Of a stretch of 64,000 bases of DNA, positions 1 to 64,000 are shown one piece after another. How positions within the stretch are numbered: the first letter of the stretch is position 1; each line of letters begins with the position of its first letter. Under the pieces are notes generated by a model, which searched no databases, had not been told where the DNA came from, and saw nothing but the letters and a program-made list of their open reading frames with translations. A program made the position numbers and the translations under genes. The stretch comes from Candidatus Bathyarchaeota archaeon (GTDB lineage: Archaea > Thermoproteota > Bathyarchaeia > 40CM-2-53-6 > RBG-13-38-9), in NCBI GenBank assembly GCA_963807605.1, contig CAWECG010000003.1, forward strand, positions 640,001-704,000. Reading direction: 5' to 3'.

Positions 1-198
1 AAGGATCCGAAGGAGCTCTCAAGGATCTCTGTAGAGTCGATCATGGATGAGGCGTTTCCTACTGTGGATGAAGATGCTCCGGTAACAGTGATCTCTGCGC
101 TCCTTCAGTACAGCCAAGCTGTTCTCGTCACAAAGAAGGGGCAGATCAAGGGTATCGTTACTAAAGCAGACCTTCTCAAAGTCGTATCGACATACTAA
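1..198 (+). CDS. CBS-domain protein, C-terminal part (5' truncated by window)
   Basis: Frame 1 translates KDPKELSRISVESIMDEAFPTVDEDAPVTVISALLQYSQAVLVTKKGQIKGIVTKADLLKVVSTY*; V.xIM...P.V and GIVT.xDLL are CBS hallmarks. Confidence 0.8.
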   Translation, partial: KDPKELSRISVESIMDEAFPTVDEDAPVTVISALLQYSQAVLVTKKGQIKGIVTKADLLKVVSTY

Positions 199-207
199 AT
201 TTCTATA

Positions 208-1419
208 CTACTTCTTGCGTGCTGCTGCCACGATACTTATCACGTCTCTGTCCTTGACTACATAGTCGGTTGGCAATCTAAGGCCAGTTCTCGCGTCTAG
301 GGCATACAACATAGTCTTTGCCAGTTCAGTATGTATCTCCCGAGCGAGATCCTTGACATTAGCGTCGTATGGTATTAGGAGCGCGTCTGGGAGGATCCTT
401 CCCGAGTGGTCGGATAGTCGCTTGGCGTCTTCGACAGGGTACGCCGTATTCATGCCCAGCAGTTTGAATACGGACATGTTAATCGCAAATTGAACTCCAG
501 TGTTCACCCATCTGGTCAAAACCCGTTCCTGGACATAGCTTAGTGCCCATCTCTGATCTTCCGTGAGTTTGCTTTCATCCATAACTTGGAACTTCTCCTC
601 TCCTGGAACGTATCTGATGAATCCTTTCTCCTCAGCCCTTCGCAATGCAAGTTCCGCCTCGCTGCATGCAGGGACGACGAAGGAACCTTTGAATTCCTCT
701 GTCATGCGTTTATAGTTCTCGCTCGCATTCGCGATGTCCATCTTGTTCGCTATTATGATGGTGGGTTTTGCAATCCTCCTCAGCTCTTGGGCGAAGAGTT
801 TGACATCCTTTTCAGTCCATCTCTTTGGAGCTTTCTTTTCAAGTCCTGTATTGACAAGGGCGTCGTCGACGTGTTCGGGCTTAACTTTGAGCCCTGCTAT
901 TGATTGATATATGGACTCCCCGAGAGGTATGCCGGACTCAACCCTCTTCCTGATGCTCTTCAAACTCTTAGCGATAGACTTCACAAACCATGATACGATC
1001 TCTTCCTCAATGTCGTAGACATCCATGACGGGATTCCCGAGACCTGGCCTGGTTAACTTACCTTCAGCATCAACACCACCCGATGCGTCAGTTACATGGA
1101 TGAGCGCGTCTACTTGGGCTGCGACGCTTAGAAAGCGGTTGCCAAGGCCTCGACCTTCCCAAGAGCCTTTTATCAGACCTGGCAAGTCCACCAATTCAAC
1201 AGGTATGAATCGCCACCCTTCGATACAGGCAGAATTTCTCGGCTCATCCTTAACACCCAACTCCTTGCAGACGCAAATTGTTCTCACATAAGCAGTTCCC
1301 ATGTTAGGCTTCTTAGTCGTGAAGGGATATGTGGAGACCTCAGCCGTGAGAAGAGTCGCGGCGTTGAAGAAGGTGGTCTTGCCCGTATTGGTTTTGCCGA
1401 TAATTCCGATTCGAATCAT
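208..1419 (-). CDS. Obg/YchF-family GTPase/ATPase with C-terminal TGS domain
   Basis: GKTNTGKTT P-loop, YPFTT switch I, DLPGL, NKMD, TGS-like C-terminus; ATG at 1419 preferred. Confidence 0.92.
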   Translation of the reverse strand: MIRIGIIGKTNTGKTTFFNAATLLTAEVSTYPFTTKKPNMGTAYVRTICVCKELGVKDEPRNSACIEGWRFIPVELVDLPGLIKGSWEGRGLGNRFLSVAAQVDALIHVTDASGGVDAEGKLTRPGLGNPVMDVYDIEEEIVSWFVKSIAKSLKSIRKRVESGIPLGESIYQSIAGLKVKPEHVDDALVNTGLEKKAPKRWTEKDVKLFAQELRRIAKPTIIIANKMDIANASENYKRMTEEFKGSFVVPACSEAELALRRAEEKGFIRYVPGEEKFQVMDESKLTEDQRWALSYVQERVLTRWVNTGVQFAINMSVFKLLGMNTAYPVEDAKRLSDHSGRILPDALLIPYDANVKDLAREIHTELAKTMLYALDARTGLRLPTDYVVKDRDVISIVAAARKK

Positions 1420-1534
1420 TGGAAACCTATTTCTTATCAAGCCAACCTTCTAATAGGATTATCTTGGCTATTGATGTGGCAGTCTTAACTTAGAGGGTAA
1501 GCGTTTTCACTCAGAGGCTGAAGGTTAGGAGAAT

Positions 1535-2428
1535 TTGTCTGAAGCTCTAGAAAAGTATCTGGAAGCTGGCAAAATCGCGAGGAGGCTAAAGGATGAAGCT
1601 CGAGAGATAGTTGATGTTGGGGTCCCTCTGCTGGAAGTCTGTGAAAGACTTGAGCATCTGACTGTTGAACTTGGTGGCAAGCCAGCCTTTCCCGTCAACA
1701 TAGGTGTGAATGATGTGACTGCACACTATACATCGCCAGCCGGAGATCTCATTGTGGTCCCGGAAGGGTCAATCGTCAAGCTTGATGTGGGGGTCCACTT
1801 GGATGGTTATATTGCAGATACCGCAATAACAGTAGCCTTGAGCCCTGAGCATGAAGAGCTTATACTCTCAGCTCAGGCTGCACTTCAGAAAGCGGTCGAG
1901 ACGATCAAACCCGGCGTCAAGGTCTCGGAGGTCGGGGCCGCTATCGAAAAGACCATCAGCAGATTCGGTCACAAGCCGATAAGGAACCTGATGGGTCACA
2001 GGATTGAGAGGTACAGTCTGCATACAGGTAAGAGTATCCCAAATGTTTCTGGAATCGAGGGAGGCAAGATCGAAGAAGGTGAGATCTATGCTGTGGAGCC
2101 CTTCACAACCCTTCAAGAAGCAGCGGGATTTGTCAGGGACTCGAACGAGACTTTCATCTTTAGGTATAATAGGGAGAAGCGGGTGAAGTCCGTCGATGCT
2201 CGGACTCTTGTGGATCATGTCAAGAAGGAGCATAGGTTCCTTCCATTCGCCTCACGTTGGCTGCGCTCAGAAGTCCATCTTCCATCTTTTGAGACTGCCT
2301 TCCAAGAGTTGGTAGCCTCCAGGTGTATAATCCCGTACAGGGTTCTTGTGGAGGCGAGAGGATTTCCGGTCTCTCAAGCAGAGCATACCGTTATCGTGGA
2401 GAGGGATGGTTGTAGAGTAATAACCTAG
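1535..2428 (+). CDS. map: Type II methionine aminopeptidase
   Basis: AFPVN, AHYT, KLDVGVHLDGYIADTA, NLMGH, AVEPF, QAEHT motifs. Confidence 0.96.
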   Translation: MSEALEKYLEAGKIARRLKDEAREIVDVGVPLLEVCERLEHLTVELGGKPAFPVNIGVNDVTAHYTSPAGDLIVVPEGSIVKLDVGVHLDGYIADTAITVALSPEHEELILSAQAALQKAVETIKPGVKVSEVGAAIEKTISRFGHKPIRNLMGHRIERYSLHTGKSIPNVSGIEGGKIEEGEIYAVEPFTTLQEAAGFVRDSNETFIFRYNREKRVKSVDARTLVDHVKKEHRFLPFASRWLRSEVHLPSFETAFQELVASRCIIPYRVLVEARGFPVSQAEHTVIVERDGCRVIT

Positions 2429-2434
2429 GCTTGC

Positions 2435-2827
2435 CTATTGTTTTGGTGACTCTGAATAGATCGCGTTAACCAATAGGTCGCTGCTGCACTGTTGGCACGC
2501 CCCAACCTTCTTTTGGACATAGTCTCCAACCTTGAATTCTCTCACCTTCTTGAATCCGCACTTCTCACATAACTCCACAGTGACGGTCTTCAGGTCTTGG
2601 GTCTTGATGATCTGGATCCTCCTTCTCATAGTCGACAGAGAAGAGACTGATAACCCGACTCCGATGAAGCCCAAGACCAAGGTATAGTAGAAGCTCCCAG
2701 TCCGTTCGGCACTGTACTTTGTGATAGAGTCGAGTATGATGTAGGCTGAGTATGCGAAGACAGCGACGCTAAATATGATTGCCAAGTAGAAGTACAGGCC
2801 ACCTCTCTTCTTTTCCGTCTCATTCAC
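2435..2827 (-). CDS. Membrane protein (2 TM) with C-terminal Zn-ribbon
   Basis: Two hydrophobic helices, CEKC...CQQC; directly abuts upstream gene. Confidence 0.75.
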   Translation of the reverse strand: MNETEKKRGGLYFYLAIIFSVAVFAYSAYIILDSITKYSAERTGSFYYTLVLGFIGVGLSVSSLSTMRRRIQIIKTQDLKTVTVELCEKCGFKKVREFKVGDYVQKKVGACQQCSSDLLVNAIYSESPKQ

Positions 2828-3970
2828 CTACTGCCCTATTCCGATAGTATTTCCGATCCCTGCGACTATGATTGTCTCTGCTTCCTTGGTCTGCTCTTGT
2901 ATTAGACTCTTGATCTTTGCTATGACGTTGTCGGCGGCGTCTGTGATCTCTTTCTTCATTGGCATTATTGCCTCTTGAATGCTCTCCTTTACGATGAGCG
3001 CGTAGACTGGGATCTTGTATTTGGAGGCTTCTTCCTCTATCTTAAATCGTTCCGTTCCAATGCCACCAATAGCTGCGCCGATTCCCTCGCTGATTTCTCC
3101 GGTTTTCTCACCCTCAAACTTGAGGGCTGCATCAACCATTACTACCATTGCGATCTTGCCTTCGCGTTCCTGGATCAACTCCCTGATTGCGTCTCCTGGT
3201 TTCCCAACGTTGCCTCCGGGACCTTCAGCCTTGAGGGCGATGACGTGTCTGCCCTCGAGAGTGAGTTCTGATACTACTATGTCCTTCTCGACTTTTCTCT
3301 TTTCTTTGTCCTTCATGAGCTTTGAGGCAACGAGTGCACCTAAGCCGTCGCCTATTGGTTGGCCTTGGGCGAATGCTTTTGTTGCACCGACAAGTGCCTC
3401 AGCCTCCTGCATGATGAGTGGAAGGATCATCTGCAGCTGCAGGATCAGATAGAAGCTTTGGGTCTTCTTTCCCAGCAAATAGAAGTGTCTTACGATGCGG
3501 AATATCGTGTTTAGGGCCAGACTGCCCTCTACGAGATTCTCCAGATTATTTACCTGGGGTTCGTCAGCTTGGGGAGCAAGTCTTTTGATATCATCCTTGA
3601 ACTTGGTATCGCGGACATCCATCAGATGGTCGAGTTTCCACACTATCCCAGCAGGGTCCATGTCTACCGGTGATATGAAGAAGGATTCAAGAAGTGAATT
3701 GATGCGAGACGTTGGATCTTCCTTCGGTTTACCTACCTCGTTGAGAGTCTTGACGGTTAGGGTCTTGGCCTCGTTCTTCATAAACTCAAGTTTCTTCAGG
3801 GCCCCGGTCATATTCCAGATCATTGTCCAGAGCTGAATCTTCTGCCCGAAGAGGATGAAGAGAATGAATGAGAGATACATTAGTGTCGAGACTATTGTAC
3901 TGAGCGAGGAGTTTTCGCCAGTCAACGGTCCAAGCTGGAGAAGGTCAATTGGCAAGAATCTGTGCCTCAA
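2828..3970 (-). CDS. DUF1512-family conserved archaeal protein
   Basis: PIGDGLG, KAEGPGGNVGKPG, VDAALKFEGE, GIGNTIGI motifs; N-terminal TM. Confidence 0.85.
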   Translation of the reverse strand: MRHRFLPIDLLQLGPLTGENSSLSTIVSTLMYLSFILFILFGQKIQLWTMIWNMTGALKKLEFMKNEAKTLTVKTLNEVGKPKEDPTSRINSLLESFFISPVDMDPAGIVWKLDHLMDVRDTKFKDDIKRLAPQADEPQVNNLENLVEGSLALNTIFRIVRHFYLLGKKTQSFYLILQLQMILPLIMQEAEALVGATKAFAQGQPIGDGLGALVASKLMKDKEKRKVEKDIVVSELTLEGRHVIALKAEGPGGNVGKPGDAIRELIQEREGKIAMVVMVDAALKFEGEKTGEISEGIGAAIGGIGTERFKIEEEASKYKIPVYALIVKESIQEAIMPMKKEITDAADNVIAKIKSLIQEQTKEAETIIVAGIGNTIGIGQ

Positions 3971-4049
3971 ATATGAGTTGTCGTCTAAAAGGATTTAGAG
4001 GTAGTTATAAACCTTTCACGTAAAAAATCTCATGAAACTCGTGTTAAGA

Positions 4050-4176
4050 GGGGTTGGCAGCGGTCCAGGGTTCGCGTAGGCTCTCGCACAACACTACAGC
4101 CTGGTTCGCCTGGAAGATTCACTTCCGTGATCGGAACGGGTACGGGTCCTAGCTTCCAGCTATGGCCGCCAACCCC
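4050..4176 (-). rRNA. rrf: 5S rRNA (stand-alone)
   Basis: Minus strand GGGGTTGGCGGCCATAGC...ACCCGTACCCGTTCCGATCACGGAAGTGAA...CGCTGCCAACCCC; terminal helix and conserved loop C sequence. Confidence 0.93.
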
Positions 4177-4224
4177 GCCGTTAACACTGATCTTCGAACT
4201 TTTAATGATTTTGTTTGTCTGTTT

Positions 4225-5256
4225 TCAAGTCTGCGAGGTCAGAGTTCTTTGTTTAGAGTCGGAAGATACGCTGTAAGATTTGATCTCTTGTCTGGGTAAT
4301 GTGAAGATGAATGCTGCTCCCTTCCCTAAGCCTTCTGATTCGGCTAATATCTTGCCTCCGTGAGCTTCCACCAAACCTTTGGCCACGCTAAGGCCCAAGC
4401 CTGCACCCTCGATTTGGGTGGGTTTCTCAATAGTTGCGAATGGTTCGAAGACTCTTTCCAAGTTCTCCTTTCTGATCCCCGTCCCTGTGTCTGAGACGAT
4501 GATCTTGACGGTATCCGCATCTTCTTTGACAGTGATCTTAATCGAGCCCTTTTCCGGCGTAAATTTGGATGCGTTGGTAAGAAGGTTAGTTAGCACTTGG
4601 CTGAGTCTGATTGGGTCTGCTTCGATTGGGATGGTTGACTCACAAAGTTCTAGGGAGAAGTTCTGACCTTTTAGATGAAAGAGAGGTTGAATAGCCTGAA
4701 CGCATTGCCTAATGACCTCGGTAAAGTCCACAGGTTTCAGTTTCAACTGCAGCTTTCCGGATCTTAGTCGTTGAAGATCTAGTAGATCGTTTATTAGATA
4801 AAGCACTCTGTCGCAGTTCCGCTTCGCCCCCTCCAAGCAAGACTGAATCCTGACGAGTTCCAACGTTCTGGTCAGGGTGCTTTCGTTTACAATAGTGACT
4901 AGAGCATGATTCACGTAATCGTTAATGAATCTTAAAGGGGTTTGTAGCTCGTTAGTAACGGCCGATATGAGTTGGTCCTTCATTCTCTCCATTTGTTCGT
5001 GTTGGGTGAAAACGGGCTCAATACCTGGCGCGTGAGTATTATTTGCCTGTCTTGGGCGGGTAGGTTTTTCCTCAGCTGTATTCTCATTGCTGTCCTTCCG
5101 GTGTAAAATAAACTCGTTTGATGTAGGCGTGGGTCCTGATACATTTCTTGTGGGAGTTATGGTCGCTTCCAGGTTCTGCCCCCAAGAAAGTTCTGAGGGC
5201 TGACCTTTCAACTCGGCGAGTTTGCCGAGTCTCTGCCACTCACGCATTCGATCCAC
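4225..5256 (-). CDS. Histidine-kinase-like protein (HisKA + HATPase_c) lacking the phosphoacceptor His
   Basis: H-box reads VTNELQTPL; N box NLLTNA, G1 DTGTG, F box, G2 GAGLGL intact; start uncertain. Confidence 0.85.
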   Translation of the reverse strand: MDRMREWQRLGKLAELKGQPSELSWGQNLEATITPTRNVSGPTPTSNEFILHRKDSNENTAEEKPTRPRQANNTHAPGIEPVFTQHEQMERMKDQLISAVTNELQTPLRFINDYVNHALVTIVNESTLTRTLELVRIQSCLEGAKRNCDRVLYLINDLLDLQRLRSGKLQLKLKPVDFTEVIRQCVQAIQPLFHLKGQNFSLELCESTIPIEADPIRLSQVLTNLLTNASKFTPEKGSIKITVKEDADTVKIIVSDTGTGIRKENLERVFEPFATIEKPTQIEGAGLGLSVAKGLVEAHGGKILAESEGLGKGAAFIFTLPRQEIKSYSVSSDSKQRTLTSQT

Positions 5257-5560
5257 GCAACATCTCCCATCAAGGTTTGCGCAAATTTGGGTTCAATACT
5301 TCTCACAATATGGCGCCAAAGTTATACAAGATGAACTTCTTTCTGATTCAAGCCTGAATTTACCGAATAGTGTGCTCTTGAGAAAGCCTTTGCGTCACCT
5401 AAGTCTCAGCTAAGGAGTAACAAGACACCTGTGATCGGCATTTTTGGCTTTGCAGTCTGCAGATCGTTTCTTTCTTTAGAATACGAAGAGACAAAACTAG
5501 GCAGATGCGACACGCTAAAAGATTGATAACTTACTATTCTTCATTACTTCTCGAAGTTCT

Positions 5561-6520
5561 ATGAACACGATCACTAATCTGTATGGTGTTAAGCAACTAG
5601 CATTGAGACTCCGTAACTGGGGCAGATGGGGATCCGATGATGAGCTTGGAACATTGAACTTTGTTACTGAAGAGAAAATTGTTAGTGCGGCGCGTCTGGT
5701 CAGGAAGGGGAGAGTGTTCTCGTTGAGCATACCCTTTGACAACGCAGGGCCTCAGCGACCATTATTGGGTGAGAGGCGCTTCAATCCGATCCATACAATG
5801 TTGATGACTGGTGCAGATGTGACTGCAGATGCACCAATTCCTTGGCCCTTCTTTCGCGGCGCAGATGACCTTGTCATCTTACCTACCCAAGGCGCGACCC
5901 ACTGGGATGCCCTAAGCCATGTCTTCTACGAAGGAAAGATGTGGAATGGCTACGACTGCAGCTTGGTCACGAGTGCTGGTGCGCGGAAGAACGGCATCGA
6001 GAATTATAAAGACAAAGTCGTAGGTCGCGGAGTTCTTCTAGACATGGCGCGATGCAAGAAAGTCAATTGGCTTGCGCCTGGTTATGAGATAACATCTGAA
6101 GACCTGGACGAGTGCTCCACTTGGGAGAAAGTAAATGTCGAGCGGGGGGATTTCCTCTTGATTCGGACAGGTGGCATGAAACAGGTCAAGGAAAGAGGAG
6201 GGTGGAAGGACTACGCTGGAGGAGATGCGCCTGGATTAGCCATAGAGACTGCGGAGTGGCTTCACCGGCGCGAGGTTGCTGCAGTAGCCACAGATACGTG
6301 GGGCGTCGAGGTCAGACCAAACGCAACCAAAGATTGTATGCAGCCGTGGCATTTGGTTGTACTGCCAAATATGGGTCTCTTGATGGGAGAGATCTTTGAT
6401 CTTGAGGGACTCGCTGAAGATTGTGACGAGGACAAGGTCTACGAATTCATGTTCATAGCTCCTGTAATACCCTTCACGGGAGCTGTGGGATCCCCCACGA
6501 ATCCCTACGCGATAAAATAG
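5561..6520 (+). CDS. Cyclase-family (kynurenine formamidase-like) metal-dependent hydrolase
   Basis: NWGRWG.DDELGTLN, TQGATHWDALSH, GRGVLLD, GSPTNPYAIK. Confidence 0.92.
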   Translation: MNTITNLYGVKQLALRLRNWGRWGSDDELGTLNFVTEEKIVSAARLVRKGRVFSLSIPFDNAGPQRPLLGERRFNPIHTMLMTGADVTADAPIPWPFFRGADDLVILPTQGATHWDALSHVFYEGKMWNGYDCSLVTSAGARKNGIENYKDKVVGRGVLLDMARCKKVNWLAPGYEITSEDLDECSTWEKVNVERGDFLLIRTGGMKQVKERGGWKDYAGGDAPGLAIETAEWLHRREVAAVATDTWGVEVRPNATKDCMQPWHLVVLPNMGLLMGEIFDLEGLAEDCDEDKVYEFMFIAPVIPFTGAVGSPTNPYAIK

Positions 6521-6754
6521 GAATCGGCTTAAGATTCTCTACGTTGATTCCGTTACGCGTGTAACTCAAAACATCAGCGAGATCCAGCGAGCCATTATAA
6601 ATGGTTTAGTGGTGATGCACTCATCCGGCGAGCACATACAATAGTATACTGCTCGCTGGGCGAGCAAAGTTGATGATAAAGATTATTTTTCTAGGACTTG
6701 TAATGCTTCCCACAAAAACAATGATATGTGCGTTAATGTGACGGTGTAGATCGT

Positions 6755-7060
6755 TTGCGGAAAGTGAAATTCAATGCGCTGATTAATGTCTTCATTCTCA
6801 TCTTCTTCATAGTCTCAGGGACGTCGGGAATTATCGTGTGGACAGTCTTGCCTAGCGGAAGTAATGTGACATTGGGAGGAGGCAAGTTGCCTCAGGAAAA
6901 CCAAGAGCCCCCAGGTCAACAATTCCTTTACTTATCTCGCAATAATTGGATGGATATACACACCTATGTGAGCCTAATGTTCATTGTCCTTGTAGTAGCC
7001 CATGATGTGCTCCATTACAGCTGGTTCAAACGGTTGCCCAAGATATTATCGCGCGCTTAA
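6755..7060 (+). CDS. DUF4405-like small membrane protein (putative heme b binding)
   Basis: TM-SG...W.DIH.Y..L.F..L...H..LH.W pattern. Confidence 0.75.
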   Translation: MRKVKFNALINVFILIFFIVSGTSGIIVWTVLPSGSNVTLGGGKLPQENQEPPGQQFLYLSRNNWMDIHTYVSLMFIVLVVAHDVLHYSWFKRLPKILSRA

Positions 7061-7273
7061 TCTTATGTTGAGTCTTTGAATTTTTCATTATAAAGTCGAA
7101 GACCGGTAAGTATTGCCTCCTCTGCTTTTCTCGCGTTATCCCCTCCTTTGATCCTCACCCTTTTCTGGGGTCAATATGGGAGTGTCTGGGCTAGTGCAAG
7201 GGCTAATGGGTTAGGGATATGGGGATAGTTGGGTAGAATGATATTGTTCGTACTACTATCCTCCCCTACTTTG

Positions 7274-7337
7274 TACTACTTTAGTAGTATTCAACATAGG
7301 TAATTGGAATAGTACGTGTCAAGACTACTCAAGTAGT
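7274..7337. promoter_or_regulatory. Two ACTACT-N2-AGTAGT palindromes, candidate transcription-factor operators
   Basis: TACTACTttAGTAGTA at 7274-7289 and ACTACTcaAGTAGT at 7324-7337, half-site TACTACTA at 7251. Confidence 0.4.
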
Positions 7338-7599
7338 ACTATTCCCTGGGCTATCCAATATTATCCGTCTGCACAAATGACATTATCCTTCGTTATCCCA
7401 AGATCTCTGGTACATTGTCCTTTCTTAGGTGACTGTATGGATCGTGGAATTGAGGAAGTTCTACGAGAATTACTGAGCTTGGGAGAAAAGAAGCCCCGAT
7501 TCAGTGATGACTTGAAAAGAGGCCATAGATGGTTAGGGGATATAGATAACTGGCTGTTTGGTGTGGTCACGTGGATACTAGTTTTAGCGCGCGCGTGAC

Positions 7600-8031
7600 T
7601 CACTCGATACGTCTCTTAGCCCAGCGGACGACGCCGAAGATCGCCACCACTATGCCAATCAACAGTAGTACACCTATAGCCACTGACCCAATAACAGCGA
7701 CAATAACCGGTACGATGATACCAAACATCCAGAATGGAATTATCACGCCAAGACCAATGCGCCGGAACAACGCGATCCCAAAACCTACGCCAGGTACGAG
7801 AGAATTCGATCCCACCATTATCAAAGGCGCAACGTACAGACCAAACCTGTCTACAACCAAGTCAAGGCCGAATATCAAACCGAGAACAAAATACCAGTCA
7901 AGGCCAGCAAAGTTCCATCCTGCCAAGCCCTTGTGTTCATTATCTGCCCCTGGCGCACCTTGGCCAGCAACTCCGCCCGCAGCCACACCAACAGTAAACG
8001 ACACCCATCCCCTGTCACCAACCTCCCACAT
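7600..8031 (-). CDS. Hypothetical Gly-rich multi-TM membrane protein
   Basis: Several hydrophobic segments, basic C-terminus; start uncertain. Confidence 0.5.
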   Translation of the reverse strand: MWEVGDRGWVSFTVGVAAGGVAGQGAPGADNEHKGLAGWNFAGLDWYFVLGLIFGLDLVVDRFGLYVAPLIMVGSNSLVPGVGFGIALFRRIGLGVIIPFWMFGIIVPVIVAVIGSVAIGVLLLIGIVVAIFGVVRWAKRRIE

Positions 8032-8032
8032 G

Positions 8033-8476
8033 TCAGATGCCCTCCATTGCGGTCATACGGGTACGGCCCCAATGAGATGAGCAATCCTTGAGCAAGGATT
8101 GGCGTAGCTCCGAGGACCGAAAAGGCAACACCCATTGTCGCTTTTTGACAAAGGATTCGAACTCGTCATCTACATTCAATCGCATGTCTGTTGGTGCAAA
8201 TAGGATGGCTTTTGCATCTTGAAGATTGGCGCGAGTCACCTTGAAGGTCTCTCCAATTAAAGCTCCAGCATTTCCTCTGATAAGATCATCCATCCATATT
8301 TCGCCTGTACAATTAAGGCATGCGTGTATATTCGCAGCAGTCAGTCTCTCACCTAGAATTGCTACTGGCTCACCGTCCCCGACGCTCAACTGCATCATCG
8401 ATTTCTTACTAAGGCGAGCGATGCCATGACCGACATCACGTTCTTGAGCATTTCTAACAATAGGTGTTGATTCCAA
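8033..8476 (-). pseudogene. Truncated CDC48/VAT N-terminal domain (no AAA module)
   Basis: A.ERDVG.GIARL...M.QL....G, I.MD.LIR.NAGA.IGE...V, APTDMRLNVD.EF..FVK match CDC48-N; similarity breaks at a frame change near 8135. Confidence 0.7.
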
Positions 8477-8670
8477 AATTGAACCCCAAAAAGGAATTCT
8501 CGGCAGATTTCTTTACTGCTCTCCTTGACTAGAGCTATTAAAGGATTTTTCAATTGCGCCATCGATGACCGTAGCACGCGTAGAAGTTATGTCTACTCTT
8601 TCCCATATTCAACGTATGAGTCCTTGTTAACGCCAAGTACTTTCGTTTCTTCCAGTTCATTCGCTTCTTT

Positions 8671-8682
8671 TAGCGCGCGCTA
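8671..8682. repeat. Perfect copy of dispersed palindrome TAGCGCGCGCTA
   Basis: Read directly; same 12-mer at 29465, 38237, 45659. Confidence 0.9.
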
Positions 8683-8766
8683 GCATATGGCTCGAAACCA
8701 ATGCTTTTATTCAGCAACAGAATTAATCGGGAAAATAATCTACACGACTAGGAGTATTCTGTCTCA

Positions 8767-9396
8767 TTGCCCGAAAGTTCTACCGGCTTCAATTCTCGGC
8801 CTCGTGTCGAAACCTTATCTGATATGACATTTGGACTAGCTTTGTCGATAGGCGCGCTTTCTCTGCTCAGCAAACCGCCAAGCAACCCAGGGGAGATAAG
8901 AAGTGACATAGTCGGGTTTGCATTCAGTTTCCTCATCTTGATATTTGTGTGGGTAAGCTACACTCGCGTCATGTCTGTGCTCCCAATCGAAACTAGCATC
9001 ACCTTGTTTCTCAACATCGTGATGCTTTTCCTAGTAATAATTGAACCCTACTTGTTCTATCTGGTAAGCCAATTTGGACGTGCCGGCGAATATCGATTGA
9101 TAGAATATGCTTCCACCTTGTATGCCCTTGATATGGGTGGCCTCATGGCAATTCTAGCCTTCTTTAATTATGAACTCTCCGCAGAAGAAAAGAACCTCGT
9201 TCCGCAAGAAGTGCTTCCCAGACACAAACGCATCAGAAATATCCTCTTTGTGTCGGCGGGTTTGTTCTTCTTGACGGCTCTTCCACAGTTCTGGTCTTGG
9301 CAGATCGATAAAGCTCCATTGAGATTTTATTTCTGGCTCAGCCCGTTGGCAATCGCTTGGATTTCAAGAGGCCTGAGAAGCTTCCGAGATTCTTGA
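8767..9396 (+). CDS. TMEM175 (DUF1211) family K+ channel-like protein
   Basis: RVETLSDMTFGLAL resembles RxxxFSDxxFAIA; about 6 TM; SFLIL..W..Y. Confidence 0.8.
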   Translation: MPESSTGFNSRPRVETLSDMTFGLALSIGALSLLSKPPSNPGEIRSDIVGFAFSFLILIFVWVSYTRVMSVLPIETSITLFLNIVMLFLVIIEPYLFYLVSQFGRAGEYRLIEYASTLYALDMGGLMAILAFFNYELSAEEKNLVPQEVLPRHKRIRNILFVSAGLFFLTALPQFWSWQIDKAPLRFYFWLSPLAIAWISRGLRSFRDS

Positions 9397-9545
9397 AACG
9401 GACACAATCCTTACGCACGTACGACACATGAGCTTTTCCCCCAAAAAAAGGTAGGCTGGTTGGTGAACACTGACAACGGTTCAAATCAAGCCACCTCATA
9501 AGACAAGAGAAAAAGCGCGCGCTAATTGAATATCTAGTCAACAGA

Positions 9546-10250
9546 GTGAAAGGCTTGCGTCGCGGAAATATTGTGGATGACCCTACGTTTAGATCTAAGA
9601 CTCAATTATTCAATGACAGGTGTGAGGCTGGAAAGCTTCTGGCCGATATGTTCAAGAAGAGATCACCCAGAGACTCAATCGTACTAGCAATCCCGTCGGG
9701 AGGAGTGCCGGTTGGCTACTGCCTCTCTCGACAGTTGAAATTCCCACTTGACATAATTGTGGTCCGCAAGGTACCGATACCTGATAACCCAGAGGCTGGC
9801 TTCGGTGCGATTGCGCTTGACGGTACGTTAGTCATCAATAAGGGGCTCGTAGAGGAGTTGGGGATCGATAAGCAGACGATCGACACCCTTGCAGGGGCAA
9901 GACTTGCAGAAGTAAGGGAAAGGCTGGAAAAATTTCGGGGCAAGAAAGAACCGACCAAACTCGCTGATAAGAATTTGATTCTTGTAGACGACGGACTGGC
10001 CTCAGGATATACTATGCTTGTAGCAATAAGGTCGGTGAGGAAACAGTTCCCTAGAAGCATAATGGTTGCTATCCCGACAGCCCATGACAAAGCTCTAAAA
10101 CTTCTTTCTTCCGAGGCTGATGAGATCTATTGCTTGAACATAAGATATGGGCCATTCTTTGCTGTTGCAGATGCATACAAGAATTGGTACGATCTTAGTG
10201 ATGAAGAAGTCAATGAGTACCTGTTGAAAGCTTGGAAGGCGCCTCACTAG
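9546..10250 (+). CDS. Phosphoribosyltransferase-family protein
   Basis: F.DR.EAG..LA, VLAIPSGGVPVG, ILVDDGLASG PRPP loop. Confidence 0.9.
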   Translation: MKGLRRGNIVDDPTFRSKTQLFNDRCEAGKLLADMFKKRSPRDSIVLAIPSGGVPVGYCLSRQLKFPLDIIVVRKVPIPDNPEAGFGAIALDGTLVINKGLVEELGIDKQTIDTLAGARLAEVRERLEKFRGKKEPTKLADKNLILVDDGLASGYTMLVAIRSVRKQFPRSIMVAIPTAHDKALKLLSSEADEIYCLNIRYGPFFAVADAYKNWYDLSDEEVNEYLLKAWKAPH

Positions 10251-10403
10251 CTATTCATAGTCAAGATGATGCGGAAGCCAAAGCGCGCTAAGTCGCTTTG
10301 AGGATAGAGGAGAAGTTGTTGAGACAAAGGTCATAACTTATGCGGGATCCTCCCTTCCGCACCATAATACTATGAAAGAAGAAATGAGGAGTTCTGAGCG
10401 AGT

Positions 10404-11492
10404 CTACTCCTCGACCCTCATGAAGATTTTTGGTTTCTTTCCATACTCCCAAGACCGGTCAGGGATGAAGTTCTCTTCCTGCTTTGGATAGACTGCGCGG
10501 CCAATGTCCTTATCCTTGGGATAAAGGAATTTTATTCCCCATTGTAGGATGACGGTCTTCATCCCTGGAGCTTTCTTCTTGACTATCCATTCCAGTTCTT
10601 GGGGGTCGCCTTGAACGATCGCCCAGTTGTCGTAGTGCATCGGTATAAGCACCTTGGAGTCTAGGGCCTTGGCGACTCTGTAAGCGTCGTACGCCGTCAT
10701 CTTATCTGTCATGCCTGACGGATTATCGCCGAAGGCTACCATGGAAACGTCGACCTTGTTCTCCCTACCATGCTTGAAGAACATGTTTGAGTAATGTGAG
10801 TCTCCAGCATGGTAGAAGTTTCCTGCGGGTGTCTGTATCAAGTAATTCACACAGGTTTCGTTCATGTCTTTGGGAAGGTCTTTACCCTCGAAGAGCGCTG
10901 TTCTATCTGCTCCCTCAAGTGCCTTCACAGTGATCTCGTTTATCTTGACCTCGTCGCCGGGCTTCATCTCGATGATCCTTGCTTTAGGAACTCCAAATTC
11001 CTCGAATTTCCAGCATGAACGTGGGGGACCGATGAACTTGCAGTCTGTATTCTTTACAAGCGGTTTGATCGTATATATGTCGCAGTGGTCCGCATGAGGA
11101 TGAGTTGATAGCAGCGCATCAAGTTTTTTTATTGCAAAAGGGTCTATAACCTGCGGGTTGAGTCTAAGCCAGACTTGGCTTGTTGACCCGCTCTGCCTCA
11201 ACACCCCGAAGGGAGTATCAGGTTCTCCTAGTTTCCACCTTGATGCAATGGATGGGCCGCAGTAGTTGTCTATCAGAATGTTTGTGTCCTCGGGCGTCTT
11301 GAACCAATAGGCACAAGCACCCAACCACCATAAAGCCACGTTTCCCTTATCAACGACAGTGTCCTCTATCTCTTCATTCAGAAATGTGCCCCACTCGGGA
11401 AAGACCTCTTGAAGCCAGGACAATCTATCTACGGGGCGATCCTTGTAGAGAAGTTCAGCTTTCTTGTCTAGACCTCCAAAACGCTTTGGCAT
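10404..11492 (-). CDS. ulaG: L-ascorbate-6-phosphate lactonase-like metallo-beta-lactamase
   Basis: SWLQEVFPEWGTFLNEEIE...WWLG, DPFAIK, THPHADH, YHAGDSHYSN, GMTDKMT, IPMHYD match the UlaG family. Confidence 0.85.
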   Translation of the reverse strand: MPKRFGGLDKKAELLYKDRPVDRLSWLQEVFPEWGTFLNEEIEDTVVDKGNVALWWLGACAYWFKTPEDTNILIDNYCGPSIASRWKLGEPDTPFGVLRQSGSTSQVWLRLNPQVIDPFAIKKLDALLSTHPHADHCDIYTIKPLVKNTDCKFIGPPRSCWKFEEFGVPKARIIEMKPGDEVKINEITVKALEGADRTALFEGKDLPKDMNETCVNYLIQTPAGNFYHAGDSHYSNMFFKHGRENKVDVSMVAFGDNPSGMTDKMTAYDAYRVAKALDSKVLIPMHYDNWAIVQGDPQELEWIVKKKAPGMKTVILQWGIKFLYPKDKDIGRAVYPKQEENFIPDRSWEYGKKPKIFMRVEE

Positions 11493-11669
11493 CTTTCATC
11501 AACTGGCAACATCATGCATGAATGGTAGCTTTATTCTTTTGGAGCTGCATCCTACCGATTCATGTAGTTTAGAGGTCACCAGATTCAGCACATGATCTGT
11601 ATTCCAGTTTTGCACCTGAGGCGCTTCAAGATGGTTTGACGAGATGTCAAGGAACGGGCTTTTCAGAGA

Positions 11670-12485
11670 TTAGCGCGTGCCCTTTAGAGCTACAACGGCG
11701 GAAGGTAAAGAAGCCCAGATGAGATCATACAGATGGTTGAAGCCGCTGATTATCTGAGGGTTCTGTGAGATTACCCCAATATCGCTTCCAACCTCGTCAT
11801 CGAGATCATCGGGAACTGCTTCGATGAACATTATATTACTTGAATCCGCGGCGAGTGCTTGGAAGTTCAGTTTCGGCGATGATCTAAATTCTAGAATATT
11901 GGCTATTTCTTTGGCAACGCTGAGATTCTGGGGTGTAACGTGTGTAATCATTCTCACACGTACTCCCTTTGAGACCAGCCGCTCAATTGATTCGGCGTAG
12001 GATCTGTAAAGACGAATCATACCGTTTTCTGAGGCTATAATTGCTGCAGACTCGCTCGATCCTGAGAGCAGTCTCGTGATACCTTCATTGATAGCTGAGC
12101 GACCTTGTAACACTGACAATTCAGTCTTTACTGATATTCCCTTGCTTGAGATGAGTTTCGAAGACTCATAAGCCAGTACAAGGCTTTGAACTTTTTCGAG
12201 GCTGTCCTCAGCGTCCTTAACAGAATTCTCGGCAAGAGGAAAGAGAAATTCGCTAGGAGATGATGCTCCGAATCTTTCCGGTTTATCGTGAAGGATCTTA
12301 ACGAGGCCTTTACGCTCAAGCCCCCGCAATGAACCATAGAGTTTAGTCCGCGGAACGCCGCTGATGAAACTGAGTTCACCAGCAGTCTTAGGACCTCCCC
12401 TTGCCAAATTACCATATATTTTAGCTTCGTACTCGGTGAGCCCAAGCCTCTTAAGAGCTGGAACATAATCGACGTGAGAAGCCAC
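11670..12485 (-). CDS. TrmB-family transcriptional regulator
   Basis: LGLTEYEAKIY..L....TAGELS..SGVPRTKLY.SL.GLERKGLV wHTH plus effector domain. Confidence 0.92.
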   Translation of the reverse strand: MASHVDYVPALKRLGLTEYEAKIYGNLARGGPKTAGELSFISGVPRTKLYGSLRGLERKGLVKILHDKPERFGASSPSEFLFPLAENSVKDAEDSLEKVQSLVLAYESSKLISSKGISVKTELSVLQGRSAINEGITRLLSGSSESAAIIASENGMIRLYRSYAESIERLVSKGVRVRMITHVTPQNLSVAKEIANILEFRSSPKLNFQALAADSSNIMFIEAVPDDLDDEVGSDIGVISQNPQIISGFNHLYDLIWASLPSAVVALKGTR

Positions 12486-12621
12486 CTTAACTTTCCCTCC
12501 GTATCTGAAGATTTCTTTACCTTGGCTGACTATTACTGTCTTGTCATGGGAGTGGGGAAAAAGTTACCTCTGGATGAGAGTTTTAAATAACTAGCCGGCC
12601 ACATTCGGTTAGGGTGCTGAG

Positions 12622-13371
12622 ATGTTGTCTGAGCGTGCGGTCACTGGGATAACCGGATTGGACAAGATGTTGGAGGGAGGTATTCCAAGAGGCAGAATCA
12701 TAATGATAGTTGGGGGTCCAGGAACCGGAAAGACCATCTTGAGCACACAGTTCCTAGTGAATGGAATAATCAACTACGATGAGCCCGGGATCTTCGTCTC
12801 TCTAGAGGAGACCAAGGCACATATTTATCAGGCTATGCGAAGGTTCAAGTGGGATCTCAGTCAACTCGAAAAAAAAGGCAATTTCTCTTTCGTCGATGCC
12901 TCGCCTATCCGTCGCTCCCCTGCCGAGGTGAAAATCGGCAAATACACAGTGGGAAAGAGGGATTTCTCAATGCTGGGCCTCATAAATACAATCGAGCAGT
13001 TGGCTGAGACGACGGGCGCAAAAAGGATAGTCGTCGACCCATTAGCATCACTTATTTATCAATATCCAAACCTATACGAGAGACGAACGGCATTCTTAGA
13101 CTTGATAGAGAGTCTGACAGCTACTGGGGCCGCCTGCCTGACAACTATGGAATCGCATCATCTTGGAGGAATCGAGAGAGAGGTTCTCGAAGAAGAGTAC
13201 CTTGCTCACGGTGTAATAGTTTTGCAGCGAGTGCAGATAGGCAAGTCTTTGATTCGTGTCCTCCAAATTAGGAAGATGAGGATGACCGCTGCTGACGATC
13301 AGCCCAGACCATACAAGATAGATGAGACAGGAATAAACGTATACGCGGAAGAACGTCTATTCGATCAATGA
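12622..13371 (+). CDS. Single-domain KaiC-like (RAD55) ATPase
   Basis: TGITGLDKML.GG, GGPGTGKT, SLEE, RIVVDP, IRKMR. Confidence 0.92.
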   Translation: MLSERAVTGITGLDKMLEGGIPRGRIIMIVGGPGTGKTILSTQFLVNGIINYDEPGIFVSLEETKAHIYQAMRRFKWDLSQLEKKGNFSFVDASPIRRSPAEVKIGKYTVGKRDFSMLGLINTIEQLAETTGAKRIVVDPLASLIYQYPNLYERRTAFLDLIESLTATGAACLTTMESHHLGGIEREVLEEEYLAHGVIVLQRVQIGKSLIRVLQIRKMRMTAADDQPRPYKIDETGINVYAEERLFDQ

Positions 13372-13449
13372 CTCAATAGGCCTTTCAAATAGATCTGAAT
13401 CGACTCTTGCCAACGACGCTAATTGTCTGTTGGCGATTAGTAAGATTCC

Positions 13450-13809
13450 ATGCTGGGGCCTGACTTGGCCTCCATACCACTAAACGAAGTCCTGGACGTT
13501 ACAGCCTTCCTTATCTCGATGGCTCTCTTAAGCTACTCAGCGTACAGCGACCTAAAGACCAGAAGTCTCAGACTGGGTTTGGATTGTTTTTCTCCCAGCT
13601 GCATCAGTGCTTCTAGGGCTCAGGCTATTTCTGGATTCAGATCTCTTGACAACATCAGTTATCTCGATTCTTGTCACGTCAACTCTCTCTTTTTTATGCT
13701 TCGTCTGGACATGTTTGGCGGAGTTGACGCCAAAGCCTTCATTTGTCTGTGTAGCTTTGCCAAGGCATCCCTTGCCTTTGATTCCTCAGCTGGCTTATGT
13801 ACTCGCTAG
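13450..13809 (+). pseudogene. Frameshifted, truncated A24 prepilin/preflagellin peptidase (FlaK/PibD-like)
   Basis: SAYSDLKTR then frame change to EVSDWVWI..., then back to MFGGVDAKAFICL; both catalytic Asp motifs present but split by frameshifts. Confidence 0.75.
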
Positions 13810-14031
13810 GGCGGTCGCACGGAGACCTAAATGACTAACACTCCAGTTTTTCATAGCCCTTATAGAGGAATCAAAGGTCACAAAAACACGTAGAGTTCTC
13901 CGGGATTCTGACCACAGATCCAGCGGAAGATCGTTTTATACTCACGATAATCATGGAGTGCGGTTAAGTCATTTATATTGTCTGAGGCATACAATCTAGG
14001 TTTCAAATCAAATGTCAGGAGATTATTTAGG

Positions 14032-14412
14032 ATGCCTAGAAAAAAGATAAAGTCGAGAAGGAAAGCCACCAAACCCAAGAAGCTCGATGGGCTGGCAGCG
14101 CTCTCTCAGCATATAAAGAATGTTGAGTCAAGCCTTCAAGAAGCCCTAAAGCAACTTCGTGAAAAAACCGGGCAGTTTCTGGACCGGGTGGAGTTCGAGT
14201 CAATAATCAGCGAAATGCAATCAAGAATTCTGGAATCAATACCTAAAATGGAAGCCGAAATGAAAAGCTTTGAGACAAAGCTTGCAAGGGCAGTTCAGAA
14301 ACCCGAGCTTGAGACGCGACTGGCAGGAATAGAACAGCGGCTGGTCAGCCTGACAGCGGAGATCGAAGCTCTGAAGGGAAGGATCAAGGATTTGGAGGTT
14401 CCGGAAGTTTAA
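14032..14412 (+). CDS. Hypothetical coiled-coil protein with basic N-terminus
   Basis: Heptad-rich L/E/K sequence; ATG 14032 preferred. Confidence 0.65.
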   Translation: MPRKKIKSRRKATKPKKLDGLAALSQHIKNVESSLQEALKQLREKTGQFLDRVEFESIISEMQSRILESIPKMEAEMKSFETKLARAVQKPELETRLAGIEQRLVSLTAEIEALKGRIKDLEVPEV

Positions 14413-14575
14413 GAGAGAACAGATACCAACGACTTTGTTCACCACTTACGTGGTGAAGTATTCATAGCGCGCGTTTCTTTAGAAAACGCGGGTGTGTTCA
14501 TACCTATAACCTCCTTTCGTAAAGTCGAATGCGAGTGCGCCCATCACTATTGTGATTTCACAATCCTTCAGTTGT

Positions 14576-15358
14576 CTATGCTGAATTCGCGTTAGTTTGA
14601 TTCCCGCCACATGTGGGACAATACTGCCACCCTTGGGAAAGGCGTGAGCCACAATGGATACAAAATCTGACCTGCCTGTGTTCGTGAGGTGATATCTCGT
14701 CCACTATTTTGATCTCTTTTTTGACTCTACGGTACAGCAGGAGGATGAACAGGACTGCCAACGCCAGACTCAAGACGCCTAAGCCTAATGAGACTATGAG
14801 ATCATAGATTGTGTGAAGGAGAATTGGAACAGCAAGGGCAAGAATCTTCAGCTTGGCCTTTGAATCGAACTTAGAGCGGCCAAGATAGAACCCCATTGTT
14901 GCTCCAAAGAAAGCGTGTCCAGGAACGCTCAGCGAAGCTCTAAACAAAGCAACAAGCCATCCGCCTTTCAACACGTAGAGTGTGTTCTCGACGGATGCAA
15001 ACCCCATGGAGGCAGTTGTGGCGTAGACTATTCCGTCCATGGGCTCATTGAAATCTCTCGAGTGGTAGGCATGGAGAGTCGCCAGTAGTTTGCAGGATTC
15101 CTCAACAGCAGCTATCACAATGAGGTTATGGAGAATTAAACCTACTATGTCTGAGAAGGGATTCGTGGGTTCGGGTAAGACATTGGAAAGGATCAGCTCA
15201 AGTATCACTGCTGGAACTATAGATAGTGCTCCCAGAACAAACGTGACGAGCAACATCCTTAGGGGCTCTCTCTCGTACCGGTCCCTTTTTGCGATAATCC
15301 ACAAAAGAACCAGGCAGGGAACGACTGCGGCCACAAAGAGCTCAAGCAAAGAAGTCAT
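14576..15358 (-). CDS. PrsW-family intramembrane metalloprotease with C-terminal Zn-ribbon
   Basis: D..EREP, VEESCK, DGIVYA...GFA..EN, PGH, H..YD; CIHC...CPTC. Confidence 0.92.
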   Translation of the reverse strand: MTSLLELFVAAVVPCLVLLWIIAKRDRYEREPLRMLLVTFVLGALSIVPAVILELILSNVLPEPTNPFSDIVGLILHNLIVIAAVEESCKLLATLHAYHSRDFNEPMDGIVYATTASMGFASVENTLYVLKGGWLVALFRASLSVPGHAFFGATMGFYLGRSKFDSKAKLKILALAVPILLHTIYDLIVSLGLGVLSLALAVLFILLLYRRVKKEIKIVDEISPHEHRQVRFCIHCGSRLSQGWQYCPTCGGNQTNANSA

Positions 15359-15590
15359 GTAATCTTCAGGATCCTAAAGACTCATTTTACAGGAGTCCGT
15401 CTTTCATTCTTAAGATCAGCTCTGTCTCCGAATTTCTCTGGTAATAATAGATATGAAGCCAAATTATCTAATCCATATACTACTTACAAGAAGGTGCTTA
15501 ACTGAATTGCGAATCGTGTGAGACGAGATATGTTCTTAACGAGTTCTACTCAACATATTTCTATTTATTGAAGGGTCTGAGGAAGATGCC

Positions 15591-16505
15591 TTGTGTAGTT
15601 TGATCATTATGGGGTCCGGTCCGGCTGGCCTGACAGCAGCCGTCTACGCGGCTCGAGGCGCTATCCAGACCAGGGTGGTGGAAGGTACTAGTCCGGGCGG
15701 ACAGTTGATGTTAACCACCGATGTGGAGAATTACCCCGGTTTCCCTGCGCCGTTGAAGGGCCCTGACCTAATGGCTTTGATGAGAAGGCAGGTTGAGCGA
15801 TTTGAGGTAGAGTTCATATCGGGTGACGCAACTCGTGTCGACTTCGCGTCAGGATCACTGAAAGTCGAGGTAAACGGGATTACTTACGAGGCTGACTCCG
15901 TAATCGTGGCAACAGGCGCCACATCTAGATGGCTTGGGCTTGAGTCAGAACAGAGGTTGAGAGGAAAAGGAGTCTCCTCCTGTGCAACATGCGACGGCTA
16001 CTTCTTCAAGAACAAGGATGTTGTGGTCGTTGGTGGGGGTGACACTGCGTTAGAGGAGGCTATCTTCCTATCAAACATAGTGAGGAAGGTCACAGTCATC
16101 CACAGAAGGGATGAGTTGAGATGTGCGAAGATAATTCAGGAGACAGCCTTCAAGAATGATCGAATGGGCTTTCTATGGAACAGTGTAGTTGAGGAGATTC
16201 TGGGAAGCGCGAGAGTTCAAGGTGTTAGGGTCAAGGATCTCCGGACAGACCGAATTTACGATTACAAATGTGATGGAGTCTTCATAGCGATAGGACACAT
16301 TCCTAATACGGGGATCTTCAGAGGACAACTTGAACTCGATGAAGCAGGTTATGTAAAAACACAAAAAGGAACCGAAACCAGTCAAAAGGGAGTCTTCGCG
16401 GCAGGAGACGTTGTCGATAGAATCTACAGGCAGGCAGTCACAGCGGCTGGGTCTGGATGCCAAGCTGCACTAGATGCGATACGATACCTAAAGTCGGGGA
16501 CATAA
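15591..16505 (+). CDS. trxB: Thioredoxin-disulfide reductase
   Basis: GSGPAG, GGQL..T..VENYPGF, CATCDG, GGGDTA, GVFAAGD. Confidence 0.96.
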   Translation: MCSLIIMGSGPAGLTAAVYAARGAIQTRVVEGTSPGGQLMLTTDVENYPGFPAPLKGPDLMALMRRQVERFEVEFISGDATRVDFASGSLKVEVNGITYEADSVIVATGATSRWLGLESEQRLRGKGVSSCATCDGYFFKNKDVVVVGGGDTALEEAIFLSNIVRKVTVIHRRDELRCAKIIQETAFKNDRMGFLWNSVVEEILGSARVQGVRVKDLRTDRIYDYKCDGVFIAIGHIPNTGIFRGQLELDEAGYVKTQKGTETSQKGVFAAGDVVDRIYRQAVTAAGSGCQAALDAIRYLKSGT

Positions 16506-16533
16506 CCCTTTGCTATCGCTAGATTACGATGGG

Positions 16534-16710
16534 TCAATAAGGCCAGAAGGATCTAGGTGTGAAAGTGGCCACACCTATCTCTTGAGCATACCACGGCGAT
16601 CTCCAATAAAGTTGTGGTGGCAGAGATGAAATTACCGGGAACGGGAACATTGGCCAGAAGCACGAATACCAGAAGGGGGGATAGTTTGGGCGCGGAGCAT
16701 CCCAGTACAT
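16534..16710 (-). CDS. Small Pro/Trp/Tyr/Phe-rich protein (58 aa)
   Basis: MYWDAPRPNYPPFWYSCFWPMFPFP...; GGTGA RBS just upstream of ATG 16710. Confidence 0.55.
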   Translation of the reverse strand: MYWDAPRPNYPPFWYSCFWPMFPFPVISSLPPQLYWRSPWYAQEIGVATFTPRSFWPY

Positions 16711-16817
16711 TAATCTCACCGATAGCTTCTGTAGTCCAACTTATATGTAAATTAATCTGTTACTTTTGGTAGCTATTTGCGCGAGCGCATTGCTAATTCG
16801 TTGATGGAGGTGAAAGC

Positions 16818-17168
16818 TTGAGTTATTATCCATATCCGTATCAGTATTGGCAACGTCTGTCCTTCTATCAGCCTTATCCCATATTGCCTTTCTATGATCC
16901 TCGATCAATGTTTCAGGCAATGACTCCGAACTATCAATCAATGTTCGGTCAGTATCCTCATCAGTATTATCAACAGCAAGGACAAAGTGATCCTCGATCA
17001 ATGTTTCAGGCAATGACTCCGATCAATCAATCAATGTTCGGTCAGTATCCTCATCAGTATTATCAACAGCAAGGACAAAGAGGACCGGGACGTGGAACCA
17101 ACCTGGTTGGCATTCCGGGGTTTGGATTGCCTCTTTGGTACACTTTACCGGCATTAACGGGGCATTGA
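16818..17168 (+). CDS. Tyr/Gln/Pro-rich low-complexity protein with 31-aa tandem duplication
   Basis: GGAGGTGA RBS 16806-16813, TTG start, MSYYPY N-terminus shared with 18014 ORF. Confidence 0.75.
   Translation: MSYYPYPYQYWQRLSFYQPYPILPFYDPRSMFQAMTPNYQSMFGQYPHQYYQQQGQSDPRSMFQAMTPINQSMFGQYPHQYYQQQGQRGPGRGTNLVGIPGFGLPLWYTLPALTGH
16895..17080 (+). repeat. 93-bp tandem direct repeat x2 (in frame)
   Basis: 16895-16987 vs 16988-17080 differ at 2 positions (AACTAT vs ATCAAT). Confidence 0.95.
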
Positions 17169-17273
17169 CGACATAGTATTTGCGAGAGCGCTTAGCTTCC
17201 TTATTTTACCTTCTGAATCACGATTCTCGAACGCGCACATGTATGAATTGGTTGACGCGGGCTTGTCCATAGA

Positions 17274-17444
17274 TCAATTTTTTTCGTTTCTTCTTATTAT
17301 TGCATGGATTGCTAGACCTATTACTGTAATGAGAATGCCCATTGCTGCGATAGACGCATTGAGATATAGCCCTCCGAACGCGAGCCATAGTATCCCCATC
17401 ACCAGAAACGCATTGCGGGCTTCTTTCTTATTTTCTTCTTTCAT
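17274..17444 (-). CDS. Small 2-TM membrane protein (56 aa), not in ORF track
   Basis: MKEENKKEARNAFLVMGILWLAFGGLYLNASIAAMGILITVIGLAIHAIIRRNEKN*; GGTGA RBS upstream. Confidence 0.65.
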   Translation of the reverse strand: MKEENKKEARNAFLVMGILWLAFGGLYLNASIAAMGILITVIGLAIHAIIRRNEKN

Positions 17445-17664
17445 TATATCACCGGCTTGGCGGGCAGAACGCTCGCAGACCGATATGCGGGAGTATCTTA
17501 GTTTCTTAACATTCGTATTAGAATCTTGTAGTCTATTTGTGCGTAGCTGATTTTGCGGCTGAACCAGTACCGGCAGAGAATTGGAGAAACTTCCAGAGTA
17601 TTAGCCTGAAAACTTGGCCCTCATCATCGCAATTATGGCTCCGAGATGCCTATACTAGCGACGC

Positions 17665-17751
17665 CTATCGCTTTCTCACTTTCCAGATGCCTACGGCGAT
17701 TATCCCTGATGTAATCGCCAAGGCAGCTGCCAAGATTTTTTTATTCTTCAT
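17665..17751 (-). CDS. 28-aa single-TM peptide, not in ORF track
   Basis: MKNKKILAAALAITSGIIAVGIWKVRKR*: basic-hydrophobic-basic. Confidence 0.5.
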   Translation of the reverse strand: MKNKKILAAALAITSGIIAVGIWKVRKR

Positions 17752-18013
17752 ACGATTTCACAATATTATTTGACTGCAAATATTGCTAATAGGCATTGGT
17801 CAGTCACAAAGGTTACTTACTCCGATCGATTAGCCTTTTTCAAGCGTCATTAATGAAGACGCATAAGACATCCAACAACGTTAGATTATCTAGATTGGTG
17901 AAGTCACAGCGACAGAATGGCAAACAGCAGATCCCTTAAATCGCCGAGAAGACCACTCAACTTGAAGCTTCAAGCCAGATCTGGAAGTCTTGCTAGCGAG
18001 GAGGTGAGAATAG

Positions 18014-18403
18014 ATGTCTTACTATCCATACTACCCGATGGGATATCCGAATTATTATCAATGGCCCATGAGCCAGTATTCTCCCATGAGCCAGTACCCC
18101 ACTATGAGCGCATATTCCATGCCGAACCAATATACCATGCAAAATCAATACTACATGCCTAGCCCGTACTATGGTTACGGCCAACAACCAGGATACGGCT
18201 ATCCATATCCTTCATACGGTGGTCAAAGCTACGGATATGCTCCACAACCAACACCCTTCTACCTATACCAGAATCCTATGGGCTGCAGTCCCTTCGGATT
18301 GTCTGAACAGGCACCAAACCCCTACTACTACATGATGTCGATGGGACTCCCAATGGGTTTCAGCAATCCTTACAGACAATTCCCAATGCTGCCCTCCTAC
18401 TAG
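18014..18403 (+). CDS. Tyr/Pro/Gln/Met/Ser/Gly-rich prion-like low-complexity protein
   Basis: GGAGGTGA RBS at 18000-18007; 29 Tyr and only 2 charged residues in 129 aa; PMSQY repeats. Confidence 0.75.
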   Translation: MSYYPYYPMGYPNYYQWPMSQYSPMSQYPTMSAYSMPNQYTMQNQYYMPSPYYGYGQQPGYGYPYPSYGGQSYGYAPQPTPFYLYQNPMGCSPFGLSEQAPNPYYYMMSMGLPMGFSNPYRQFPMLPSY

Positions 18404-18648
18404 AATGTGCTCCAGTCAGGAGGAGCGGTTCCACTTTTTTCTGGTTTATGATCGGTTTCTCTGGGACGAGTAAGAATACACGCAAGTAATCAGTTACGGC
18501 TGTGAGCACGCGTGTCTTCCAGTTGGATGTGCGTGCGTTGCATTTTCTTAGAATATTCAAGGACCTAACCACGCAATCCCGCACGATTCAGTCTACACAG
18601 ATCTTGAGTAGCATGAGCGCAGAATGATCTGAGCTGGAGTTTAAAGTC

Positions 18649-18741
18649 TGGCGGGCCCGGTGGGATTCGAACCCACGATCTCCGGCTCTCCTCCTCTCTG
18701 ACCGAAGGCCAGCATCTTAATCCTGACTAGACTACGGGCCC
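18649..18741 (-). tRNA. tRNA-Arg(TCG) with 14-nt intron at 37/38 and encoded CCA
   Basis: GGGCCCG acceptor stem, anticodon arm CTGGC-CT-TCG-G[TCAGAGAGGAGGAG]A-GCCGG, GTTCGAATC T-loop, BHB pairing CTTC/GAGG. Confidence 0.92.
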
Positions 18742-19022
18742 GAACACCCTTTGAGATCTCTCAGGCTTCTCTTTAATCTTGCAATCATTCAGGAGAGCCA
18801 TCTATCCGCATCCAGAGCCGATTATCTCTCTTTGATTTAAGATAGTTACTCTATCATTCTATCCTCAGGTACACTGTCTTTATCTCCACTAATATCAGGC
18901 TTACAAGATTTCAAATTGTACTATTCACGTCGTCGTTTTCAGGAAGCGAAGAATCTTCTTGGGGACTCAGAAAGGTTTAAGCTATCAAGAAGCTCTTTTC
19001 CGCTTCTCCACTGTGATGGCTT

Positions 19023-19487
19023 ATGGCCTTGTCCGATGCAACCATCAGGAGACTCGCCGTGATCGGCGAGCTGGGCATAGACCCATTCGACGATTCAAAA
19101 TTGCAGCCTGCAGGCTATGACCTAAGGTCCGCTGAAGAGATTATCTTGAGACCTAAAGAACAAAGACTCGTCGCCACACTTGAACGCATCAAGCTTTCGC
19201 CGAGTCTTTTGGGAATCCTTCACCTCAAGTCTTCATTCGTAAGGGAGGGAATCTTTGCAGGCCTCGCCCTTGTTGATCCGGGCTTCATTGGACAGTTAAC
19301 TGTTTCCCTTCTCAACGTTGGTGAAGAGGCAGTGGAGATCGATCGCGGAGAACCTTTTCTCCAGCTGACTTTCATTCGGCTTACCTCTAAAGCCCAGAGA
19401 CCTTACGGGGGTAAGTATCATGGAAGTATCGGTGTTGTAGGAAGCAAGAGAGCCGATCGCGTTAAGAAATTGGCAAATGGAGCATAG
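19023..19487 (+). CDS. dcd: dCTP deaminase / dUTPase-family protein
   Basis: LSD..I, QPAGYDL, TLERI, KSS..REG, VDPGF.GQLT, PY.GKY. Confidence 0.85.
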   Translation: MALSDATIRRLAVIGELGIDPFDDSKLQPAGYDLRSAEEIILRPKEQRLVATLERIKLSPSLLGILHLKSSFVREGIFAGLALVDPGFIGQLTVSLLNVGEEAVEIDRGEPFLQLTFIRLTSKAQRPYGGKYHGSIGVVGSKRADRVKKLANGA

Positions 19488-19534
19488 AAACTATTATACA
19501 TTTTACACAAGAATGTATAGGATGAGGACTTTTC

Positions 19535-20278
19535 TTGGCAGGTTCGAGGATCACTGATCTTAAGTACAAACTCATGGTCACTGATCTCCTCAACCTTGCC
19601 AAAGACTTCTACACCTATCGTGAACTCTCACAACTGATCGGTCTACCAGAGACCGTCCTGAGCAGATATGTGAAAGGACATGTGCTCCCAACCATCGATA
19701 GAGCCCAAGACATCAACAAGAAGCTAGACAGTATAATGCGTCTGGAGACAGAGATCCAGCGTAGAATAAGATTTGATGACCTAGGCTACTTCGATAATAC
19801 TAAAGTCATCTCCGACACGATGCTTCTTGAACGTGTAGTCCAACAAGTTGTCAATAGATTTGCTGGACAGAGAATAACTAAGATACTTACTCCTGAGACC
19901 GACGGCATACCTCTCGCAACACTCCTAGCTCATAGACTGAGCGTTCCTCTTGTGATAGCCAAGAAGGCCAGAGAAGTTGGTGTTGGAGAATTCATAGAAG
20001 AAGTCTACATACCATCAAAATCGGCGATGATGATGAGCTTCTATGCCCCACGTAGTATGTTCAGAAAGGGTGATTGCGTGCTAATAATCGATGACGTGAT
20101 AGATAGCGGTGAGACTCAGCGAGCACTGATAAGTCTTGTACGCAAGGCCAAGGCTGAAGTCGCGGGCATCTATGCCCTAGTAGCCGTTGGCAATGAATGG
20201 AGGAATAGGATAGAAGAAGTGGCCAACTGCCAAATCGAAGTTGCATATGAAGTACCGCAAAAAATGAGGCATAGCTGA
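19535..20278 (+). CDS. HTH + purine phosphoribosyltransferase-domain protein (PurR/Apt-like)
   Basis: YTYRELSQLIGLPETVLSRYVKGHVLP HTH; VLIIDDVIDSGET. Confidence 0.88.
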   Translation: MAGSRITDLKYKLMVTDLLNLAKDFYTYRELSQLIGLPETVLSRYVKGHVLPTIDRAQDINKKLDSIMRLETEIQRRIRFDDLGYFDNTKVISDTMLLERVVQQVVNRFAGQRITKILTPETDGIPLATLLAHRLSVPLVIAKKAREVGVGEFIEEVYIPSKSAMMMSFYAPRSMFRKGDCVLIIDDVIDSGETQRALISLVRKAKAEVAGIYALVAVGNEWRNRIEEVANCQIEVAYEVPQKMRHS

Positions 20279-20284
20279 ATAAGA

Positions 20285-21340
20285 CTATACGCTCGAAGCA
20301 ATTTGAGCGAATTTCAAGATCCCATCTTGATCTGGCCGATTCAAGACCCCTCTATCAGTTAAGATCGCATCGACCAAATCCAAAGGCGTGAAGTCAAAGG
20401 CTGGATTCAATACCCGAATATTTTTTGGAATTACACGCACGTTCTTTATGAGTCTGATCTCCTCGGGAGGTCTCTCCTCTATCTTGATGTCCTTACTTGA
20501 GTTCGAAACGTCGAAGGTTGACATCGGTGCCGCGACGTAGAAAGGGATCTTGTGGTAGCGTGCTGTGATTGCGAGTGTGTATGTTCCAATCTTGTTGAAG
20601 ACCCCGTCCTTCACAATTCTGTCGGCGCCAACAATCACCTTCTGGACCAATCCCTTTGCCATCACATACCCTATCATCCCATCGGTGATGACTGTCACTG
20701 GTATCCCATCTCTTGAAAGCTCGAAAGCGGTCAGCCGAGCCCCTTGAAGTCTGGGCCTGGTTTCGGAGGCGAAAACTTTGACGTGTTTGCCTTGTTTTAC
20801 GGAGGTTCTGATCGGTGCCAGTGCAGTCCCATAGCCGACGGTGGCCAACGCCCCTGCGTTACAGTGAGTTAGAACGGTATCCCCGTCGGCTATCAACGGA
20901 GCCCCATTCTCACCAATCTTCAGATTGGCTTGCACATCGTCATCGGCCATCTTTATCGCTCTGTCAATGACGGCTTTCTTCAAGACGTTGATCTCACCCG
21001 AGGTCTCCCTTGCAACTTCGAGGATCCTGGAGAGACCCCAAGTGAGATTCACGGCGGTAGGCCTTGTCGCTGTTAATCTGGTTGAGGCTGACTCGAGATC
21101 TTTAAGAAAACTTTCCTTGGTCTTGGCCTTGCTCCTGCAGGCCGCTAAGGCAAGACCCATGGCAGCTGCGACGCCTATTGCAGGTGCTCCGCGGATAACC
21201 ATGTTTTTTATGGCTTCTTCAACTTCCTTTGGGGTTCTGCATATTACATAGGTTAGCTTTTCAGGAACTCGGGTCTGATCAATCATCATGACTGTCCCAT
21301 TGTGCCACTTGACCGTTCTCAGCTCAAAGAAATTCTCCAC
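20285..21340 (-). CDS. mtnA: S-methyl-5-thioribose-1-phosphate isomerase
   Basis: IRGAPAIG, TRPTAVNL, THCNAGALAT..YGTAL, ETRP.LQGARLT, GADRI, NKIGTY, NPAFD.TP. Confidence 0.93.
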   Translation of the reverse strand: MENFFELRTVKWHNGTVMMIDQTRVPEKLTYVICRTPKEVEEAIKNMVIRGAPAIGVAAAMGLALAACRSKAKTKESFLKDLESASTRLTATRPTAVNLTWGLSRILEVARETSGEINVLKKAVIDRAIKMADDDVQANLKIGENGAPLIADGDTVLTHCNAGALATVGYGTALAPIRTSVKQGKHVKVFASETRPRLQGARLTAFELSRDGIPVTVITDGMIGYVMAKGLVQKVIVGADRIVKDGVFNKIGTYTLAITARYHKIPFYVAAPMSTFDVSNSSKDIKIEERPPEEIRLIKNVRVIPKNIRVLNPAFDFTPLDLVDAILTDRGVLNRPDQDGILKFAQIASSV

Positions 21341-21460
21341 CTTGACCCCTTCAGCGGATCCTATTTTTAGTTGACTTGGGCTAATGTGCGCTCAAGAACA
21401 TCTATAACCTACCCTAAATAGGATATTTGTTCCCATCTGATTATCGAATGGTGTAGAAGT

Positions 21461-21988
21461 TTGATCGAGACTATCGAGGGTTACTATAGGAACGGCAAGG
21501 TCTACATTCCAGAAACCGATAGGCTCATAGAGCTTCTTGATCGAGGCTTCGGAACTCGCCGAGATAAGAGGCTTGAACTCTCACCCTACGAGACTTTCTT
21601 CCTGACTGAGAAGGGACGTATAAGAGTTATCGATAAGCATAGCGAAAGCGCAATGTCACTCCATAACCTTGTTGCCAGTTTGTCAATGGGCAAACAAGAG
21701 ATCTGGATAAGATATCTCGTCTATAGAGACCTCAGAGACAGAGGATACATCGTCCGTGAGACCAACAGAGTTGACTTTGAAATTTACGGAAAGGGATCGG
21801 AGAGGCGTCTCGTCTCCATAGTATACGAGGGCCGAGAGGCGAACCTTCAAGATCTCACCACTCTAATAAGATACGCCGCCAAGCAGAGGAAGGAGCTCAT
21901 ACTGGCTGTAATAGACAGAAGGACAGACCTAGTGTACTACTCTATTGGCGAGATAGAGTTTCAGAAGCGTCAGCAGAAACAAGAATGA
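21461..21988 (+). CDS. endA: tRNA-intron endonuclease subunit, probably structural (beta)
   Basis: LSPYE..FL, YLVYRDLRDRGY, RKELILAVID....YY; lacks GxK(F/Y)G and catalytic His. Confidence 0.8.
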   Translation: MIETIEGYYRNGKVYIPETDRLIELLDRGFGTRRDKRLELSPYETFFLTEKGRIRVIDKHSESAMSLHNLVASLSMGKQEIWIRYLVYRDLRDRGYIVRETNRVDFEIYGKGSERRLVSIVYEGREANLQDLTTLIRYAAKQRKELILAVIDRRTDLVYYSIGEIEFQKRQQKQE

Positions 21989-22003
21989 TTTGAGCTGCGG
22001 AAA

Positions 22004-23311
22004 TTGGCTGACCAAACCGGCTTTGCACCTCCAAGAGGGATGAGAGACATTGAGTCAGGTGAAATGGTCAGGCGTCACTGGATGTATGAGAAGATCCAGC
22101 AGACGATGCTGTTGTATGGGTTCCAGATGGTAGAGCCAACGGCTATTGAGACTCTCTCCACTTTAGAGGCAAAATCAGGCCCAGATATCAAAAATGAGAT
22201 CTACTGGTTTGAGGATAAAGCTGGAAGAAAACTCGGCTTGCGGTTCGACCTTACCGTCGGAATGACTAGAATGGTGGCAAATCGCCTCGAACTCCCTGAA
22301 CCCATAAAATTCTGCGCCATTTCTGAGATGTGGAGGTATGATGAGCCACAATTTGCACGATACAGGCATTTCTCTCAATGGGACGCAGAGATCTACGGAT
22401 CCTCCGAGCAAGAGGCTGACGCCGAAGTCATCTGCCTAGGCATGGATATCCTAGATAACCTGGGACTCAAAGACTATGAAGTGCGAATAAGCAACCGAAA
22501 ACTCACTGAAGGATTCCTAAGATCCAAAGGTATAGAGTCAAGAGAGAAGATCGAAGCAACCATTCGAGTGATAGACAAAATAAGAAAACTGTCTAAAGAA
22601 CAGATCATAGAAGAGTTCAGAACTATTGAACTCGACGTAACCATTATCGAGCAGATACTCAGTTTTGCCAGCCTAAGAGGCAAACCGGACCAGATCCTCT
22701 CAGAGAGCTCTGAGCTACTTGGGAAGACGGCTGGAGAGGGTTTTGAGGAGCTTTCCAGACTCGCTGAGATCATACATGGTTTTCAGAGGATTGACCGTTG
22801 CGTCTACGACCTTAGCGTCGTTAGGGGGATAGGCTACTACGACGGAACAGTCTTTGAGGCCTACGATAGCGGTGGTGAAGATATAGGCGCAATCTTCGCG
22901 GGCGGGCGATACGATGGCCTCTGCAGAATCTATGGAAAAAGAGACATGCCAGCAACAGGTGTGGCCGGAGGAATTGAGAGGATGATGATCTCTATGGAAA
23001 GAGCAGGGGTCTTTCCCAAACTGAAAGAGGCGCCTGAAGTATTCGTTGTAGCGGTCAATGACATGGTCAGAAGAGAGTGCTGGAACATAACTCAGCAACT
23101 AAGGAGGGACGGTCTCTCCGCAGACTTTGATTTGAAGAGGCGCTCCCTCAAGAAACAGCTCGAGTACATAGACTCAACCAAGATACCCTATGCCGTAATC
23201 GTGGGACAGAGAGAGCTTGAGAAAGGCACAGTAAAGCTGAGGGACATGGTCCAACGTTCAGAAACGGAAGCAAGCCTAAACGAAGCTATTAGAGCCATAA
23301 GGAAGACATGA
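22004..23311 (+). CDS. hisS: Histidine--tRNA ligase
   Basis: PRGMRD, LRFDLT, WRYDEPQ..RYR.F.Q, RGIGYYDG, GGRYD. Confidence 0.97.
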   Translation: MADQTGFAPPRGMRDIESGEMVRRHWMYEKIQQTMLLYGFQMVEPTAIETLSTLEAKSGPDIKNEIYWFEDKAGRKLGLRFDLTVGMTRMVANRLELPEPIKFCAISEMWRYDEPQFARYRHFSQWDAEIYGSSEQEADAEVICLGMDILDNLGLKDYEVRISNRKLTEGFLRSKGIESREKIEATIRVIDKIRKLSKEQIIEEFRTIELDVTIIEQILSFASLRGKPDQILSESSELLGKTAGEGFEELSRLAEIIHGFQRIDRCVYDLSVVRGIGYYDGTVFEAYDSGGEDIGAIFAGGRYDGLCRIYGKRDMPATGVAGGIERMMISMERAGVFPKLKEAPEVFVVAVNDMVRRECWNITQQLRRDGLSADFDLKRRSLKKQLEYIDSTKIPYAVIVGQRELEKGTVKLRDMVQRSETEASLNEAIRAIRKT

Positions 23312-23583
23312 CGGCACCTGAAAGCTTTTGAGTGAGAAATGCTCGCTCTTCAAGAATCCCATCAAGGAATGCATCTGCCGTCCATAGTGCGGCTATGGCT
23401 TCCCTCGAGATTGAGGGAAACCTAGTGCCTGTTCTACCTGACAAAGATCAAACCCAAGAATGACCCGACAGAAAAACCCAAATGAAGAGCGCGCTAGCAG
23501 CCTAGTTCTCGGCATGCAGAATTCAAAAAGCATCATAACTTTTTAATCCTAGAACCTTCGGCAAGTGTATTCACGATGTTCAG

Positions 23584-23847
23584 GTGATCCAAGTGAACGT
23601 CTCTCCCGACATGAAACAGGAGGTTCATCTTTTTCTACGCAGTTACACAGGCTACTTGGAGTCAGTGAAGCCTCAACAGCTCTACGTTTCACTCGTCGAA
23701 AAATCGAGAGATTTGGCCGAACTTGACGAAGCAGTTGAGAAAACAATCGCAGATGCTAAAGCTAGAAGCGATTATCGACTCGCAGAGACAATAATGAGTC
23801 TGCACCAAAGGATAAGACGTAACTACTTTCAGATCACTGGCTCTTGA
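23584..23847 (+). CDS. Hypothetical helical protein (87 aa)
   Basis: Open frame with protein-like composition, TATA-like TTTTTAA near 23540. Confidence 0.6.
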   Translation: MIQVNVSPDMKQEVHLFLRSYTGYLESVKPQQLYVSLVEKSRDLAELDEAVEKTIADAKARSDYRLAETIMSLHQRIRRNYFQITGS

Positions 23848-24369
23848 TAACATCATCGCAGACGAACAGTGGATTGCAGAGAGAACTATCCAGACACCGA
23901 AGACGCAAGCATTTCCGTCACATGCTCAGATACTTTCTATGGTTTTGACTATTCTCGGAGATAGTTCTTCGCTAGAGTGTGCCTTCAGCATATCTTTGGC
24001 TTAATCTCTTGATCATGCCTTTAGTCATGCTCTAAGTCGAATTCTGGCTTCCAATTCCATTCTGCTCGAGCAGCATAGTTATCAATGGAGATTGGCCAGC
24101 GCGCGCTATTCAGCCACCAATTCTATCCCATATGCACTCGTGAAGGACCAACATAATCTCGGTTTTCCTGGAAAGGTGAAACGTTTGTTTCACCAAAGCT
24201 TCTGAAGAATCTGCTACTTCTAGGAACTTCAATTTCTCAAATGGATCGTTGCACTGATTGATTTTCTACGCGTGCGGAAGGTCTCTGTACGTCATTCCAA
24301 ACAAGCAATATAAGAGCTGATGATAAATGAACATCTTACCAACAAATCTTTGGGAGCAGATAAATCACA

Positions 24370-25761
24370 ATGAGCACTGAAGGGGGAGACAACCAGCGGA
24401 TAAGAACAACAGTGAATGAGGCCAAGCTGATAGACACACACGAGCATTTACAGCGAGAGGATAACAGGATCAAAGGAGAAGTAGACGTTCTATCGACTTT
24501 ATTTCTCCAGTATGCTTCATCCGACCTGATCTCTTCAGGGCTCACCTATCCCGAGTACCAGTCAATCCTTGATCCTAAACAGCCACTCGAAAAACGATGG
24601 GAGATATTGTCTCCTTTCTGGGAGCGAATCCAAAACACGGCTTATGCTCGATCGCTGAACGTCGCGTGCCGAGATCTATACGGCGATGAACTCAATGAGA
24701 AGACTTACCAGCAGATTAGCAGACGCATGAAAGAAGCAAATAAGAAAGGGCTCTACAGGTGGATTCTCAAAGAGAAGGCTGGAATCGAGATATCCCTTCA
24801 GGATACGCTCCTGAAACCTGAAACCTACGCGTTCTGGAATACACCGTCTGTGGCCAAACTTCTCGATGTTGACAGGGAGTTTTTCATACCAGTTCATAGA
24901 TTCCAGGACTTTCTGCTCATTCAGGATCGTAGCGATATTGAGGGCATCGCGCATCGACTAGGCAGAAGCATACACACGCTGCGAGACTTGGTCAAGAACC
25001 TGGAGATGGAATTCCGCGAAATTTCCTCGACTATTGCAGCGGTCAAGCTCTGGGTCGGATACAGGCGCTCATTAAGGTTTGAGAAGATCACCTTCTGTGA
25101 AGCTGAGAAAATCTTCAACGAGATCTTCTCTCAAACGAGCTTTGACAGACTGGACACTGATAGCGTCAGAATTACCGTTCCAGAAGACCTCTCCCTCGAT
25201 GAAGCCAAGCCACTCCACGACTTCATGACTCATAAACTGATACAACTTGCAGGCGAATACTCAGTGCCAGTCCAGATTCACACAGGATATCATGAAGGAA
25301 ATGAGAACCTCCTAGCAAACACAAACCCGCTTAATCTGACCAATCTATTCATGGAGTACAAGAACGTCAAGTTCGATCTCTTCCACGGCGGATACCCATA
25401 TGTAAGCGAGTGCGCTGCTCTTGCCAAGACCTTTCCAAACGTTTATCTGGACTTGGTATGGCTTCACATCATCTCCCCGCATGTTGCAAGAGAAGCGCTC
25501 TACGAATGGCTCGATACCGTTCCGGTTAACAAGATACTAGGTTTCGGCGGTGACTACGTCTTTGTGGAGGGAGCCTACGGCAACTCGGTCATTTCAAGGG
25601 ATAACATCGCGAGAGTACTGATCCGCAAAGTGGAGGAGAAGGACCTGCGGGTTGAGGAGGCAATCAAGTTCGCTAAGAGAATGCTCAGAGAGAACGCAAA
25701 GACTCTGTTCCTAGACAGACTCGGAATCTCTCAAACAAAGCTTGGGATTGGGAAATCCTGA
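24370..25761 (+). CDS. Amidohydrolase-superfamily protein (uronate isomerase-like)
   Basis: IDTHEH, QIHTG, LFHGGYP, NKILGFGGD. Confidence 0.88.
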   Translation: MSTEGGDNQRIRTTVNEAKLIDTHEHLQREDNRIKGEVDVLSTLFLQYASSDLISSGLTYPEYQSILDPKQPLEKRWEILSPFWERIQNTAYARSLNVACRDLYGDELNEKTYQQISRRMKEANKKGLYRWILKEKAGIEISLQDTLLKPETYAFWNTPSVAKLLDVDREFFIPVHRFQDFLLIQDRSDIEGIAHRLGRSIHTLRDLVKNLEMEFREISSTIAAVKLWVGYRRSLRFEKITFCEAEKIFNEIFSQTSFDRLDTDSVRITVPEDLSLDEAKPLHDFMTHKLIQLAGEYSVPVQIHTGYHEGNENLLANTNPLNLTNLFMEYKNVKFDLFHGGYPYVSECAALAKTFPNVYLDLVWLHIISPHVAREALYEWLDTVPVNKILGFGGDYVFVEGAYGNSVISRDNIARVLIRKVEEKDLRVEEAIKFAKRMLRENAKTLFLDRLGISQTKLGIGKS

Positions 25762-25888
25762 CAATTCCTCTATCGTACATTCTTTACATAAACTGGCGCC
25801 AACTCAAAAGGCACTAATAATCGTTCAAGATCCGACGGGAAAAGAGTTTAATGATCCTTAGAGGGAAGAGAATCTACGAGGTGTTTGA

Positions 25889-27082
25889 ATGCCGCCTGTT
25901 AAGATTCTCGACGACATATACTGGGTTGGCGCGGTGGACTGGGATTTAAGGCACTTCCACGGTTACACCTTCTCTATCCATCGCGGAACAACCTACAATA
26001 GTTACCTGATTATGGACGACAAGATCGCTCTTGTCGATAGTGTTTATGGTCCCTTCGCAAAAGAGCTGATAGAAAAGATCAGCGAAATAGTCCCACCCGA
26101 GAAGATTGACTATGTGATCGCTAACCATGTCGAGACGGACCATTCGGGCGCAATATCTGAGGTTATGAAGCTCGCCCCGAAAGCTAAGGTAGTTGGGACA
26201 GCCAGATGTAAACAGGGACTTTCCAAACATTACTTCGTCGATTGGGATTTTCAGGTTGTGAAGACTGGTGATGAGATAAATCTTGGTCGAAGAACTCTCA
26301 GATTCATTGAGGCTCCGATGCTACACTGGCCTGACAGCATGTTCACCTACATAGAGAAGGATGCTTTGCTGTTGCCGAACGATGCGTTTGGGCAACACCT
26401 AGCATCTTCGAAACGTTTCGATGATGAGAACGACGAAAACGTCATAATGACGGAGGCGGCGAAGTACTACGCCAATATCCTCTGGCCGCTCAGCGGCTTA
26501 GTACTAAGAAAGATCGATGAGATTCAGAAGCAGAACATCAAGATTAACATGATAGCGCCGAGTCACGGGATCATCTGGCGCAGCGACCCCATGAAGATTG
26601 TCAAAGCATACCTACACTGGGCAAAGGGAGAGGCTGAGAAGCGAATAGTAGTTATCTACGATACTATGTGGGGGAGCACGGAGAAGATGGCCAAGGCAAT
26701 AGTTGAAGGAATCTCAAGCCTGAATGTTGAGACAAAAATACTCAGAATACCGCAGTCAGATCGCGGAGACATCATTGCGGACCTGCTTGAGGCAAAGGGG
26801 GTACTTGTAGGGTCATCTACAATCAATAATAGTATTCTACCTACAGTAGCTCCCATCTTGGAAGACCTCAAAGGCCTGAAACCAGTAGGAAAGATTGCTG
26901 CGGCCTTCGGCTCTTATGGATGGGCTGGAGGATCGGTAAGAACAATTGAGGAAACATTCAAACAGGCCGGAATGACAACGGCATTGCCTGGATTGGCTAT
27001 TAACTGGGTTCCCAACAAACTAGAGATCAAGAAATGCTTCGACTTCGGAAGAGAATTTGCCGGAAAAATCGCAGCGCTGTGA
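25889..27082 (+). CDS. fprA: Flavodiiron protein (FprA/type A flavoprotein)
   Basis: GTTYNSY, NHVETDHSG, HWPDSM, DAFGQH, PSHG, flavodoxin domain TMWGST, FGSYGW. Confidence 0.95.
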   Translation: MPPVKILDDIYWVGAVDWDLRHFHGYTFSIHRGTTYNSYLIMDDKIALVDSVYGPFAKELIEKISEIVPPEKIDYVIANHVETDHSGAISEVMKLAPKAKVVGTARCKQGLSKHYFVDWDFQVVKTGDEINLGRRTLRFIEAPMLHWPDSMFTYIEKDALLLPNDAFGQHLASSKRFDDENDENVIMTEAAKYYANILWPLSGLVLRKIDEIQKQNIKINMIAPSHGIIWRSDPMKIVKAYLHWAKGEAEKRIVVIYDTMWGSTEKMAKAIVEGISSLNVETKILRIPQSDRGDIIADLLEAKGVLVGSSTINNSILPTVAPILEDLKGLKPVGKIAAAFGSYGWAGGSVRTIEETFKQAGMTTALPGLAINWVPNKLEIKKCFDFGREFAGKIAAL

Positions 27083-27292
27083 TCTTGCCAAGCAGTTTTC
27101 CTAGTTAATGATTGAACTGTCTAGTGTGCTAGCGAGCCCTCCGTCGAACGCGCGCGTCGCTATCCGGAACATGAGATCTGAGTATGCCTAGAACTTCAGA
27201 CTAGCCGGTTGAGGTGTAGAGTAGAACACTAATTTATCTAAGAGGTCTATTGATTTTGAAGCACTGTCAAAGCTCCTTGCGAGATTCTTTCA

Positions 27293-28354
27293 ATGCAACC
27301 AGTAATCCTTCACGTAGACTTGGATTCATTCTACGCTTCCGTGGAGGAGCTGCGCAACAAAGAGATTAAGGGAAAACCTGTTGTAATCTGCGTCTTCTCT
27401 GGTCGATCGGCGGATAGCGGAGCCGTCAGTACTGCCAACTACAAGGCTCGAGAGTTGGGGATAAGGGCAGGGATGCCGATCGTATTCGCGAGGCGCCTTG
27501 CCAAGGACAAGGATGTTGCATTTCTACCAATGGACATTGAGTACTACCGCACTGTCTCTGAAAGGATAATGACAATTCTTGAGGAGGAGGCTGATGCCAC
27601 CCAGCAGGCGAGTATCGATGAAGCCTATCTGGACGTTACATCGAGGTCTGAAGGGAGTTGGGAGAAAGCACTGAAGATAGCGGATAAGATTAAGAGAAGA
27701 ATAAACGAGGAGGAGAAGCTTACCTGTTCAATAGGCGTAGGTCCAAACAAACTCGTGGCAAAGATGGCTTCAAGCTTCAAGAAGCCAGATGGCCTGACAA
27801 TTGTAAGGGAGACGGAGGTACAGAAATTCTTTGAACACCTGTCTCTTATTGATATTCATGGAATCGGAAGCAAGACCGCCGAAGCACTAGACGAACTAGG
27901 AATAAGAACAACGAAAGAATTAGCAAGCGCTGATTTGAAGATACTTGAAGCGACGTTCGGGAAGAACAAGGCAAGGCTGCTTCAAGACAAAGCACAAGGT
28001 ATAGACGAGTCTTCTGTCGAGCAGACAGAACCCCAACAGATATCACGTATCGGAACTCTGAAAGAGGACACTGACAGCCTAGAGACGATACTGCAGAAGA
28101 TCAGCGAACTTGCAGTGGACATGAAGGCAAAGATAGAAAAGAAGAAAGTAACATTCAGGACAATTTCAATAATCACAATAGACACTACCCTTAAAGCCCA
28201 AACAAAGAGTGAGACTATCCAGCAGACAGATGACCTCGAAACAATAGTGCGAGTAGCAAGATCTCTGTTGGAAATGTTCTTTGAAGATAACCCAGGGAAG
28301 AAACTACGAAGAGTTGGAATACGTGTCTCTAACCTTAGGCGAAAAGAAGGTTGA
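27293..28354 (+). CDS. dinB: Y-family DNA polymerase IV (Dbh/Dpo4)
   Basis: HVDLDSFYASVE, TANYKAR..GI, SIDEAYLD, KPDG, little-finger RRVGIRVS. Confidence 0.95.
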   Translation: MQPVILHVDLDSFYASVEELRNKEIKGKPVVICVFSGRSADSGAVSTANYKARELGIRAGMPIVFARRLAKDKDVAFLPMDIEYYRTVSERIMTILEEEADATQQASIDEAYLDVTSRSEGSWEKALKIADKIKRRINEEEKLTCSIGVGPNKLVAKMASSFKKPDGLTIVRETEVQKFFEHLSLIDIHGIGSKTAEALDELGIRTTKELASADLKILEATFGKNKARLLQDKAQGIDESSVEQTEPQQISRIGTLKEDTDSLETILQKISELAVDMKAKIEKKKVTFRTISIITIDTTLKAQTKSETIQQTDDLETIVRVARSLLEMFFEDNPGKKLRRVGIRVSNLRRKEG

Positions 28355-28448
28355 GAAATCCCCGGAAGCCTGGACAAGTTTCTAAATTGAGAGGACGAAG
28401 ATCCAATTTCGTGTACTGACTCACATATCGAGGGGGAACAGTCAGCTT

Positions 28449-28766
28449 CTAGCCTGGGAAGAGGTATGGTAATGATTGGGCAGCAGACGGGGGCATACCT
28501 TTTTTTCGTTTGGCTGTATGATGATAAGCTTTGACTTTCTTAACCATTAAGATGCCTGATTGCGATATTACGTTGTAGCTTTCGGGTGCAAGTTTATTCA
28601 AAGACTGTCTCAGAGCCCCTCTGACCACAGAGTTTGACAGCACTTTATCGATCTCTATCTTCTTGTGATGTGCTTTGAGGGTCGTCTGCAGTTTCTTCTG
28701 TAGAATTCCAGTAAGATCTTCTATGTCGCCCTCAAATTCCGAGGCATCGATCTCCAAGTTCGTCAC
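28449..28766 (-). CDS. Small basic protein, possible ribosomal eL22-like homolog
   Basis: IDASE...L..IL.KK...KIEI...S...VR..LR..L.K...Y.VIS pattern recalls archaeal eL22-like proteins; by eye only. Confidence 0.45.
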   Translation of the reverse strand: MTNLEIDASEFEGDIEDLTGILQKKLQTTLKAHHKKIEIDKVLSNSVVRGALRQSLNKLAPESYNVISQSGILMVKKVKAYHHTAKRKKGMPPSAAQSLPYLFPG

Positions 28767-28862
28767 ACCTGTTAAGATTGATCAGTCTCTAGGATAACAA
28801 GTTTAGCATGTGAATGGCTCTTAACCATCTCTAATACGGCTAAGACGCAAATGAATATCTGA

Positions 28863-29441
28863 TTACGTGCGAATTAATTCCCCCGTCGTTCTGTCAAGCT
28901 TAGCCGGCGGATAGATGATGCGCGTGCCATCCACCTGAGCCCAAGGCGTAATATTATGGGGTTGACGACCGGTCAGGCCCATAATGTGTTCAACTCTGAT
29001 ACCTCGTATGGTCAACGCGTCCGCGATTAGGAGGCGATGGCACCGCCAAGGAACAGCCTCCGCACACATCACTGTGATCTGCTCACGCCTCGCCAGACGA
29101 ATCAGTACTTGTAGATTTTCCTCAAACTCGTTATTCTGCATGTAGTCGGCAAAACCTCGAAAGGAGGAGTTACGCCAACCCATGTTCATCGAATCGGGTC
29201 TGGGATGACGCAGGCCGCCAAGACCTGGAAGATGTATGTAACCTATGTCTGCTGCGGCTAGGTTAGCAGGGAGGGTTTCCTGATTGAATTGTGGAACGTG
29301 ACGGGAGCGCGGCACAGTACGTACGTCCACAACCGTTCTCACAGCGTGTGCTTGCAGGAGACGAGTGAAATCCTCCAGTGTCCGTGTGGAATGTCCAACA
29401 GTCAAGATTGTTATGCCCTGCGTTTCATGAGAGAGACTCAT
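28863..29441 (-). CDS. DUF488-family protein
   Basis: TVGHST, VDVR..P.SR, LGG.R, MCAE...WRCHR.LIAD. Confidence 0.92.
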   Translation of the reverse strand: MSLSHETQGITILTVGHSTRTLEDFTRLLQAHAVRTVVDVRTVPRSRHVPQFNQETLPANLAAADIGYIHLPGLGGLRHPRPDSMNMGWRNSSFRGFADYMQNNEFEENLQVLIRLARREQITVMCAEAVPWRCHRLLIADALTIRGIRVEHIMGLTGRQPHNITPWAQVDGTRIIYPPAKLDRTTGELIRT

Positions 29442-29464
29442 TTCAGGCGCTCCTCCGATACGGC

Positions 29465-29476
29465 TAGCGCGCGCTA
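29465..29476. repeat. Perfect TAGCGCGCGCTA palindrome overlapping exonuclease stop codon
   Basis: CTAGCGCGCGCTAG 29464-29477. Confidence 0.9.
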
Positions 29477-29992
29477 GTCAATCTCATAACTCAGCTTGTA
29501 TTCTTGAATTAGCGCCAGCAGCGCTTCTGCATTTCCTTTTGCGTCATTCACGGGGTTGTGGTCGTGTGGGGTTTTTCTCAGGTATTTGAACGAACCAAAT
29601 AGATTCTTGGTCAGGCCTTTGTAAAGGGAGTTCAGATTTTGTGATGAGTGACCGAAGGGGTTTCTTTCCAAGAATGTGTGAAAATACCAACATACGAACA
29701 TCCAATCAAACCCGTTGTTATCTGAGATGAATATTGGCTTTCTCGCTGATACTTGATGGATCCATCTTTCAAAATCAGTCATCACGTGTAGAGGGTCGTC
29801 GAATGTAAGGGTTTGTTCTCTTGTATAGCCTGTTATTGCCAGCGCTTCAGGAACATATACGTCTGATATAGGTCGAAGTCTGCCATGAAAAATACGTTCC
29901 AGACCAAGTTCAACGGCTACAGCGCCTAATTCGATCATGGAGTATTTGCCAGGGATTGGTCCGTCAGCCTCCACATCAACCATAACGTACAT
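29474..29992 (-). CDS. DEDDh 3'-5' exonuclease
   Basis: VDVEADGP, N.GFDW, H.P..DA; ATG 29992. Confidence 0.88.
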   Translation of the reverse strand: MYVMVDVEADGPIPGKYSMIELGAVAVELGLERIFHGRLRPISDVYVPEALAITGYTREQTLTFDDPLHVMTDFERWIHQVSARKPIFISDNNGFDWMFVCWYFHTFLERNPFGHSSQNLNSLYKGLTKNLFGSFKYLRKTPHDHNPVNDAKGNAEALLALIQEYKLSYEID

Positions 29993-30086
29993 AGTTCTCT
30001 CAACACAGAATGCTTGCTTTACGCTTAAAAGAATCAGCACTACTTAGGTATTGGATTAGCGACCGGTAACAAAGAAGAGGCACACC

Positions 30087-30596
30087 ATGTTTACGATACA
30101 GGAGCTGTACAACTATTCATCCCGCGTTCGTAGTAGCTTTGCTGAGAAGCTTACTGAGTTGCCTTGGGCAGAGGTGGAGAAGAATAGGGAAGCAAGCTTC
30201 TACAGTATGAAGAATATTCTAATTCATATGATCGACAACGAAGATTGGATTGTAAACTGGGTTATTCACAACAAATCGACAGAGTACAGGCGAAGAAAGT
30301 CTGAGGAATATACTAACACGCAAATGATACTTGAGCATCTAGAAGAAGTTGCCAGGAAGACTAGGTCTTATATCGAGAATATTGACGAAAGCGAACTTAA
30401 GAGAAGAGTAAAATTCACCACCTCAACAGGACAGATATTTGATCTCTCTGTGGAAGAATGCCTCTTTCAATCATTCACAGAGCAGCTCTATCACATAGGC
30501 GAATTGACAGCCTTGCTATGGCAGCAAAATATTGAACCACCCAAGATGCAGTGGTTCTGGAACAATCCTAGAGAGCCAAACATGCGCCAAAGTTAA
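30087..30596 (+). CDS. DinB/YfiT-family four-helix protein
   Basis: S.KNIL.HM...ED.W, EQLYH.GEL.ALLWQ....PP. Confidence 0.85.
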   Translation: MFTIQELYNYSSRVRSSFAEKLTELPWAEVEKNREASFYSMKNILIHMIDNEDWIVNWVIHNKSTEYRRRKSEEYTNTQMILEHLEEVARKTRSYIENIDESELKRRVKFTTSTGQIFDLSVEECLFQSFTEQLYHIGELTALLWQQNIEPPKMQWFWNNPREPNMRQS

Positions 30597-30687
30597 GAGA
30601 TGAAGCTTACGCCCACGTGCACTTATATTTCAGGCTGAAGGGGCTACCTTAGCGCGGGCTTCTGATATAGCGCGTGCTGGCGGAATT

Positions 30688-31416
30688 CTAAAACTGCAAT
30701 TCGCCGTTGATGAATCTTCTAGTTATTTCATTGCTGGGATGTGTGAAAAAGTCTTGAGGACTTGCATGTTTCAGTATTCTGCCATAATGGATGTGGACTA
30801 TGCTGTCGGCTAATCGTTTCGCCTGATGTAGGTTGTGGGTGGCCAATATGATGGTGCATTCACTTTCTTTCTCTATCTTCTTGATGGTATTCTCTAGAAT
30901 TATGGCGTTAGTGGGGTCCAAGTTTGCTGTAGGCTCATCCAGAAGTAGGAATTCCGGTTTCAGCACAAATGCTCTAGCCAAGGCAACCCGTTGCTGCTCC
31001 CCACCTGAAAGCTCTTTTGCTCTTCTCTTTTGAAAATCTGCTAGCCCCACGGAAGTCAATACATCAGTTACTCTTTTCTTAATTTCTTCTTTCTCGAATC
31101 CTCTGATCGTGAGTCCAAAACTCACATTACCATATACGCTCGTGTTAAACATCACAGTACTTTGGAAAACCAGAGTAGAGATCTGCCGCAACTGCTGCGA
31201 GGTCATCTTCCTAGAGTTGAGGAGAATATCGCCTCCGCTCGGATCTTCCAAGCCAGCCAAGATTCTAAGAAGTGTCGTCTTCCCACAACCGTTCATTCCT
31301 AGGATTGCTACTATCTGACCGCCTTCAACTTCCAGCGTTACTGAATCTAGCGCCTTGATGTTGCCATATGCCTTATCGACTTTCTCGAGTAGAAGTCTGC
31401 CATCCATCCACCTCAA
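30688..31416 (-). CDS. Tungstate ABC transporter ATPase (TupC-like)
   Basis: GMNGCGKTT, LSGGEQQR, LLLDEPT, H-loop; overlaps permease gene. Confidence 0.88.
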   Translation of the reverse strand: MRWMDGRLLLEKVDKAYGNIKALDSVTLEVEGGQIVAILGMNGCGKTTLLRILAGLEDPSGGDILLNSRKMTSQQLRQISTLVFQSTVMFNTSVYGNVSFGLTIRGFEKEEIKKRVTDVLTSVGLADFQKRRAKELSGGEQQRVALARAFVLKPEFLLLDEPTANLDPTNAIILENTIKKIEKESECTIILATHNLHQAKRLADSIVHIHYGRILKHASPQDFFTHPSNEITRRFINGELQF

Positions 31417-32102
31417 CTCCTTCTGAAAAGATTGAGCACAACAGTAATCGAGAAGACTATTATCATGAGAATTATTCCAAGGCTGATGCTTAACGCAATT
31501 TCTCCCATCGCTGTCTCCAGTGCTATGGCTGTTGTCAGCATCCTTGTTACATAGCGGATGTTGCCTCCAATCATCATCGCTATACCAAGCTCGGCTATCG
31601 CTCTGTTGAAGGATGCAACGATTGCTAAGAAAACGCCTGAGATGGCTTCCCGCATGATCGCGACACTTGTTTGAAGATTCGAGGCGCCTAGAGTTCTAGC
31701 GAGATCTCTCAGTTGAACATCCGTAGACTCTATGGTACCACTTGCGAAGCTGATGACTATGGGTGCGACAAGTACTGATTCTCCTATAGCCATCCCTAAG
31801 GGTGTATAAAGCAGCTGGAAAACACCCAACGGCCCACTCCTTGAAAACAACAAATAGAAGACAAGACCCAGAGCGACCGTCGGAATTCCAAGGAGTGCAT
31901 TGAAAACACTTTGCACTAATCTCTTACCGCGGAACGATGAAAGTCCAAGAAGAGCGGCAAAAGGCAGCCCCCATGCGCATGCCATTATTGTGGCCAATCC
32001 AGAAACAAATACAGATCTTAGCGTTATAGAAACGACCTCAGGATCGCCGCTCAAAATGAGTTGTAACGCTTGGCGAAACGCTTCCACAAGTGTTTCTAAC
32101 AT
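31413..32102 (-). CDS. tupB: Tungstate ABC transporter permease
   Basis: P.VALGL..YLL.SRSGPLG...LL.TP, RAIAELG.AMMIGGNI...TR.LTTAIALET. Confidence 0.88.
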   Translation of the reverse strand: MLETLVEAFRQALQLILSGDPEVVSITLRSVFVSGLATIMACAWGLPFAALLGLSSFRGKRLVQSVFNALLGIPTVALGLVFYLLFSRSGPLGVFQLLYTPLGMAIGESVLVAPIVISFASGTIESTDVQLRDLARTLGASNLQTSVAIMREAISGVFLAIVASFNRAIAELGIAMMIGGNIRYVTRMLTTAIALETAMGEIALSISLGIILMIIVFSITVVLNLFRRS

Positions 32103-32308
32103 TCATATCACGGAGGACGTGGATACCCGCAGATTCCGATGTAGGTAATATCGTATTTCATTGATTGAATTAAAAAACTAGTGAACGAACAAAAGGCGTC
32201 TACGGAGGCATTCAGTTAGGTACGTGCAAGGGGATGAAATAACAAGGCTGCCGGCTTAAGTTCGGACGAGAAAAAGGAGGTGGAATCAAGGTAAGATGTG
32301 ATTTCATC

Positions 32309-35300
32309 TTACCTTGCTGGCATTGCTTTGTGTCTTCTCCATCGCAGTAGGTACATCGACGCTGCTAGGACTGAGACAAGAGCAAGCAGTCCTGTTGTTG
32401 GAAACTCGGGTACCGGTACACCTGACTCGTCAAGATAGAAGTCCTGGCCGCCGGCTACACCTCCCCAAGTTGCGACTACTGACCTTGCTGCGGTCTTGTA
32501 CCCTGCACCTTGAGTTGTCACGCTGTAGGTGTCTGGCCTAACGTAGGTATAGTAGGTTCCGTCGACGGGACCCCAAGCCTTCACGGTGGTATTGGCGCCT
32601 TGAACTGTTGTTGTCTGCCATGATCCTGCGAGGAAGTCCCCCTGCAAGTTACGCGTGTAGACAGTGCCTACGAGTCTGGATAAGAGATCTATTTCGAAGA
32701 CCACCGTCGCCTTTCCTTCGCATGTCGGTGTGGCTGTCACTGTCGTAAGCTGGATGTATCTGCCCGGATAGTCGGGATACCAAGCCTCCGCGACGATTGT
32801 GTAGGTTCCAGGTGGAATTCCATAGCTTCTATAGTCTCCTGAGAAACGATCTTTAGGAACACCTGGATAGGTAGCGAAGGGAGAGTAATATCCGAACCTC
32901 TTCTTGTATAATCCTGGGAATTTATTAGTATACCACGTGGTTACATCCTTGTAGAATAATCCGCCGCCTCCCGTTGTTGACGCCGCAGTGGTGCCTGGAC
33001 CATTTGTGACTAGGTGGTTCTCCGGGGAGGTGAACTCGCCGAAGCCGAAGAGCTGGAAGACCCAGCTCTGGACACCTGTTGGCTGTGCAGGATTAAGGTT
33101 TCCAGACCATGGCCACTGGCTTACAGTGTTGCTAGTGTTTACGGGGACGCCTGTTATGTTCGCCGCGATGAGTGTGCCATTCGAGTTGTATACGTGTATC
33201 CTGAACTGGAAGCTGTAGACATCTTCTGGGAGCGGTGCAGGTATCAGCTCTGTCTTAAAGTCCAAAACGACATCGATCTCACTGCCGGTCAAGAGGTATA
33301 GGGGAATGTCACCTGTAGAGGAGCCCACCACCGCCGAAACATAAGGTATCTGTTCCTGAATGTAGCCGACAGTGTAAGCTTGCAGACTATAGGTACCCGT
33401 GAAAAGACCTGTTGGACGATACTGATTCCTTAGATAGTCCTCGAAAGTAACCTTCCAACCGACCAGATTCGCGACTGTTATCTTGTTCTGTCCGGCTATC
33501 TGATTAATCTGATCATAATAGCTGCCTGCAACCCATGCGTTATTGCCGTCGTAGACATAAACTCTCAATGGTGAGGGTGGATGCAGCCAGTTTACCGGCT
33601 GTGATGGATCCTCGCAGTCACGTGAATAGACTGTTGTTGTTATGTTGGCTCCTTTGATCAGATCGAAGCTTAATGAGCCGTTGCTACAGGACTGGACTGT
33701 TGCAGACGGAAACTCCTCCTGAACGTATCCTATATAATAGGCCCTTATATCGTATGTCCCGTCAGGCATACCGTATCCAGCCTGCTTTCGACTCAGTGGC
33801 TCAGGGCCGGCGAAGCCACTCAGCTGAAGACTCATTGCGGGCGCCTTGGCTATGCCTCTCCCTCCGACATCTGTAAAGTTCCATGCTCGGACTATGTTGG
33901 ATGTATCCACAGCCTCCACAATTAGTACTGAGTTTATTGTTGGCGCTACCGGAGCCGCCGGCAATTCTTGGTTGAGGAAGTGAACCGTCGCATTGAGTGT
34001 GCCGCCTTTGAAGAGATCCATCTGTTCGGAGACTGAGCCGGGAAACTCTACTGCTGGAAAGACTACTTGCAGAGTCGATGTTTGCCAGTAACCGAAGACC
34101 CAGACCTTAGCGTAGTAAGTTGAAGGAGCCAGGCCGCATGTGAAGTGAGCGTTAGCGTCTGGAACGTGACCATCCCATTGGGTCTGGATTCCAGAATAAC
34201 CCGTAGGATTTCCCAAACAGGTGGTAAAGTTTCTCGGATTTGTGGCTATGTTGAAGTAGTCGTTCCTCCAACCTAGCAATGTATTGTTTACATCGTCAAC
34301 TTCAACCCTGTAGTATGCATAGGGCCATCCCTGAAGCGGCTGCGGGTTAGGCGGGTAGAGGGTTGCAAGCCTGCTTCCAACCTCTCCCAGACCGTTAGGT
34401 CCTGGGACCGCTCTTCTCCCAAATGTAGTGTAGTCAGGCCAATCGACAGGCCCTGTTGGACACTTTGAATAAATTGTCAGACAGAGACCTGCATCTGGAA
34501 GAATGTAAATGTCGACTCCATGCACTGATTGGCCTGTATTCACAGTTACCTGGGCAGGCATAATTGTAGGGACGAATCCTGCAGCGCATGCTGTGAGCGT
34601 GTAGATGCCTGGTGCCAGACCCTCAATCTCATAGTAGCCATCAGCGGTAGCGTTGAAGTAGCCGACTCCGCAGACAGATCTTCCGGTTGGCTGGCCAGTT
34701 ACTGGGTCATTAGCTGTCCCATTGGCGATGACCTTACCTGGGCTTTGGATCCCTGCACCGTAGTAGGATCCATAGTAGTATGAGGAATGACCTGCGTACC
34801 TTAATGTGCCCGATATGTAGCCTGGGTCAACCTCTCCCTTGACAACCAGTACTGGATAGTTCTCAGGGGGGAAGGACTCGTACTGCTCGTATAAGCCGAA
34901 GAGTAATTGCTTTGTGTAAAAGACTTTGAAGAAGTATTTCCCAGCACATGTTGGTGCCTTGAAGTCGTAAGCTATTATCTCGTACATGCCATAGCGCCAG
35001 TCCGGCCTCTTGTACGGCTGCCTATCCTGGAACGGATCCTGCCCTGCTGGGTAGAGATAATTTGATGATTTCTTAGTGATTGGGTCGGTTACGTTTGGTG
35101 CTGTGATGGCTATGTACCACCAGCCAGGGGCAAAAGGATGATCGGCGGTGAATTTTCCAACTTTGATAAAAGCGTAATCGCTCGTTATACTTGTTACTAC
35201 CCGCCACTTTGAAGTAGTGTTCGCTACTGGCGTGAACTCTGGAGGAATCGCGATGTAGAGATATTTGCTTCTGCCGTTATATCTCTCGAAACTGATATCC

Positions 35301-35686
35301 AAGCCAGGCTGTTTAATATTGGAGGCGTTGGCAGGGCTGGAAATGTTGATGTAAAAGCAGAGGGGGCCAGTCGACCCGGTCACTACCGATCCGTTTGGGG
35401 AATAGTATTGATATTGGGCAGAGATTGGCTGGTATAATAGTCCTGGACTCACATATGCGAGATGCCCTGCCTCGAAGCCCTGAGCCACAGCGTAAGAATT
35501 GTTAGCATGCTGATCAGGCATAGTATTTGTTGGATTCCCCATAGGCGCCTCAGGACCACTCACTCCTTGATGCCCTAATGTGAAATGTGCCGAGACGTTC
35601 TCCACACCCACAAGAGTTGATATGACTAGCCCAAGTAGGACCAATGCTCCCAGCATCTTAGTTGTCAGCTTGAAACGCGCTACCAT
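32309..35686 (-). CDS. Large secreted cell-surface glycoprotein, beta-sandwich repeats, PEF-CTERM sorting signal
   Basis: Signal peptide; repeated GxYxV/L..xGY modules; many NxS/T; C-terminal VPEFP-TM-RWRRHK. Confidence 0.85.
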   Translation of the reverse strand: MVARFKLTTKMLGALVLLGLVISTLVGVENVSAHFTLGHQGVSGPEAPMGNPTNTMPDQHANNSYAVAQGFEAGHLAYVSPGLLYQPISAQYQYYSPNGSVVTGSTGPLCFYINISSPANASNIKQPGLDISFERYNGRSKYLYIAIPPEFTPVANTTSKWRVVTSITSDYAFIKVGKFTADHPFAPGWWYIAITAPNVTDPITKKSSNYLYPAGQDPFQDRQPYKRPDWRYGMYEIIAYDFKAPTCAGKYFFKVFYTKQLLFGLYEQYESFPPENYPVLVVKGEVDPGYISGTLRYAGHSSYYYGSYYGAGIQSPGKVIANGTANDPVTGQPTGRSVCGVGYFNATADGYYEIEGLAPGIYTLTACAAGFVPTIMPAQVTVNTGQSVHGVDIYILPDAGLCLTIYSKCPTGPVDWPDYTTFGRRAVPGPNGLGEVGSRLATLYPPNPQPLQGWPYAYYRVEVDDVNNTLLGWRNDYFNIATNPRNFTTCLGNPTGYSGIQTQWDGHVPDANAHFTCGLAPSTYYAKVWVFGYWQTSTLQVVFPAVEFPGSVSEQMDLFKGGTLNATVHFLNQELPAAPVAPTINSVLIVEAVDTSNIVRAWNFTDVGGRGIAKAPAMSLQLSGFAGPEPLSRKQAGYGMPDGTYDIRAYYIGYVQEEFPSATVQSCSNGSLSFDLIKGANITTTVYSRDCEDPSQPVNWLHPPSPLRVYVYDGNNAWVAGSYYDQINQIAGQNKITVANLVGWKVTFEDYLRNQYRPTGLFTGTYSLQAYTVGYIQEQIPYVSAVVGSSTGDIPLYLLTGSEIDVVLDFKTELIPAPLPEDVYSFQFRIHVYNSNGTLIAANITGVPVNTSNTVSQWPWSGNLNPAQPTGVQSWVFQLFGFGEFTSPENHLVTNGPGTTAASTTGGGGLFYKDVTTWYTNKFPGLYKKRFGYYSPFATYPGVPKDRFSGDYRSYGIPPGTYTIVAEAWYPDYPGRYIQLTTVTATPTCEGKATVVFEIDLLSRLVGTVYTRNLQGDFLAGSWQTTTVQGANTTVKAWGPVDGTYYTYVRPDTYSVTTQGAGYKTAARSVVATWGGVAGGQDFYLDESGVPVPEFPTTGLLALVSVLAASMYLLRWRRHKAMPAR

Positions 35687-35855
35687 GTTTCTCTTCACAT
35701 CGCATTTACTCAAGGTACTGGCCACTATCATGCAAGTACGTGATATTTAAGCGCTTACCATAGCTGCTTAAGTAAGCGTGACTGTTTACAAAACAAGCGG
35801 GTGCAGACGTGATTTTTCTCTTTGTCATAAATTCCTTTGCCATATTTCACACATC

Positions 35856-37673
35856 CTAATGAGGTGGGCCAAAACCGTAATCTGCCAGCAACTTTTGGCC
35901 TTCGTCTGAAAGCCAGAAAGCCATGTATTTGACGGCCAAATCTTTGTTGCCGGTTTTTTTCATCACAGCTATACCATAGGTGGTCTTTGTGTTCACTTCT
36001 GAGGGGATCTGAACGTAGCTTAGGTTGGATCCTTGAGATTTTACATCTGTCGTGTAAGCAAAACCCGCGTCGCACAATCCCGTCAGGACTTTGCTCACTA
36101 CATTTGAAACCGCAGGCTCATAAGAGACGATGTTAAGAATGACCTTATCTCTATAATGTTCCCATTGGGGACCTTTGTAGTTTGGATCAGATCTGTTTCC
36201 CCAAGTACTCTGGATTTTTGCAAGTGTCGTATCCGTTGCTTTTCCTACGGGAACACTCAACTTCGCGACAGTGATCCTAGTATTTGGTAGAGTCAACTCG
36301 TCAAGAGAGGTTATGTTCTTTGGATTGTTCGCTGGTAGGATCACTATAAGATTATTCGTTGTGAAGTTCTTGTAATCGTTGTTGAGTAGAAGCTTGGACG
36401 TCTTCAGCATGTTAGTCCATTTGAAGTCGGCGGACAAATAGACGTCCGCTGTTGAGCCTAAGAAAGCTATTTGTTGATAAAGACTGTCGGATCCACCAGT
36501 GGTAAAATTCAACTTGACATTATTCTCTTTTTCGAATGTTGCCTGGTATTTCTTTACAGCTTTGGCCAGGCTTGATGCGACAAATACCCGCAATTTTGTG
36601 GGGGTGCTAGATGGTTGTTGAAGCGCGGCCGCTGGGAGATTGGGAGTTATTTCTGGCGAGTAGAGATCGCCTTCTTGGTATCGATATTGGCTGGGGCATT
36701 CTGTACCGTTGAAATAGGCGTATTGTGCAATCCATTGGATAAGCGTAGTGTTGCTTCCCTTTTTGAGCAGGTTGATATACGATCCGAAGAGAGGCTGTCC
36801 ATATTGTTGTCGTCCATAGTCATCAAATAATGCCTGACCCTTATCTGATACGACGAAGTTAATGAACATCATTGAGGCATTGAAGTTTGACTTTGCAACC
36901 TCGGATTTTCTAGGGTTGTTGGCGATTACACTATAAACGTTGAGAGTACTTTTTCCAGGTGGGACCAAGATTACAAGGTCAATATTCTTCTTGTTGTAGT
37001 TCGTTAAGTAGCTTCCGAGGTCTGTTAATGTGTAACCTCGTTTCTGATCCGCCAATGTTAGGGTAGCCGTCATCCCGGCTCCCGCTGATAGATACCAGTC
37101 ACTTTTGCCAAGGATTGTGGCGTTGAATCCGGCAGCTTTCCAAATGCTTTTCTCTTTTGAATTGGTTCCGGAGTTGTCTCCTCGAGAGACCCATAGAGCA
37201 TTTTTCTTCTCTCCAGCTTCTTTGATCCTCTTGAAGGCGTCTATAGGCGATAGGCCTTTCACTCCAGCGGGGTCTTCTTTGGGTCCAACTATCACGAAGA
37301 AGTTGTAACCTATGACTTTGCGGTTCACTCCAAAACCGCCTTGTAGAAACTTGAGTTCAGACGCAGGGTCATGAACAAATATCATGTCGGCGTCGCCCCT
37401 CATAGCAGTCTGTATTGCCAGACCAGTCCCTTGGGAAAGGAAGGACACATTGATCGATGGGTTTTCCTTCTCAAAAGCAGACTTCAACACATCTAGGAAG
37501 CCGGTCTCGTACAGGCTAGTTGTCGACGAAACGATAAGATGTTGCTTGGGTGTTGCGACCTGCATAGTCAGATAGGCGTAAGCGCCTATTCCAAGAACTA
37601 TGACCAATATGATAGCGGCAACAAGAAGCTTAGTTCTCCTACGTGTGCCTTTCTCAACTTTTTTGTCTGACAT
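35856..37673 (-). CDS. Fused TupA (tungstate) + ModA (molybdate) substrate-binding protein
   Basis: N-domain TTS..TG.L, GTG.A, HDP, SRGDNSGT (TupA); C-domain ASSL, GGSD.L..QI, VPVG, DAGFAY.TD (ModA); ATG 37673. Confidence 0.88.
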   Translation of the reverse strand: MSDKKVEKGTRRRTKLLVAAIILVIVLGIGAYAYLTMQVATPKQHLIVSSTTSLYETGFLDVLKSAFEKENPSINVSFLSQGTGLAIQTAMRGDADMIFVHDPASELKFLQGGFGVNRKVIGYNFFVIVGPKEDPAGVKGLSPIDAFKRIKEAGEKKNALWVSRGDNSGTNSKEKSIWKAAGFNATILGKSDWYLSAGAGMTATLTLADQKRGYTLTDLGSYLTNYNKKNIDLVILVPPGKSTLNVYSVIANNPRKSEVAKSNFNASMMFINFVVSDKGQALFDDYGRQQYGQPLFGSYINLLKKGSNTTLIQWIAQYAYFNGTECPSQYRYQEGDLYSPEITPNLPAAALQQPSSTPTKLRVFVASSLAKAVKKYQATFEKENNVKLNFTTGGSDSLYQQIAFLGSTADVYLSADFKWTNMLKTSKLLLNNDYKNFTTNNLIVILPANNPKNITSLDELTLPNTRITVAKLSVPVGKATDTTLAKIQSTWGNRSDPNYKGPQWEHYRDKVILNIVSYEPAVSNVVSKVLTGLCDAGFAYTTDVKSQGSNLSYVQIPSEVNTKTTYGIAVMKKTGNKDLAVKYMAFWLSDEGQKLLADYGFGPPH

Positions 37674-37681
37674 TATCCCAC

Positions 37682-37695
37682 CGTTATGTATAACG
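37682..37695. promoter_or_regulatory. Candidate ModE operator palindrome CGTTATgtATAACG
   Basis: 6-bp arm palindrome between divergent tupA-modA and modE-like starts; arms resemble the CGTTAT/ATAACG ends of known ModE boxes. Confidence 0.45.
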
Positions 37696-37765
37696 AAACA
37701 GGTCGCTTCATTGTCAATGCGATATACTTTTAAAAATACCGGTGAAGATCTGACCCTTGAGATCA

Positions 37766-38119
37766 ATGCGACTGTTAAGACAGAGGCTCCACCCGTCCTA
37801 CAAGATTTGGCTGACGTCGAGAGGGGGATATGTTATCGGTAAAGGTGGCGCTTCGCTCTTCAAAGGCATTGAGAAATACGGCTCGATCTCAAAGGCAGCC
37901 GAGGAATTGGGGTGGTCATACAAGTATGCATGGGATCAGCTGAGGGAAATGGAGAGTAAGTTGGGGGCTCCGGTAGTTGTTAGAAAACGGGGTGGAGCAA
38001 CCGGGGGAGGAGCAAAGTTGACAGAATTAGCCAAATCCTTACTGGGGAAATATGAAGAGATCGAAAGAAGTGTGAAGAGAACTATACGCGCACGCTCCCA
38101 GGAGCTGGCGTTACGTTAA
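37766..38119 (+). CDS. ModE-like winged-helix regulator (N-domain only)
   Basis: KIWL, IG.G...L..GI...GSISKAAE.LG.SYK.AW, RGG..GGGA.LT. Confidence 0.9.
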   Translation: MRLLRQRLHPSYKIWLTSRGGYVIGKGGASLFKGIEKYGSISKAAEELGWSYKYAWDQLREMESKLGAPVVVRKRGGATGGGAKLTELAKSLLGKYEEIERSVKRTIRARSQELALR

Positions 38120-38236
38120 TAATGCCCTATAGACCGGGGAGCGAGATTCGCACAGTGATTTACTGATATACCACTCCGGAAAGCCAAGGCTGTCAAATTA
38201 AAGGACGCCATTCCTAATATTGGCAGACATATATTC

Positions 38237-38248
38237 TAGCGCGCGCTA
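38237..38248. repeat. Perfect TAGCGCGCGCTA palindrome
   Basis: Between convergent modE-like and ModC-like genes. Confidence 0.9.
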
Positions 38249-38323
38249 AATACTCTGTATCTGAACACACTCTTGCCTAGGTCTTTGCGAATTTTCTGAG
38301 CCTGACAGCTCAGCTCCAGTTAT

Positions 38324-39427
38324 CTATACTGGAGAAATGCTCATGGAATCTGCCTTGAACTGGACGTAAATCTTCTTTCCTTCAGTAAAATCAAAATCTT
38401 CTAGGGAACTCAAGGTCAGCTCAGAACTTATTGGAAAACCTACATCCACCAACACCTTCGCATTGGACTTCATTCGAACTATCTCGACAATTGTCCCTGC
38501 AAGGTTATTACAGGTGCATCCAAACCACTTGTGATTATTAATAGTGGGTTCACATGACAGAATGACATCTTCAGGCTTGATAGTGACCAAGATGTTTTCC
38601 CCACTCACATTTCCAATCGAACCTGCCAAGAGTTCTGTCCCTTTTATCTCAATCTTACCAGGACTCATTGAATCATGAACGACTCTTCCATCGTAGACGT
38701 TTAGTCCAAGAAACTCTGCTACGTATCTCGAATTTGGCTTCTTCAAGACTTCGTTGCGGTGACCGATCTGTTCTATGCGCCCATTTCCCATTATTGCTAT
38801 TCTATTAGATAGGGTGTAGGCCTCAGCCAAGTCATGGGTTACGTAGATAGATGTTATCTCAAGATTTCTCAGGAGATTCTTAATCTCGGTTCTCAGGTTT
38901 TCTCTGATTTGTGGGTCGAGTGCAGCTAATGGCTCATCCAAGAGCAAGATTTCTGGATTTGTAGCAATGGACCTAGCTAGGGCTACACGCTGCTGCTGTC
39001 CCCCACTGAGTTCGTGTGGATAAGATTCAGCATGACTGCGGAGTCTCACAAATTCCAGAAGCGAATGAGTCTGTTGCTTAATTTCACGCTTGGGCAGGTT
39101 CATTGCTTTCAGGCCGTAAGCTACGTTGTCACGGGCCCTCATATGTGGGAAGAGGGCGTAGTTCTGGAAGACGTATCCTATCTTCCGCTTGGATGGCTTT
39201 ACGTGAATTCTGCGTCTTCCCAACCTTCCATCAACGAGAGTGTTGTTGATAGAGACTTCTCCTTCGTCAGGTCGGCAGAGGCCAGCGATTATATTGAGCA
39301 TTGTTGTTTTGCCGCATCCACTAGGTCCGACCACTGCCAGAAGCTCGTTCTCTCCCACATTCAGCGTGATCCCTTTCAGAACCTCTCTCTTCCCAAATCG
39401 CTTCTTGACTTCATTGAGTTTAATCAT
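38324..39427 (-). CDS. Molybdate/tungstate ABC ATPase with TOBE domain (ModC/WtpC-like)
   Basis: GPSGCGKTT, FQNYALFPH, LSGGQQQR, DEP, C-terminal TOBE; ATG 39427. Confidence 0.88.
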   Translation of the reverse strand: MIKLNEVKKRFGKREVLKGITLNVGENELLAVVGPSGCGKTTMLNIIAGLCRPDEGEVSINNTLVDGRLGRRRIHVKPSKRKIGYVFQNYALFPHMRARDNVAYGLKAMNLPKREIKQQTHSLLEFVRLRSHAESYPHELSGGQQQRVALARSIATNPEILLLDEPLAALDPQIRENLRTEIKNLLRNLEITSIYVTHDLAEAYTLSNRIAIMGNGRIEQIGHRNEVLKKPNSRYVAEFLGLNVYDGRVVHDSMSPGKIEIKGTELLAGSIGNVSGENILVTIKPEDVILSCEPTINNHKWFGCTCNNLAGTIVEIVRMKSNAKVLVDVGFPISSELTLSSLEDFDFTEGKKIYVQFKADSMSISPV

Positions 39428-39595
39428 TGACTTGCACCAAGTCTTCTTCGCTCCACGAGTCTGATGGCTGCGGAAAGAGAGCATGAAATAACAATCAGAA
39501 TTGCAGGCAGCGAATCTGGTGCCAGAGGATCCTTAGTTATCAGCATGAGGCTCATCCGTCGTTTAAAGGGAGCGCTCTTCAAGAGCTTCTCGATT
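39424..39595 (-). pseudogene. Probable remnant of ModB permease (last TM helix only)
   Basis: About 170 nt between modA and modC encoding ...DP...SLPAILIVISCSLSAAIRLVERRR, stop overlapping modC start. Confidence 0.5.
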
Positions 39596-40459
39596 TCAAG
39601 GAGCCTCAACTGTGACGAATCCCCATTTCTGGATAATCTGCATGCCTTCTTCGGATAATACATAAGCAACGAAAGCTTGTGCAATACGAAGTTGCGGTGA
39701 ATTAGTGAGCACAGCTATCTGATAAGAGGCTTCGACATTGAATTCAGGTGGGATTGATAGCCCGTACAATCCAACCCCTTTGACGGCTACATCCGACAAA
39801 TATACAAACCCTGCATCGGCCAAGCCGTTCATAACCTTGCTTACGACTTGTTGAGCATCAGGCTCGTAAGCAACCACATTCTTCAAGATCTTCGATTTGT
39901 ATTTCTCTATTGCCGGTTTCTGGTAGTATTTGCTGTTATGGTCTCCCCAGCTACTCTCTATCTTCGATAGAACCTGGTCTGTATAGTTTCCAAGCGGTGT
40001 TTTGAAATCGGCCACGACAATCCTTACGCCTTTCTTCACAAGATCCTCAAGACCATACAGCTTTGCGGGATTATCCGCTGGCGTGGCAATAGCAAGTGAA
40101 TTGTAGGCAAATGTTCTTGATGTATTCTGGAAGGTCAGACCTTTGCTCCTAATCAGATCCATCTCGCTGACGCTAGCAGAAGCAAAGATGTCGCAGACTT
40201 GACCTCCAATTATCTGTTCCCTCAGGCTATTGGAGCTCGCCAGATTCAATACGATTTCAACATTGTTCTGACTCTCAAAATTCTGTTTAAATTCTCCAAA
40301 TACGTTAGTTAACGAAGATGCTGCATAGACTCTCAGCTGAACTCTAGTGGTTTGCATATAGTAGGCGTAGCCTGCTACAAGGCTGGCCGCCACCACAGCG
40401 ATCATAATCACTGCCAAGAGCAGCTTCCTAGGTCTATTCAGCGACGTCACGACCTGCAC
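39596..40459 (-). CDS. modA: Molybdate ABC substrate-binding protein
   Basis: YAASSL, ASSNSL..QI, DIFASA, PLG.Y, ADAGFVY.SD. Confidence 0.9.
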   Translation of the reverse strand: MQVVTSLNRPRKLLLAVIMIAVVAASLVAGYAYYMQTTRVQLRVYAASSLTNVFGEFKQNFESQNNVEIVLNLASSNSLREQIIGGQVCDIFASASVSEMDLIRSKGLTFQNTSRTFAYNSLAIATPADNPAKLYGLEDLVKKGVRIVVADFKTPLGNYTDQVLSKIESSWGDHNSKYYQKPAIEKYKSKILKNVVAYEPDAQQVVSKVMNGLADAGFVYLSDVAVKGVGLYGLSIPPEFNVEASYQIAVLTNSPQLRIAQAFVAYVLSEEGMQIIQKWGFVTVEAP

Positions 40460-40708
40460 CTCAAATGAGCAGTATTACATGTGCATTATCAACATTTCGC
40501 GCGCGTAACATTTCAAATTAAAAAATGTTCCTAGGACCCTCAGGGCCATTGTCACCTCGATATCCCAAGTTCAAGTGCATCGAGACTTGCACACGAGTAA
40601 GGGGTTACAATACCGGGCCGGAGAGACTAGCCTTCCCGCAATCTTCATATGCACACGCATATTTTGGTTTGAAGATGAAATCCTGCCAGCATACTTCACT
40701 CAGTATAA

Positions 40709-41686
40709 TTACTTGACACCGAAACCATAATCTGCCAGCATTTTTTGGCCTTCGTCTGAAAGCCAGAAGTTCACATACTTAATGGCCAGATCGCGGTTAG
40801 AGGTGCCTTTTATCACAGCGATTCCGTATGTACCTATCGTGTTTACCGATGAGGGTATCTCGACGTATTGCAGTTTGGATCCCTCGAATTTCACGTCTGT
40901 AACGTATGCGAAGCCTGCATCACATACGCCCAGTTCGACCTTGGTGACTACGTATTCAACTGTGGGTTCGTAGGACACTATGTTGTTTATGATTTTGTCT
41001 CTATAATGCTCCCATTGGGGGCCTTTGTAGTTTGGATCAGATCTGTTTCCCCAGGTATTCTGGATCTTTGTTAGCGTTGAATACGTGTATTTACCCACTG
41101 GAACAGTCCAACCTGCCACAACGATGTGGATATTAGGTTGAGTCAGATCCAAGAGAGAAGTGATGTTTTTTGGATTGTCAGCTGGAAGTATGAGTATCAG
41201 CTTGTTGGTTGTGAAATTCCAATACTGATTATTATCAAGAAGCCCATTTTGTTGCAACATCTTGGTCCATTTGAAGTCAGCGGCAATGAAAACGTCGCAT
41301 GGTGAACCGGCGTATATCTGTGCATAGAGGACATCAGATCCGCCGAAATTGCACAAGAGCTTAACATTGTTTTTTGTTTTAAAGCTGTCATTAGCATTTA
41401 CAATATTGGTTAAGCTGGCCGCGACGAAGCATCGCAGTTCTGTGGACGTTTGGTTTCCAGGATGTGTTTGGTTTACAGGCTGTGTTTGGTTTACAGATGG
41501 TATTGTCAGAGCAGCGATGGGGGATGGTGTGATAGGTGCGGACGTTGCTCCAAGTCTCGACATGTAGGTTGCGGATCCTGCAGCCGCCGCAACGATGATT
41601 ATGGCCAACAGGATTAGAGTTATGTTACGCTTGCGCTGTGATGTTTTCCCACCATTCGTTTTTTGCTTATCTTCTGTCACGGTCAC
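40709..41686 (-). CDS. modA: Molybdate ABC substrate-binding protein (paralog)
   Basis: AASL, GGSD.LY.QI, VPVG.Y, DAGFAY.TD; highly similar to the C-domain of the 35856 fusion. Confidence 0.9.
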   Translation of the reverse strand: MTVTEDKQKTNGGKTSQRKRNITLILLAIIIVAAAAGSATYMSRLGATSAPITPSPIAALTIPSVNQTQPVNQTHPGNQTSTELRCFVAASLTNIVNANDSFKTKNNVKLLCNFGGSDVLYAQIYAGSPCDVFIAADFKWTKMLQQNGLLDNNQYWNFTTNKLILILPADNPKNITSLLDLTQPNIHIVVAGWTVPVGKYTYSTLTKIQNTWGNRSDPNYKGPQWEHYRDKIINNIVSYEPTVEYVVTKVELGVCDAGFAYVTDVKFEGSKLQYVEIPSSVNTIGTYGIAVIKGTSNRDLAIKYVNFWLSDEGQKMLADYGFGVK

Positions 41687-41945
41687 TTCACCTTTCTGCT
41701 AACGCGCATCTCCTCGAAGTGTTAGTTCTCTAGTGTTAGAGTCTATTCATATATAATGTTTACCTCCAACATATCTGTAAGCTAAACCGCTTACGCAAAC
41801 CGACCAAATGTTTGCAAATTCACAATTCATGAGCGCGCGTAATTCAAAAAGCGCGCGGACCTGTAAGTAGATTAGGTTACATTAGCGTCTTGGGTAAGCA
41901 TTATATGTGGCAACTATGAGACATCACACAAGGAGAAGTGAAGGA

Positions 41946-42134
41946 ATGAAGGCTTCGCGGCTGAGCAAGAGGAAGAAACTTGAAGGAGAAGTGCTTGACT
42001 CGCACACGACATCTTTCACTTCAATGAGATCGTCAATTGAGTCTACAATACAAAAGTTCATTCCCTCGTTCCGTTACAGAGTCGAAGTGGTGAAGATGAA
42101 ACGCAAAATCGCTGTTGTGGTGACTAAGGCCTGA
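41946..42134 (+). CDS. Small basic hypothetical protein
   Basis: MKASRLSKRKK...; purine-rich RBS; bounded by palindrome copies at 41831/41849 and 42135. Confidence 0.4.
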   Translation: MKASRLSKRKKLEGEVLDSHTTSFTSMRSSIESTIQKFIPSFRYRVEVVKMKRKIAVVVTKA

Positions 42135-42481
42135 TAGCGCACGCGTTTGGGAACACATCATAATGAAATGGTTCGCGCGCGTTCGAATCCCTATCAACCC
42201 TGAAACCCCAGTCCTAGATATTCCGAAGATAATCCTCAAGAAGGCTGACAATGCCAACTTGAGAATCAGAATGGACTTCATAGACTTCTTACGCGCGCGT
42301 AACAGCACCGCCTTATGGCGACCTCATAGTAGAATAGCCCAACCGTAACAGGCTAGGATAATTATGGACAACAAAACGGAGTATCGCAGGCGCGAAATAT
42401 GAGAGATCGAAAGACCGTTACGTGCGTGTACACACAATTCTTAAGAACTTCTTAGGGCTAGGTCAGAGTGAGGTGCACAAG

Positions 42482-42610
42482 TTGGCTAAGAACAAAGGAA
42501 ACAAATACGCCTGTGAAGAATGTGGAGCTGTCGTAGTATACGACTCGGACTGCAGTTGCACAACCTGCGATATTGTATGCTGCGGAGTTCCCATGAAGCC
42601 CAAGAAGTGA
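42482..42610 (+). CDS. 42-aa desulforedoxin-like Cys-rich metal-binding protein
   Basis: GAGGTG RBS, TTG start; KYACEECG...CSCTTC.IVCCGVPM; poly-T terminator follows. Confidence 0.75.
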   Translation: MAKNKGNKYACEECGAVVVYDSDCSCTTCDIVCCGVPMKPKK

Positions 42611-42614
42611 GGAA

Positions 42615-42648
42615 CCTTTTCCTCATCCTCCCTCATCTCTTTTTTTTG
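42615..42648 (+). terminator. Pyrimidine/oligo-T terminator
   Basis: CT-rich tract ending in T9 right after 42610. Confidence 0.55.
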
Positions 42649-43022
42649 AGTTCTACTTCTAACCATAATTAAGGATTGGTGACCTTACAGTAACGCGTTA
42701 CGTCGTGACCTCGGACCCAAGTAAGCATCCTAGGGAGTTTCGAGAATAGAGGAAATGACCACGCGCCTACAGATTCGGGGACCCAGCGTAACAGTAGGCA
42801 GTAGACGACACACCGTCCCTGCCACCGCGAGAAAATTCCCATCATCCGAGATGACTATGACACCGAAAATTGCTAATAGATGCTGGAGATGCTCAAATGT
42901 GTGAGCCAGCGCTTTGCTGGTGCGTAGTGAAATCTTTAGGCGGTCGCGCGGTATTGCAAATGTATGCAGATAAATGGGTGTGTAATAAGTCATCGTGTGT
43001 CGTAGGAGAGAGATAACTACAG

Positions 43023-43628
43023 ATGGGAATACTCACAAACGTTAGGCTGCGGATCCAAACATTCGACGTTAGAGACATCTCCCTTGTGGCAGTCTTCAGC
43101 GCGCTTATGGCTGTGACCACATCTTACGCTGCCCCTCTTCCTTTTGGAGGGCTCACTCATTTTGGGAATACTGTGATGTGGATTGCTTCCATCCTCTTCG
43201 GTGGTCTCATCGGAGGCCTAGCTGGCGGAATTGGCGGGATGATAGTGGACATCCTTCTTGCACCTGTTTGGGCACCCTTCACTTTCTTCTGTAAGCTTGC
43301 CAGCGGGCTTGCCTGTGGGCTCGTGTCAGGCCAGGTTACGTCTATCAACAAGAAGGCCGTCATCAGGATCATTCTAGCGGTCATCACAGGCGCCGTCGTT
43401 AACCTCCTTGCGTACGCCCCGGTCTATCTCCTCTTATTCGGGCCTGGTGCGATGCTGCTGTGGTTAGGACTCTTTCTCACTCCAGGCCCTGCCTTAGCTA
43501 CATATGTTGCCACACCAGCGATAACGCTGGCAGTTTTGAGATCCTACCCAAGGGTAACGAGCTATAGAAGCTCCATAAAAGAGAGGATGAAATTCGAATC
43601 AATACGATTGAGGAGACAGCAGAATTGA
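43023..43628 (+). CDS. ECF transporter S component
   Basis: AVFSAL..V, G..HFG, LFG...G.LAGGIG....D, WAPFT...K. Confidence 0.85.
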   Translation: MGILTNVRLRIQTFDVRDISLVAVFSALMAVTTSYAAPLPFGGLTHFGNTVMWIASILFGGLIGGLAGGIGGMIVDILLAPVWAPFTFFCKLASGLACGLVSGQVTSINKKAVIRIILAVITGAVVNLLAYAPVYLLLFGPGAMLLWLGLFLTPGPALATYVATPAITLAVLRSYPRVTSYRSSIKERMKFESIRLRRQQN

Positions 43629-44359
43629 GCTGGTGGAATGAGTATGAGATAGTGGATGCCCACGCTCACCTCCAGCGAGCTTCACCAGACTTTGGAGTCA
43701 GCCTCACAGCAAGAGAGCTGAGGAAACTGATGCATCAGTACCATTACAGCAAAGTGATTGTGATGGATAGAGACAACGCCATGATTGCCAAGGCTGTTGA
43801 AGGATCAAAGGACCTCTTCGCCAATGTCTGGGTCAACCCCAAAGAAAGACGCAGCGAGAGAGACATCAAAAATTACCTGAAAAGAAGGAACTTCATAGGA
43901 ATCAAGCTACATCCCCTCTTCGACGGCTACACCCCTGATTCTCCGATAGTCCGTCCCATAGCTAAACTGGCTGAGAAGGCTGGCGTCCCAATCCAGCTCC
44001 ACTGCGGACACCCTCCCTTCAGCCTTCCATGGAGCTTCGAACCTTTAGCCAGAGCGTTTCCAGAGGTGAATATGGTCCTTGTACACATGGGCCATGGCCA
44101 TATAGTGTATATCAATGGTTCAATAGAGGTAGCGGAACGTAACAAGAACATCTATCTAGAGACCAGTGGGATGCCCATGCACACTAAGATCAAAGAGGCG
44201 ATGGAACGCGTAGGCAGGGACAGGGTTCTGTACGGTGACGACCTCCCCTGCGGTCATCCCTCATGGGAACTTGAGAAGACTCATGTCTCAGGCTTGGATA
44301 AAGAGAACCTGCGACGAGTGTTGGGGGAGAATGCGAAAAGGCTCTACTGCTTAGAATAG
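43625..44359 (+). CDS. Amidohydrolase_2-family metal-dependent hydrolase
   Basis: VDAHAH, GIKLHP, LHCG, VHMG, RVLYGDD.P. Confidence 0.9.
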   Translation: MSWWNEYEIVDAHAHLQRASPDFGVSLTARELRKLMHQYHYSKVIVMDRDNAMIAKAVEGSKDLFANVWVNPKERRSERDIKNYLKRRNFIGIKLHPLFDGYTPDSPIVRPIAKLAEKAGVPIQLHCGHPPFSLPWSFEPLARAFPEVNMVLVHMGHGHIVYINGSIEVAERNKNIYLETSGMPMHTKIKEAMERVGRDRVLYGDDLPCGHPSWELEKTHVSGLDKENLRRVLGENAKRLYCLE

Positions 44360-44865
44360 CCTGAGGAACTGACGCTATCAGAAGCTTGAATCAGCTTAGC
44401 TTCAAACGGTCTAAGAGATTGGTTACGCACGAGCATTCCGCGATCTGATCAACACGTGCGCTAAGAACTTGTTTCACTGAGATTGATATTGATAGTGAGC
44501 GATGATGAGAATAGTTGGTATAGTTGACAGACCCAGAAAAGGAGGGATACTGGCATTCTGATAGGTGAGCCCGCTAGAGTAGAAAGATATTACTCATTGA
44601 TCATTCAATTTTTGGTATCTCTCTGTCTAAAGGATGGTCTATAGATCACGTAATCTTTGGAACTTGATTCATAAAATCGTTTTTTGTGTGTGCGCATCGA
44701 TCTGGCTGGTCTTTGGAATTCGGTTTGTTTATTCAGTGTTTAAGTGAATGATACTTGTTTGGCGAGTGCTAGGATTTTTTTCTTGTGTGCTCGCCAAGTA
44801 GGGCAAAGATGAACACGAGGGACGTTTAAGTATTGCAGGTACAGAAAGAGTACGACTGTGCAATC

Positions 44866-45639
44866 TTGAGCGATCTAATTGGTTTGGCAGGTCTCTTTTT
44901 AGCGGCCATATTTGCCGGCGCCATCAATTCCGTAGGCGGAGGCGGCACTCTCATCTCCTTTCCATCACTTGTGGCGTTCGGCCAACCCGAGATCATCTCT
45001 AACGCAACAAACACAGCGGCGATTTGGCCTGGGTCGCTTAGCAGCGCCCTCGGTTATCGAAAGGACACATCAATCCAGCGGAGTTTACTCATCACGCTTG
45101 CCATTCCCAGTCTGATTGGCGGCCTTCTCGGCGCCATAATTCTGGTGATCACGCCCCTAGCAACTTTCAAACACGTCGTCCCATTTCTGGTTCTCTTTGC
45201 TACTTTGGTGCTTGCGTTGCGCCAGCTTCTTACTCGGAAATTCGGCAGCATTGCTACTGGCGGAGAGCATGTGACAACGGTTGGGCGAATCTGGGGGTTT
45301 CTCTTCCAACTATTCGTCGCTACTTACGGCGGCTACTTCGGGGCAGGCATAGGCATCCTCATGTTGGGATCGCTAAGCCTGATGGGTCTGCGTGATATTC
45401 ACCAGATGAACGCGATCAAGACTCCCCTCGTCGCCATCATCAACGTGACTGCATTCGTCTTCTTCGCACTCGAAGGATTAGTAGTTTGGCCCCTGATGAT
45501 TCTCATGACGGCGGGTTCTATTATTGGTGGTTACGGTGGCGCGCGCTTAGCTAAACGGGTGAAACCTTCCATTCTCTACACGTTCGTGGTTGCTATTGGC
45601 CTGCTGGTTTCAGGCTGGTTCTTCATCAGGTTACTCTAG
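44866..45639 (+). CDS. TSUP/TauE-SafE family (sulfite exporter-like) permease
   Basis: AGAINSVGGGG, NATNT, YGGYFGAG.G; start uncertain (TTG 44833 or 44866). Confidence 0.9.
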   Translation: MSDLIGLAGLFLAAIFAGAINSVGGGGTLISFPSLVAFGQPEIISNATNTAAIWPGSLSSALGYRKDTSIQRSLLITLAIPSLIGGLLGAIILVITPLATFKHVVPFLVLFATLVLALRQLLTRKFGSIATGGEHVTTVGRIWGFLFQLFVATYGGYFGAGIGILMLGSLSLMGLRDIHQMNAIKTPLVAIINVTAFVFFALEGLVVWPLMILMTAGSIIGGYGGARLAKRVKPSILYTFVVAIGLLVSGWFFIRLL

Positions 45640-45658
45640 CCTACCAAAAACACATTTT

Positions 45659-45670
45659 TAGCGCGCGCTA
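45659..45670. repeat. Perfect TAGCGCGCGCTA palindrome
   Basis: 20 nt downstream of TSUP stop. Confidence 0.9.
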
Positions 45671-45782
45671 TACGTTCACTAAATGATGAAGGGAAAGTTC
45701 ACAGAATGTACACGGGTACTAAACAGTATGAGAAGGTTGAAAGGTATGCTGACGGCTTAATTAAGTATAGGAGTATTGAGAG

Positions 45783-46001
45783 GTGATCACTTTGAAGATA
45801 AGTGCAAGAAACCGCCTGAAAGGAAGAGTCAAACAAGTTGTCAGAGGGGATATAACCTCAATGGTTAAGATCGAAGTTACCAAACCTGCAACGATAACAG
45901 CAGTCATTACAAAAGAAGCTGTTGAGGACCTACAAATCAAGGAAGGCGACGAAGTAGAGGCAGTCATCAAATCAACAGAAATAATGATCGCCAAGGAATA
46001 G
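45783..46001 (+). CDS. Mop/TOBE molybdate-binding protein (molbindin)
   Basis: KISARN.LKG.V, ITAVIT.EAVEDL....GD.V.AVIKST. Confidence 0.93.
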   Translation: MITLKISARNRLKGRVKQVVRGDITSMVKIEVTKPATITAVITKEAVEDLQIKEGDEVEAVIKSTEIMIAKE

Positions 46002-46359
46002 AACACGCCTCCAAACAGAAACGAGTCGCTATCATGGAAGCGCCCGCGTTACGTATGCGGCATCTGCTTTTGATATTCGAGGTTTGAAAAGACTACCGAA
46101 TAGATTGAAACTAGAATTACTGGTACAAGGATGAAAAATACTGCATACTTCGGGAGGAAGATTCCGGTAAAGCGGTCAAACCAGTGATCTTGAAAAGCTT
46201 GCCTCCGACTCTATGGGTTTTCTCCCATACTCATTCACTGCCTAGAGACCACGGTGTTCATATCCCTATGAACTAGGTTCTCCTTGCATTCTCAGTAAGA
46301 ACACCAGTCTATCTTTCGAGAGTATTCTCTTATTGGCGTGCGCTTTTATCTGGAGTCTT

Positions 46360-47457
46360 TTAGCTCATTTTGAAGTTGTTGAGCTTCTCCCAGTCAAAAA
46401 CTATTCCATGACCAGGCTTGTCTGATGGTGAAGCACACCCATTAACTATGTCAAAGGAGTTCTGTAGTACACCTGAATCGCGTAGATTGCATCCTGGTAG
46501 ATGTTCCAATAGTATTGCATTTCTAGCCGCGCACGATGTTTGGACTGCTATCTCTTCGGTGAAATGAGGGGCCATAGGTAAGCCAAGTAGCTCGGCCATA
46601 TGAGCCATTTTCATCCATTCGGTAACACCGCCGATTCTGAGAACATCGAGTTGGATGATATCCGCGCATCTTCTAGCGATTAGGGCAGCTGCCTCGGAGC
46701 GATTGTATAAACTCTCTCCAGCTGCTATTGAAATATCAAGTTTCTTGGTGAGATATTGATATCCGTCGAGAAGATTCGCGTCTATTGGTTCTTCAAGCCA
46801 ATAAACGCCCAAACGTTCCAGTTCTCTGCCTTTTCCAAGGCTCTCTTTCACCGACCACCTTCTGTTCGCATCAACCATTAGAATGCTACTCGAACCAATC
46901 GCTTTCTTCACAGCAGCGACCCGCTCAAGATCTTCGTTGAAGTCAGGTTTTCCAACTTTAATCTTGAAGGCCGTGAACCCTTCTTTCCTGTATTGCGAAC
47001 ACTCTGAGACGAGTTCATCTTGAGTATAGTTGAGGTCGATTGCGCTTCTATACACTCTTACCTTAGCATCTCGGGATCCTCCTAACATAACATACAATGG
47101 GAGCCCGGAGGATTTTGCGTTCGCATCCCAAACCGCAAGATCAAGAGCCGCATAGGCAAGCCTAGCAAGGCCCTCGAGACCGAAAGAATATGTTTCGGAC
47201 AACACGTGTTCGTATAGACTGTTGGGATCTGAGATGCCACTTGAAATTAGTTCCTTCGCAAAATAATCATCAATCAAATGCATTATGGAACTTCCACCCT
47301 TACCCTGCGTGTAAGTCCAGCCTACTCCGTCAATTCCGTTACTAAAAGACAACTTCACAATGACGAACTCATACTCTGAAAATCTCCTAAAAGAATTCTC
47401 AAGGATTCGCCGACAGGGGATCCGATACAACCCAACGTCGCATGAAAGAGGCTTCAT
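46360..47457 (-). CDS. Mandelate racemase/muconate lactonizing enzyme family (acid-sugar dehydratase-like)
   Basis: DLAVWD, KIKVG, MVDAN, WLEEP, AAGE, GG.TEW, APH. Confidence 0.92.
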   Translation of the reverse strand: MKPLSCDVGLYRIPCRRILENSFRRFSEYEFVIVKLSFSNGIDGVGWTYTQGKGGSSIMHLIDDYFAKELISSGISDPNSLYEHVLSETYSFGLEGLARLAYAALDLAVWDANAKSSGLPLYVMLGGSRDAKVRVYRSAIDLNYTQDELVSECSQYRKEGFTAFKIKVGKPDFNEDLERVAAVKKAIGSSSILMVDANRRWSVKESLGKGRELERLGVYWLEEPIDANLLDGYQYLTKKLDISIAAGESLYNRSEAAALIARRCADIIQLDVLRIGGVTEWMKMAHMAELLGLPMAPHFTEEIAVQTSCAARNAILLEHLPGCNLRDSGVLQNSFDIVNGCASPSDKPGHGIVFDWEKLNNFKMS

Positions 47458-47649
47458 CGATACTAAACCACCTTTACTCTTCGATCTTCCTCAACTTTTG
47501 TGTTGAATCTCGCATTCTTTGATCACTGTCTTAAAATCTTTCATCGCTGTGGAATGCGCTAACCATCCCTGGCGGTAACGGAGATAAAGCCTCGTATCAG
47601 CAACTCCTGCAAGAGGCATAGTGGAAAGAGTGTTACAATTTGAACTGTC

Positions 47650-47670
47650 TGGTGCAGGGAATAGGATTCG
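47650..47670 (-). other. tRNA 3'-end-like fragment (possible old att site)
   Basis: Minus strand CGAATCCTATTCCCTGCACCA; no matching 5' half. Confidence 0.3.
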
Positions 47671-47927
47671 CGCCCCCTATTACCAGCAAAAAAAGCCACC
47701 CACTCGTAAACCTTAACGAGAACTCAAAGGGTAAAAGAGTGACGCGCTCTACAGGGCTTAGGCTTGCTGATCGGTGGTGATACAAACCAACTGTAGGTAG
47801 ACATAGATAACTGACCGTTCTGCGGGATCACGCAGATACTGGTTTTTGACGCGGCCATTAATGTGTACATTTCTGGAGGAAGTTGCCTAACACGTGTGCA
47901 GTACAGCCTTAGCGCGCACGTAACACC

Positions 47928-48449
47928 TCACATGAACCTCTCGAACCTGTCCCTCTTGGCCTTGCATATTGGACACACGGCCGGAGGACTCACCCTAGCA
48001 CACAGATAACCACATACCTTGCATCGCCACACCGGATAGGTCAACCCGACCGGCGCCGTTCCGCCCTTCAGGATCTCCATCGTGTCCTGCTTCATCTTCT
48101 GGCGGTCCTCGGCAGGAGGTCGCCGCTCAGGTATTGACTTTGCCTCCTTCTTGCCGGCCTTTATGTCATCATCCACGTAGAGTGCACAGTAGCATGCTCC
48201 GTATTCCACTAGATCCTGATCTCTATAGTCGCAAGGACATATGATGTCTAGATCCTCATCCTTATTTCCCGAGGCGAGCCTGCAGGGACAGGCCATATAC
48301 CCGTATCTCTCCTCGTTGGTGAGGAGCCCCTTGATGAGATTCTTCACAAACTCCTTGTCTGGGTGCAGGTGGTAGCCTCCTTCCTCCGCTTCTTTGTCGA
48401 GCCTCTCCATTGTCTTGACAACCCTGTCCTCTGAGACAGAGGGGCTCAT
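47928..48449 (-). CDS. Ferredoxin:thioredoxin/glutaredoxin reductase-like (FTR catalytic + C-terminal rubredoxin)
   Basis: CPCR, CPC, CYC; CKVC...CPIC; ATG 48449 overlaps upstream stop. Confidence 0.92.
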
Positions 48450-48727
48450 AATCTTAGAGCCTCCTTTATCTTGTCCTCGTTGAACCCCACTATGCAATAC
48501 TGATTGTCGATCACTATGGTAGGGTAGGAGCCTACAGGATTCCACTTCTCGACCTCTTTCATGATATTGTCCCTCTCCTTTCCCATCAGGAGATCGACTT
48601 CGACGTAATCATAGGCCAAGCCTAGCTCTCTAAGGAACTTCTTTATCTTCTTGCACCATCCGCAGGTGCTGAGGGTGTAGAGAACGATCTTCCCGGCATT
48701 CTTTCCCTTTACGTGAACGATGTTCAT
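48446..48727 (-). CDS. Glutaredoxin/NrdH-like redoxin
   Basis: LSTCGWC, NP..SYPT, IVGF. Confidence 0.92.
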
Positions 48728-48950
48728 TTCTATCGCATCTTGATAGATTCACTATTGTGTTTGGAGTAGTATTTTTGTTTGATTATTTTTCAAGCAGAAC
48801 AATGATAATGACAAGTATTTGTTCTCATTCGATCGTTTCTACTTTCATGCAAGAGGAATAACGCTCGCTTACAGACGTTAGGTCGAGTGATTCATTAGGC
48901 TTCAACCTTTAAGAATTTGAACTAGTCAGATTGAGTTGGAGTGATTATGA

Positions 48951-49520
48951 ATGAGGGTGCTTGGTATAGTCGGTAGTCCTAGGAAGGGGGGAAACTCAGA
49001 CATTCTGGTGGATGAGGTGCTGAGAGGAGCTAAGGATACTGGCGCAGAAGTGGAGAAACTTTTTTTGAATGAGCTGGAGATTAAACCTTGTCAGGCCGTA
49101 TGTAGCGATTACTGCAAGGGGAAAGGCGACTGTAAGATAAAGGATGATATGTCGCCATTATACAGTAAACTCTATGATAGCGATGCCATAGTTTTGGGCA
49201 CCCCTCTCTATTGGTACGGTCCAACCGCTCAATTGAAAGCGTTCATGGACCGTTGGTACGCATTCTCGCATCCAAGATACATTCACAAGATGAAAGGAAA
49301 GAAAGTAGTCTTAGTGGCACCATTCGAAGAGAGCGATATCTCCGCAGCCGACCCCCTTGTGCAGATGTTCACCAAATCACTAGATTATCTTGAGGCTGAA
49401 TTTCATGCAAAATTACTCGTCTCTGCAGGAAAGAAGGGTGCGGTAAAGCAAGACCCAGAAGCGATGAGCCAAGCCTACAAAATAGGACTACAATTGAAAT
49501 CAATTTCGAAGGGCCCTTAG
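48951..49520 (+). CDS. Flavodoxin-fold iron-sulfur flavoprotein / NADPH-dependent FMN reductase
   Basis: GSPRKGGNS, C..C...C....C.IKDD, TPLYW, K.FMDR. Confidence 0.9.
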   Translation: MRVLGIVGSPRKGGNSDILVDEVLRGAKDTGAEVEKLFLNELEIKPCQAVCSDYCKGKGDCKIKDDMSPLYSKLYDSDAIVLGTPLYWYGPTAQLKAFMDRWYAFSHPRYIHKMKGKKVVLVAPFEESDISAADPLVQMFTKSLDYLEAEFHAKLLVSAGKKGAVKQDPEAMSQAYKIGLQLKSISKGP

Positions 49521-49521
49521 A

Positions 49522-50142
49522 TTGGAACCCCTACTAGATGTTCCCCTCTTCCTCGTTTCAGTTGCTATCATATCACTTTCAGGCGTGATGATGCCTGGTC
49601 CAGTAATGGCTGTAACGATAGCAAAAGGGAAAAGCAGCGGGAACGCTGGAGCTTTAATCGCTTTAGGCCACGGGGTTATAGAGATACCTCTAATGGTCTT
49701 AATCTATTTTGGATTCGCACAGTTTTTCGCCTATGAGATCGTAAGGAGAGTCATCGGGTTTGTTGGGGGCGTAATGCTCGGTTTCATGGGAACACAGATG
49801 TTCAAAACCAAAGACCACGTTGAAGGAGAGGAACTGAATATGAAGTTCAGTTCACTATTCTCAGGAATCGTTACGACAACCGCTAATCCCTATTTCTTTC
49901 TTTGGTGGGCGACAATCGGATCTGCTTTAGTCATTAACTCAACCATCTTTGGCATGACTGGATTCCTCCTCTTTGCTCTTGCTCATTGGTCATGTGACTT
50001 TGCCTGGGATCTCTTCGTCTCAAAAGCAGTCTATAAATCACGTAACTTCTGGAATTTGAAGATCCATAGGATCGTCTTTGGTGGATGCGCGTCAATTTTG
50101 ATTATTTTTGGATTTTGGTTTGTCTACTCAGCGATAAAGTAA
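49522..50142 (+). CDS. LysE-family transporter
   Basis: SLSG.MMPGP, GH..IE, NPYF..WW. Confidence 0.9.
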   Translation: MEPLLDVPLFLVSVAIISLSGVMMPGPVMAVTIAKGKSSGNAGALIALGHGVIEIPLMVLIYFGFAQFFAYEIVRRVIGFVGGVMLGFMGTQMFKTKDHVEGEELNMKFSSLFSGIVTTTANPYFFLWWATIGSALVINSTIFGMTGFLLFALAHWSCDFAWDLFVSKAVYKSRNFWNLKIHRIVFGGCASILIIFGFWFVYSAIK

Positions 50143-50195
50143 ATGATGCCAATTAGGCAGGGTTACACGAGTATCAGCGTATGGATGACTAGAAA

Positions 50196-51188
50196 TTGGG
50201 TGGAAGAAACACTCCCAAGATTGCTATAACGATGGGCTATGCAGCCGGCATTGGACCTGAACTGATTGTCAAAACACTGTCAAAACCAGAAATGCACCTT
50301 GTGTGCAGGCCCTTGGTCATAGGCGACAGTAGAATACTCCGGAAGATAGCTGGAATATGCGGTGTGACGATCGAGTGGAATAAGATTGAGAACGCTGGAC
50401 AGGCTGAATTCAAACCCGGTTTGGTTGACTTGATAGATCCGCAGAACACGCCGATTAATGATTTTGAGTGGGGAAAAGTCATTCCGTCTTTGGGCAAAGC
50501 CTCTGGAGAATATCTTGAGATTGCTTGGAAAGCCGCGATCGACAGAAAAGTCGAGGGAATCATATCGGGGGTCCTCCATAAAGAGGCGCTGAATAAAGGC
50601 GGCTACCCTTTTAGTGATGAACTTGAATTCTTCTCCAAGATTACTGGAAGCCCAAAGCCCTTTCTTGTCGGTGTAACAGGCAATTTATGGACCATTCCAG
50701 TCACCTGTCACATACCTTTCAAAAAGATCCCTGAGAAGATAACCGAAGATAATGTGCTCTTTCATATCAAAGCCATAAACCAAGTGATGCGCAACTACGG
50801 CTTTGAGAAACCCCGAATAGCGGTTGCTGCCCTTAACGTACACGGAGGAGAAGGAGGCCTCTTCGGTGATGAGGAGAAGAAAGCCATTAAACCAGCCATA
50901 TCAGAGGCATGTCGTCTTGGAATAGATGCATCTGGACCTTACCCGGCAGATACCATATTTATACGTGTTCAGAATGGAGAATTTGACTCCATTGTTGGCA
51001 TGTACCATGATCAAATAAACATAGGAAGGAAACTGATAGGTGGAATGAAGGGCGCGACACTCTTCATGGGACTTCCCGTTCCATGCGGCACAACAGCACA
51101 CGGCACAGCACTCGGTAAGGCTGGCAAAGGCATTGCTGACTTTTCAAGCATGGAAACTGCGGTCAAAATAGTCTCAAGACTTGCTTGA
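50196..51188 (+). CDS. PdxA-family dehydrogenase (likely PdxA2, acid-sugar phosphate)
   Basis: ITMG..AGIGPE, TCHIP, LN.HGGE.GLFG.EE, GP.PADT.F, MYHDQ, TAHGTA. Confidence 0.9.
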   Translation: MGGRNTPKIAITMGYAAGIGPELIVKTLSKPEMHLVCRPLVIGDSRILRKIAGICGVTIEWNKIENAGQAEFKPGLVDLIDPQNTPINDFEWGKVIPSLGKASGEYLEIAWKAAIDRKVEGIISGVLHKEALNKGGYPFSDELEFFSKITGSPKPFLVGVTGNLWTIPVTCHIPFKKIPEKITEDNVLFHIKAINQVMRNYGFEKPRIAVAALNVHGGEGGLFGDEEKKAIKPAISEACRLGIDASGPYPADTIFIRVQNGEFDSIVGMYHDQINIGRKLIGGMKGATLFMGLPVPCGTTAHGTALGKAGKGIADFSSMETAVKIVSRLA

Positions 51189-51454
51189 GACATGATGTCA
51201 AGAGCGCGCGTGCTATAGACCCCTTGTTCTACAACAAAATATGGAAACTTGACCAAGAGTATAATCTTGCACAATACCGAATCGCAGAAGAATATCTCAA
51301 TATTATCAGCGGTTCCACAGTTCAATCGAAAATCGATACCGATGAGCACGTGGTGACTTTTTGTTTTGCCTGTGGCACGCTGCTTGAGTCAGGAGTTATA
51401 TGCACGTAGCTAGAAGAATTTATGCAAACCATACGCGTGCTAAGAAATGTCGGG

Positions 51455-52486
51455 TTAATACTTTCCTTTCCATAGTTTTGTGTCTTTGGTCTTAACCACT
51501 TTGTTCCTTAGGACCCCTATGCCTTCTATTTCAAATTCTATAATGTCTCCTGGCTTTATCCATTGATCGTTCTCGGATCCACATCCTCCTCCAACCGTGC
51601 CTGAGCCGAAGACTTCTCCGGGGTGAAGTGTCTCGTCTTGAGAACAGTATTCAATTATTTCTTCCCAAGTGAATTGCATGGTTCCAGTGTTGCCGTCGGT
51701 AACTATTTTGTCATTTATTTTTGCGGTCATTCTCAGATTTCTTATTCTATTACGTAGCTCGTCAGCGGTTACAAGACAGGGTCCCATAATGTAGCCGTTG
51801 TTGAAGTCTTTGCCCTTGGCGGGTCCCATGCGGGATTCCATCTCGATCCTTTGCCTGTCTCTTGCGCTTAGATCGTTCAAAATGGTGTATCCTGCTATGT
51901 ATTCTGCTGCTTTGCTGCTGGGTATGTCTGTTCCTTTCTTGCCAATGTACATGGCATATTCGAACTCGTAGTCCAATTTGTTCGTATAGCTAGGCCATAG
52001 GATTGGATCGTCTGGACCAGCAATGAGGTTGGTATTGCATTTATGATATATCGGAATGTCGTAGAATATTTGGGAAACCGTCTCTCCCCGTCTCTTTCGC
52101 ATGGTTTCGTAGTGTTTCAGAAAACCCATGAAGTCTCTCATATGCGCTGGTTTAGGTATTGGCGCAAGTAACCTCACTTCTTGCCGGCTATATGTTATTC
52201 TTTCATCGTTAGGTCCCTTTAATCCGCTTTCTTTCTTCAGACTCGCTTCTACGTAATCAAGTGCTTTTCTTGAGGCTTCTCTAGCAAAGTCTCCACGTTT
52301 CAAGTACTCTATCATGTCAAGTGGGATAGTGAATTCCGCCAGGGTATAGGCCTCATCTTCTGCTTTATCGTAAAAAAGATACGACGCATAAGCCGTTCTT
52401 AAGTCCACTATGCGATCAAAACTTAAAGCACCAATTCTAGTGAAAATGCCAACAGGTGTCTTCACTTCAAAAGTAACTAGCTTCAA
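51455..52486 (-). CDS. Fumarylacetoacetate hydrolase family protein
   Basis: RDF..F..H, LDYEFE, GYTILNDLSARD.Q, KGKDF, GSGT. Confidence 0.92.
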   Translation of the reverse strand: MKLVTFEVKTPVGIFTRIGALSFDRIVDLRTAYASYLFYDKAEDEAYTLAEFTIPLDMIEYLKRGDFAREASRKALDYVEASLKKESGLKGPNDERITYSRQEVRLLAPIPKPAHMRDFMGFLKHYETMRKRRGETVSQIFYDIPIYHKCNTNLIAGPDDPILWPSYTNKLDYEFEYAMYIGKKGTDIPSSKAAEYIAGYTILNDLSARDRQRIEMESRMGPAKGKDFNNGYIMGPCLVTADELRNRIRNLRMTAKINDKIVTDGNTGTMQFTWEEIIEYCSQDETLHPGEVFGSGTVGGGCGSENDQWIKPGDIIEFEIEGIGVLRNKVVKTKDTKLWKGKY

Positions 52487-52851
52487 CCTTTACGCGTCTC
52501 CAGCTTCGATTATTGTAGGAGAAGTCCACCATGGAGAAAATATTAAGCATTTATTTTCGCTTTTCTGGAAGCATTAAGCGCGCCAATCAGATCAACCGTA
52601 ATTATGCCTGAAGGCTTGAAAGAAGACCCAACGTTTCTGACGGCCAATTTCAAGGTCAGCAAGGAACCGTAGCAGTCCGCCCCAACTGATCTTCAGTATG
52701 GGATCGTTTCCCCCTTTTTGTTTTCACTGAAGAACGTGACGCACGTGCGTGAACGCAGGATCTGTCTCCATGAGGCGCTGAAGCACGATGAACCTTGATC
52801 TTTAACCGCAAGTAATTTAAACCCTCTTCATTGACATCTTCAAAGGATTAG

Positions 52852-54240
52852 GTGTCTTTTAAGTTGAGTGAAGAAAAACCTAGCGAAGAAAAGAAGGTTG
52901 AAGAGAAGACGACTGAAGAGAAAAAGAAGATCACTAGACGTGCCTATCTGAAATACGCTGGCGGCGCTGTTGCCGTTGCTGCCATAGCTGCTGCGGGATA
53001 CGAGGCTTACCAGTACTATGGACAACCTGTTACCCCAACTACCTCAGTTTCGCATGTTACACCCCCCCCAGGTTACAAGACAGTGAAAATCGGTGGAACC
53101 AAGCCGCTAACCGGTTCTGCGGCACTAAACGGTATAGATGAAGATCATGGGCTGGAAATCTGGGCGAAGGATTGGGTCAACAACCAAGGCGGAATAAAGG
53201 CTGGAGACGGAAACACATACATGGTCGATTTGACTATCTACAATGACGAGTCAAAACCTGAGAACGTAAGCAGATTCTATGAGAAACTGATCAGCGAGGA
53301 TAAAATGGACTTCCTAATGGGCCCCGTTTGGGGGCCTCTTGGCCAAGCAACGGTCGCTGCGGTTGAGAAATACCATAAACTGGAGATCTATGGAAACTCT
53401 ACCTTCGACCCAGCACAGTGGAAGAACTGGAAATACATAATGATGGTCCAGACCAATGGAAGCGAATACCTGAACATTCTAAATAAGATGATCATCAACA
53501 AGATTATACCCAAAGATCCGGATGCAAAGAACATAGCGATAGTCCACACCGACGATGGATTTGGAATCATAGCTGGAACATATGGCTACCAGTGGGCAAA
53601 GCAGCAGCCTCAACTGAACATAGTCTACTATGAGAAGGTATCTTTCGATTCAACAGATTTTACTCCGGTACTCACAAGGGTCAAACAAGCCAATCCATCG
53701 ATACTCCTATTCGAAGCCGGTCTTAAAGCACCACTGGCTGCAAAGAATGTTCGCGAGCTCGGGCTAGACCTGAAACTATTCTACGCCGGCACCTACGGAG
53801 TTTACAAAACATTCTACGACGGACTCGGCCCCAAGTACGGCGAAGACATAGTCTCTATAACCCAGTGGGTTCCGGGAGAGGACTACCCATCCAACTATGG
53901 ACCAACAGAAGACTGGTTCATGACACAATTAAAGAATGACTACAACGTTACAAATCCAGGATACCCGGCAGGGACAGGTTTCACGCAAGGCCTTATCCTG
54001 CAAGCCGCTATGGAGAAATGTAGTAACCCGTTGGACTCCGACGCGATGAGACAGGTTGTCGGCAATGTAAAGTTCACTGGTTTCTTCGGGGATATAGCCT
54101 TCGATCCGGTGACTGGCTGGCAGACAGGCCACGAGATGTCAGCGCTGCAGTGGCAGGATGGCAAACCAGTCTGCGTCTACCCAGACAAGGTCGCGAAGGC
54201 GCCAGTGAGATATCCAATGGCAAAGTGGTCTACACTCTAA
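52852..54240 (+). CDS. Branched-chain amino-acid-type ABC substrate-binding protein with Tat signal
   Basis: TRRAYLK Tat motif, PLTG, N.QGGI, Y.DES.P; no permease genes adjacent. Confidence 0.88.
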   Translation: MSFKLSEEKPSEEKKVEEKTTEEKKKITRRAYLKYAGGAVAVAAIAAAGYEAYQYYGQPVTPTTSVSHVTPPPGYKTVKIGGTKPLTGSAALNGIDEDHGLEIWAKDWVNNQGGIKAGDGNTYMVDLTIYNDESKPENVSRFYEKLISEDKMDFLMGPVWGPLGQATVAAVEKYHKLEIYGNSTFDPAQWKNWKYIMMVQTNGSEYLNILNKMIINKIIPKDPDAKNIAIVHTDDGFGIIAGTYGYQWAKQQPQLNIVYYEKVSFDSTDFTPVLTRVKQANPSILLFEAGLKAPLAAKNVRELGLDLKLFYAGTYGVYKTFYDGLGPKYGEDIVSITQWVPGEDYPSNYGPTEDWFMTQLKNDYNVTNPGYPAGTGFTQGLILQAAMEKCSNPLDSDAMRQVVGNVKFTGFFGDIAFDPVTGWQTGHEMSALQWQDGKPVCVYPDKVAKAPVRYPMAKWSTL

Positions 54241-54249
54241 ACCACAGAT

Positions 54250-54289
54250 CTCCTTTCCTCCTTTTCCCTTTTCTTTTTTCTTTTTTCTT
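54250..54289 (+). terminator. Oligo-T terminator
   Basis: Long C/T tract with several T runs directly after stop. Confidence 0.6.
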
Positions 54290-54705
54290 AGGATGGATAG
54301 GTATGGTGCTAGAGTTTTTCGCGCAGACAATTGATTTCTGCTTTTGAATATCGGCTTTGCCTAAGATCTAAAGAACACGTGATTCTGTGGTGTTCGGATC
54401 GCTGTAGGAGATCGTTGTCATCTGCGATAGATGATTTCACCGTGATGAGATGCGCGCGCCGAAGCTTTCGGCATGCTTTTGGCGTCATTAAGCTTGCCGA
54501 AGTGGCTTTATCATATCTCTGAAGCTCTGCCAATGAGGAAAGTTGAATTGGGAGAACCTGCCTCTACGCTGCTGAAATACGGTAGTTGAGTATTCCGGAT
54601 TCACATCATCGTGACTCGTTGATCGGTGGGTCTTGCGATTACTATACACTTATCTGACAGAACTTATTAGCACAATATTCGTTCAGTTGGTTTAGGCGCT
54701 TTTAC

Positions 54706-55035
54706 ATGGCTAACGTGGCCAGAGGATTGATAGTCATTGGCATCGGGGTTCTTGTGGTGTTGATGTTTGCTCTCCCGTCTGGTGTAGGTCCCGCGGGTTC
54801 TGGATTTTTGATAATTGAAGTTGGTGGAATAATATTATATGCAGGCCTTGCAATACTTGTTTTTGACATCACTGAATATAGTGCGCACACCAAAAAGACT
54901 AGTACAAGTCACCGCTCACCGTCCGTAGTCTGTAGGAACTGCGGCAGAGATCTCAAGGCGCTACCTCAGGACGCCAAATTCTGCTATTACTGCGGGAGCT
55001 CAACAGTAAGTGACGAAGAGACAAAGATTTACTAG
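54706..55035 (+). CDS. 2-TM membrane protein with Zn-ribbon
   Basis: Two TM helices, CRNCG...AKFCYYCG, C-terminal ETKIY. Confidence 0.75.
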   Translation: MANVARGLIVIGIGVLVVLMFALPSGVGPAGSGFLIIEVGGIILYAGLAILVFDITEYSAHTKKTSTSHRSPSVVCRNCGRDLKALPQDAKFCYYCGSSTVSDEETKIY

Positions 55036-55362
55036 TTACGTAGGTGCTCCTCCCGCTACAATTGCTCAATTGTCACGGTTGATGAATAAGCAATTCTTCA
55101 CGATTGTTAGAGAACATGTCTTCACAGTAATCATTATTCATATTACAACGTACATAACCGAGAATAATAGAACTCAAGCTTGATCATCAAATACGAATTA
55201 TGTTTTGACGTAGGTCAGTTGCAACACTTGTTTCAGGCTGGAGTCAGTCTGTCAGGCAAGGATGTTTGATATTGAATAATTCGCGTATCATAGCGCGTGC
55301 TTTCTGTCATTTTGGAAACTCTTATACTCTAACTGTAGCAACTCTATTTTGGGGTTCTCATA

Positions 55363-56625
55363 ATGGCTTTTTCTCCTGCTATGAAATGCACAGTCAATCG
55401 TTCCTATGTGAAGGCTAACGCAGGTGGGGTAGTGTTTGTAGCAATAGACTTTACGCCACCCCAAGTCGCGACTGTTTACCGACAGAATATGAATGTCTCT
55501 CTTGCTGTTGATTGCAGTGGCTCTATGTCGGGGGGGAAATTGACTCAAGCAAAAGAATCAGCCCTAGCATTGAGCCAGCAACTAGGTCCAAACGACATTA
55601 TCTCCGTCGTTTCCTTTGAGAGTCACGCAAAGGTCAAATTGAAGGCAACGAAAGCCTCCGATTCCGCGGCGATAGATGGGGCTATCGAGAAGATCGAACT
55701 GGGAGGGGGTACGAATATGTATGGTGGTCTCGAGCACTCGTACAAAGAGACACTTAAGAATTCTGGCAACGCCGGCACCATAAGTAGGGTTCTCGTGTTA
55801 ACTGACGGCCAGCCTACCGAAGGAAAAACGAACGATAATGATTTCGTCAAACTCGCCCAGAAGATCAGGGACGACGGAATTACGATAACAACTTTGGGCA
55901 TAGGTAATGACTATAATGACGCTTTGCTAACCAAGATTGCTCAAACTGGCGGTGGACTTTGGTATCACATAAGAGATCCCGCTAGGGATCTTGGGGAGAT
56001 CTTCAAGGAACAAGTCACCCAGATGATAGGGACCCTTGTCAGAAATCCTGTTCTGAAGATGCGACTCATGCCGGGAGCGGAGTTCTCTCAGGTTTTCGCC
56101 GTGAAACCTATGTTAACGCAACTGCCAAACCCGATTGGCGCTAACAATCAATACCAAATTCCCATCAAGGACCTCATCTCAGAGCAAGAACAGAACCTCG
56201 TATTCAAAATAAGATTCCCTCCAAGACAGCCAGGGCTATTCAGGCTACTTCGCGCCGAGTTGCAGAATATATCCCAAGATCTTACAGTAACATATACGAT
56301 AGATCCGAAGCTGTATGAGCCCGAATTGGATCCCTATCCGCGAGCGTTACTTAGACTAAGTGAAGCAACCGTAGTTATGAGAAGCGGAATAGCGAGCAAT
56401 GACCAGACAGTTGCTCGAAACGCCGACACGATATTAAGAGAAATCACTGCTGATGGGAACTTGGCAACCGTTGTGAAAAAGAATCCAGTAGTTGGTGACG
56501 TACTGACAGCATTGCAAGGTACGAAACTCAAGATGAGTAAAGGCCTAATCAGCGAGTCTGACAAGAAACAGATGATGCAAGAATCAACTTTTATAGGTAA
56601 GAAGAAGTCAGACATGAGGAGTTGA
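55363..56625 (+). CDS. von Willebrand factor A domain protein (ArnB-like)
   Basis: MIDAS DCSGS, GGT, LTDG, GIG.DYN..LL..IA. Confidence 0.92.
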   Translation: MAFSPAMKCTVNRSYVKANAGGVVFVAIDFTPPQVATVYRQNMNVSLAVDCSGSMSGGKLTQAKESALALSQQLGPNDIISVVSFESHAKVKLKATKASDSAAIDGAIEKIELGGGTNMYGGLEHSYKETLKNSGNAGTISRVLVLTDGQPTEGKTNDNDFVKLAQKIRDDGITITTLGIGNDYNDALLTKIAQTGGGLWYHIRDPARDLGEIFKEQVTQMIGTLVRNPVLKMRLMPGAEFSQVFAVKPMLTQLPNPIGANNQYQIPIKDLISEQEQNLVFKIRFPPRQPGLFRLLRAELQNISQDLTVTYTIDPKLYEPELDPYPRALLRLSEATVVMRSGIASNDQTVARNADTILREITADGNLATVVKKNPVVGDVLTALQGTKLKMSKGLISESDKKQMMQESTFIGKKKSDMRS

Positions 56626-56631
56626 TGGATC

Positions 56632-57222
56632 CTGGTCGACTGTCCTTCATGTAACAAGCCGGTTAGACCTGGAGACGGATACTGTGAGAACTGCGGTGCA
56701 GCTGTGACCCAGCCTGTTCAACCTGCTGTTCAGCCGCCAAGCCCAACTTCGAGCAAGATTATGTGTCAGAGTTGCGGTGCAGAGAATCCACCCGATGCGA
56801 TGTTCTGCGAGCTATGTGGAAAGCAGTTGGCTCCGCCAGGTATGGCTCCGAGTCCCGCCCCGGTGGCACTCGCTCAAAGAGGTTACCTGACCTTGCCTGA
56901 TGGTTCACAAATTGAAATTACTCTCTCCCAGAGAGCAATCGGCAGAGTTGATCTTTCCAAGTTTCTAACGGAGAGCGAGGATATTAACCAGATATCAAGG
57001 GCACATGCAACCGTCTGGTCCGAATCTACACCAGACGGGCAAGCAAAATTCTTCGTCGAGGACGGCGTGACAAATGTTCAGAACAAAGCCAGTCTAAACG
57101 GTACTGCACTTGTGAGAAGTGGAAATAGGGAAGAGATTAAAGAGAAGGGTAGACGTGAACTTCAGAACGGTGACGAGATCGATATAGCAGAAGTAATCAA
57201 GTTAAAATTCACTATCCAGTAA
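56632..57222 (+). CDS. Double Zn-ribbon + FHA domain protein (ArnA-like), probable CTG start
   Basis: In-frame CPSC...CENC upstream of the called GTG 56704; CQSC..CELC; FHA IGR, SRAHA, S.NGT. Confidence 0.85.
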   Translation: MVDCPSCNKPVRPGDGYCENCGAAVTQPVQPAVQPPSPTSSKIMCQSCGAENPPDAMFCELCGKQLAPPGMAPSPAPVALAQRGYLTLPDGSQIEITLSQRAIGRVDLSKFLTESEDINQISRAHATVWSESTPDGQAKFFVEDGVTNVQNKASLNGTALVRSGNREEIKEKGRRELQNGDEIDIAEVIKLKFTIQ

Positions 57223-57237
57223 TCCACAATCTAGTGC

Positions 57238-58425
57238 ATGGACGTGTCTTTGTCTTCAGGTCACTTCATCGCAGGGAACAAGAACTTATACAGGATAGAG
57301 CGTGAGATCACTGCTGGAGGCATGGGATACGTCTACGCAGCTAGGTCGAGCTACGGGCATGAAGTCGTTGTTAAGACCACCCGATTCTATGGAGATAGAC
57401 TTGATCAAGTCAGGCTCGAGAGGCTCAAGACAGAAGCAAGGATACTAAGTCTTCTAAACCACCCGAATATTGTCCGGTACATCGACCATCGAGATGACGG
57501 AGAGAGATTCTACCTTGTCATAGAGATGATCCATGGCCGAACCATGAAAGATGAGTATTTGGGGCGACCTGCTTCTGAATCAGCTGTGAAAGAATACGTT
57601 CTGTTTCTTCTCGAAGCCTTAAGATATTTACACGGACAGCAAGTCGTACATCGTGATGTCAATCCTAAGAACCTAATTTTGGACCCCTACAGGCAACTGG
57701 TCCTAATAGATTTTGGAGCAGCCAGACAATTAGACAGCCAAACAACAGGGCTCGGCAAATACGTGGGCACTGAATACTGGTCGGATCCTGAACAGTTCAC
57801 CACAGGGCTAGTTAGCGTTTGCAATGATATCTATGCTGTGGGCTCGACTATGTTCTTTCTCCTTACAGGAGAGGAACCGAGAAAATACCTGACGGACCGA
57901 AAACTCTTGACTAGGCTACCACACCAAATCAACCCCTCTGTGAGCCGTGAGCTATCTAGAATTGTCAAGATCGCCATGGACCCTAACCCTTCAGAAAGAT
58001 TTCAAACAACAGACGAAATGATAAGCCTGATAAAGAATGGGCATACGGCTACCTTGGGTGAACCACACATACTATTCCAAGGCAGAAGATATGAGATTAG
58101 GGAAGAGTTTGAGATAGGACGAGCACACGAATGCGATTCTGAATGCAGCTTGAAGAATTTTCATAGTCCACCTGATCTCCCAGTAAGCGACCCTGATAAT
58201 TACATCGATAGACACCATGCTAGACTCTCCATCGATCGTTCTGGAACATGTTGGATCGAAGACCTTGGTAGCCTGAATTCCCCAGCAATCTCACATGATG
58301 GAGGAAGGACTTTTAAGAGAATACCAAGAAATGGGAGGAACCGGCTTCATGAAGGAGATACTGTGGCGATTGTCTACAGTAATCGACGTGGAGCCTACAT
58401 GACCTTTACATTCAGGACGATGTAG
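57238..58425 (+). CDS. Hanks-type Ser/Thr kinase with C-terminal FHA
   Basis: GGMG.VY, VVK, HRDVNPKN, DFG, GT..WSDPE; FHA IGR...RHHA...DLGSLN. Confidence 0.93.
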   Translation: MDVSLSSGHFIAGNKNLYRIEREITAGGMGYVYAARSSYGHEVVVKTTRFYGDRLDQVRLERLKTEARILSLLNHPNIVRYIDHRDDGERFYLVIEMIHGRTMKDEYLGRPASESAVKEYVLFLLEALRYLHGQQVVHRDVNPKNLILDPYRQLVLIDFGAARQLDSQTTGLGKYVGTEYWSDPEQFTTGLVSVCNDIYAVGSTMFFLLTGEEPRKYLTDRKLLTRLPHQINPSVSRELSRIVKIAMDPNPSERFQTTDEMISLIKNGHTATLGEPHILFQGRRYEIREEFEIGRAHECDSECSLKNFHSPPDLPVSDPDNYIDRHHARLSIDRSGTCWIEDLGSLNSPAISHDGGRTFKRIPRNGRNRLHEGDTVAIVYSNRRGAYMTFTFRTM

Positions 58426-58429
58426 GCAA

Positions 58430-59320
58430 GTGAACGGGGATAACTCTACAAAAAATGCGAACACTACCCCGAAGAGATCGCCTTTACAAGAAGATATCGA
58501 AAAAGTCTTAGAACAGCCGAAAAAGATAACTGAAACAGCCACTCGCTCCGAAAAAAAGATCGGTTTTGCCACACACGTCGGAATGCATCGACAGTTGAAT
58601 GAAGACAGCTTGGCATCATTAGAGGTTACAGCCGCCTACGAATCGAAGACAAAGAAACGCCTTCTACTTCTCGTGGCCGACGGGATGGGAGGCCACAATG
58701 CGGGCGAGATTGCAAGCCGGATAGGTTCCGAGACCATAGTTAATGCTCTTGCGCAACTGCTAAGCTCGAAGGACGAAAACGCTTCCAGATATGGTGAAGC
58801 ATTTAGAGCAGCCATTTCATTGGCGAATCAAAGGATCCTACAAGCATCCACTCAGACTTCTGGAAGTGAAGGCATGGGCACAACCGTCACCTTGGCAATA
58901 ATCGACGGCAACCAGCTCCATACTGCTAATGTTGGTGATTCAAGGTGCTACATAATAAATGAGGAAGATGCATGGCAGTTCACGAAGGATCATTCCTACG
59001 TTCAACAATTGGTCGATCAAGGAAAGATTACCCGTGAAGAGGCCAGAACTCATCCGAGACGAAATGAGATTACAAGAGTCGTCGGATACTATGGCGTAGT
59101 CGAAATTGACACAGGCGTCACGTCTCTGGATGAGAATGATCGTGTGCTCCTCTGCTCCGACGGATTGATAGCTCACGTGGAGGACGATGAGCTAAAGCGA
59201 ATAGCCCTAGACCATACAGATCCACAGAAGGCTTGCGACGAACTCGTTGAACTCGCGAACAGCAGAGGGGGTAGAGATAACATATCTATTATCATTGCTC
59301 CAGCGAACATTGTGATTTAG
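58430..59320 (+). CDS. PP2C/Stp1-type Ser/Thr phosphatase
   Basis: R..NED, VADGMGG, MGTT, NVGDSR, DHS, CSDG, GG.DN. Confidence 0.95.
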   Translation: MNGDNSTKNANTTPKRSPLQEDIEKVLEQPKKITETATRSEKKIGFATHVGMHRQLNEDSLASLEVTAAYESKTKKRLLLLVADGMGGHNAGEIASRIGSETIVNALAQLLSSKDENASRYGEAFRAAISLANQRILQASTQTSGSEGMGTTVTLAIIDGNQLHTANVGDSRCYIINEEDAWQFTKDHSYVQQLVDQGKITREEARTHPRRNEITRVVGYYGVVEIDTGVTSLDENDRVLLCSDGLIAHVEDDELKRIALDHTDPQKACDELVELANSRGGRDNISIIIAPANIVI

Positions 59321-59439
59321 CACGCGGGCCGTGATGGATTGGCCGAGAGTTGAAAGACGTGGACAAACAGCAATTTCTGGTTGCTCTGGAAAATTCCAGA
59401 TTCACTAGGTTTCGGAATCTTTCGGAAGGTCTTAACGAC

Positions 59440-59661
59440 TTATTTCAGTTTCTTTCCACATGATGGACAGAAAATGGAAGTCTTTCTTACTTGATTTCCA
59501 CAGAATCTGCAGAAAGCCCTCTTTTTCTTCGATGGAAAGCTTAGTCTCGGAACAGAGAGTTTGAAGTTGCGTATACTGTTAAGGTATAGAGTGAAACTAG
59601 AAATATCGAGCGCCGCCAATGAGCGGAGATATAGGCTTGGAAAGCTGAAATTCAACCCCAA
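59440..59661 (-). CDS. Small Zn-ribbon ORF or gene remnant
   Basis: C-terminal FCRFCG...FCPSCG. Confidence 0.45.
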   Translation of the reverse strand: MGLNFSFPSLYLRSLAALDISSFTLYLNSIRNFKLSVPRLSFPSKKKRAFCRFCGNQVRKTSIFCPSCGKKLK

Positions 59662-59790
59662 GTCTTTTAGTCGCCTCTTAAGGGGGAGATTCTGCAGGCG
59701 ATTATTATAAGATTTGTTGGCGAGGTTTCAGTAGATTCTCCGTCTGTGTGTTTATTATCATAATGATAGCATCCGAAGGTGCGCGTTTCT

Positions 59791-60966
59791 CTATGAGGTC
59801 TTGAACGTAATAGTTCTATACGGGCCTTTCTTATCTTTGTAAGCTAGGGCTATTACGTCACTATCTTGTAGTCTCTCCGCTCGGCCAGTTGGAAGTTGGA
59901 GCCAAGACCCTCTTCGACCTACTGCAGTGTTGTTCAAGCTATGCAGATCCTCAACCCAGTAGTCTCCCTGGGTGTCAACAAACACCTTGGCGTGGTGCCT
60001 GCTGATGCATGCTCCTGGTGGGGGGTCGTCTATGCTGACATCGAGAGGTTGATGGAAGCCTTTACTCGTGCATTCCTTTGTGCATGTGTGCGTCCGTCCT
60101 AGTGTGAGGCTACCTTTGATTTTGTACTTCATGCTTCCGACGATTATGTGGGGGACGCCGACTGATACCGACCTGCCCTTGGTTAGCATGTTTATCATGT
60201 CACCAGCCGTCTGGTAACGCGAAGCAACGTCCGGCTGCATAGCAGTTGCGACAATATCAGAAATCTCACGGCTCACGGATGGGTTAAGGTCACAAGGAAG
60301 TTTCAAAAGCGCACCGGTACTTTTCATATGGAATCGTGGCTCCTCGCCTGTCAATAGAAAGAATAACAATGCTCCCGTTGCGTAGACGTCGCAAGCAGGT
60401 GTTAAAACCCCCGTGGTAAACTGTTCTGGGGCGCCCCAACCTGGCGTAACGAGGCCACTGTCGGACATCATGTAGGATTTCTTGCAGCCGCCTAAATCAA
60501 TTAGAACAAGATCTCTCCTTGGCTCCACAATGATGTTTGCAGGTTTTATGTCGCGGTGGAGAATGTTTAATGGAGGATTATGCAAGTATCGTAAAACGTC
60601 CAAGAGAATGATGCTTAAGTGCTTTGCCACTTTCTCCGGAGCCGGGTTGCCCGCGAACCGTTTCATTGTGTCTCCGGGAACGTATTCTTCTACAAGATAA
60701 AATGTTGAGCCCGAATCTTTTTCGTCGACATGTCTTACTATGTTGCGGTGCCTTATCGTACGAAGCAGTTGCGCCTCAAACTTAAGCTTCTGTAGCCGAA
60801 TGTCATCGCATCCATCGCCTGCCACTTTAGTCTCCTTGACAACAACATCTTCACCGGTGTCCGAAGTAGCTAACCATATGAATCCCATGCCTCCGTCGGC
60901 TAGCTTCTTCTTGACTTTATACGTTCCGGAATTGCCAGCGACTTGGGAGCCTGCACTCAGAACCAT
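59791..60966 (-). CDS. Hanks-type Ser/Thr kinase with C-terminal FHA (paralog)
   Basis: GGMG.IW, VVK, HRDIKPAN, DLG, TPGWGAPE; FHA LGR...SRHHA...DL.SLN; ATG 60966. Confidence 0.93.
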   Translation of the reverse strand: MVLSAGSQVAGNSGTYKVKKKLADGGMGFIWLATSDTGEDVVVKETKVAGDGCDDIRLQKLKFEAQLLRTIRHRNIVRHVDEKDSGSTFYLVEEYVPGDTMKRFAGNPAPEKVAKHLSIILLDVLRYLHNPPLNILHRDIKPANIIVEPRRDLVLIDLGGCKKSYMMSDSGLVTPGWGAPEQFTTGVLTPACDVYATGALLFFLLTGEEPRFHMKSTGALLKLPCDLNPSVSREISDIVATAMQPDVASRYQTAGDMINMLTKGRSVSVGVPHIIVGSMKYKIKGSLTLGRTHTCTKECTSKGFHQPLDVSIDDPPPGACISRHHAKVFVDTQGDYWVEDLHSLNNTAVGRRGSWLQLPTGRAERLQDSDVIALAYKDKKGPYRTITFKTS

Positions 60967-61114
60967 GGCAGAACTATATGAATACCTCAAATTCCAGAAT
61001 ATACTATTTTCGATTCGACATGTCAGTTTTGCTAAATCATTGACGCGATATTCTGGAGCGCGTGTTACCTTTGATTTGCCGTCTCCGAAATCTCAATTTA
61101 AGGTGGCGCACGCG

Positions 61115-61714
61115 TTAAGAGATTCGTGTGCTTTTCTGGAAGGTTATTAATGAATCGTCTTTGTAAGAAATCGTTCCAGCATGAACAAACCTTGCCTGCT
61201 CTACCTCTTGGACGACTTCCGTCTTGTTGATGATTGGGGGACCGACCCTTCCAGAGAATACGCTCCTACCGGTCTTCTCAACAATGATCAGTCTACCCGG
61301 TGGCTTCATGATCCTAAAGAACTCAGTAAGAACTCTTATCCTGTCTTCCACTTCATGAAAAACATGTACTAGAAGGATAATGTTAACGCTCTCATCCTCA
61401 AGCTCAATCTCTGTTCCGTCAGTCCTCAGGAGCTCTACGGTCACACCACTTCTCTTAGCGTAAGGGGTGACCTTATCAAGCATCTTTGAAGAGATGTCTA
61501 TCCCGATTGTTCTATCTGCAACTTTAGCTATGGGGATCGTGAAGAAACCAGTGCCGCAGCCGAAATCTATGACAACGTCAGTCGGCTTTATCTTCAGCTT
61601 TTGGATAAGCGGCTCAGGAGGATAAAGAAGCCTTCTAATCGGGTTGCTTAGTATAAAGGCCATTCTCTCTGGGAAGCGCCTGTGTATATTAAAGGCGTGA
61701 GCCGATTTGACCAC
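61115..61714 (-). CDS. Class I SAM-dependent methyltransferase
   Basis: DFGCGTG, GIDIS, VFHEV, RIMKP.G; start GTG 61714 or ATG 61663 (longer ORF runs into IS). Confidence 0.9.
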   Translation of the reverse strand: MVKSAHAFNIHRRFPERMAFILSNPIRRLLYPPEPLIQKLKIKPTDVVIDFGCGTGFFTIPIAKVADRTIGIDISSKMLDKVTPYAKRSGVTVELLRTDGTEIELEDESVNIILLVHVFHEVEDRIRVLTEFFRIMKPPGRLIIVEKTGRSVFSGRVGPPIINKTEVVQEVEQARFVHAGTISYKDDSLITFQKSTRIS

Positions 61715-61725
61715 TACTAGCGCGC

Positions 61726-62829
61726 GGGCTTGTCCCGATATTCTTTGAGTTGACACGGAAAGATCCATATGGTTTGAGCCCCACACCCTCCTACTTGGAG
61801 GCGATTCCAGATAGAAGGGTACGAGACTCTGGAGTCACTGCTGAGTAATCTGGATTTATCGTTTGTTGAACGCCTCATTGTTAGCTGCTATCATCAAGAC
61901 GGTCCAGGTAAACCTCCACGAAACCCCTTAGGACTCTTCAAGGCACACCTCGCCAGACGCTACCTGAGAATGAGCAGTCTGCGTGATTCTGAACGCCACT
62001 TATGTCATGATGAGAGGCTACGTGACATATGCGGCATAAGATATGAGGAGCCAGCGTACGGTAGGACGGTACTCTCAAGATTCAACCAGCGGCTAGGCGC
62101 AAGAAGACTAAGACGCATAGTAAACAAACAGGTCAAGAAGTTGCTGAAGAAACACATAGCAAAACCCAGGATAGTCGCTATGGACGCTACCTTCATCAAA
62201 GCCTACAGCAGACGCAACATAAACAATAGAACAGGCTTCAGCGACCCTGAAGCCCGTGTAGGAAGAGCCTACCGCACATACAGCCTAGGTTACAAACTAC
62301 ACCTCACAGTCGATGCAGACACAGGGACACCCCTAGCCTTCCTCATCTCACCAGCAAACACTAACGAGAAGAAACTCAGCATACCACTCCTCAAAATGAC
62401 AGTTAAAACCACAGCAATCAGAATCCGACAGCTAACCGCTGACAGTCAATACTCCAGCAACAGACTCAGAGAGACCGCTAAAAGACACAAAATCAAGACC
62501 GCGATACCCTACCCAGCCAACCAGAACCCTGAAAGACAAAACATCCTCAGAGTAACCAGCGACTTCAAAACACACGGCCCAGAAAACCTCAAACGCATCT
62601 ACAAGAAACGCTCAACCATAGAGCTCGTCTTCGCATCACTCAAAGAACACCTCACCCTCAACAATCACAAAACAAGAGGCTTAGAAAACATCACCATCCA
62701 CACCAGCTACTGCATACTATGCCTACTCTACACCATAGAAGCCTCACACAACACCAAACAACCCACCAAAACCAGAAGCATAACACACTGGACAAACCTA
62801 ACATGAAAACGCTAATATCGGGACAACCC
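61726..62829 (+). mobile_element. Insertion sequence (IS5/IS1182-like DDE), about 1.1 kb, 7-bp target duplication AGCGCGC
   Basis: TIRs GGGCTTGTCCCGATATT (61726-61742) and AATATCGGGACAACCC (62814-62829); AGCGCGC at 61719-61725 and 62830-62836. Confidence 0.9.
61769..62806 (+). pseudogene. DDE transposase with in-frame TGA at codon 3
   Basis: ATG GTT TGA GCC...; frame then open through G.GKPPRNP..LFKA (DUF772-like), MDATFI, ADSQY, RSTIELVFASLK. Confidence 0.8.
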
Positions 62830-62888
62830 AGCGCGCTATAGCTTATTCTGTCGATGAGAGGTTAGGGGTGTTGCTTGAAGTTCATTTC

Positions 62889-63038
62889 TTAGATCTTCGT
62901 TATTTCGAGTTCAGCGAATACGCGTATACTCTTGTGTTTTTCTTCGAATTCTCTTAATAATTCGATTATTCTCTTTTCGAGTCGGGCTTGATCAGGGTCT
63001 GGTATAAATGTAACTTTTGATAAAGTGACATCCGGCAT
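62889..63038 (-). CDS. 49-aa hypothetical protein, not in ORF track
   Basis: MPDVTLSKVTFIPDPDQARLEKRIIELLREFEEKHKSIRVFAELEITKI*. Confidence 0.5.
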   Translation of the reverse strand: MPDVTLSKVTFIPDPDQARLEKRIIELLREFEEKHKSIRVFAELEITKI

Positions 63039-63179
63039 AACTGTGCACGTTCTGTATCGTGTGGCGTCTTGAGTTTTAAGCTTTCCTGGAATGCACGCTG
63101 ATTACAAAAAGACGAACAAGAGGGTGACACTCATTTCAGAGTTTAGTGCAGTCCGACCGGGATACGCGAGCGGGTTTCA

Positions 63180-63563
63180 TCAGCCGTTTTCTATCGGAAG
63201 CACGGCATCGACCAGGAGCAGTTTCGAAAGGGAGAACCAGTCTTCGACGACTGCTTTGGAGGCTTTGCCGTAGTATTTTTCATAAAGTGCGAGTTTGGCG
63301 GTCCATGCCTCGTCCTCGAGTGCATCTAGGTATCGTGCTTTCCCCATGAAGCGTTCTCCGCCGATCTCAAAGACGATCCGAGCGTTCTTCTTGATATTTC
63401 TCATCCAATCGGTCTCTTCACCCTCATGGCTAAGGTAGACCTTATCGTCATTGATGGCAAACCAAAGCTTTACCATGTGAGGCTTTCCAGTTTTTCGTCC
63501 CGTGCTTCTAAGATGAATGAATTTCGCGGATCCCAACTCTGCCAATGCACTCGGGTTTGTCAT
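63180..63563 (-). CDS. Deazaflavin(F420)-dependent nitroreductase (DDN)-like split-barrel protein
   Basis: L.STGRKTGKPH...LWF, DW.RNI..N, KY. Confidence 0.85.
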   Translation of the reverse strand: MTNPSALAELGSAKFIHLRSTGRKTGKPHMVKLWFAINDDKVYLSHEGEETDWMRNIKKNARIVFEIGGERFMGKARYLDALEDEAWTAKLALYEKYYGKASKAVVEDWFSLSKLLLVDAVLPIENG

Positions 63564-63647
63564 AAGGCTTCTCTCACAACTAGCTCGCGCGCGCTAGGCT
63601 TAATCGTTGGTTGAACCGCGCGTGTGTGCCGATTAGGTTCCTTGGGG

Positions 63648-64000
63648 CTATGTTTCTTTCCTATCTTTGGAGTAGGCTAGATAGGAATAGTAAGGTGCGT
63701 TGATATTCATTTTCCAGAACTCGGCGAAGATCTCTCCGTAGTGATGGATTACTTCGATTGGTATGTGATAGAGCACATCGCCGAGGGGGCACATAACCTC
63801 TTTACCATCTGGTTGAACTCGCTTAACCCCCCTTTTGAGGTCATTCGTGGTTATGGCGTTGAATAGCTTGGCAGTCTTGGCGTCCACTTCGCTCATGTAT
63901 CTCTTGATCTCTTGCAGGTTTCTGAAGTCTTCCGGCTTCTGGGTGCCTTCACCCAATCCAGCTGCTCTGTGGTGTAGCCAGTTGTCTTCAACAATCACGG
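63648..64000 (-). CDS. DinB-family protein, C-terminal part (5' outside window)
   Basis: EDNWL, DVLYH...E.IHH.GEI.A.FW. Confidence 0.8.
   Translation of the reverse strand, partial: VIVEDNWLHHRAAGLGEGTQKPEDFRNLQEIKRYMSEVDAKTAKLFNAITTNDLKRGVKRVQPDGKEVMCPLGDVLYHIPIEVIHHYGEIFAEFWKMNINAPYYSYLAYSKDRKET

Follow-up and report, generated by a model that had tools for sequence, protein, structure and literature searches.

One question raised by this locus is why a short GC palindrome should recur between so many unrelated genes. The first-pass annotation of the window (the whole 64-kb stretch of archaeal DNA analysed here) read it as punctuation between accessory cassettes, the landing site or the scar of a gene-accretion system. 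The four perfect TAGCGCGCGCTA 12-mers reported there are present (Table 1), and none arose in 100 dinucleotide-preserving shuffles. The 36 variants listed with them are a mixture: 17 are alternating G/C runs of at least 6 nt (‘runs’ in what follows), but the remaining 19 are degenerate forms that depart from the motif mostly through CG>TG/CA changes (for example TAGCACGCGTAG at 8572, and TAGCGCGTGC at 30668 and 55291). With runs absent from that list (8852, 42945, 43099, 45539, 54452, 63617 and a pair flanking an insertion sequence, 61720/62831), the window holds 29 (GC)n runs of at least 6 nt, plus about 19 degenerate copies. Placement is mostly intergenic, as had been said: 25 of the 29 runs by the crude ORF calls made in this analysis, and the run at 61720 was counted in an ORF solely because the insertion sequence extends that reading frame. 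Runs are found in 19 of the 46 window spacers of at least 50 nt (1.7 runs/kb), as against 25% of spacers and about 1.0 runs/kb genome-wide. The motif is indeed missing from the housekeeping blocks, but this absence is uninformative, as spacer amounts to just 363 and 188 nt in these blocks and 0.2-0.6 runs are expected there.

Table 1. Motif sites and associated features, in window coordinates
Feature	Position	Strand	Detail
Runs in consecutive spacers	7050..10288		7050-7056, 7587-7595, 8673-8680, 9515-9522, 10283-10288; the block first described as punctuated
Perfect TAGCGCGCGCTA	8671..8682		Divergent spacer, CDC48_N gene (8033-8476, -) and TMEM175-like gene (8767-9396, +)
GCGCGCG run	14467..14473		Adjoins PrsW indel
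PrsW-family protease gene	14576..15358	-	Present between coiled-coil gene and Pyr_redox_2 gene
Runs	23489..27156		23489-23494, 24099-24106, 27149-27156
Perfect 12-mer	29465..29476		32-nt spacer, DUF488 (28863-29441, -) and RNase_T exonuclease (29474-30040, -)
Perfect 12-mer	38237..38248		Between ORF 37757-38119 (+) and ABC ATPase gene (38324-39484, -)
CGCGCGCG run	40498..40505		7-bp direct repeat AACATTT on both sides, resembling a target-site duplication
Two GCGCGCG runs, 11 nt apart	41833..41857		Possible 7-bp GC stem
Runs	42174..42950		42174-42181, 42292-42299 (TTACGCGCGCGTAA), 42945-42950; 1.3-kb region without called gene
Perfect 12-mer	45659..45670		20 nt past stop of TauE exporter gene (44833-45639, +)
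Further intergenic runs	47912..54459		47912-47917, 51204-51210, 52578-52583, 54452-54459
Duplicated segment	53501..54328	-	95.4% identical to G000 C1:402107-402935
GCGCGC	61720..61725		Abuts IS-A left; outer flank CTA
IS-A	61726..62830	+	1105-bp insertion sequence, inverted ends GGGCTTGTCCCG / CGGGACAACCCA
IS-A transposase	61970..62806	+	DDE_Tnp_1 domain
GCGCGC	62831..62836		Abuts IS-A right; outer flank TAT
Runs	63586..63622		63586-63594 (CGCGCGCGC) and 63617-63622; 84-nt spacer

The 12-mer of the window corresponds to the consensus of [T]A(GC)3-5T[A], a motif that is a feature of the genome as a whole and not an integron-like mark of cassette boundaries. The 2.65 Mb analysed contain 768 runs. 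In non-coding DNA GCGCGCGC occurs 256 times against 3.5-10 expected, while in coding DNA it is near expectation; AGCGCGCGCT occurs 98 times in spacers (0.3-0.8 expected), and GCGCGC 181 times in coding DNA (217-229 expected). Between 81 and 96% of motif copies are intergenic, compared with 16-28% for control GC hexamers. Run lengths range from 6 to 12 nt, with a mode at 8 nt and no geometric decay, and flank specificity is limited to A at -1 (80%) and T at -2 (42%). Density is about 1.1/kb, uniform over all spacer types except for a depletion 0-20 nt upstream of starts; positions 10-30 nt past a stop show a 1.5-1.8-fold rise, and a minor peak stands 40-50 nt before starts. Runs are clustered both by chromosomal domain and locally, in short streaks of adjacent spacers, which reach nine consecutive motif-bearing spacers and exceed block-shuffled expectation. 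Variants one transition away are also in excess (349 observed, 31 expected); these degenerate copies look like the product of neutral decay rather than of site-by-site selection. No substitution drive toward the motif was found at synonymous sites in genes.

Spacer density is alike beside conserved and non-conserved genes: 0.78-0.92 runs per kb of spacer between the former, 1.08 between the latter, and, when rich, middle and poor domains of the chromosome are taken separately, independent of flank conservation. This essentially undoes the reading of the motif as a mark of accessory cassettes. Most runs stand at no detectable breakpoint, and several indels between G000 and the congener G001 lack runs. 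The units it was thought to delimit have a run at either end, at both or at neither, with no fixed gene orientation.

What does reside in the motif is a pair of insertion sequences of the DDE type, IS-A and IS-B, which are related to each other. All 19 independent sites of IS-A, an IS5/IS1182-like element with seven copies in the genome (92-100% identity), lie within the motif; seven are in this genome, one is in a congener and metagenome contigs supply 11. Eleven elements could be seen at both ends and are bounded there by exact GCGCGC, as are the other 8 sites at their single visible end; TA is the outer flank of 11 of 14 half-sites, compared with about 38% in the motif population. In the window, the two GCGCGC flanks restore CTAGCGCGCGCTAT if 4 bp were duplicated, a length typical of the IS5 group; a search for an empty IS-A site recovered none, so this length is one that we infer. 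Flanks of IS-B vary from 5 to 9 nt, which argues that the run is a target and not an IS end; for IS-A, the exact 6+6 flanks could equally mean that GCGCGC belongs to the ends of the element. Both elements share with IS5/IS1182 types a DDE_Tnp_1 transposase, terminal inverted repeats and insertion into a short palindrome, but their transposases fall below all NCBIfam IS-family cut-offs (the best partial matches of the IS-A enzyme being IS1182 and IS5), their target is a 12-bp GC palindrome, and the 4-bp duplication is putative.

Recent single-gene duplication also ends preferentially at the motif. Among low-copy duplications other than IS, 9.2% of the intergenic ends of homology directly abut a run, against 0.93% of random intergenic positions (about 10 times); in pairs at 95% identity or more the figures are 13% and 1.85%. 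What has been duplicated is one ordinary gene at a time, and near-identical dispersed copies (98.4-99.9%) of genes for a VTT membrane protein, a P-type ATPase, a CLC channel and a C_GCAxxG protein appear in differing combinations at different loci. The run is usually in one copy of a pair, at one end, and the donor copy usually has none. For the duplicated segment of the window, homology stops in the C1 copy 1 nt before a CGCGCGCGC run, and the window copy has no run at the matching point. The PrsW gene is absent between the orthologues of its neighbours in G001, where the ‘empty’ spacer is 112 nt long and carries one GCGCGCGC run; this fits the suggested gain or loss of genes at a motif with a one-copy empty site, but several other indels, which lack runs, do not. 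Of the gene-accretion proposal, the landing site is supported by the IS and duplicated-gene joints, while the cassette-boundary role is unsupported.

We would give an even chance to the view that the motif is a lineage-specific, hyper-abundant intergenic palindrome, comparable to HIP1 or REP, that serves as a landing site for insertion sequences and duplications, with a role at the DNA level favoured. The IS-A transposase would recognise the 12-bp palindrome as a dimer and cut the central GCGC with a 4-bp stagger, leaving GCGCGC on each side of the element; on this model the four perfect 12-mers of the window would be vacant, preferred IS-A targets, and a fifth would be occupied at 61726. Other DNA would attach to the outside of a motif already in place, which would account for a run that is usually in the recipient copy only, at one end. 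Abundance may be maintained by the DNA-level role, for example as a protein-binding site; duplication of the site upon DNA insertion possibly helps.

HIP1 (GCGATCGC) and the alternate cyanobacterial palindromes are likewise GC-rich octamers, tens- to hundreds-fold over-represented, lineage-specific with lineage variants, and uneven along the chromosome (PMC5861425; PMC4390886). HIP1, however, is cyanobacterial, is abundant inside genes and has sites conserved between genomes (PMC5861425), whereas the archaeal motif is confined to spacers and poorly conserved in position. HIPs are accompanied by cognate methyltransferases (PMC4390886), and here no methyltransferase tracked the motif and no synonymous-site drive was seen. 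Bacterial REP/BIME elements are also extragenic, palindromic, present in hundreds of copies, specific IS targets and linked to genome plasticity (PMC1525189). They are imperfect hairpin-forming palindromes of 20-40 nt with a RAYT (Y1) transposase (PMC2817692), unlike the archaeal motif, which has 8-12 nt, no stable hairpin and no co-occurring Y1_Tnp genes.

A second view supposes that the motif is a by-product of mobile DNA, and we consider it possible but rather unlikely. Runs would be IS termini, target duplications or excision footprints of IS-A/IS-B-type elements and other insertions, piling up in spacers, where they do no harm, and later decaying, with no host function. The invariant GCGCGC at every IS-A end is consistent with this, as are the 6-bp direct repeat TAGACT immediately outside the runs of an IS-B-like copy in G008, the run lengths (two retained ends of at most 6 nt each), the fast decay and turnover of copies, the lack of drive at synonymous sites and the local clustering of motif-bearing spacers. 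Twelve pairs of runs lie no more than 12 nt apart, with spacers (TAG, TA, T, A) that resemble IS tips. Direct repeats of 6-9 bp flank 5 solo runs against 1.5 expected, and in the window AATTCA flanks the first run of the 41833..41857 pair; yet 5 is out of 379, too few to show the proposed scar origin, and about 98% of perfect solo runs have no flanking repeat. A TA duplication misfits the solo-motif flanks given above, IS-B flank lengths vary as natural targets do, and 12-nt runs are rare, although they would be expected if excision kept both flanks. Moreover, abundance does not follow the insertion sequences: G041 and G042 are motif-rich (148 and 289 octamers) with no PF01609 match, an absence weakened by MAGs often lacking assembled IS copies and by 21.9 kb of G042 bases missing from the search, and G008 and G012 have the IS and are motif-poor (1-7 copies). 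G009, G010, G013 and G015 likewise have no PF01609 match. More broadly, DDE transposases, HUH transposases and cytosine methylases showed no correlation with motif abundance across Bathyarchaeia genomes, and no binding protein, methylase, recombinase, HUH nuclease or transposase family was found to track it.

A purely regulatory or structural element of the host (terminator, promoter-proximal operator or Z-DNA-forming tract), with IS targeting and breakpoints incidental, seems to us improbable. Motifs are kept out of the 20 nt upstream of start codons, are denser after stops and slightly so before starts, and have lineage-specific flanks; (CG)n is, in addition, a classic Z-prone sequence. However, the distance to starts and stops is not fixed and all spacer types are equally populated; there is no T-tract association (5.2% of motifs, 3.4% of controls); a single motif, at -3 kcal/mol, folds no better than shuffles, and the stem of the paired 41833..41857 runs reaches -12.3 kcal/mol with a z of -1.1; the A/T flank preference breaks purine-pyrimidine alternation in this genome; and conservation at orthologous genes is weak.

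Slightly less probable still is a dedicated gene-accretion system, in which a putative recombinase would act on the palindrome and each insertion would duplicate the site, building gene-motif-gene-motif arrays: the dispersed single genes in varied combinations, the long streaks, the single run in the empty G001 site and runs at both ends of 9 of 166 duplicate copies (about 4 expected) are consistent with it, but 124 of the 166 have no run near either end, donors usually lack one, several indels do too, the motif is as dense beside conserved genes as beside non-conserved ones, run position is not fixed relative to gene orientation, most runs lie in spacers showing no rearrangement, and among the compared genomes neither integrases nor HUH enzymes vary together with the motif. 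Integron attC cassettes, which a 2022 Sci Adv article by Ghaly et al. is said to report from Archaea, likewise consist of single-gene units that a recurring palindromic element separates and whose neighbours are functionally unrelated. attC sites, however, are structured and 55-140 nt long, invariably follow the cassette gene on its 3' side, share one orientation and adjoin an IntI integrase, whereas here the site has 8-12 nt, gene orientation is mixed, runs stand at either unit end without a linked integrase, and the distribution is genome-wide.

Abundance is patchy among Bathyarchaeia lineages: five genera of the family are motif-rich, and two other genera and the order's other families are poor; distant complete Bathyarchaeota chromosomes are also rich, but with AT...AT flanks. 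The motif turns over quickly between related genomes; odds ratios for its presence at orthologous spacers are about 2 in the comparison with G001 and 1.2-2.2 in that with G042, both non-significant and of low power. Near the 12-mer at 38237, a GCGCGC run is found in G001 about 84 nt beyond the end of the stretch aligned to window 35872-38022. The final CTA of the 12-mer at 29465..29476 is the minus-strand TAG stop codon of the exonuclease gene. The run at 27149-27156 lies 67 nt after the gene at 25889-27082, whose orthologue is followed by a run 30-46 nt downstream in two complete Bathyarchaeota chromosomes and by two runs in the G001 spacer.

The first-pass annotation reported four perfect copies of the 12-mer TAGCGCGCGCTA in the window, and all four are there; 100 dinucleotide-preserving shuffles contained none. 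Its 36 'variants' are a mixed set: 17 are alternating G/C runs of at least 6 nt (the unit counted below), and the remaining 19 are degenerate, chiefly through CG>TG/CA changes. The window holds 29 such runs in total, several of them overlooked at first, including the pair beside the copy of the insertion sequence IS-A; 25 of the 29 are intergenic on a gene map drawn from our own crude ORF calls by codon usage. The window, positions 640001-704000 of contig C3, is a motif-rich stretch, with a run in 19 of 46 spacers and 1.7 runs per kb. As the 12-mer starts with TAG on either strand, a copy that lies where a gene ends can provide its stop codon.

Across the genome (2.65 Mb in five contigs, 47% GC) the perfect 12-mer occurs 25 times and AGCGCGCGCT 106 times; runs of at least 6 nt number 768, about 550 of them intergenic. 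The motif tops all hexamers as a signal distinguishing spacers from coding DNA: spacers contain GCGCGCGC 256 times against 3.5-10 expected and AGCGCGCGCT 98 times against 0.3-0.8, and coding DNA contains GCGCGC no more often than expected (181 against 217-229). The octamer is over-represented 25-70 fold in spacers and about 4 fold in coding DNA; 81-96% of motif copies are intergenic, compared with 16-28% for control GC-rich hexamers. Spacer runs of 6, 7, 8, 9 and 10 nt number 175, 101, 175, 65 and 30; the lengths peak at 8 nt and do not follow a geometric decay. Conservation of the flanks ends at A(-1) (80%) and T(-2) (42%), which indicates a short motif rather than the core of a longer repeat, and no conserved sequence was found past 10-12 nt around the copies. 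Tandem, divergent and convergent spacers do not differ in run density, each type having about 1.1 per kb. Runs are depleted over the 20 nt upstream of start codons, 1.5-1.8 fold denser 10-30 nt past stops, and evenly spread elsewhere.

Five genera of the family are rich in the decamer (16-119 copies); in two other genera, and across nine further families of the order, it is rare. High counts (148-300 octamers) also characterise two complete Bathyarchaeota chromosomes and one further MAG. In one of these chromosomes, G042 (CP070791.1), orthologous proteins are only about 47% identical to those of the present genome; 78% of the motif is intergenic, and lengths again peak at 8 nt. The flanks of the (GC)4 core differ: AT...AT is preferred in G042 (loci L048-L107), extending the purine-pyrimidine alternation to 12 nt, and TA...TA, which breaks it, in the present genome. 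Individual positions are weakly shared: the odds ratio for presence beside orthologous genes is about 2 against the congener G001, whose proteins are 74% identical, and 1.2-2.2 against G042, in both cases not significant and from small numbers. Single cases of shared presence occur, and paralogous alignments and k-mer counts reveal many decayed copies.

Two related insertion sequences show that DNA enters the motif. IS-A (1105 bp, with a DDE_Tnp_1 transposase) has seven copies here and one in the congener, and its ends lie on 11 metagenome contigs; exactly GCGCGC adjoins both ends where both are visible, and the visible end otherwise, with an outer flank that is mostly TA. IS-B (about 1126 bp, seven full copies) encodes a transposase 41% identical to that of IS-A. 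The runs adjoining it vary from 5 to 9 nt, as would be expected of a natural target rather than of an IS terminus. Assuming duplication of the central GCGC, the IS-A target is the perfect 12-mer in four of seven reconstructions; we infer this 4-bp length, although 2, 4 or 6 bp fit equally in so repetitive a target. No empty IS-A site was found: an exact-protein look-up for sister strains gave no match, nor did a metagenome scan for the empty form of the window site. Both elements have a DDE_Tnp_1 transposase and clear inverted ends, but the transposases fall under all curated NCBIfam IS-family cut-offs, with the best scores for IS1182 (115-121 bits against 270) and IS5_4 (81-90 bits against 140). 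A bona fide IS5-family element, IS-C (297-aa transposase, about 10 copies), was considered as a further specific user and rejected: only one copy, which duplicates CGCGCGTA, was seen in a run, and the rest lie outside GC runs.

Joints of other DNA show the same preference in weaker form. Once multi-copy families were removed, intergenic homology ends of low-copy duplications proved to be flush with a run (an offset between -6 and +2) in 9.2% of cases, against 0.93% for random intergenic positions, and the offsets spike at 0 and +1. Among duplicate pairs of at least 95% identity, 17 of 42 have at least one boundary at a run, and 13% of ends lie there against 1.85% at random; the share declines in older pairs. 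The breakpoint test in G042 had only 75 usable ends, bases adjoining its repeats being missing. What has been duplicated is in each case one ordinary gene and its flanks: VTT-domain membrane protein, YHS/P-type ATPase, CLC channel, C_GCAxxG protein, PMT glycosyltransferase and MBL-fold protein. Duplicates of the first four are 98.4-99.9% identical, and their neighbours differ by locus; the duplicates at loci L155-L160 are a mosaic of metal- and ion-handling genes. A run is usually present in just one of two copies, at one end, often with an A or T flank between it and the shared segment; this arrangement is better explained by insertion beside a pre-existing motif than by filler made at every joint. 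Runs near both ends were seen in no more than 9 of 166 copies. A PrsW gene in the window is an indel relative to the congener and stands beside a run; the gene-less congener spacer has one run, the two spacers being too diverged for alignment to place the junction. Further indels between the two genomes include some with runs and several without.

The first-pass annotation took the palindrome for the landing site or scar of a gene-accretion system that delimits accessory-gene cassettes. Insertion at the motif is its one demonstrated property, precise for IS-A and IS-B and with a roughly tenfold preference for other joints; to that extent the landing-site idea stands, but the accessory-cassette boundary is unsupported. 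Spacers between two genes without a homologue in distant G042 have 1.08 runs per kb, and those between two genes with one have 0.78-0.92. The reported absence from housekeeping blocks (1-4 kb and 19-23.3 kb) is real but uninformative, as their spacers amount to only 363 and 188 nt, with 0.2-0.6 runs expected. Likewise, 98 adjacent gene pairs conserved with a distant relative are nearly all operon junctions, whose spacers, shorter than 40 nt, lack the motif because they are tiny. Location follows region instead, regardless of flank conservation: leave-one-out regional density predicts spacer density (0.4, 0.9 and 1.9 per kb). The counts in 50-kb bins show strong over-dispersion (chi-square 266, 53 d.f.), 40% of spacers adjoining or two away from a motif-bearing spacer carry the motif against 20% otherwise, and long streaks of motif-bearing spacers surpass block-shuffled expectation.

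Nor is the integron analogy supported. An attC site spans about 55-140 nt with paired R''-L''/L'-R' cores, and cassettes are co-oriented, with the site 3' of the gene, next to an IntI tyrosine recombinase. Here conserved sequence does not extend past 10-12 nt, gene orientation is mixed, and runs lie 5' or 3' of units. The absence of an integrase from the window was correctly noted: all five PF00589 matches of the genome lie outside it.

Bacteriologists have known short palindromes of this hyper-abundant kind, HIP1 and REP among them, for 30 years, and understanding of them is still poor. We read the present motif as a probable HIP1/REP-like interspersed palindrome of these archaea. It resembles the HIP class in being an octameric GC-rich palindrome, over-represented 25-70 fold in spacers (HIP, 15-300 fold); unlike HIP, found within and between ORFs at sites kept across genomes, it is spacer-confined and its shared presence is not significant. 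It resembles the REP/BIME-RAYT system in being extragenic and of high copy number; unlike that system, a single motif lacks a stable stem-loop, and no cognate Y1 transposase co-occurs with it. In the literature HIP1 is described as conserved, with uneven spacing and a function still unknown (PMC5861425), and a link to methylases has been reported (PMC4390886); REPs serve as targets of IS elements (PMC1525189).

How such a motif became so abundant admits several answers. A serious rival supposes that the motif originated as a by-product of mobile DNA. Some solo runs may be footprints, for five are bracketed by 6-9 bp direct repeats against 1.5 expected (about 98% are not), and 12 pairs of runs no more than 12 nt apart look like duplication or excision products. 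In the motif-poor genome G008 an IS-B-like element is bounded by GCGCGC on each side, and a 6-bp direct repeat, TAGACT, lies immediately beyond these runs; here the run might travel with the element, the sole case pointing that way. The IS as a general source was nevertheless rejected: neither IS-A/IS-B transposases nor PF01609 in general were found in motif-rich G009, G010, G013, G015, G041 or G042 (the G042 search lacking 21.9 kb of its bases), and IS-A/IS-B-type transposases are present in motif-poor G008 and G012. As a caveat, MAGs often miss IS copies.

A second possibility, which we consider improbable, is a self-propagating landing pad: some activity would cut at or across the motif, each insertion of foreign or copied DNA would duplicate the site and so gradually build motif-punctuated runs of single genes, and IS-A and IS-B would exploit it. 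If true, this would be integrase-independent gene addition in archaea.

Candidate protein families were compared with motif abundance singly, five in all. A RAYT-like driver was rejected, as Y1_Tnp (PF01797) does not follow motif abundance: it was not found in motif-rich genera g3, g4 and g7 or in G041, G042 and G045, and is present in motif-poor G012 and G044. Methylase-linked repair drive, proposed for HIP1, was dropped: no cytosine-5 or N4/N6 methylase tracks the motif across genomes by family presence (PF00145 nearly absent, PF01555 widespread and patternless), and synonymous sites are not enriched. Within genes the observed/expected ratio is 0.83 for GCG-CGC codon pairs and 1.02 for CGC-GCG, which argues against a genome-wide substitution or repair drive and against a DNA uptake sequence; octamer-encoding codon triplets number 12 against 4.6 expected. 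A terminator reading was dropped for lack of a T-tract link or stable hairpin (in 32-nt context the perfect 12-mer at 29465 folds at -10.7 kcal/mol, z -1.6, not significant, and the other three at -3 to -7 kcal/mol, which does not surpass shuffles; mutual pairing is possible only for closely spaced runs), and a promoter or operator reading because distance to starts is not fixed.

Full-text searching of the literature yielded no earlier description of the archaeal motif. It extends hyper-abundant short palindromes to Archaea, with a spacer-only counterpart in uncultured Bathyarchaeia for which the genomes themselves reveal the link to DNA insertion, in IS targeting, single-gene duplication joints and a congener indel. 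The IS-A transposase appears to insert at a specific 12-bp site and, if this is confirmed, could serve as a targeting tool. In practice, strings of genes punctuated by the motif in these genomes should not be taken for integron-like cassettes.

Locations of the motif copies and other features (window positions unless a contig is named; G000 is the present genome)
Feature	Location	Strand	Remark
Perfect 12-mers	8671, 29465, 38237, 45659
12-mer at exonuclease gene end	29465-29476		last three bases are the stop codon
Exonuclease gene	29474-30040	-
Solo runs with flanking direct repeats	40498, 41833
IS-A, window copy	61726-62830	+	runs at 61720 and 62831
PrsW gene	14576-15358		run at 14467
Gene before spacer with shared motif	25889-27082
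Duplicate loci L155-L160	G000:C3:306500-313500, C3:572500-579000, C3:729000-733000, C1:215000-220000, C4:4500-9000, C1:570000-574000
IS-C, example	G000:C3:532246-533329
IS-B-like element, G008 (L150)	G008:C6:1300-5200		about 1466-2609
(CA)n/(TG)n tracts, examples	G000:C1:135144, 137856, 371824, 520645; C3:39707
5S rRNA gene	4052-4173		lone
tRNA-Glu(UUC)	18649-18741		93 nt, probably with intron
SBP_bac_11-type genes	35856-37766, 39596-40459, 40709-41686
Peripla_BP_6 gene	52852-54240		periplasmic-binding protein

A further dispersed element comprises 49 (CA)n/(TG)n tracts of at least 10 nt, all intergenic, mostly joined to conserved ...GCTGGTGAG or CTCACCAAGGG... sequence and some exceeding 100 nt; as a sister signal of the motif it was rejected, being a separate repeat with a variable microsatellite end. 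In the window, three SBP_bac_11-type solute-binding-protein genes, one a double-domain fusion of 636 aa, surround an ABC ATPase gene with a TOBE domain, and are probably the tungstate/molybdate ('tup') region named by the first-pass annotation. The Peripla_BP_6 gene matches at least six different contigs of the congener at 78-81% nucleotide identity, and is thus a member of an expanded paralogue family.

What the first reader, a model, noticed from the sequence alone, without database searches (positions are those of the whole stretch)
61718..62838. The IS is inserted precisely into the palindrome and duplicates it
Seen: TAGCGCGC|GGGCTTGTCCCGATATT...AATATCGGGACAACCC|AGCGCGCTA. Removing the element and one AGCGCGC copy restores TAGCGCGCTA, a member of the dispersed motif family. 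Established: several IS families, including IS1182 members, target palindromic REP-like sites. Inference: this transposase is sequence-specific for the motif and each insertion multiplies it. That gives a mechanism for both motif spread and passenger-gene delivery by composite or IS-end-bounded units.
Basis: partly seen in the sequence, partly recalled or inferred. Interest (0 to 1): 0.85.

Follow-up and report, generated by a model that had tools for sequence, protein, structure and literature searches.

The report
Jumping gene targeting a GC palindrome
A small archaeal insertion sequence sits exactly in the middle of a 12-base palindrome (TAGCGCGCGCTA) that litters the spaces between genes of this Bathyarchaeia genome. 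Unoccupied sites show that it seeks out this motif and duplicates only its central four bases, so it is a real and unusually strict case of a known kind of target-specific jumping gene.

Summary
The described sequence is there. A 1105-bp insertion sequence (window 61726-62830, 17-bp imperfect inverted repeats, DUF772 + DDE transposase) lies between TA-GCGCGC and GCGCGC-TA.

Target specificity is strongly supported:
- All 7 copies in this genome, and 49 of 53 distinct flanks of close relatives, abut GCGCGC, usually preceded by TA.
- Two insertions have matching unoccupied alleles in the same natural population. These read TA-GCGCGCGC-TA and TA-GCGCGCGC-TT.

The target is the 12-mer TAGCGCGCGCTA, which has 25 copies in the genome against about 0.05 expected and is 92% intergenic. 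It is not TAGCGCGCTA, which does not occur in the window. The duplication is most likely the central 4 bp (GCGC), as in IS5, not 7 bp.

The claim that insertions multiply and spread the motif, or deliver passenger genes, is not supported. The motif far outnumbers the IS copies, and several related genomes are rich in it although this transposase was not found there. No composite unit was seen. Where the motif comes from stays open.

An earlier follow-up in this scan (e1-2993296) reached the same reading on another Bathyarchaeia genome.

The parts
61718..61719 (.). TA, outer left half of the palindromic target
   Evidence: Among 53 distinct flanks of this IS clade, position -8 is T in 37 and position -7 is A in 45.
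61720..61725 (.). GCGCGC left flank: host GC (61720-61721) plus the left copy of the inferred 4-bp duplication GCGC (61722-61725)
   Evidence: All 15 IS ends in the genome abut GCGCGC. Empty alleles of two related insertions carry (GC)4.
61726..62830 (+). Insertion sequence, 1105 bp; copy A1 of 7 in the genome
   Evidence: Copies A1-A3 differ by 1-3 nt, copies B4-B7 by 0-2 nt, and A differs from B by about 90 nt.
61726..61742 (+). Left terminal inverted repeat GGGCTTGTCCCGATATT
   Evidence: It matches the right repeat at 15 of 17 positions.
61769..61777 (+). ATG-GTT-TGA, in frame and directly before the transposase reading frame
   Evidence: ATG-NNN-TGA occurs in 15 of 18 distinct left ends of the clade, and the TGA in 18 of 18. 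How translation gets past it is unknown.
61778..62806 (+). Transposase reading frame, 342 codons open from stop to stop; first ATG only at 61970
   Evidence: Pfam DDE_Tnp_1 1.6e-26, plus part of DUF772. NCBIfam IS1182 scores 132 bits and IS5 94 bits, both below cut-off. P0001.
62814..62830 (-). Right terminal inverted repeat (reverse complement TGGGTTGTCCCGATATT)
62831..62836 (.). GCGCGC right flank: right copy of GCGC (62831-62834) plus host GC (62835-62836)
62837..62838 (.). TA, outer right half of the palindromic target
61115..61714 (-). Class I SAM-methyltransferase gene; its candidate GTG start (61714-61712) lies 11 nt from the IS end
   Evidence: Pfam Methyltransf_11 1.1e-20. The ortholog in the same-genus genome starts at the equivalent GTG. 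The start assignment is an inference.

Best explanation
This is a young, probably active copy of an IS5-like DDE insertion sequence of Bathyarchaeia. It is 1105 bp long, has 17-bp imperfect terminal inverted repeats and encodes one transposase of about 340 aa.

Its transposase, presumably acting as a symmetric multimer, recognises the host's dispersed 12-bp palindrome TA-GC-GCGC-GC-TA. It makes 4-bp staggered cuts around the central GCGC and joins the element there. Repair of the gaps duplicates GCGC, so every copy ends up between TAGCGCGC and GCGCGCTA. The predicted empty site of the window copy is ...CTAC-TAGCGCGCGCTA-TAGC....

Shown: the specificity for the motif and the (GC)4 core of unoccupied sites. 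Inferred: the 4-bp stagger, the multimeric recognition and the activity of this particular copy. The motif is a pre-existing, lineage-wide intergenic repeat that the IS uses as a landing site, much as REP-targeting IS do in bacteria.
For: 1. Seven full copies and one solo end in the genome all abut GCGCGC, with unrelated outer flanks.
2. In a survey of the genome, relatives and 78 metagenome loci, the close clade has 53 distinct flanks. 49 end in GCGCGC, with A at -7 in 45 and T at -8 in 37. A sister clade (41% aa identity, 7 copies in this genome) has 50 of 65.
3. Two filled/empty pairs come from one natural population.
   - Ga0315296_10045976 reads ...AAGATA-GCGCGC|IS. Ten other contigs, identical over 1148 nt of flank, read ...AAGATA-GCGCGCGC-TTCC.
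   - The same-genus MAG contig JAPKYM010000369.1 reads ...GACG-TA-GCGCGC|IS. About a dozen other contigs read ...GACG-TAGCGCGCGCTA-GACT.
4. Duplication length:
   - A 4-bp direct repeat fits 35 of 39 complete elements and a 6-bp repeat only 26 of 39. One sister-clade copy has the non-palindromic pair ACGC/ACGC.
   - In two contigs the ends of two different IS are separated by only GCGC. In one of them the IS right flank is GCGCGC, which excludes 6 bp.
   - With 6 nt of GC run on each side and an 8-nt core when empty, the duplication is 4 bp.
5. The target is abundant. TAGCGCGCGCTA has 25 sites against about 0.05 expected, and A(GC)4T has 106 against about 1.3. 92% are intergenic, against about 15% for control hexamers.
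6. IS5 itself makes a 4-bp palindromic duplication, YTAR (PMC5009759).
Against: - The right junctions of the two insertions that have empty alleles were not recovered. The 4-bp duplication is therefore deduced from other copies, not read at one event.
- No empty allele of the window copy itself was found.
- Because GC runs repeat, a 2-bp duplication fits the direct-repeat test about as well (36/39). It is disfavoured only by the (GC)4 empty sites.
- Four elements fail the 4-bp test by one mismatch.
- One distant relative has (GC)4 on both sides.
- Paralogs of the flanks of two sister-clade copies carry no GC run at the corresponding position. The motif is therefore not always ancient at occupied sites, and its origin is unexplained.
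- The transposase frame has no ordinary start codon. Activity is inferred only from near-identical copies.
Confidence: 0.8

Rival explanations
1. One reading: the target is the 10-mer TAGCGCGCTA with a (GC)3 core, and the IS duplicates 6-7 bp of it (AGCGCGC or GCGCGC).
For: In this genome all 7 copies have identical GCGCGC on both sides, which fits a 6-bp repeat. TAGCGCGCTA occurs 9 times in the genome against about 1 expected.
Against: - Both recovered empty alleles have an 8-bp core, not a 6-bp one.
- 13 of 39 complete elements contradict a 6-bp repeat.
- Two IS ends are separated by only 4 nt.
- The seventh base (A at 62830) varies with IS subfamily and belongs to the inverted repeat.
- The 10-mer is absent from the window.
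Confidence: 0.05
2. GCGCGC is part of the element, giving a true length of 1117 bp with GC-run termini. The element inserts at TA-like sites with no duplication or a 2-bp one, and the dispersed (GC)4 motifs are scars left when it excises.
For: - GCGCGC is invariant at both ends and extends the inverted repeat.
- Paralogs of the flanks of two sister-clade copies read straight through without any GC run, for example TAATC|GAGAGAG against TAATC-GCGCGC-IS-GCGCGC-GAGAGAG.
- A P-type ATPase gene fragment is cut off exactly at a motif that its intact relative lacks.
- (GC)4 runs are about 16-fold enriched, while (GC)3 runs are near expectation.
- An earlier follow-up on another genome read the runs as traces of mobile DNA (e1-2993295).
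Against: - TA/TA is not a duplication. Three of 7 copies have unequal dinucleotides (TA/TT, TA/TC, TC/TA), including a copy that differs from its sisters by 1-3 nt.
- Flanks vary in relatives: ACGCGC, GCGTGC, and direct ACGC/ACGC.
- Two different IS ends share a single GCGC, so it cannot belong to both.
- The filled alleles are single contigs among 10 or more empty ones from many samples, so the (GC)4 state is the older one there.
- DDE transposases of this type normally make duplications (general knowledge).
Confidence: 0.07
3. One reading: insertions of this IS multiply and spread the motif, and composite or IS-end-bounded units deliver passenger genes, which creates the motif-bounded gene modules.
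For: - The motif sits at gene-module boundaries. Homology blocks between this genome and a same-genus population end at or within 4 nt of motifs.
- Short derivatives of the IS exist, so ends can be mobilised in trans: a 199-bp one and an internally deleted one.
Against: - No pair of like IS copies brackets genes in this genome. The nearest pair is two different IS 1.9 kb apart.
- There are 640 (GC)n runs against 14 IS copies.
- A(GC)4T is enriched (16-63 copies) in seven genomes of the family where this transposase was not found. It is rare (0-4) in three genomes of one genus, two of which carry the transposase and the third an IS end. These are MAGs, so absence of the IS is weak evidence.
- An insertion adds only a local half-site.
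Confidence: 0.08

Closest known systems
IS5 of Escherichia coli (IS5 family, IS5 group)
   Same: - Size of about 1.1-1.2 kb.
- One transposase of about 330 aa with DUF772 + DDE_Tnp_1.
- Short terminal inverted repeats.
- A 4-bp palindromic target duplication; YTAR in IS5 (PMC5009759).
- JGI annotates relatives as 'IS5 family transposase'.
   Different: - It scores below NCBI's IS5 model cut-offs (94 against 140 bits).
- The target is GCGC embedded in a 12-bp palindrome, with far stricter specificity than YTAR.
- It is archaeal (Bathyarchaeia).
- It has an in-frame TGA at codon 3 and no ordinary start.
IS1272 and other IS1182-family members that target palindromes
   Same: - The best NCBIfam hit by score is IS1182 (132 bits).
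- Both insert into palindromic DNA. PMC5678879 cites Siguier et al. for palindrome targeting in the family.
   Different: - IS1272 recognises stem-loop structures of any sequence, replaces (deletes) them and makes no duplication (PMC5678879). Here a defined sequence is recognised, both halves are kept and 4 bp are duplicated.
- The protein has 342 aa, not 450-500.
- The IS1182 match is fragmentary and far below the cut-off of 270 bits.
REP-targeting insertion sequences of bacteria (IS1397, ISPpu9/ISPpu10, ISPa11, ISPsy8, ISRm22)
   Same: Every copy lies inside one abundant, intergenic, palindromic host repeat that is far more numerous than the IS. This gives a 'safe haven' insertion strategy (PMC1525189).
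   Different: - Those IS belong to other families (IS3, IS110 and others; from memory) and occur in Proteobacteria.
- REPs are 20-40 bp imperfect palindromes. Here the repeat is a 12-bp perfect palindrome with an alternating GC core in an archaeon.
- The function and origin of this repeat are unknown.

Membership tests
IS5 family (IS5 group) | Transposase with an N-terminal DUF772 region and a DDE_Tnp_1 catalytic domain, about 320-340 aa | tested here: met
   PF01609 1.6e-26 over residues 65-252 of the 278-aa ORF. PF05598 scores 18.7 bits on that truncated ORF and is precomputed on full-length relatives. The open frame has 342 codons.
IS5 family (IS5 group) | Score above NCBIfam's curated cut-off for an IS5 equivalog | tested here: not met
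   NF033581 scores 94.1 bits against a cut-off of 140, although the match runs end to end (residues 19-315 on profile 3-281/285).
IS5 family (IS5 group) | 4-bp target duplication, palindromic (YTAR for IS5) | tested here: inconclusive
   4 bp is the best fit. It matches 35/39 elements, the empty sites have a (GC)4 core, and there are 4-nt shared spacers. It was not read at both junctions of one event. The sequence is GCGC, not YTAR.
IS5 family (IS5 group) | Y-(2)-R-(3)-E-(6)-K signature around the catalytic E, and two upstream D residues | tested here: met
   Read directly in P0001...AMDATF......TADSQY......YKKRSTIELVFASLK.... Assigning these as the catalytic residues rests on my knowledge of IS4/IS5 transposases, not on a structure.
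IS1182 family | Score above NCBIfam's curated cut-off for the IS1182 equivalog | tested here: not met
   NF033551 scores 132.5 bits against a cut-off of 270, in 3 separate stretches.
IS1182 family | Long transposase (about 450-500 aa) with the DDE_Tnp_1_6 C-terminal domain | tested here: not met
   The frame has 342 codons. PF13751 scores 21.9 bits against a cut-off of 25.1. The usual length is from memory and from the 488-position NCBIfam profile.
REP-type palindrome-targeting IS (a functional class, not a protein family) | All or nearly all copies lie in one dispersed palindromic host repeat, at a fixed position in it | tested here: met
   15/15 ends in this genome and 49/53 distinct flanks in the clade. 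Both empty alleles show the intact repeat.
REP-type palindrome-targeting IS (a functional class, not a protein family) | The repeat exists independently of the IS | tested here: inconclusive
   Seven motif-rich genomes of the family had no match to this transposase. They are incomplete MAGs in which repeats are often unassembled, and paralog comparisons leave the motif's origin open.

The most novel reading that the evidence does not exclude
The IS clade is not only a user but the maker of the palindrome. On this reading the (GC)4 sites are scars of insertion-excision cycles, or GC runs carried along with the element. This IS family would then be the engine behind the motif-bounded, heavily shuffled gene modules and the motif-flanked gene truncations of this Bathyarchaeia family.

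Evidence that leaves this open:
- Paralogs of two occupied sites lack any GC run.
- A gene fragment ends exactly at a motif that its intact relative lacks.
- Only (GC)4 runs are strongly enriched, not (GC)3 runs.
Probability: 0.1. Interest if true: 0.85.

Novelty: new variant of a known kind. Interest (0 to 1): 0.5.

Why it matters
It gives a clean natural example, with filled and empty alleles, of a DDE transposase that reads a 12-bp palindrome. This is far stricter than the YTAR preference of IS5.
- It is a candidate for studying how IS4/IS5-type transposases choose targets, and for site-directed insertion tools in archaea.
- It corrects the reading of the motif. The IS is a marker of, and a guest in, a lineage-specific hyper-abundant intergenic palindrome of Bathyarchaeia.
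- The function and origin of that palindrome are unknown, and they are the more interesting open problem.
- For annotation, the GCGCGC beside these elements is host DNA, and IS-flanked (GC)3 halves should not be counted as separate motif copies.

Tried and rejected
- Empty site of the window copy, cross-species. The same-genus genome G001 has both flanks, but on different contigs and at 75-87% identity. The region next to the methyltransferase start is not alignable at base resolution.
- The copy beside a tRNA. Downstream regions in five relatives are unrelated.
- Paralogs within the genome spanning any of the 7 junctions: none found.
- Exact-pattern scan of metagenome contigs for the joined flanks of the window copy: no match.
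- Neighbour-protein look-ups. One for the window copy found nothing. Several for metagenome copies found nothing or only filled alleles.
- Right junctions of the two polymorphic insertions were not recovered in five attempts.
- A TA dinucleotide duplication was considered and rejected, because 3 of 7 copies have unequal dinucleotides.
- An alternative IS boundary shifted by one base was rejected, because it breaks the ACGC/ACGC copy.
- Genome-wide TGA recoding as the explanation for the in-frame TGA was rejected. TGA is the commonest stop of long ORFs, 384 of 989.
- A literature search for the motif string found only primers.

Full report
**What is there.**

Reading the window confirms the quoted letters:
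- TA at 61718-61719 and GCGCGC at 61720-61725.
- An element from 61726 to 62830.
- GCGCGC at 62831-62836 and TA at 62837-62838.

The element is 1105 bp. Its ends are 17-bp inverted repeats, GGGCTTGTCCCGATATT on the left and the reverse complement TGGGTTGTCCCGATATT on the right. They match at 15 of 17 positions without an indel.

One long frame is open from 61778 to 62806, 342 codons.
- Pfam finds DDE_Tnp_1 (1.6e-26) and part of DUF772.
- NCBIfam gives IS1182 at 132 bits (cut-off 270, three fragments) and IS5 at 94 bits (cut-off 140, end to end).
- Database relatives are mostly unnamed. Where named they are 'IS5 family transposase' or a Bathyarchaeia transposase.
- The organism is a Bathyarchaeia MAG (record titles).

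**Copies and flanks in the genome.**

The assembly (2.65 Mb, 5 contigs) holds seven full copies and one solo end.
- Three copies, including the window's, differ by 1-3 nt.
- Four others differ from each other by 0-2 nt and from the first group by about 90 nt. Both subfamilies therefore moved recently.
- All 15 ends abut GCGCGC, and beyond it the flanks are unrelated.
- The two bases outside GCGCGC are TA in most cases, but not always and not equally on both sides (TA/TT, TA/TC, TC/TA). TA is therefore a preferred half-site, not a duplication.
It is the last base of the right inverted repeat.

**A second IS and a wider survey.**

A related 1126-bp IS has ends TAGCCTCTTGCAATATT, 41% protein identity and 7 copies. 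It is also embedded in GC runs, but its flanks vary. A 4-bp direct repeat fits 6 of its 7 copies, including a non-palindromic ACGC/ACGC pair. A 6-bp repeat fits only 3.

I then collected relatives from GTDB genomes and JGI metagenomes and extracted the ends automatically. Results:

| Measure | Result |
|---|---|
| Close clade, distinct flanks ending in GCGCGC | 49 of 53 |
| Close clade, A at -7 | 45 of 53 |
| Close clade, T at -8 | 37 of 53 |
| Sister clade, distinct flanks ending in GCGCGC | 50 of 65 |
| Complete elements fitting a 4-bp direct repeat | 35 of 39 |
| Complete elements fitting a 6-bp direct repeat | 26 of 39 |
| Complete elements fitting a 2-bp direct repeat | 36 of 39 |

The sister clade more often has a longer GC run.

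In two contigs, the end of a sister-clade element and the left end of a close-clade element are separated by only GCGC. In one of them the right flank of the close-clade element is GCGCGC. The GC run therefore cannot belong to both elements, and a 6-bp duplication is excluded there.

**Empty sites.**

Look-ups of neighbouring proteins found two insertions whose unoccupied alleles exist in the same natural population.

1. Contig Ga0315296_10045976 reads ...AAGATA-GCGCGC followed by the IS left end. Ten contigs from ENA, JGI, Logan and NCBI are identical over all 1148 nt of the left flank. They read ...AAGATA-GCGCGCGC-TTCCAAC....
2. The same-genus MAG contig JAPKYM010000369.1 reads ...GACG-TA-GCGCGC followed by the IS left end. 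About a dozen other contigs read ...GACG-TAGCGCGCGCTA-GACTCC....

The unoccupied target thus has an 8-bp (GC)4 core, and in one case it is the perfect 12-mer palindrome. Complete copies carry six GC-run bases on each side, so the duplicated stretch is 6 + 6 - 8 = 4 bp, the central GCGC. The right junctions of these two particular insertions could not be recovered. The 4 bp is therefore a deduction across copies, not a reading at one event.

**The motif.**

Counts in this genome:

| Sequence | Observed | Expected |
|---|---|---|
| TAGCGCGCGCTA | 25 sites | about 0.05 |
| A(GC)4T | 106 sites | about 1.3 |
| Exact (GC)4 runs | 246 | about 15 |
| Exact (GC)3 runs | 371 | near expectation |

- 92% of A(GC)4T sites lie outside crude ORFs, against about 15% for control hexamers.
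- The window has four exact 12-mers and three with one mismatch, against 0.03 expected.
- A(GC)4T is enriched in several genera of the same family (119, 63, 44, 40, 32, 30, 29, 28 and 16 copies). It is at background (0-3) outside the family.
- This transposase family was found in only five of the 30 relatives searched. Seven motif-rich genomes had no match. Three genomes of one genus have almost no motif (0-4); two of them carry the transposase and the third an IS end.
- With the caveat that MAGs lose repeats, the motif looks independent of the IS.

**How it most likely works.**

A DDE transposase of IS5 architecture recognises the palindrome TA-GC-GCGC-GC-TA symmetrically. It cuts with a 4-bp stagger around the centre and inserts.
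- This is the IS5 pattern of a 4-bp palindromic duplication (YTAR, PMC5009759), extended to a 12-bp site.
- In strategy it resembles the REP-targeting IS of bacteria (PMC1525189).
- It differs from IS1272 of the IS1182 family, which replaces stem-loops of any sequence without duplication (PMC5678879).
- An insertion turns one (GC)4 site into two (GC)3 halves at the same place. It does not spread the motif.
- No composite unit was found.

**What remains open.**

- Paralogs of the flanks of two sister-clade copies read through the insertion point without any GC run.
- A 64-aa P-type ATPase fragment in the related population ends exactly at a motif that the intact relative in this genome lacks.
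- Homology blocks between the two lineages end at or within 4 nt of motifs.

Something therefore places (GC)4 at junctions. Whether that is this IS family, through scars or carried flanks, or another system, I could not decide. I give the IS-as-maker reading about 10%.

**Relation to earlier notes.**

First-stage notes on this genome describe the same palindrome and other copies of both IS. I re-tested those points here. A follow-up on another Bathyarchaeia genome (e1-2993296, seen after my own analysis) reports the same conclusion: GC-run halves are split and partly duplicated host DNA. These are AI notes, not independent evidence.

Noticed in passing
window 61769-61777; also L047, L049, L050, L052, L053, L055, L057, L059, L070, L089: The transposase frame has no ATG, GTG or TTG before codon 65, and in the 92% subfamily even that ATG is missing. 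Directly upstream and in frame lies ATG-GTT-TGA. ATG-NNN-TGA is kept in 15 of 18 distinct left ends (70-100% identical elements), and the TGA in all 18. The sister IS has an ordinary ATG at the aligned position. TGA is the commonest stop in this genome (384 of 989 long ORFs). This suggests local stop read-through, re-initiation or an odd start as a brake on transposase synthesis.
   Followed up: partly
G000 C5:37846-38971, C1:343581-344706, C1:359521-360646, C1:381542-382667, C4:41602-42727, C3:246507-247632, C3:1079171-1080296: A second, related IS of 1126 bp (41% protein identity, ends TAGCCTCTTGCAATATT) has seven copies, all in GC runs. Its more variable flanks give the clearest support for a 4-bp duplication (ACGC/ACGC at C3:246507).
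   Followed up: yes
window 8671, 29465, 38237, 45659 (exact); 9513, 24097, 63585 (one mismatch): These are unoccupied copies of the target palindrome TAGCGCGCGCTA in the window. Genome-wide the motif is about 500-fold enriched and 92% intergenic, and it is confined to several genera of one Bathyarchaeia family. Its function is unknown.
   Followed up: partly
L139:1055-1286 against G000 C1:472337-475391: A 64-aa N-terminal fragment of a P-type ATPase in the same-genus population stops exactly at a (GC)4 motif. The intact relative of about 1000 aa in this genome has unrelated sequence, with no GC run, at that point. Gene order differs strongly between the two lineages, and homology blocks end at motifs.
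   Followed up: partly
G000 C1:359521-360646 against C4:179105-179510; C5:37846-38971 against C5:30350-30812: Paralogs of the DNA flanking two copies of the second IS run through the insertion point without any GC run (TAATC|GAGAGAG; ...CTTCTCAAAGAGGAC...). At those loci the motif itself is an insertion relative to the paralog.
   Followed up: partly
L024:336-534 (G001 contig C251); L015:1515-2086 (G012 contig C74): Non-autonomous derivatives of the IS: a 199-bp element with both ends, flanked by TA-GCGCGC and GCGCGC-TA, and an internally deleted copy of about 540 bp.
   Followed up: partly
window 61712-61725: The IS lies 11 nt upstream of the candidate GTG start of a SAM-methyltransferase gene (61115-61714, minus strand). 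It has probably separated the gene from its promoter.
   Followed up: no
G000 C3:1083303-1083440: Another copy of the IS lies 11 nt after the CCA end of an intron-containing tRNA gene.
   Followed up: no
L041 (DATLAV010000246.1): One relative of the IS (41% identity, same GC-run flanks) lies on a contig binned as Patescibacteria. This is probably a binning error, possibly a transfer.
   Followed up: no
G000 C3:256525-256824 (right flank of the copy at C3:256825-257941): A stretch of about 50 bp next to this copy recurs at several other loci (83-96% identity). It contains an inverted repeat around GCGCGCTATAGC. It is a separate small repeat family.
   Followed up: no
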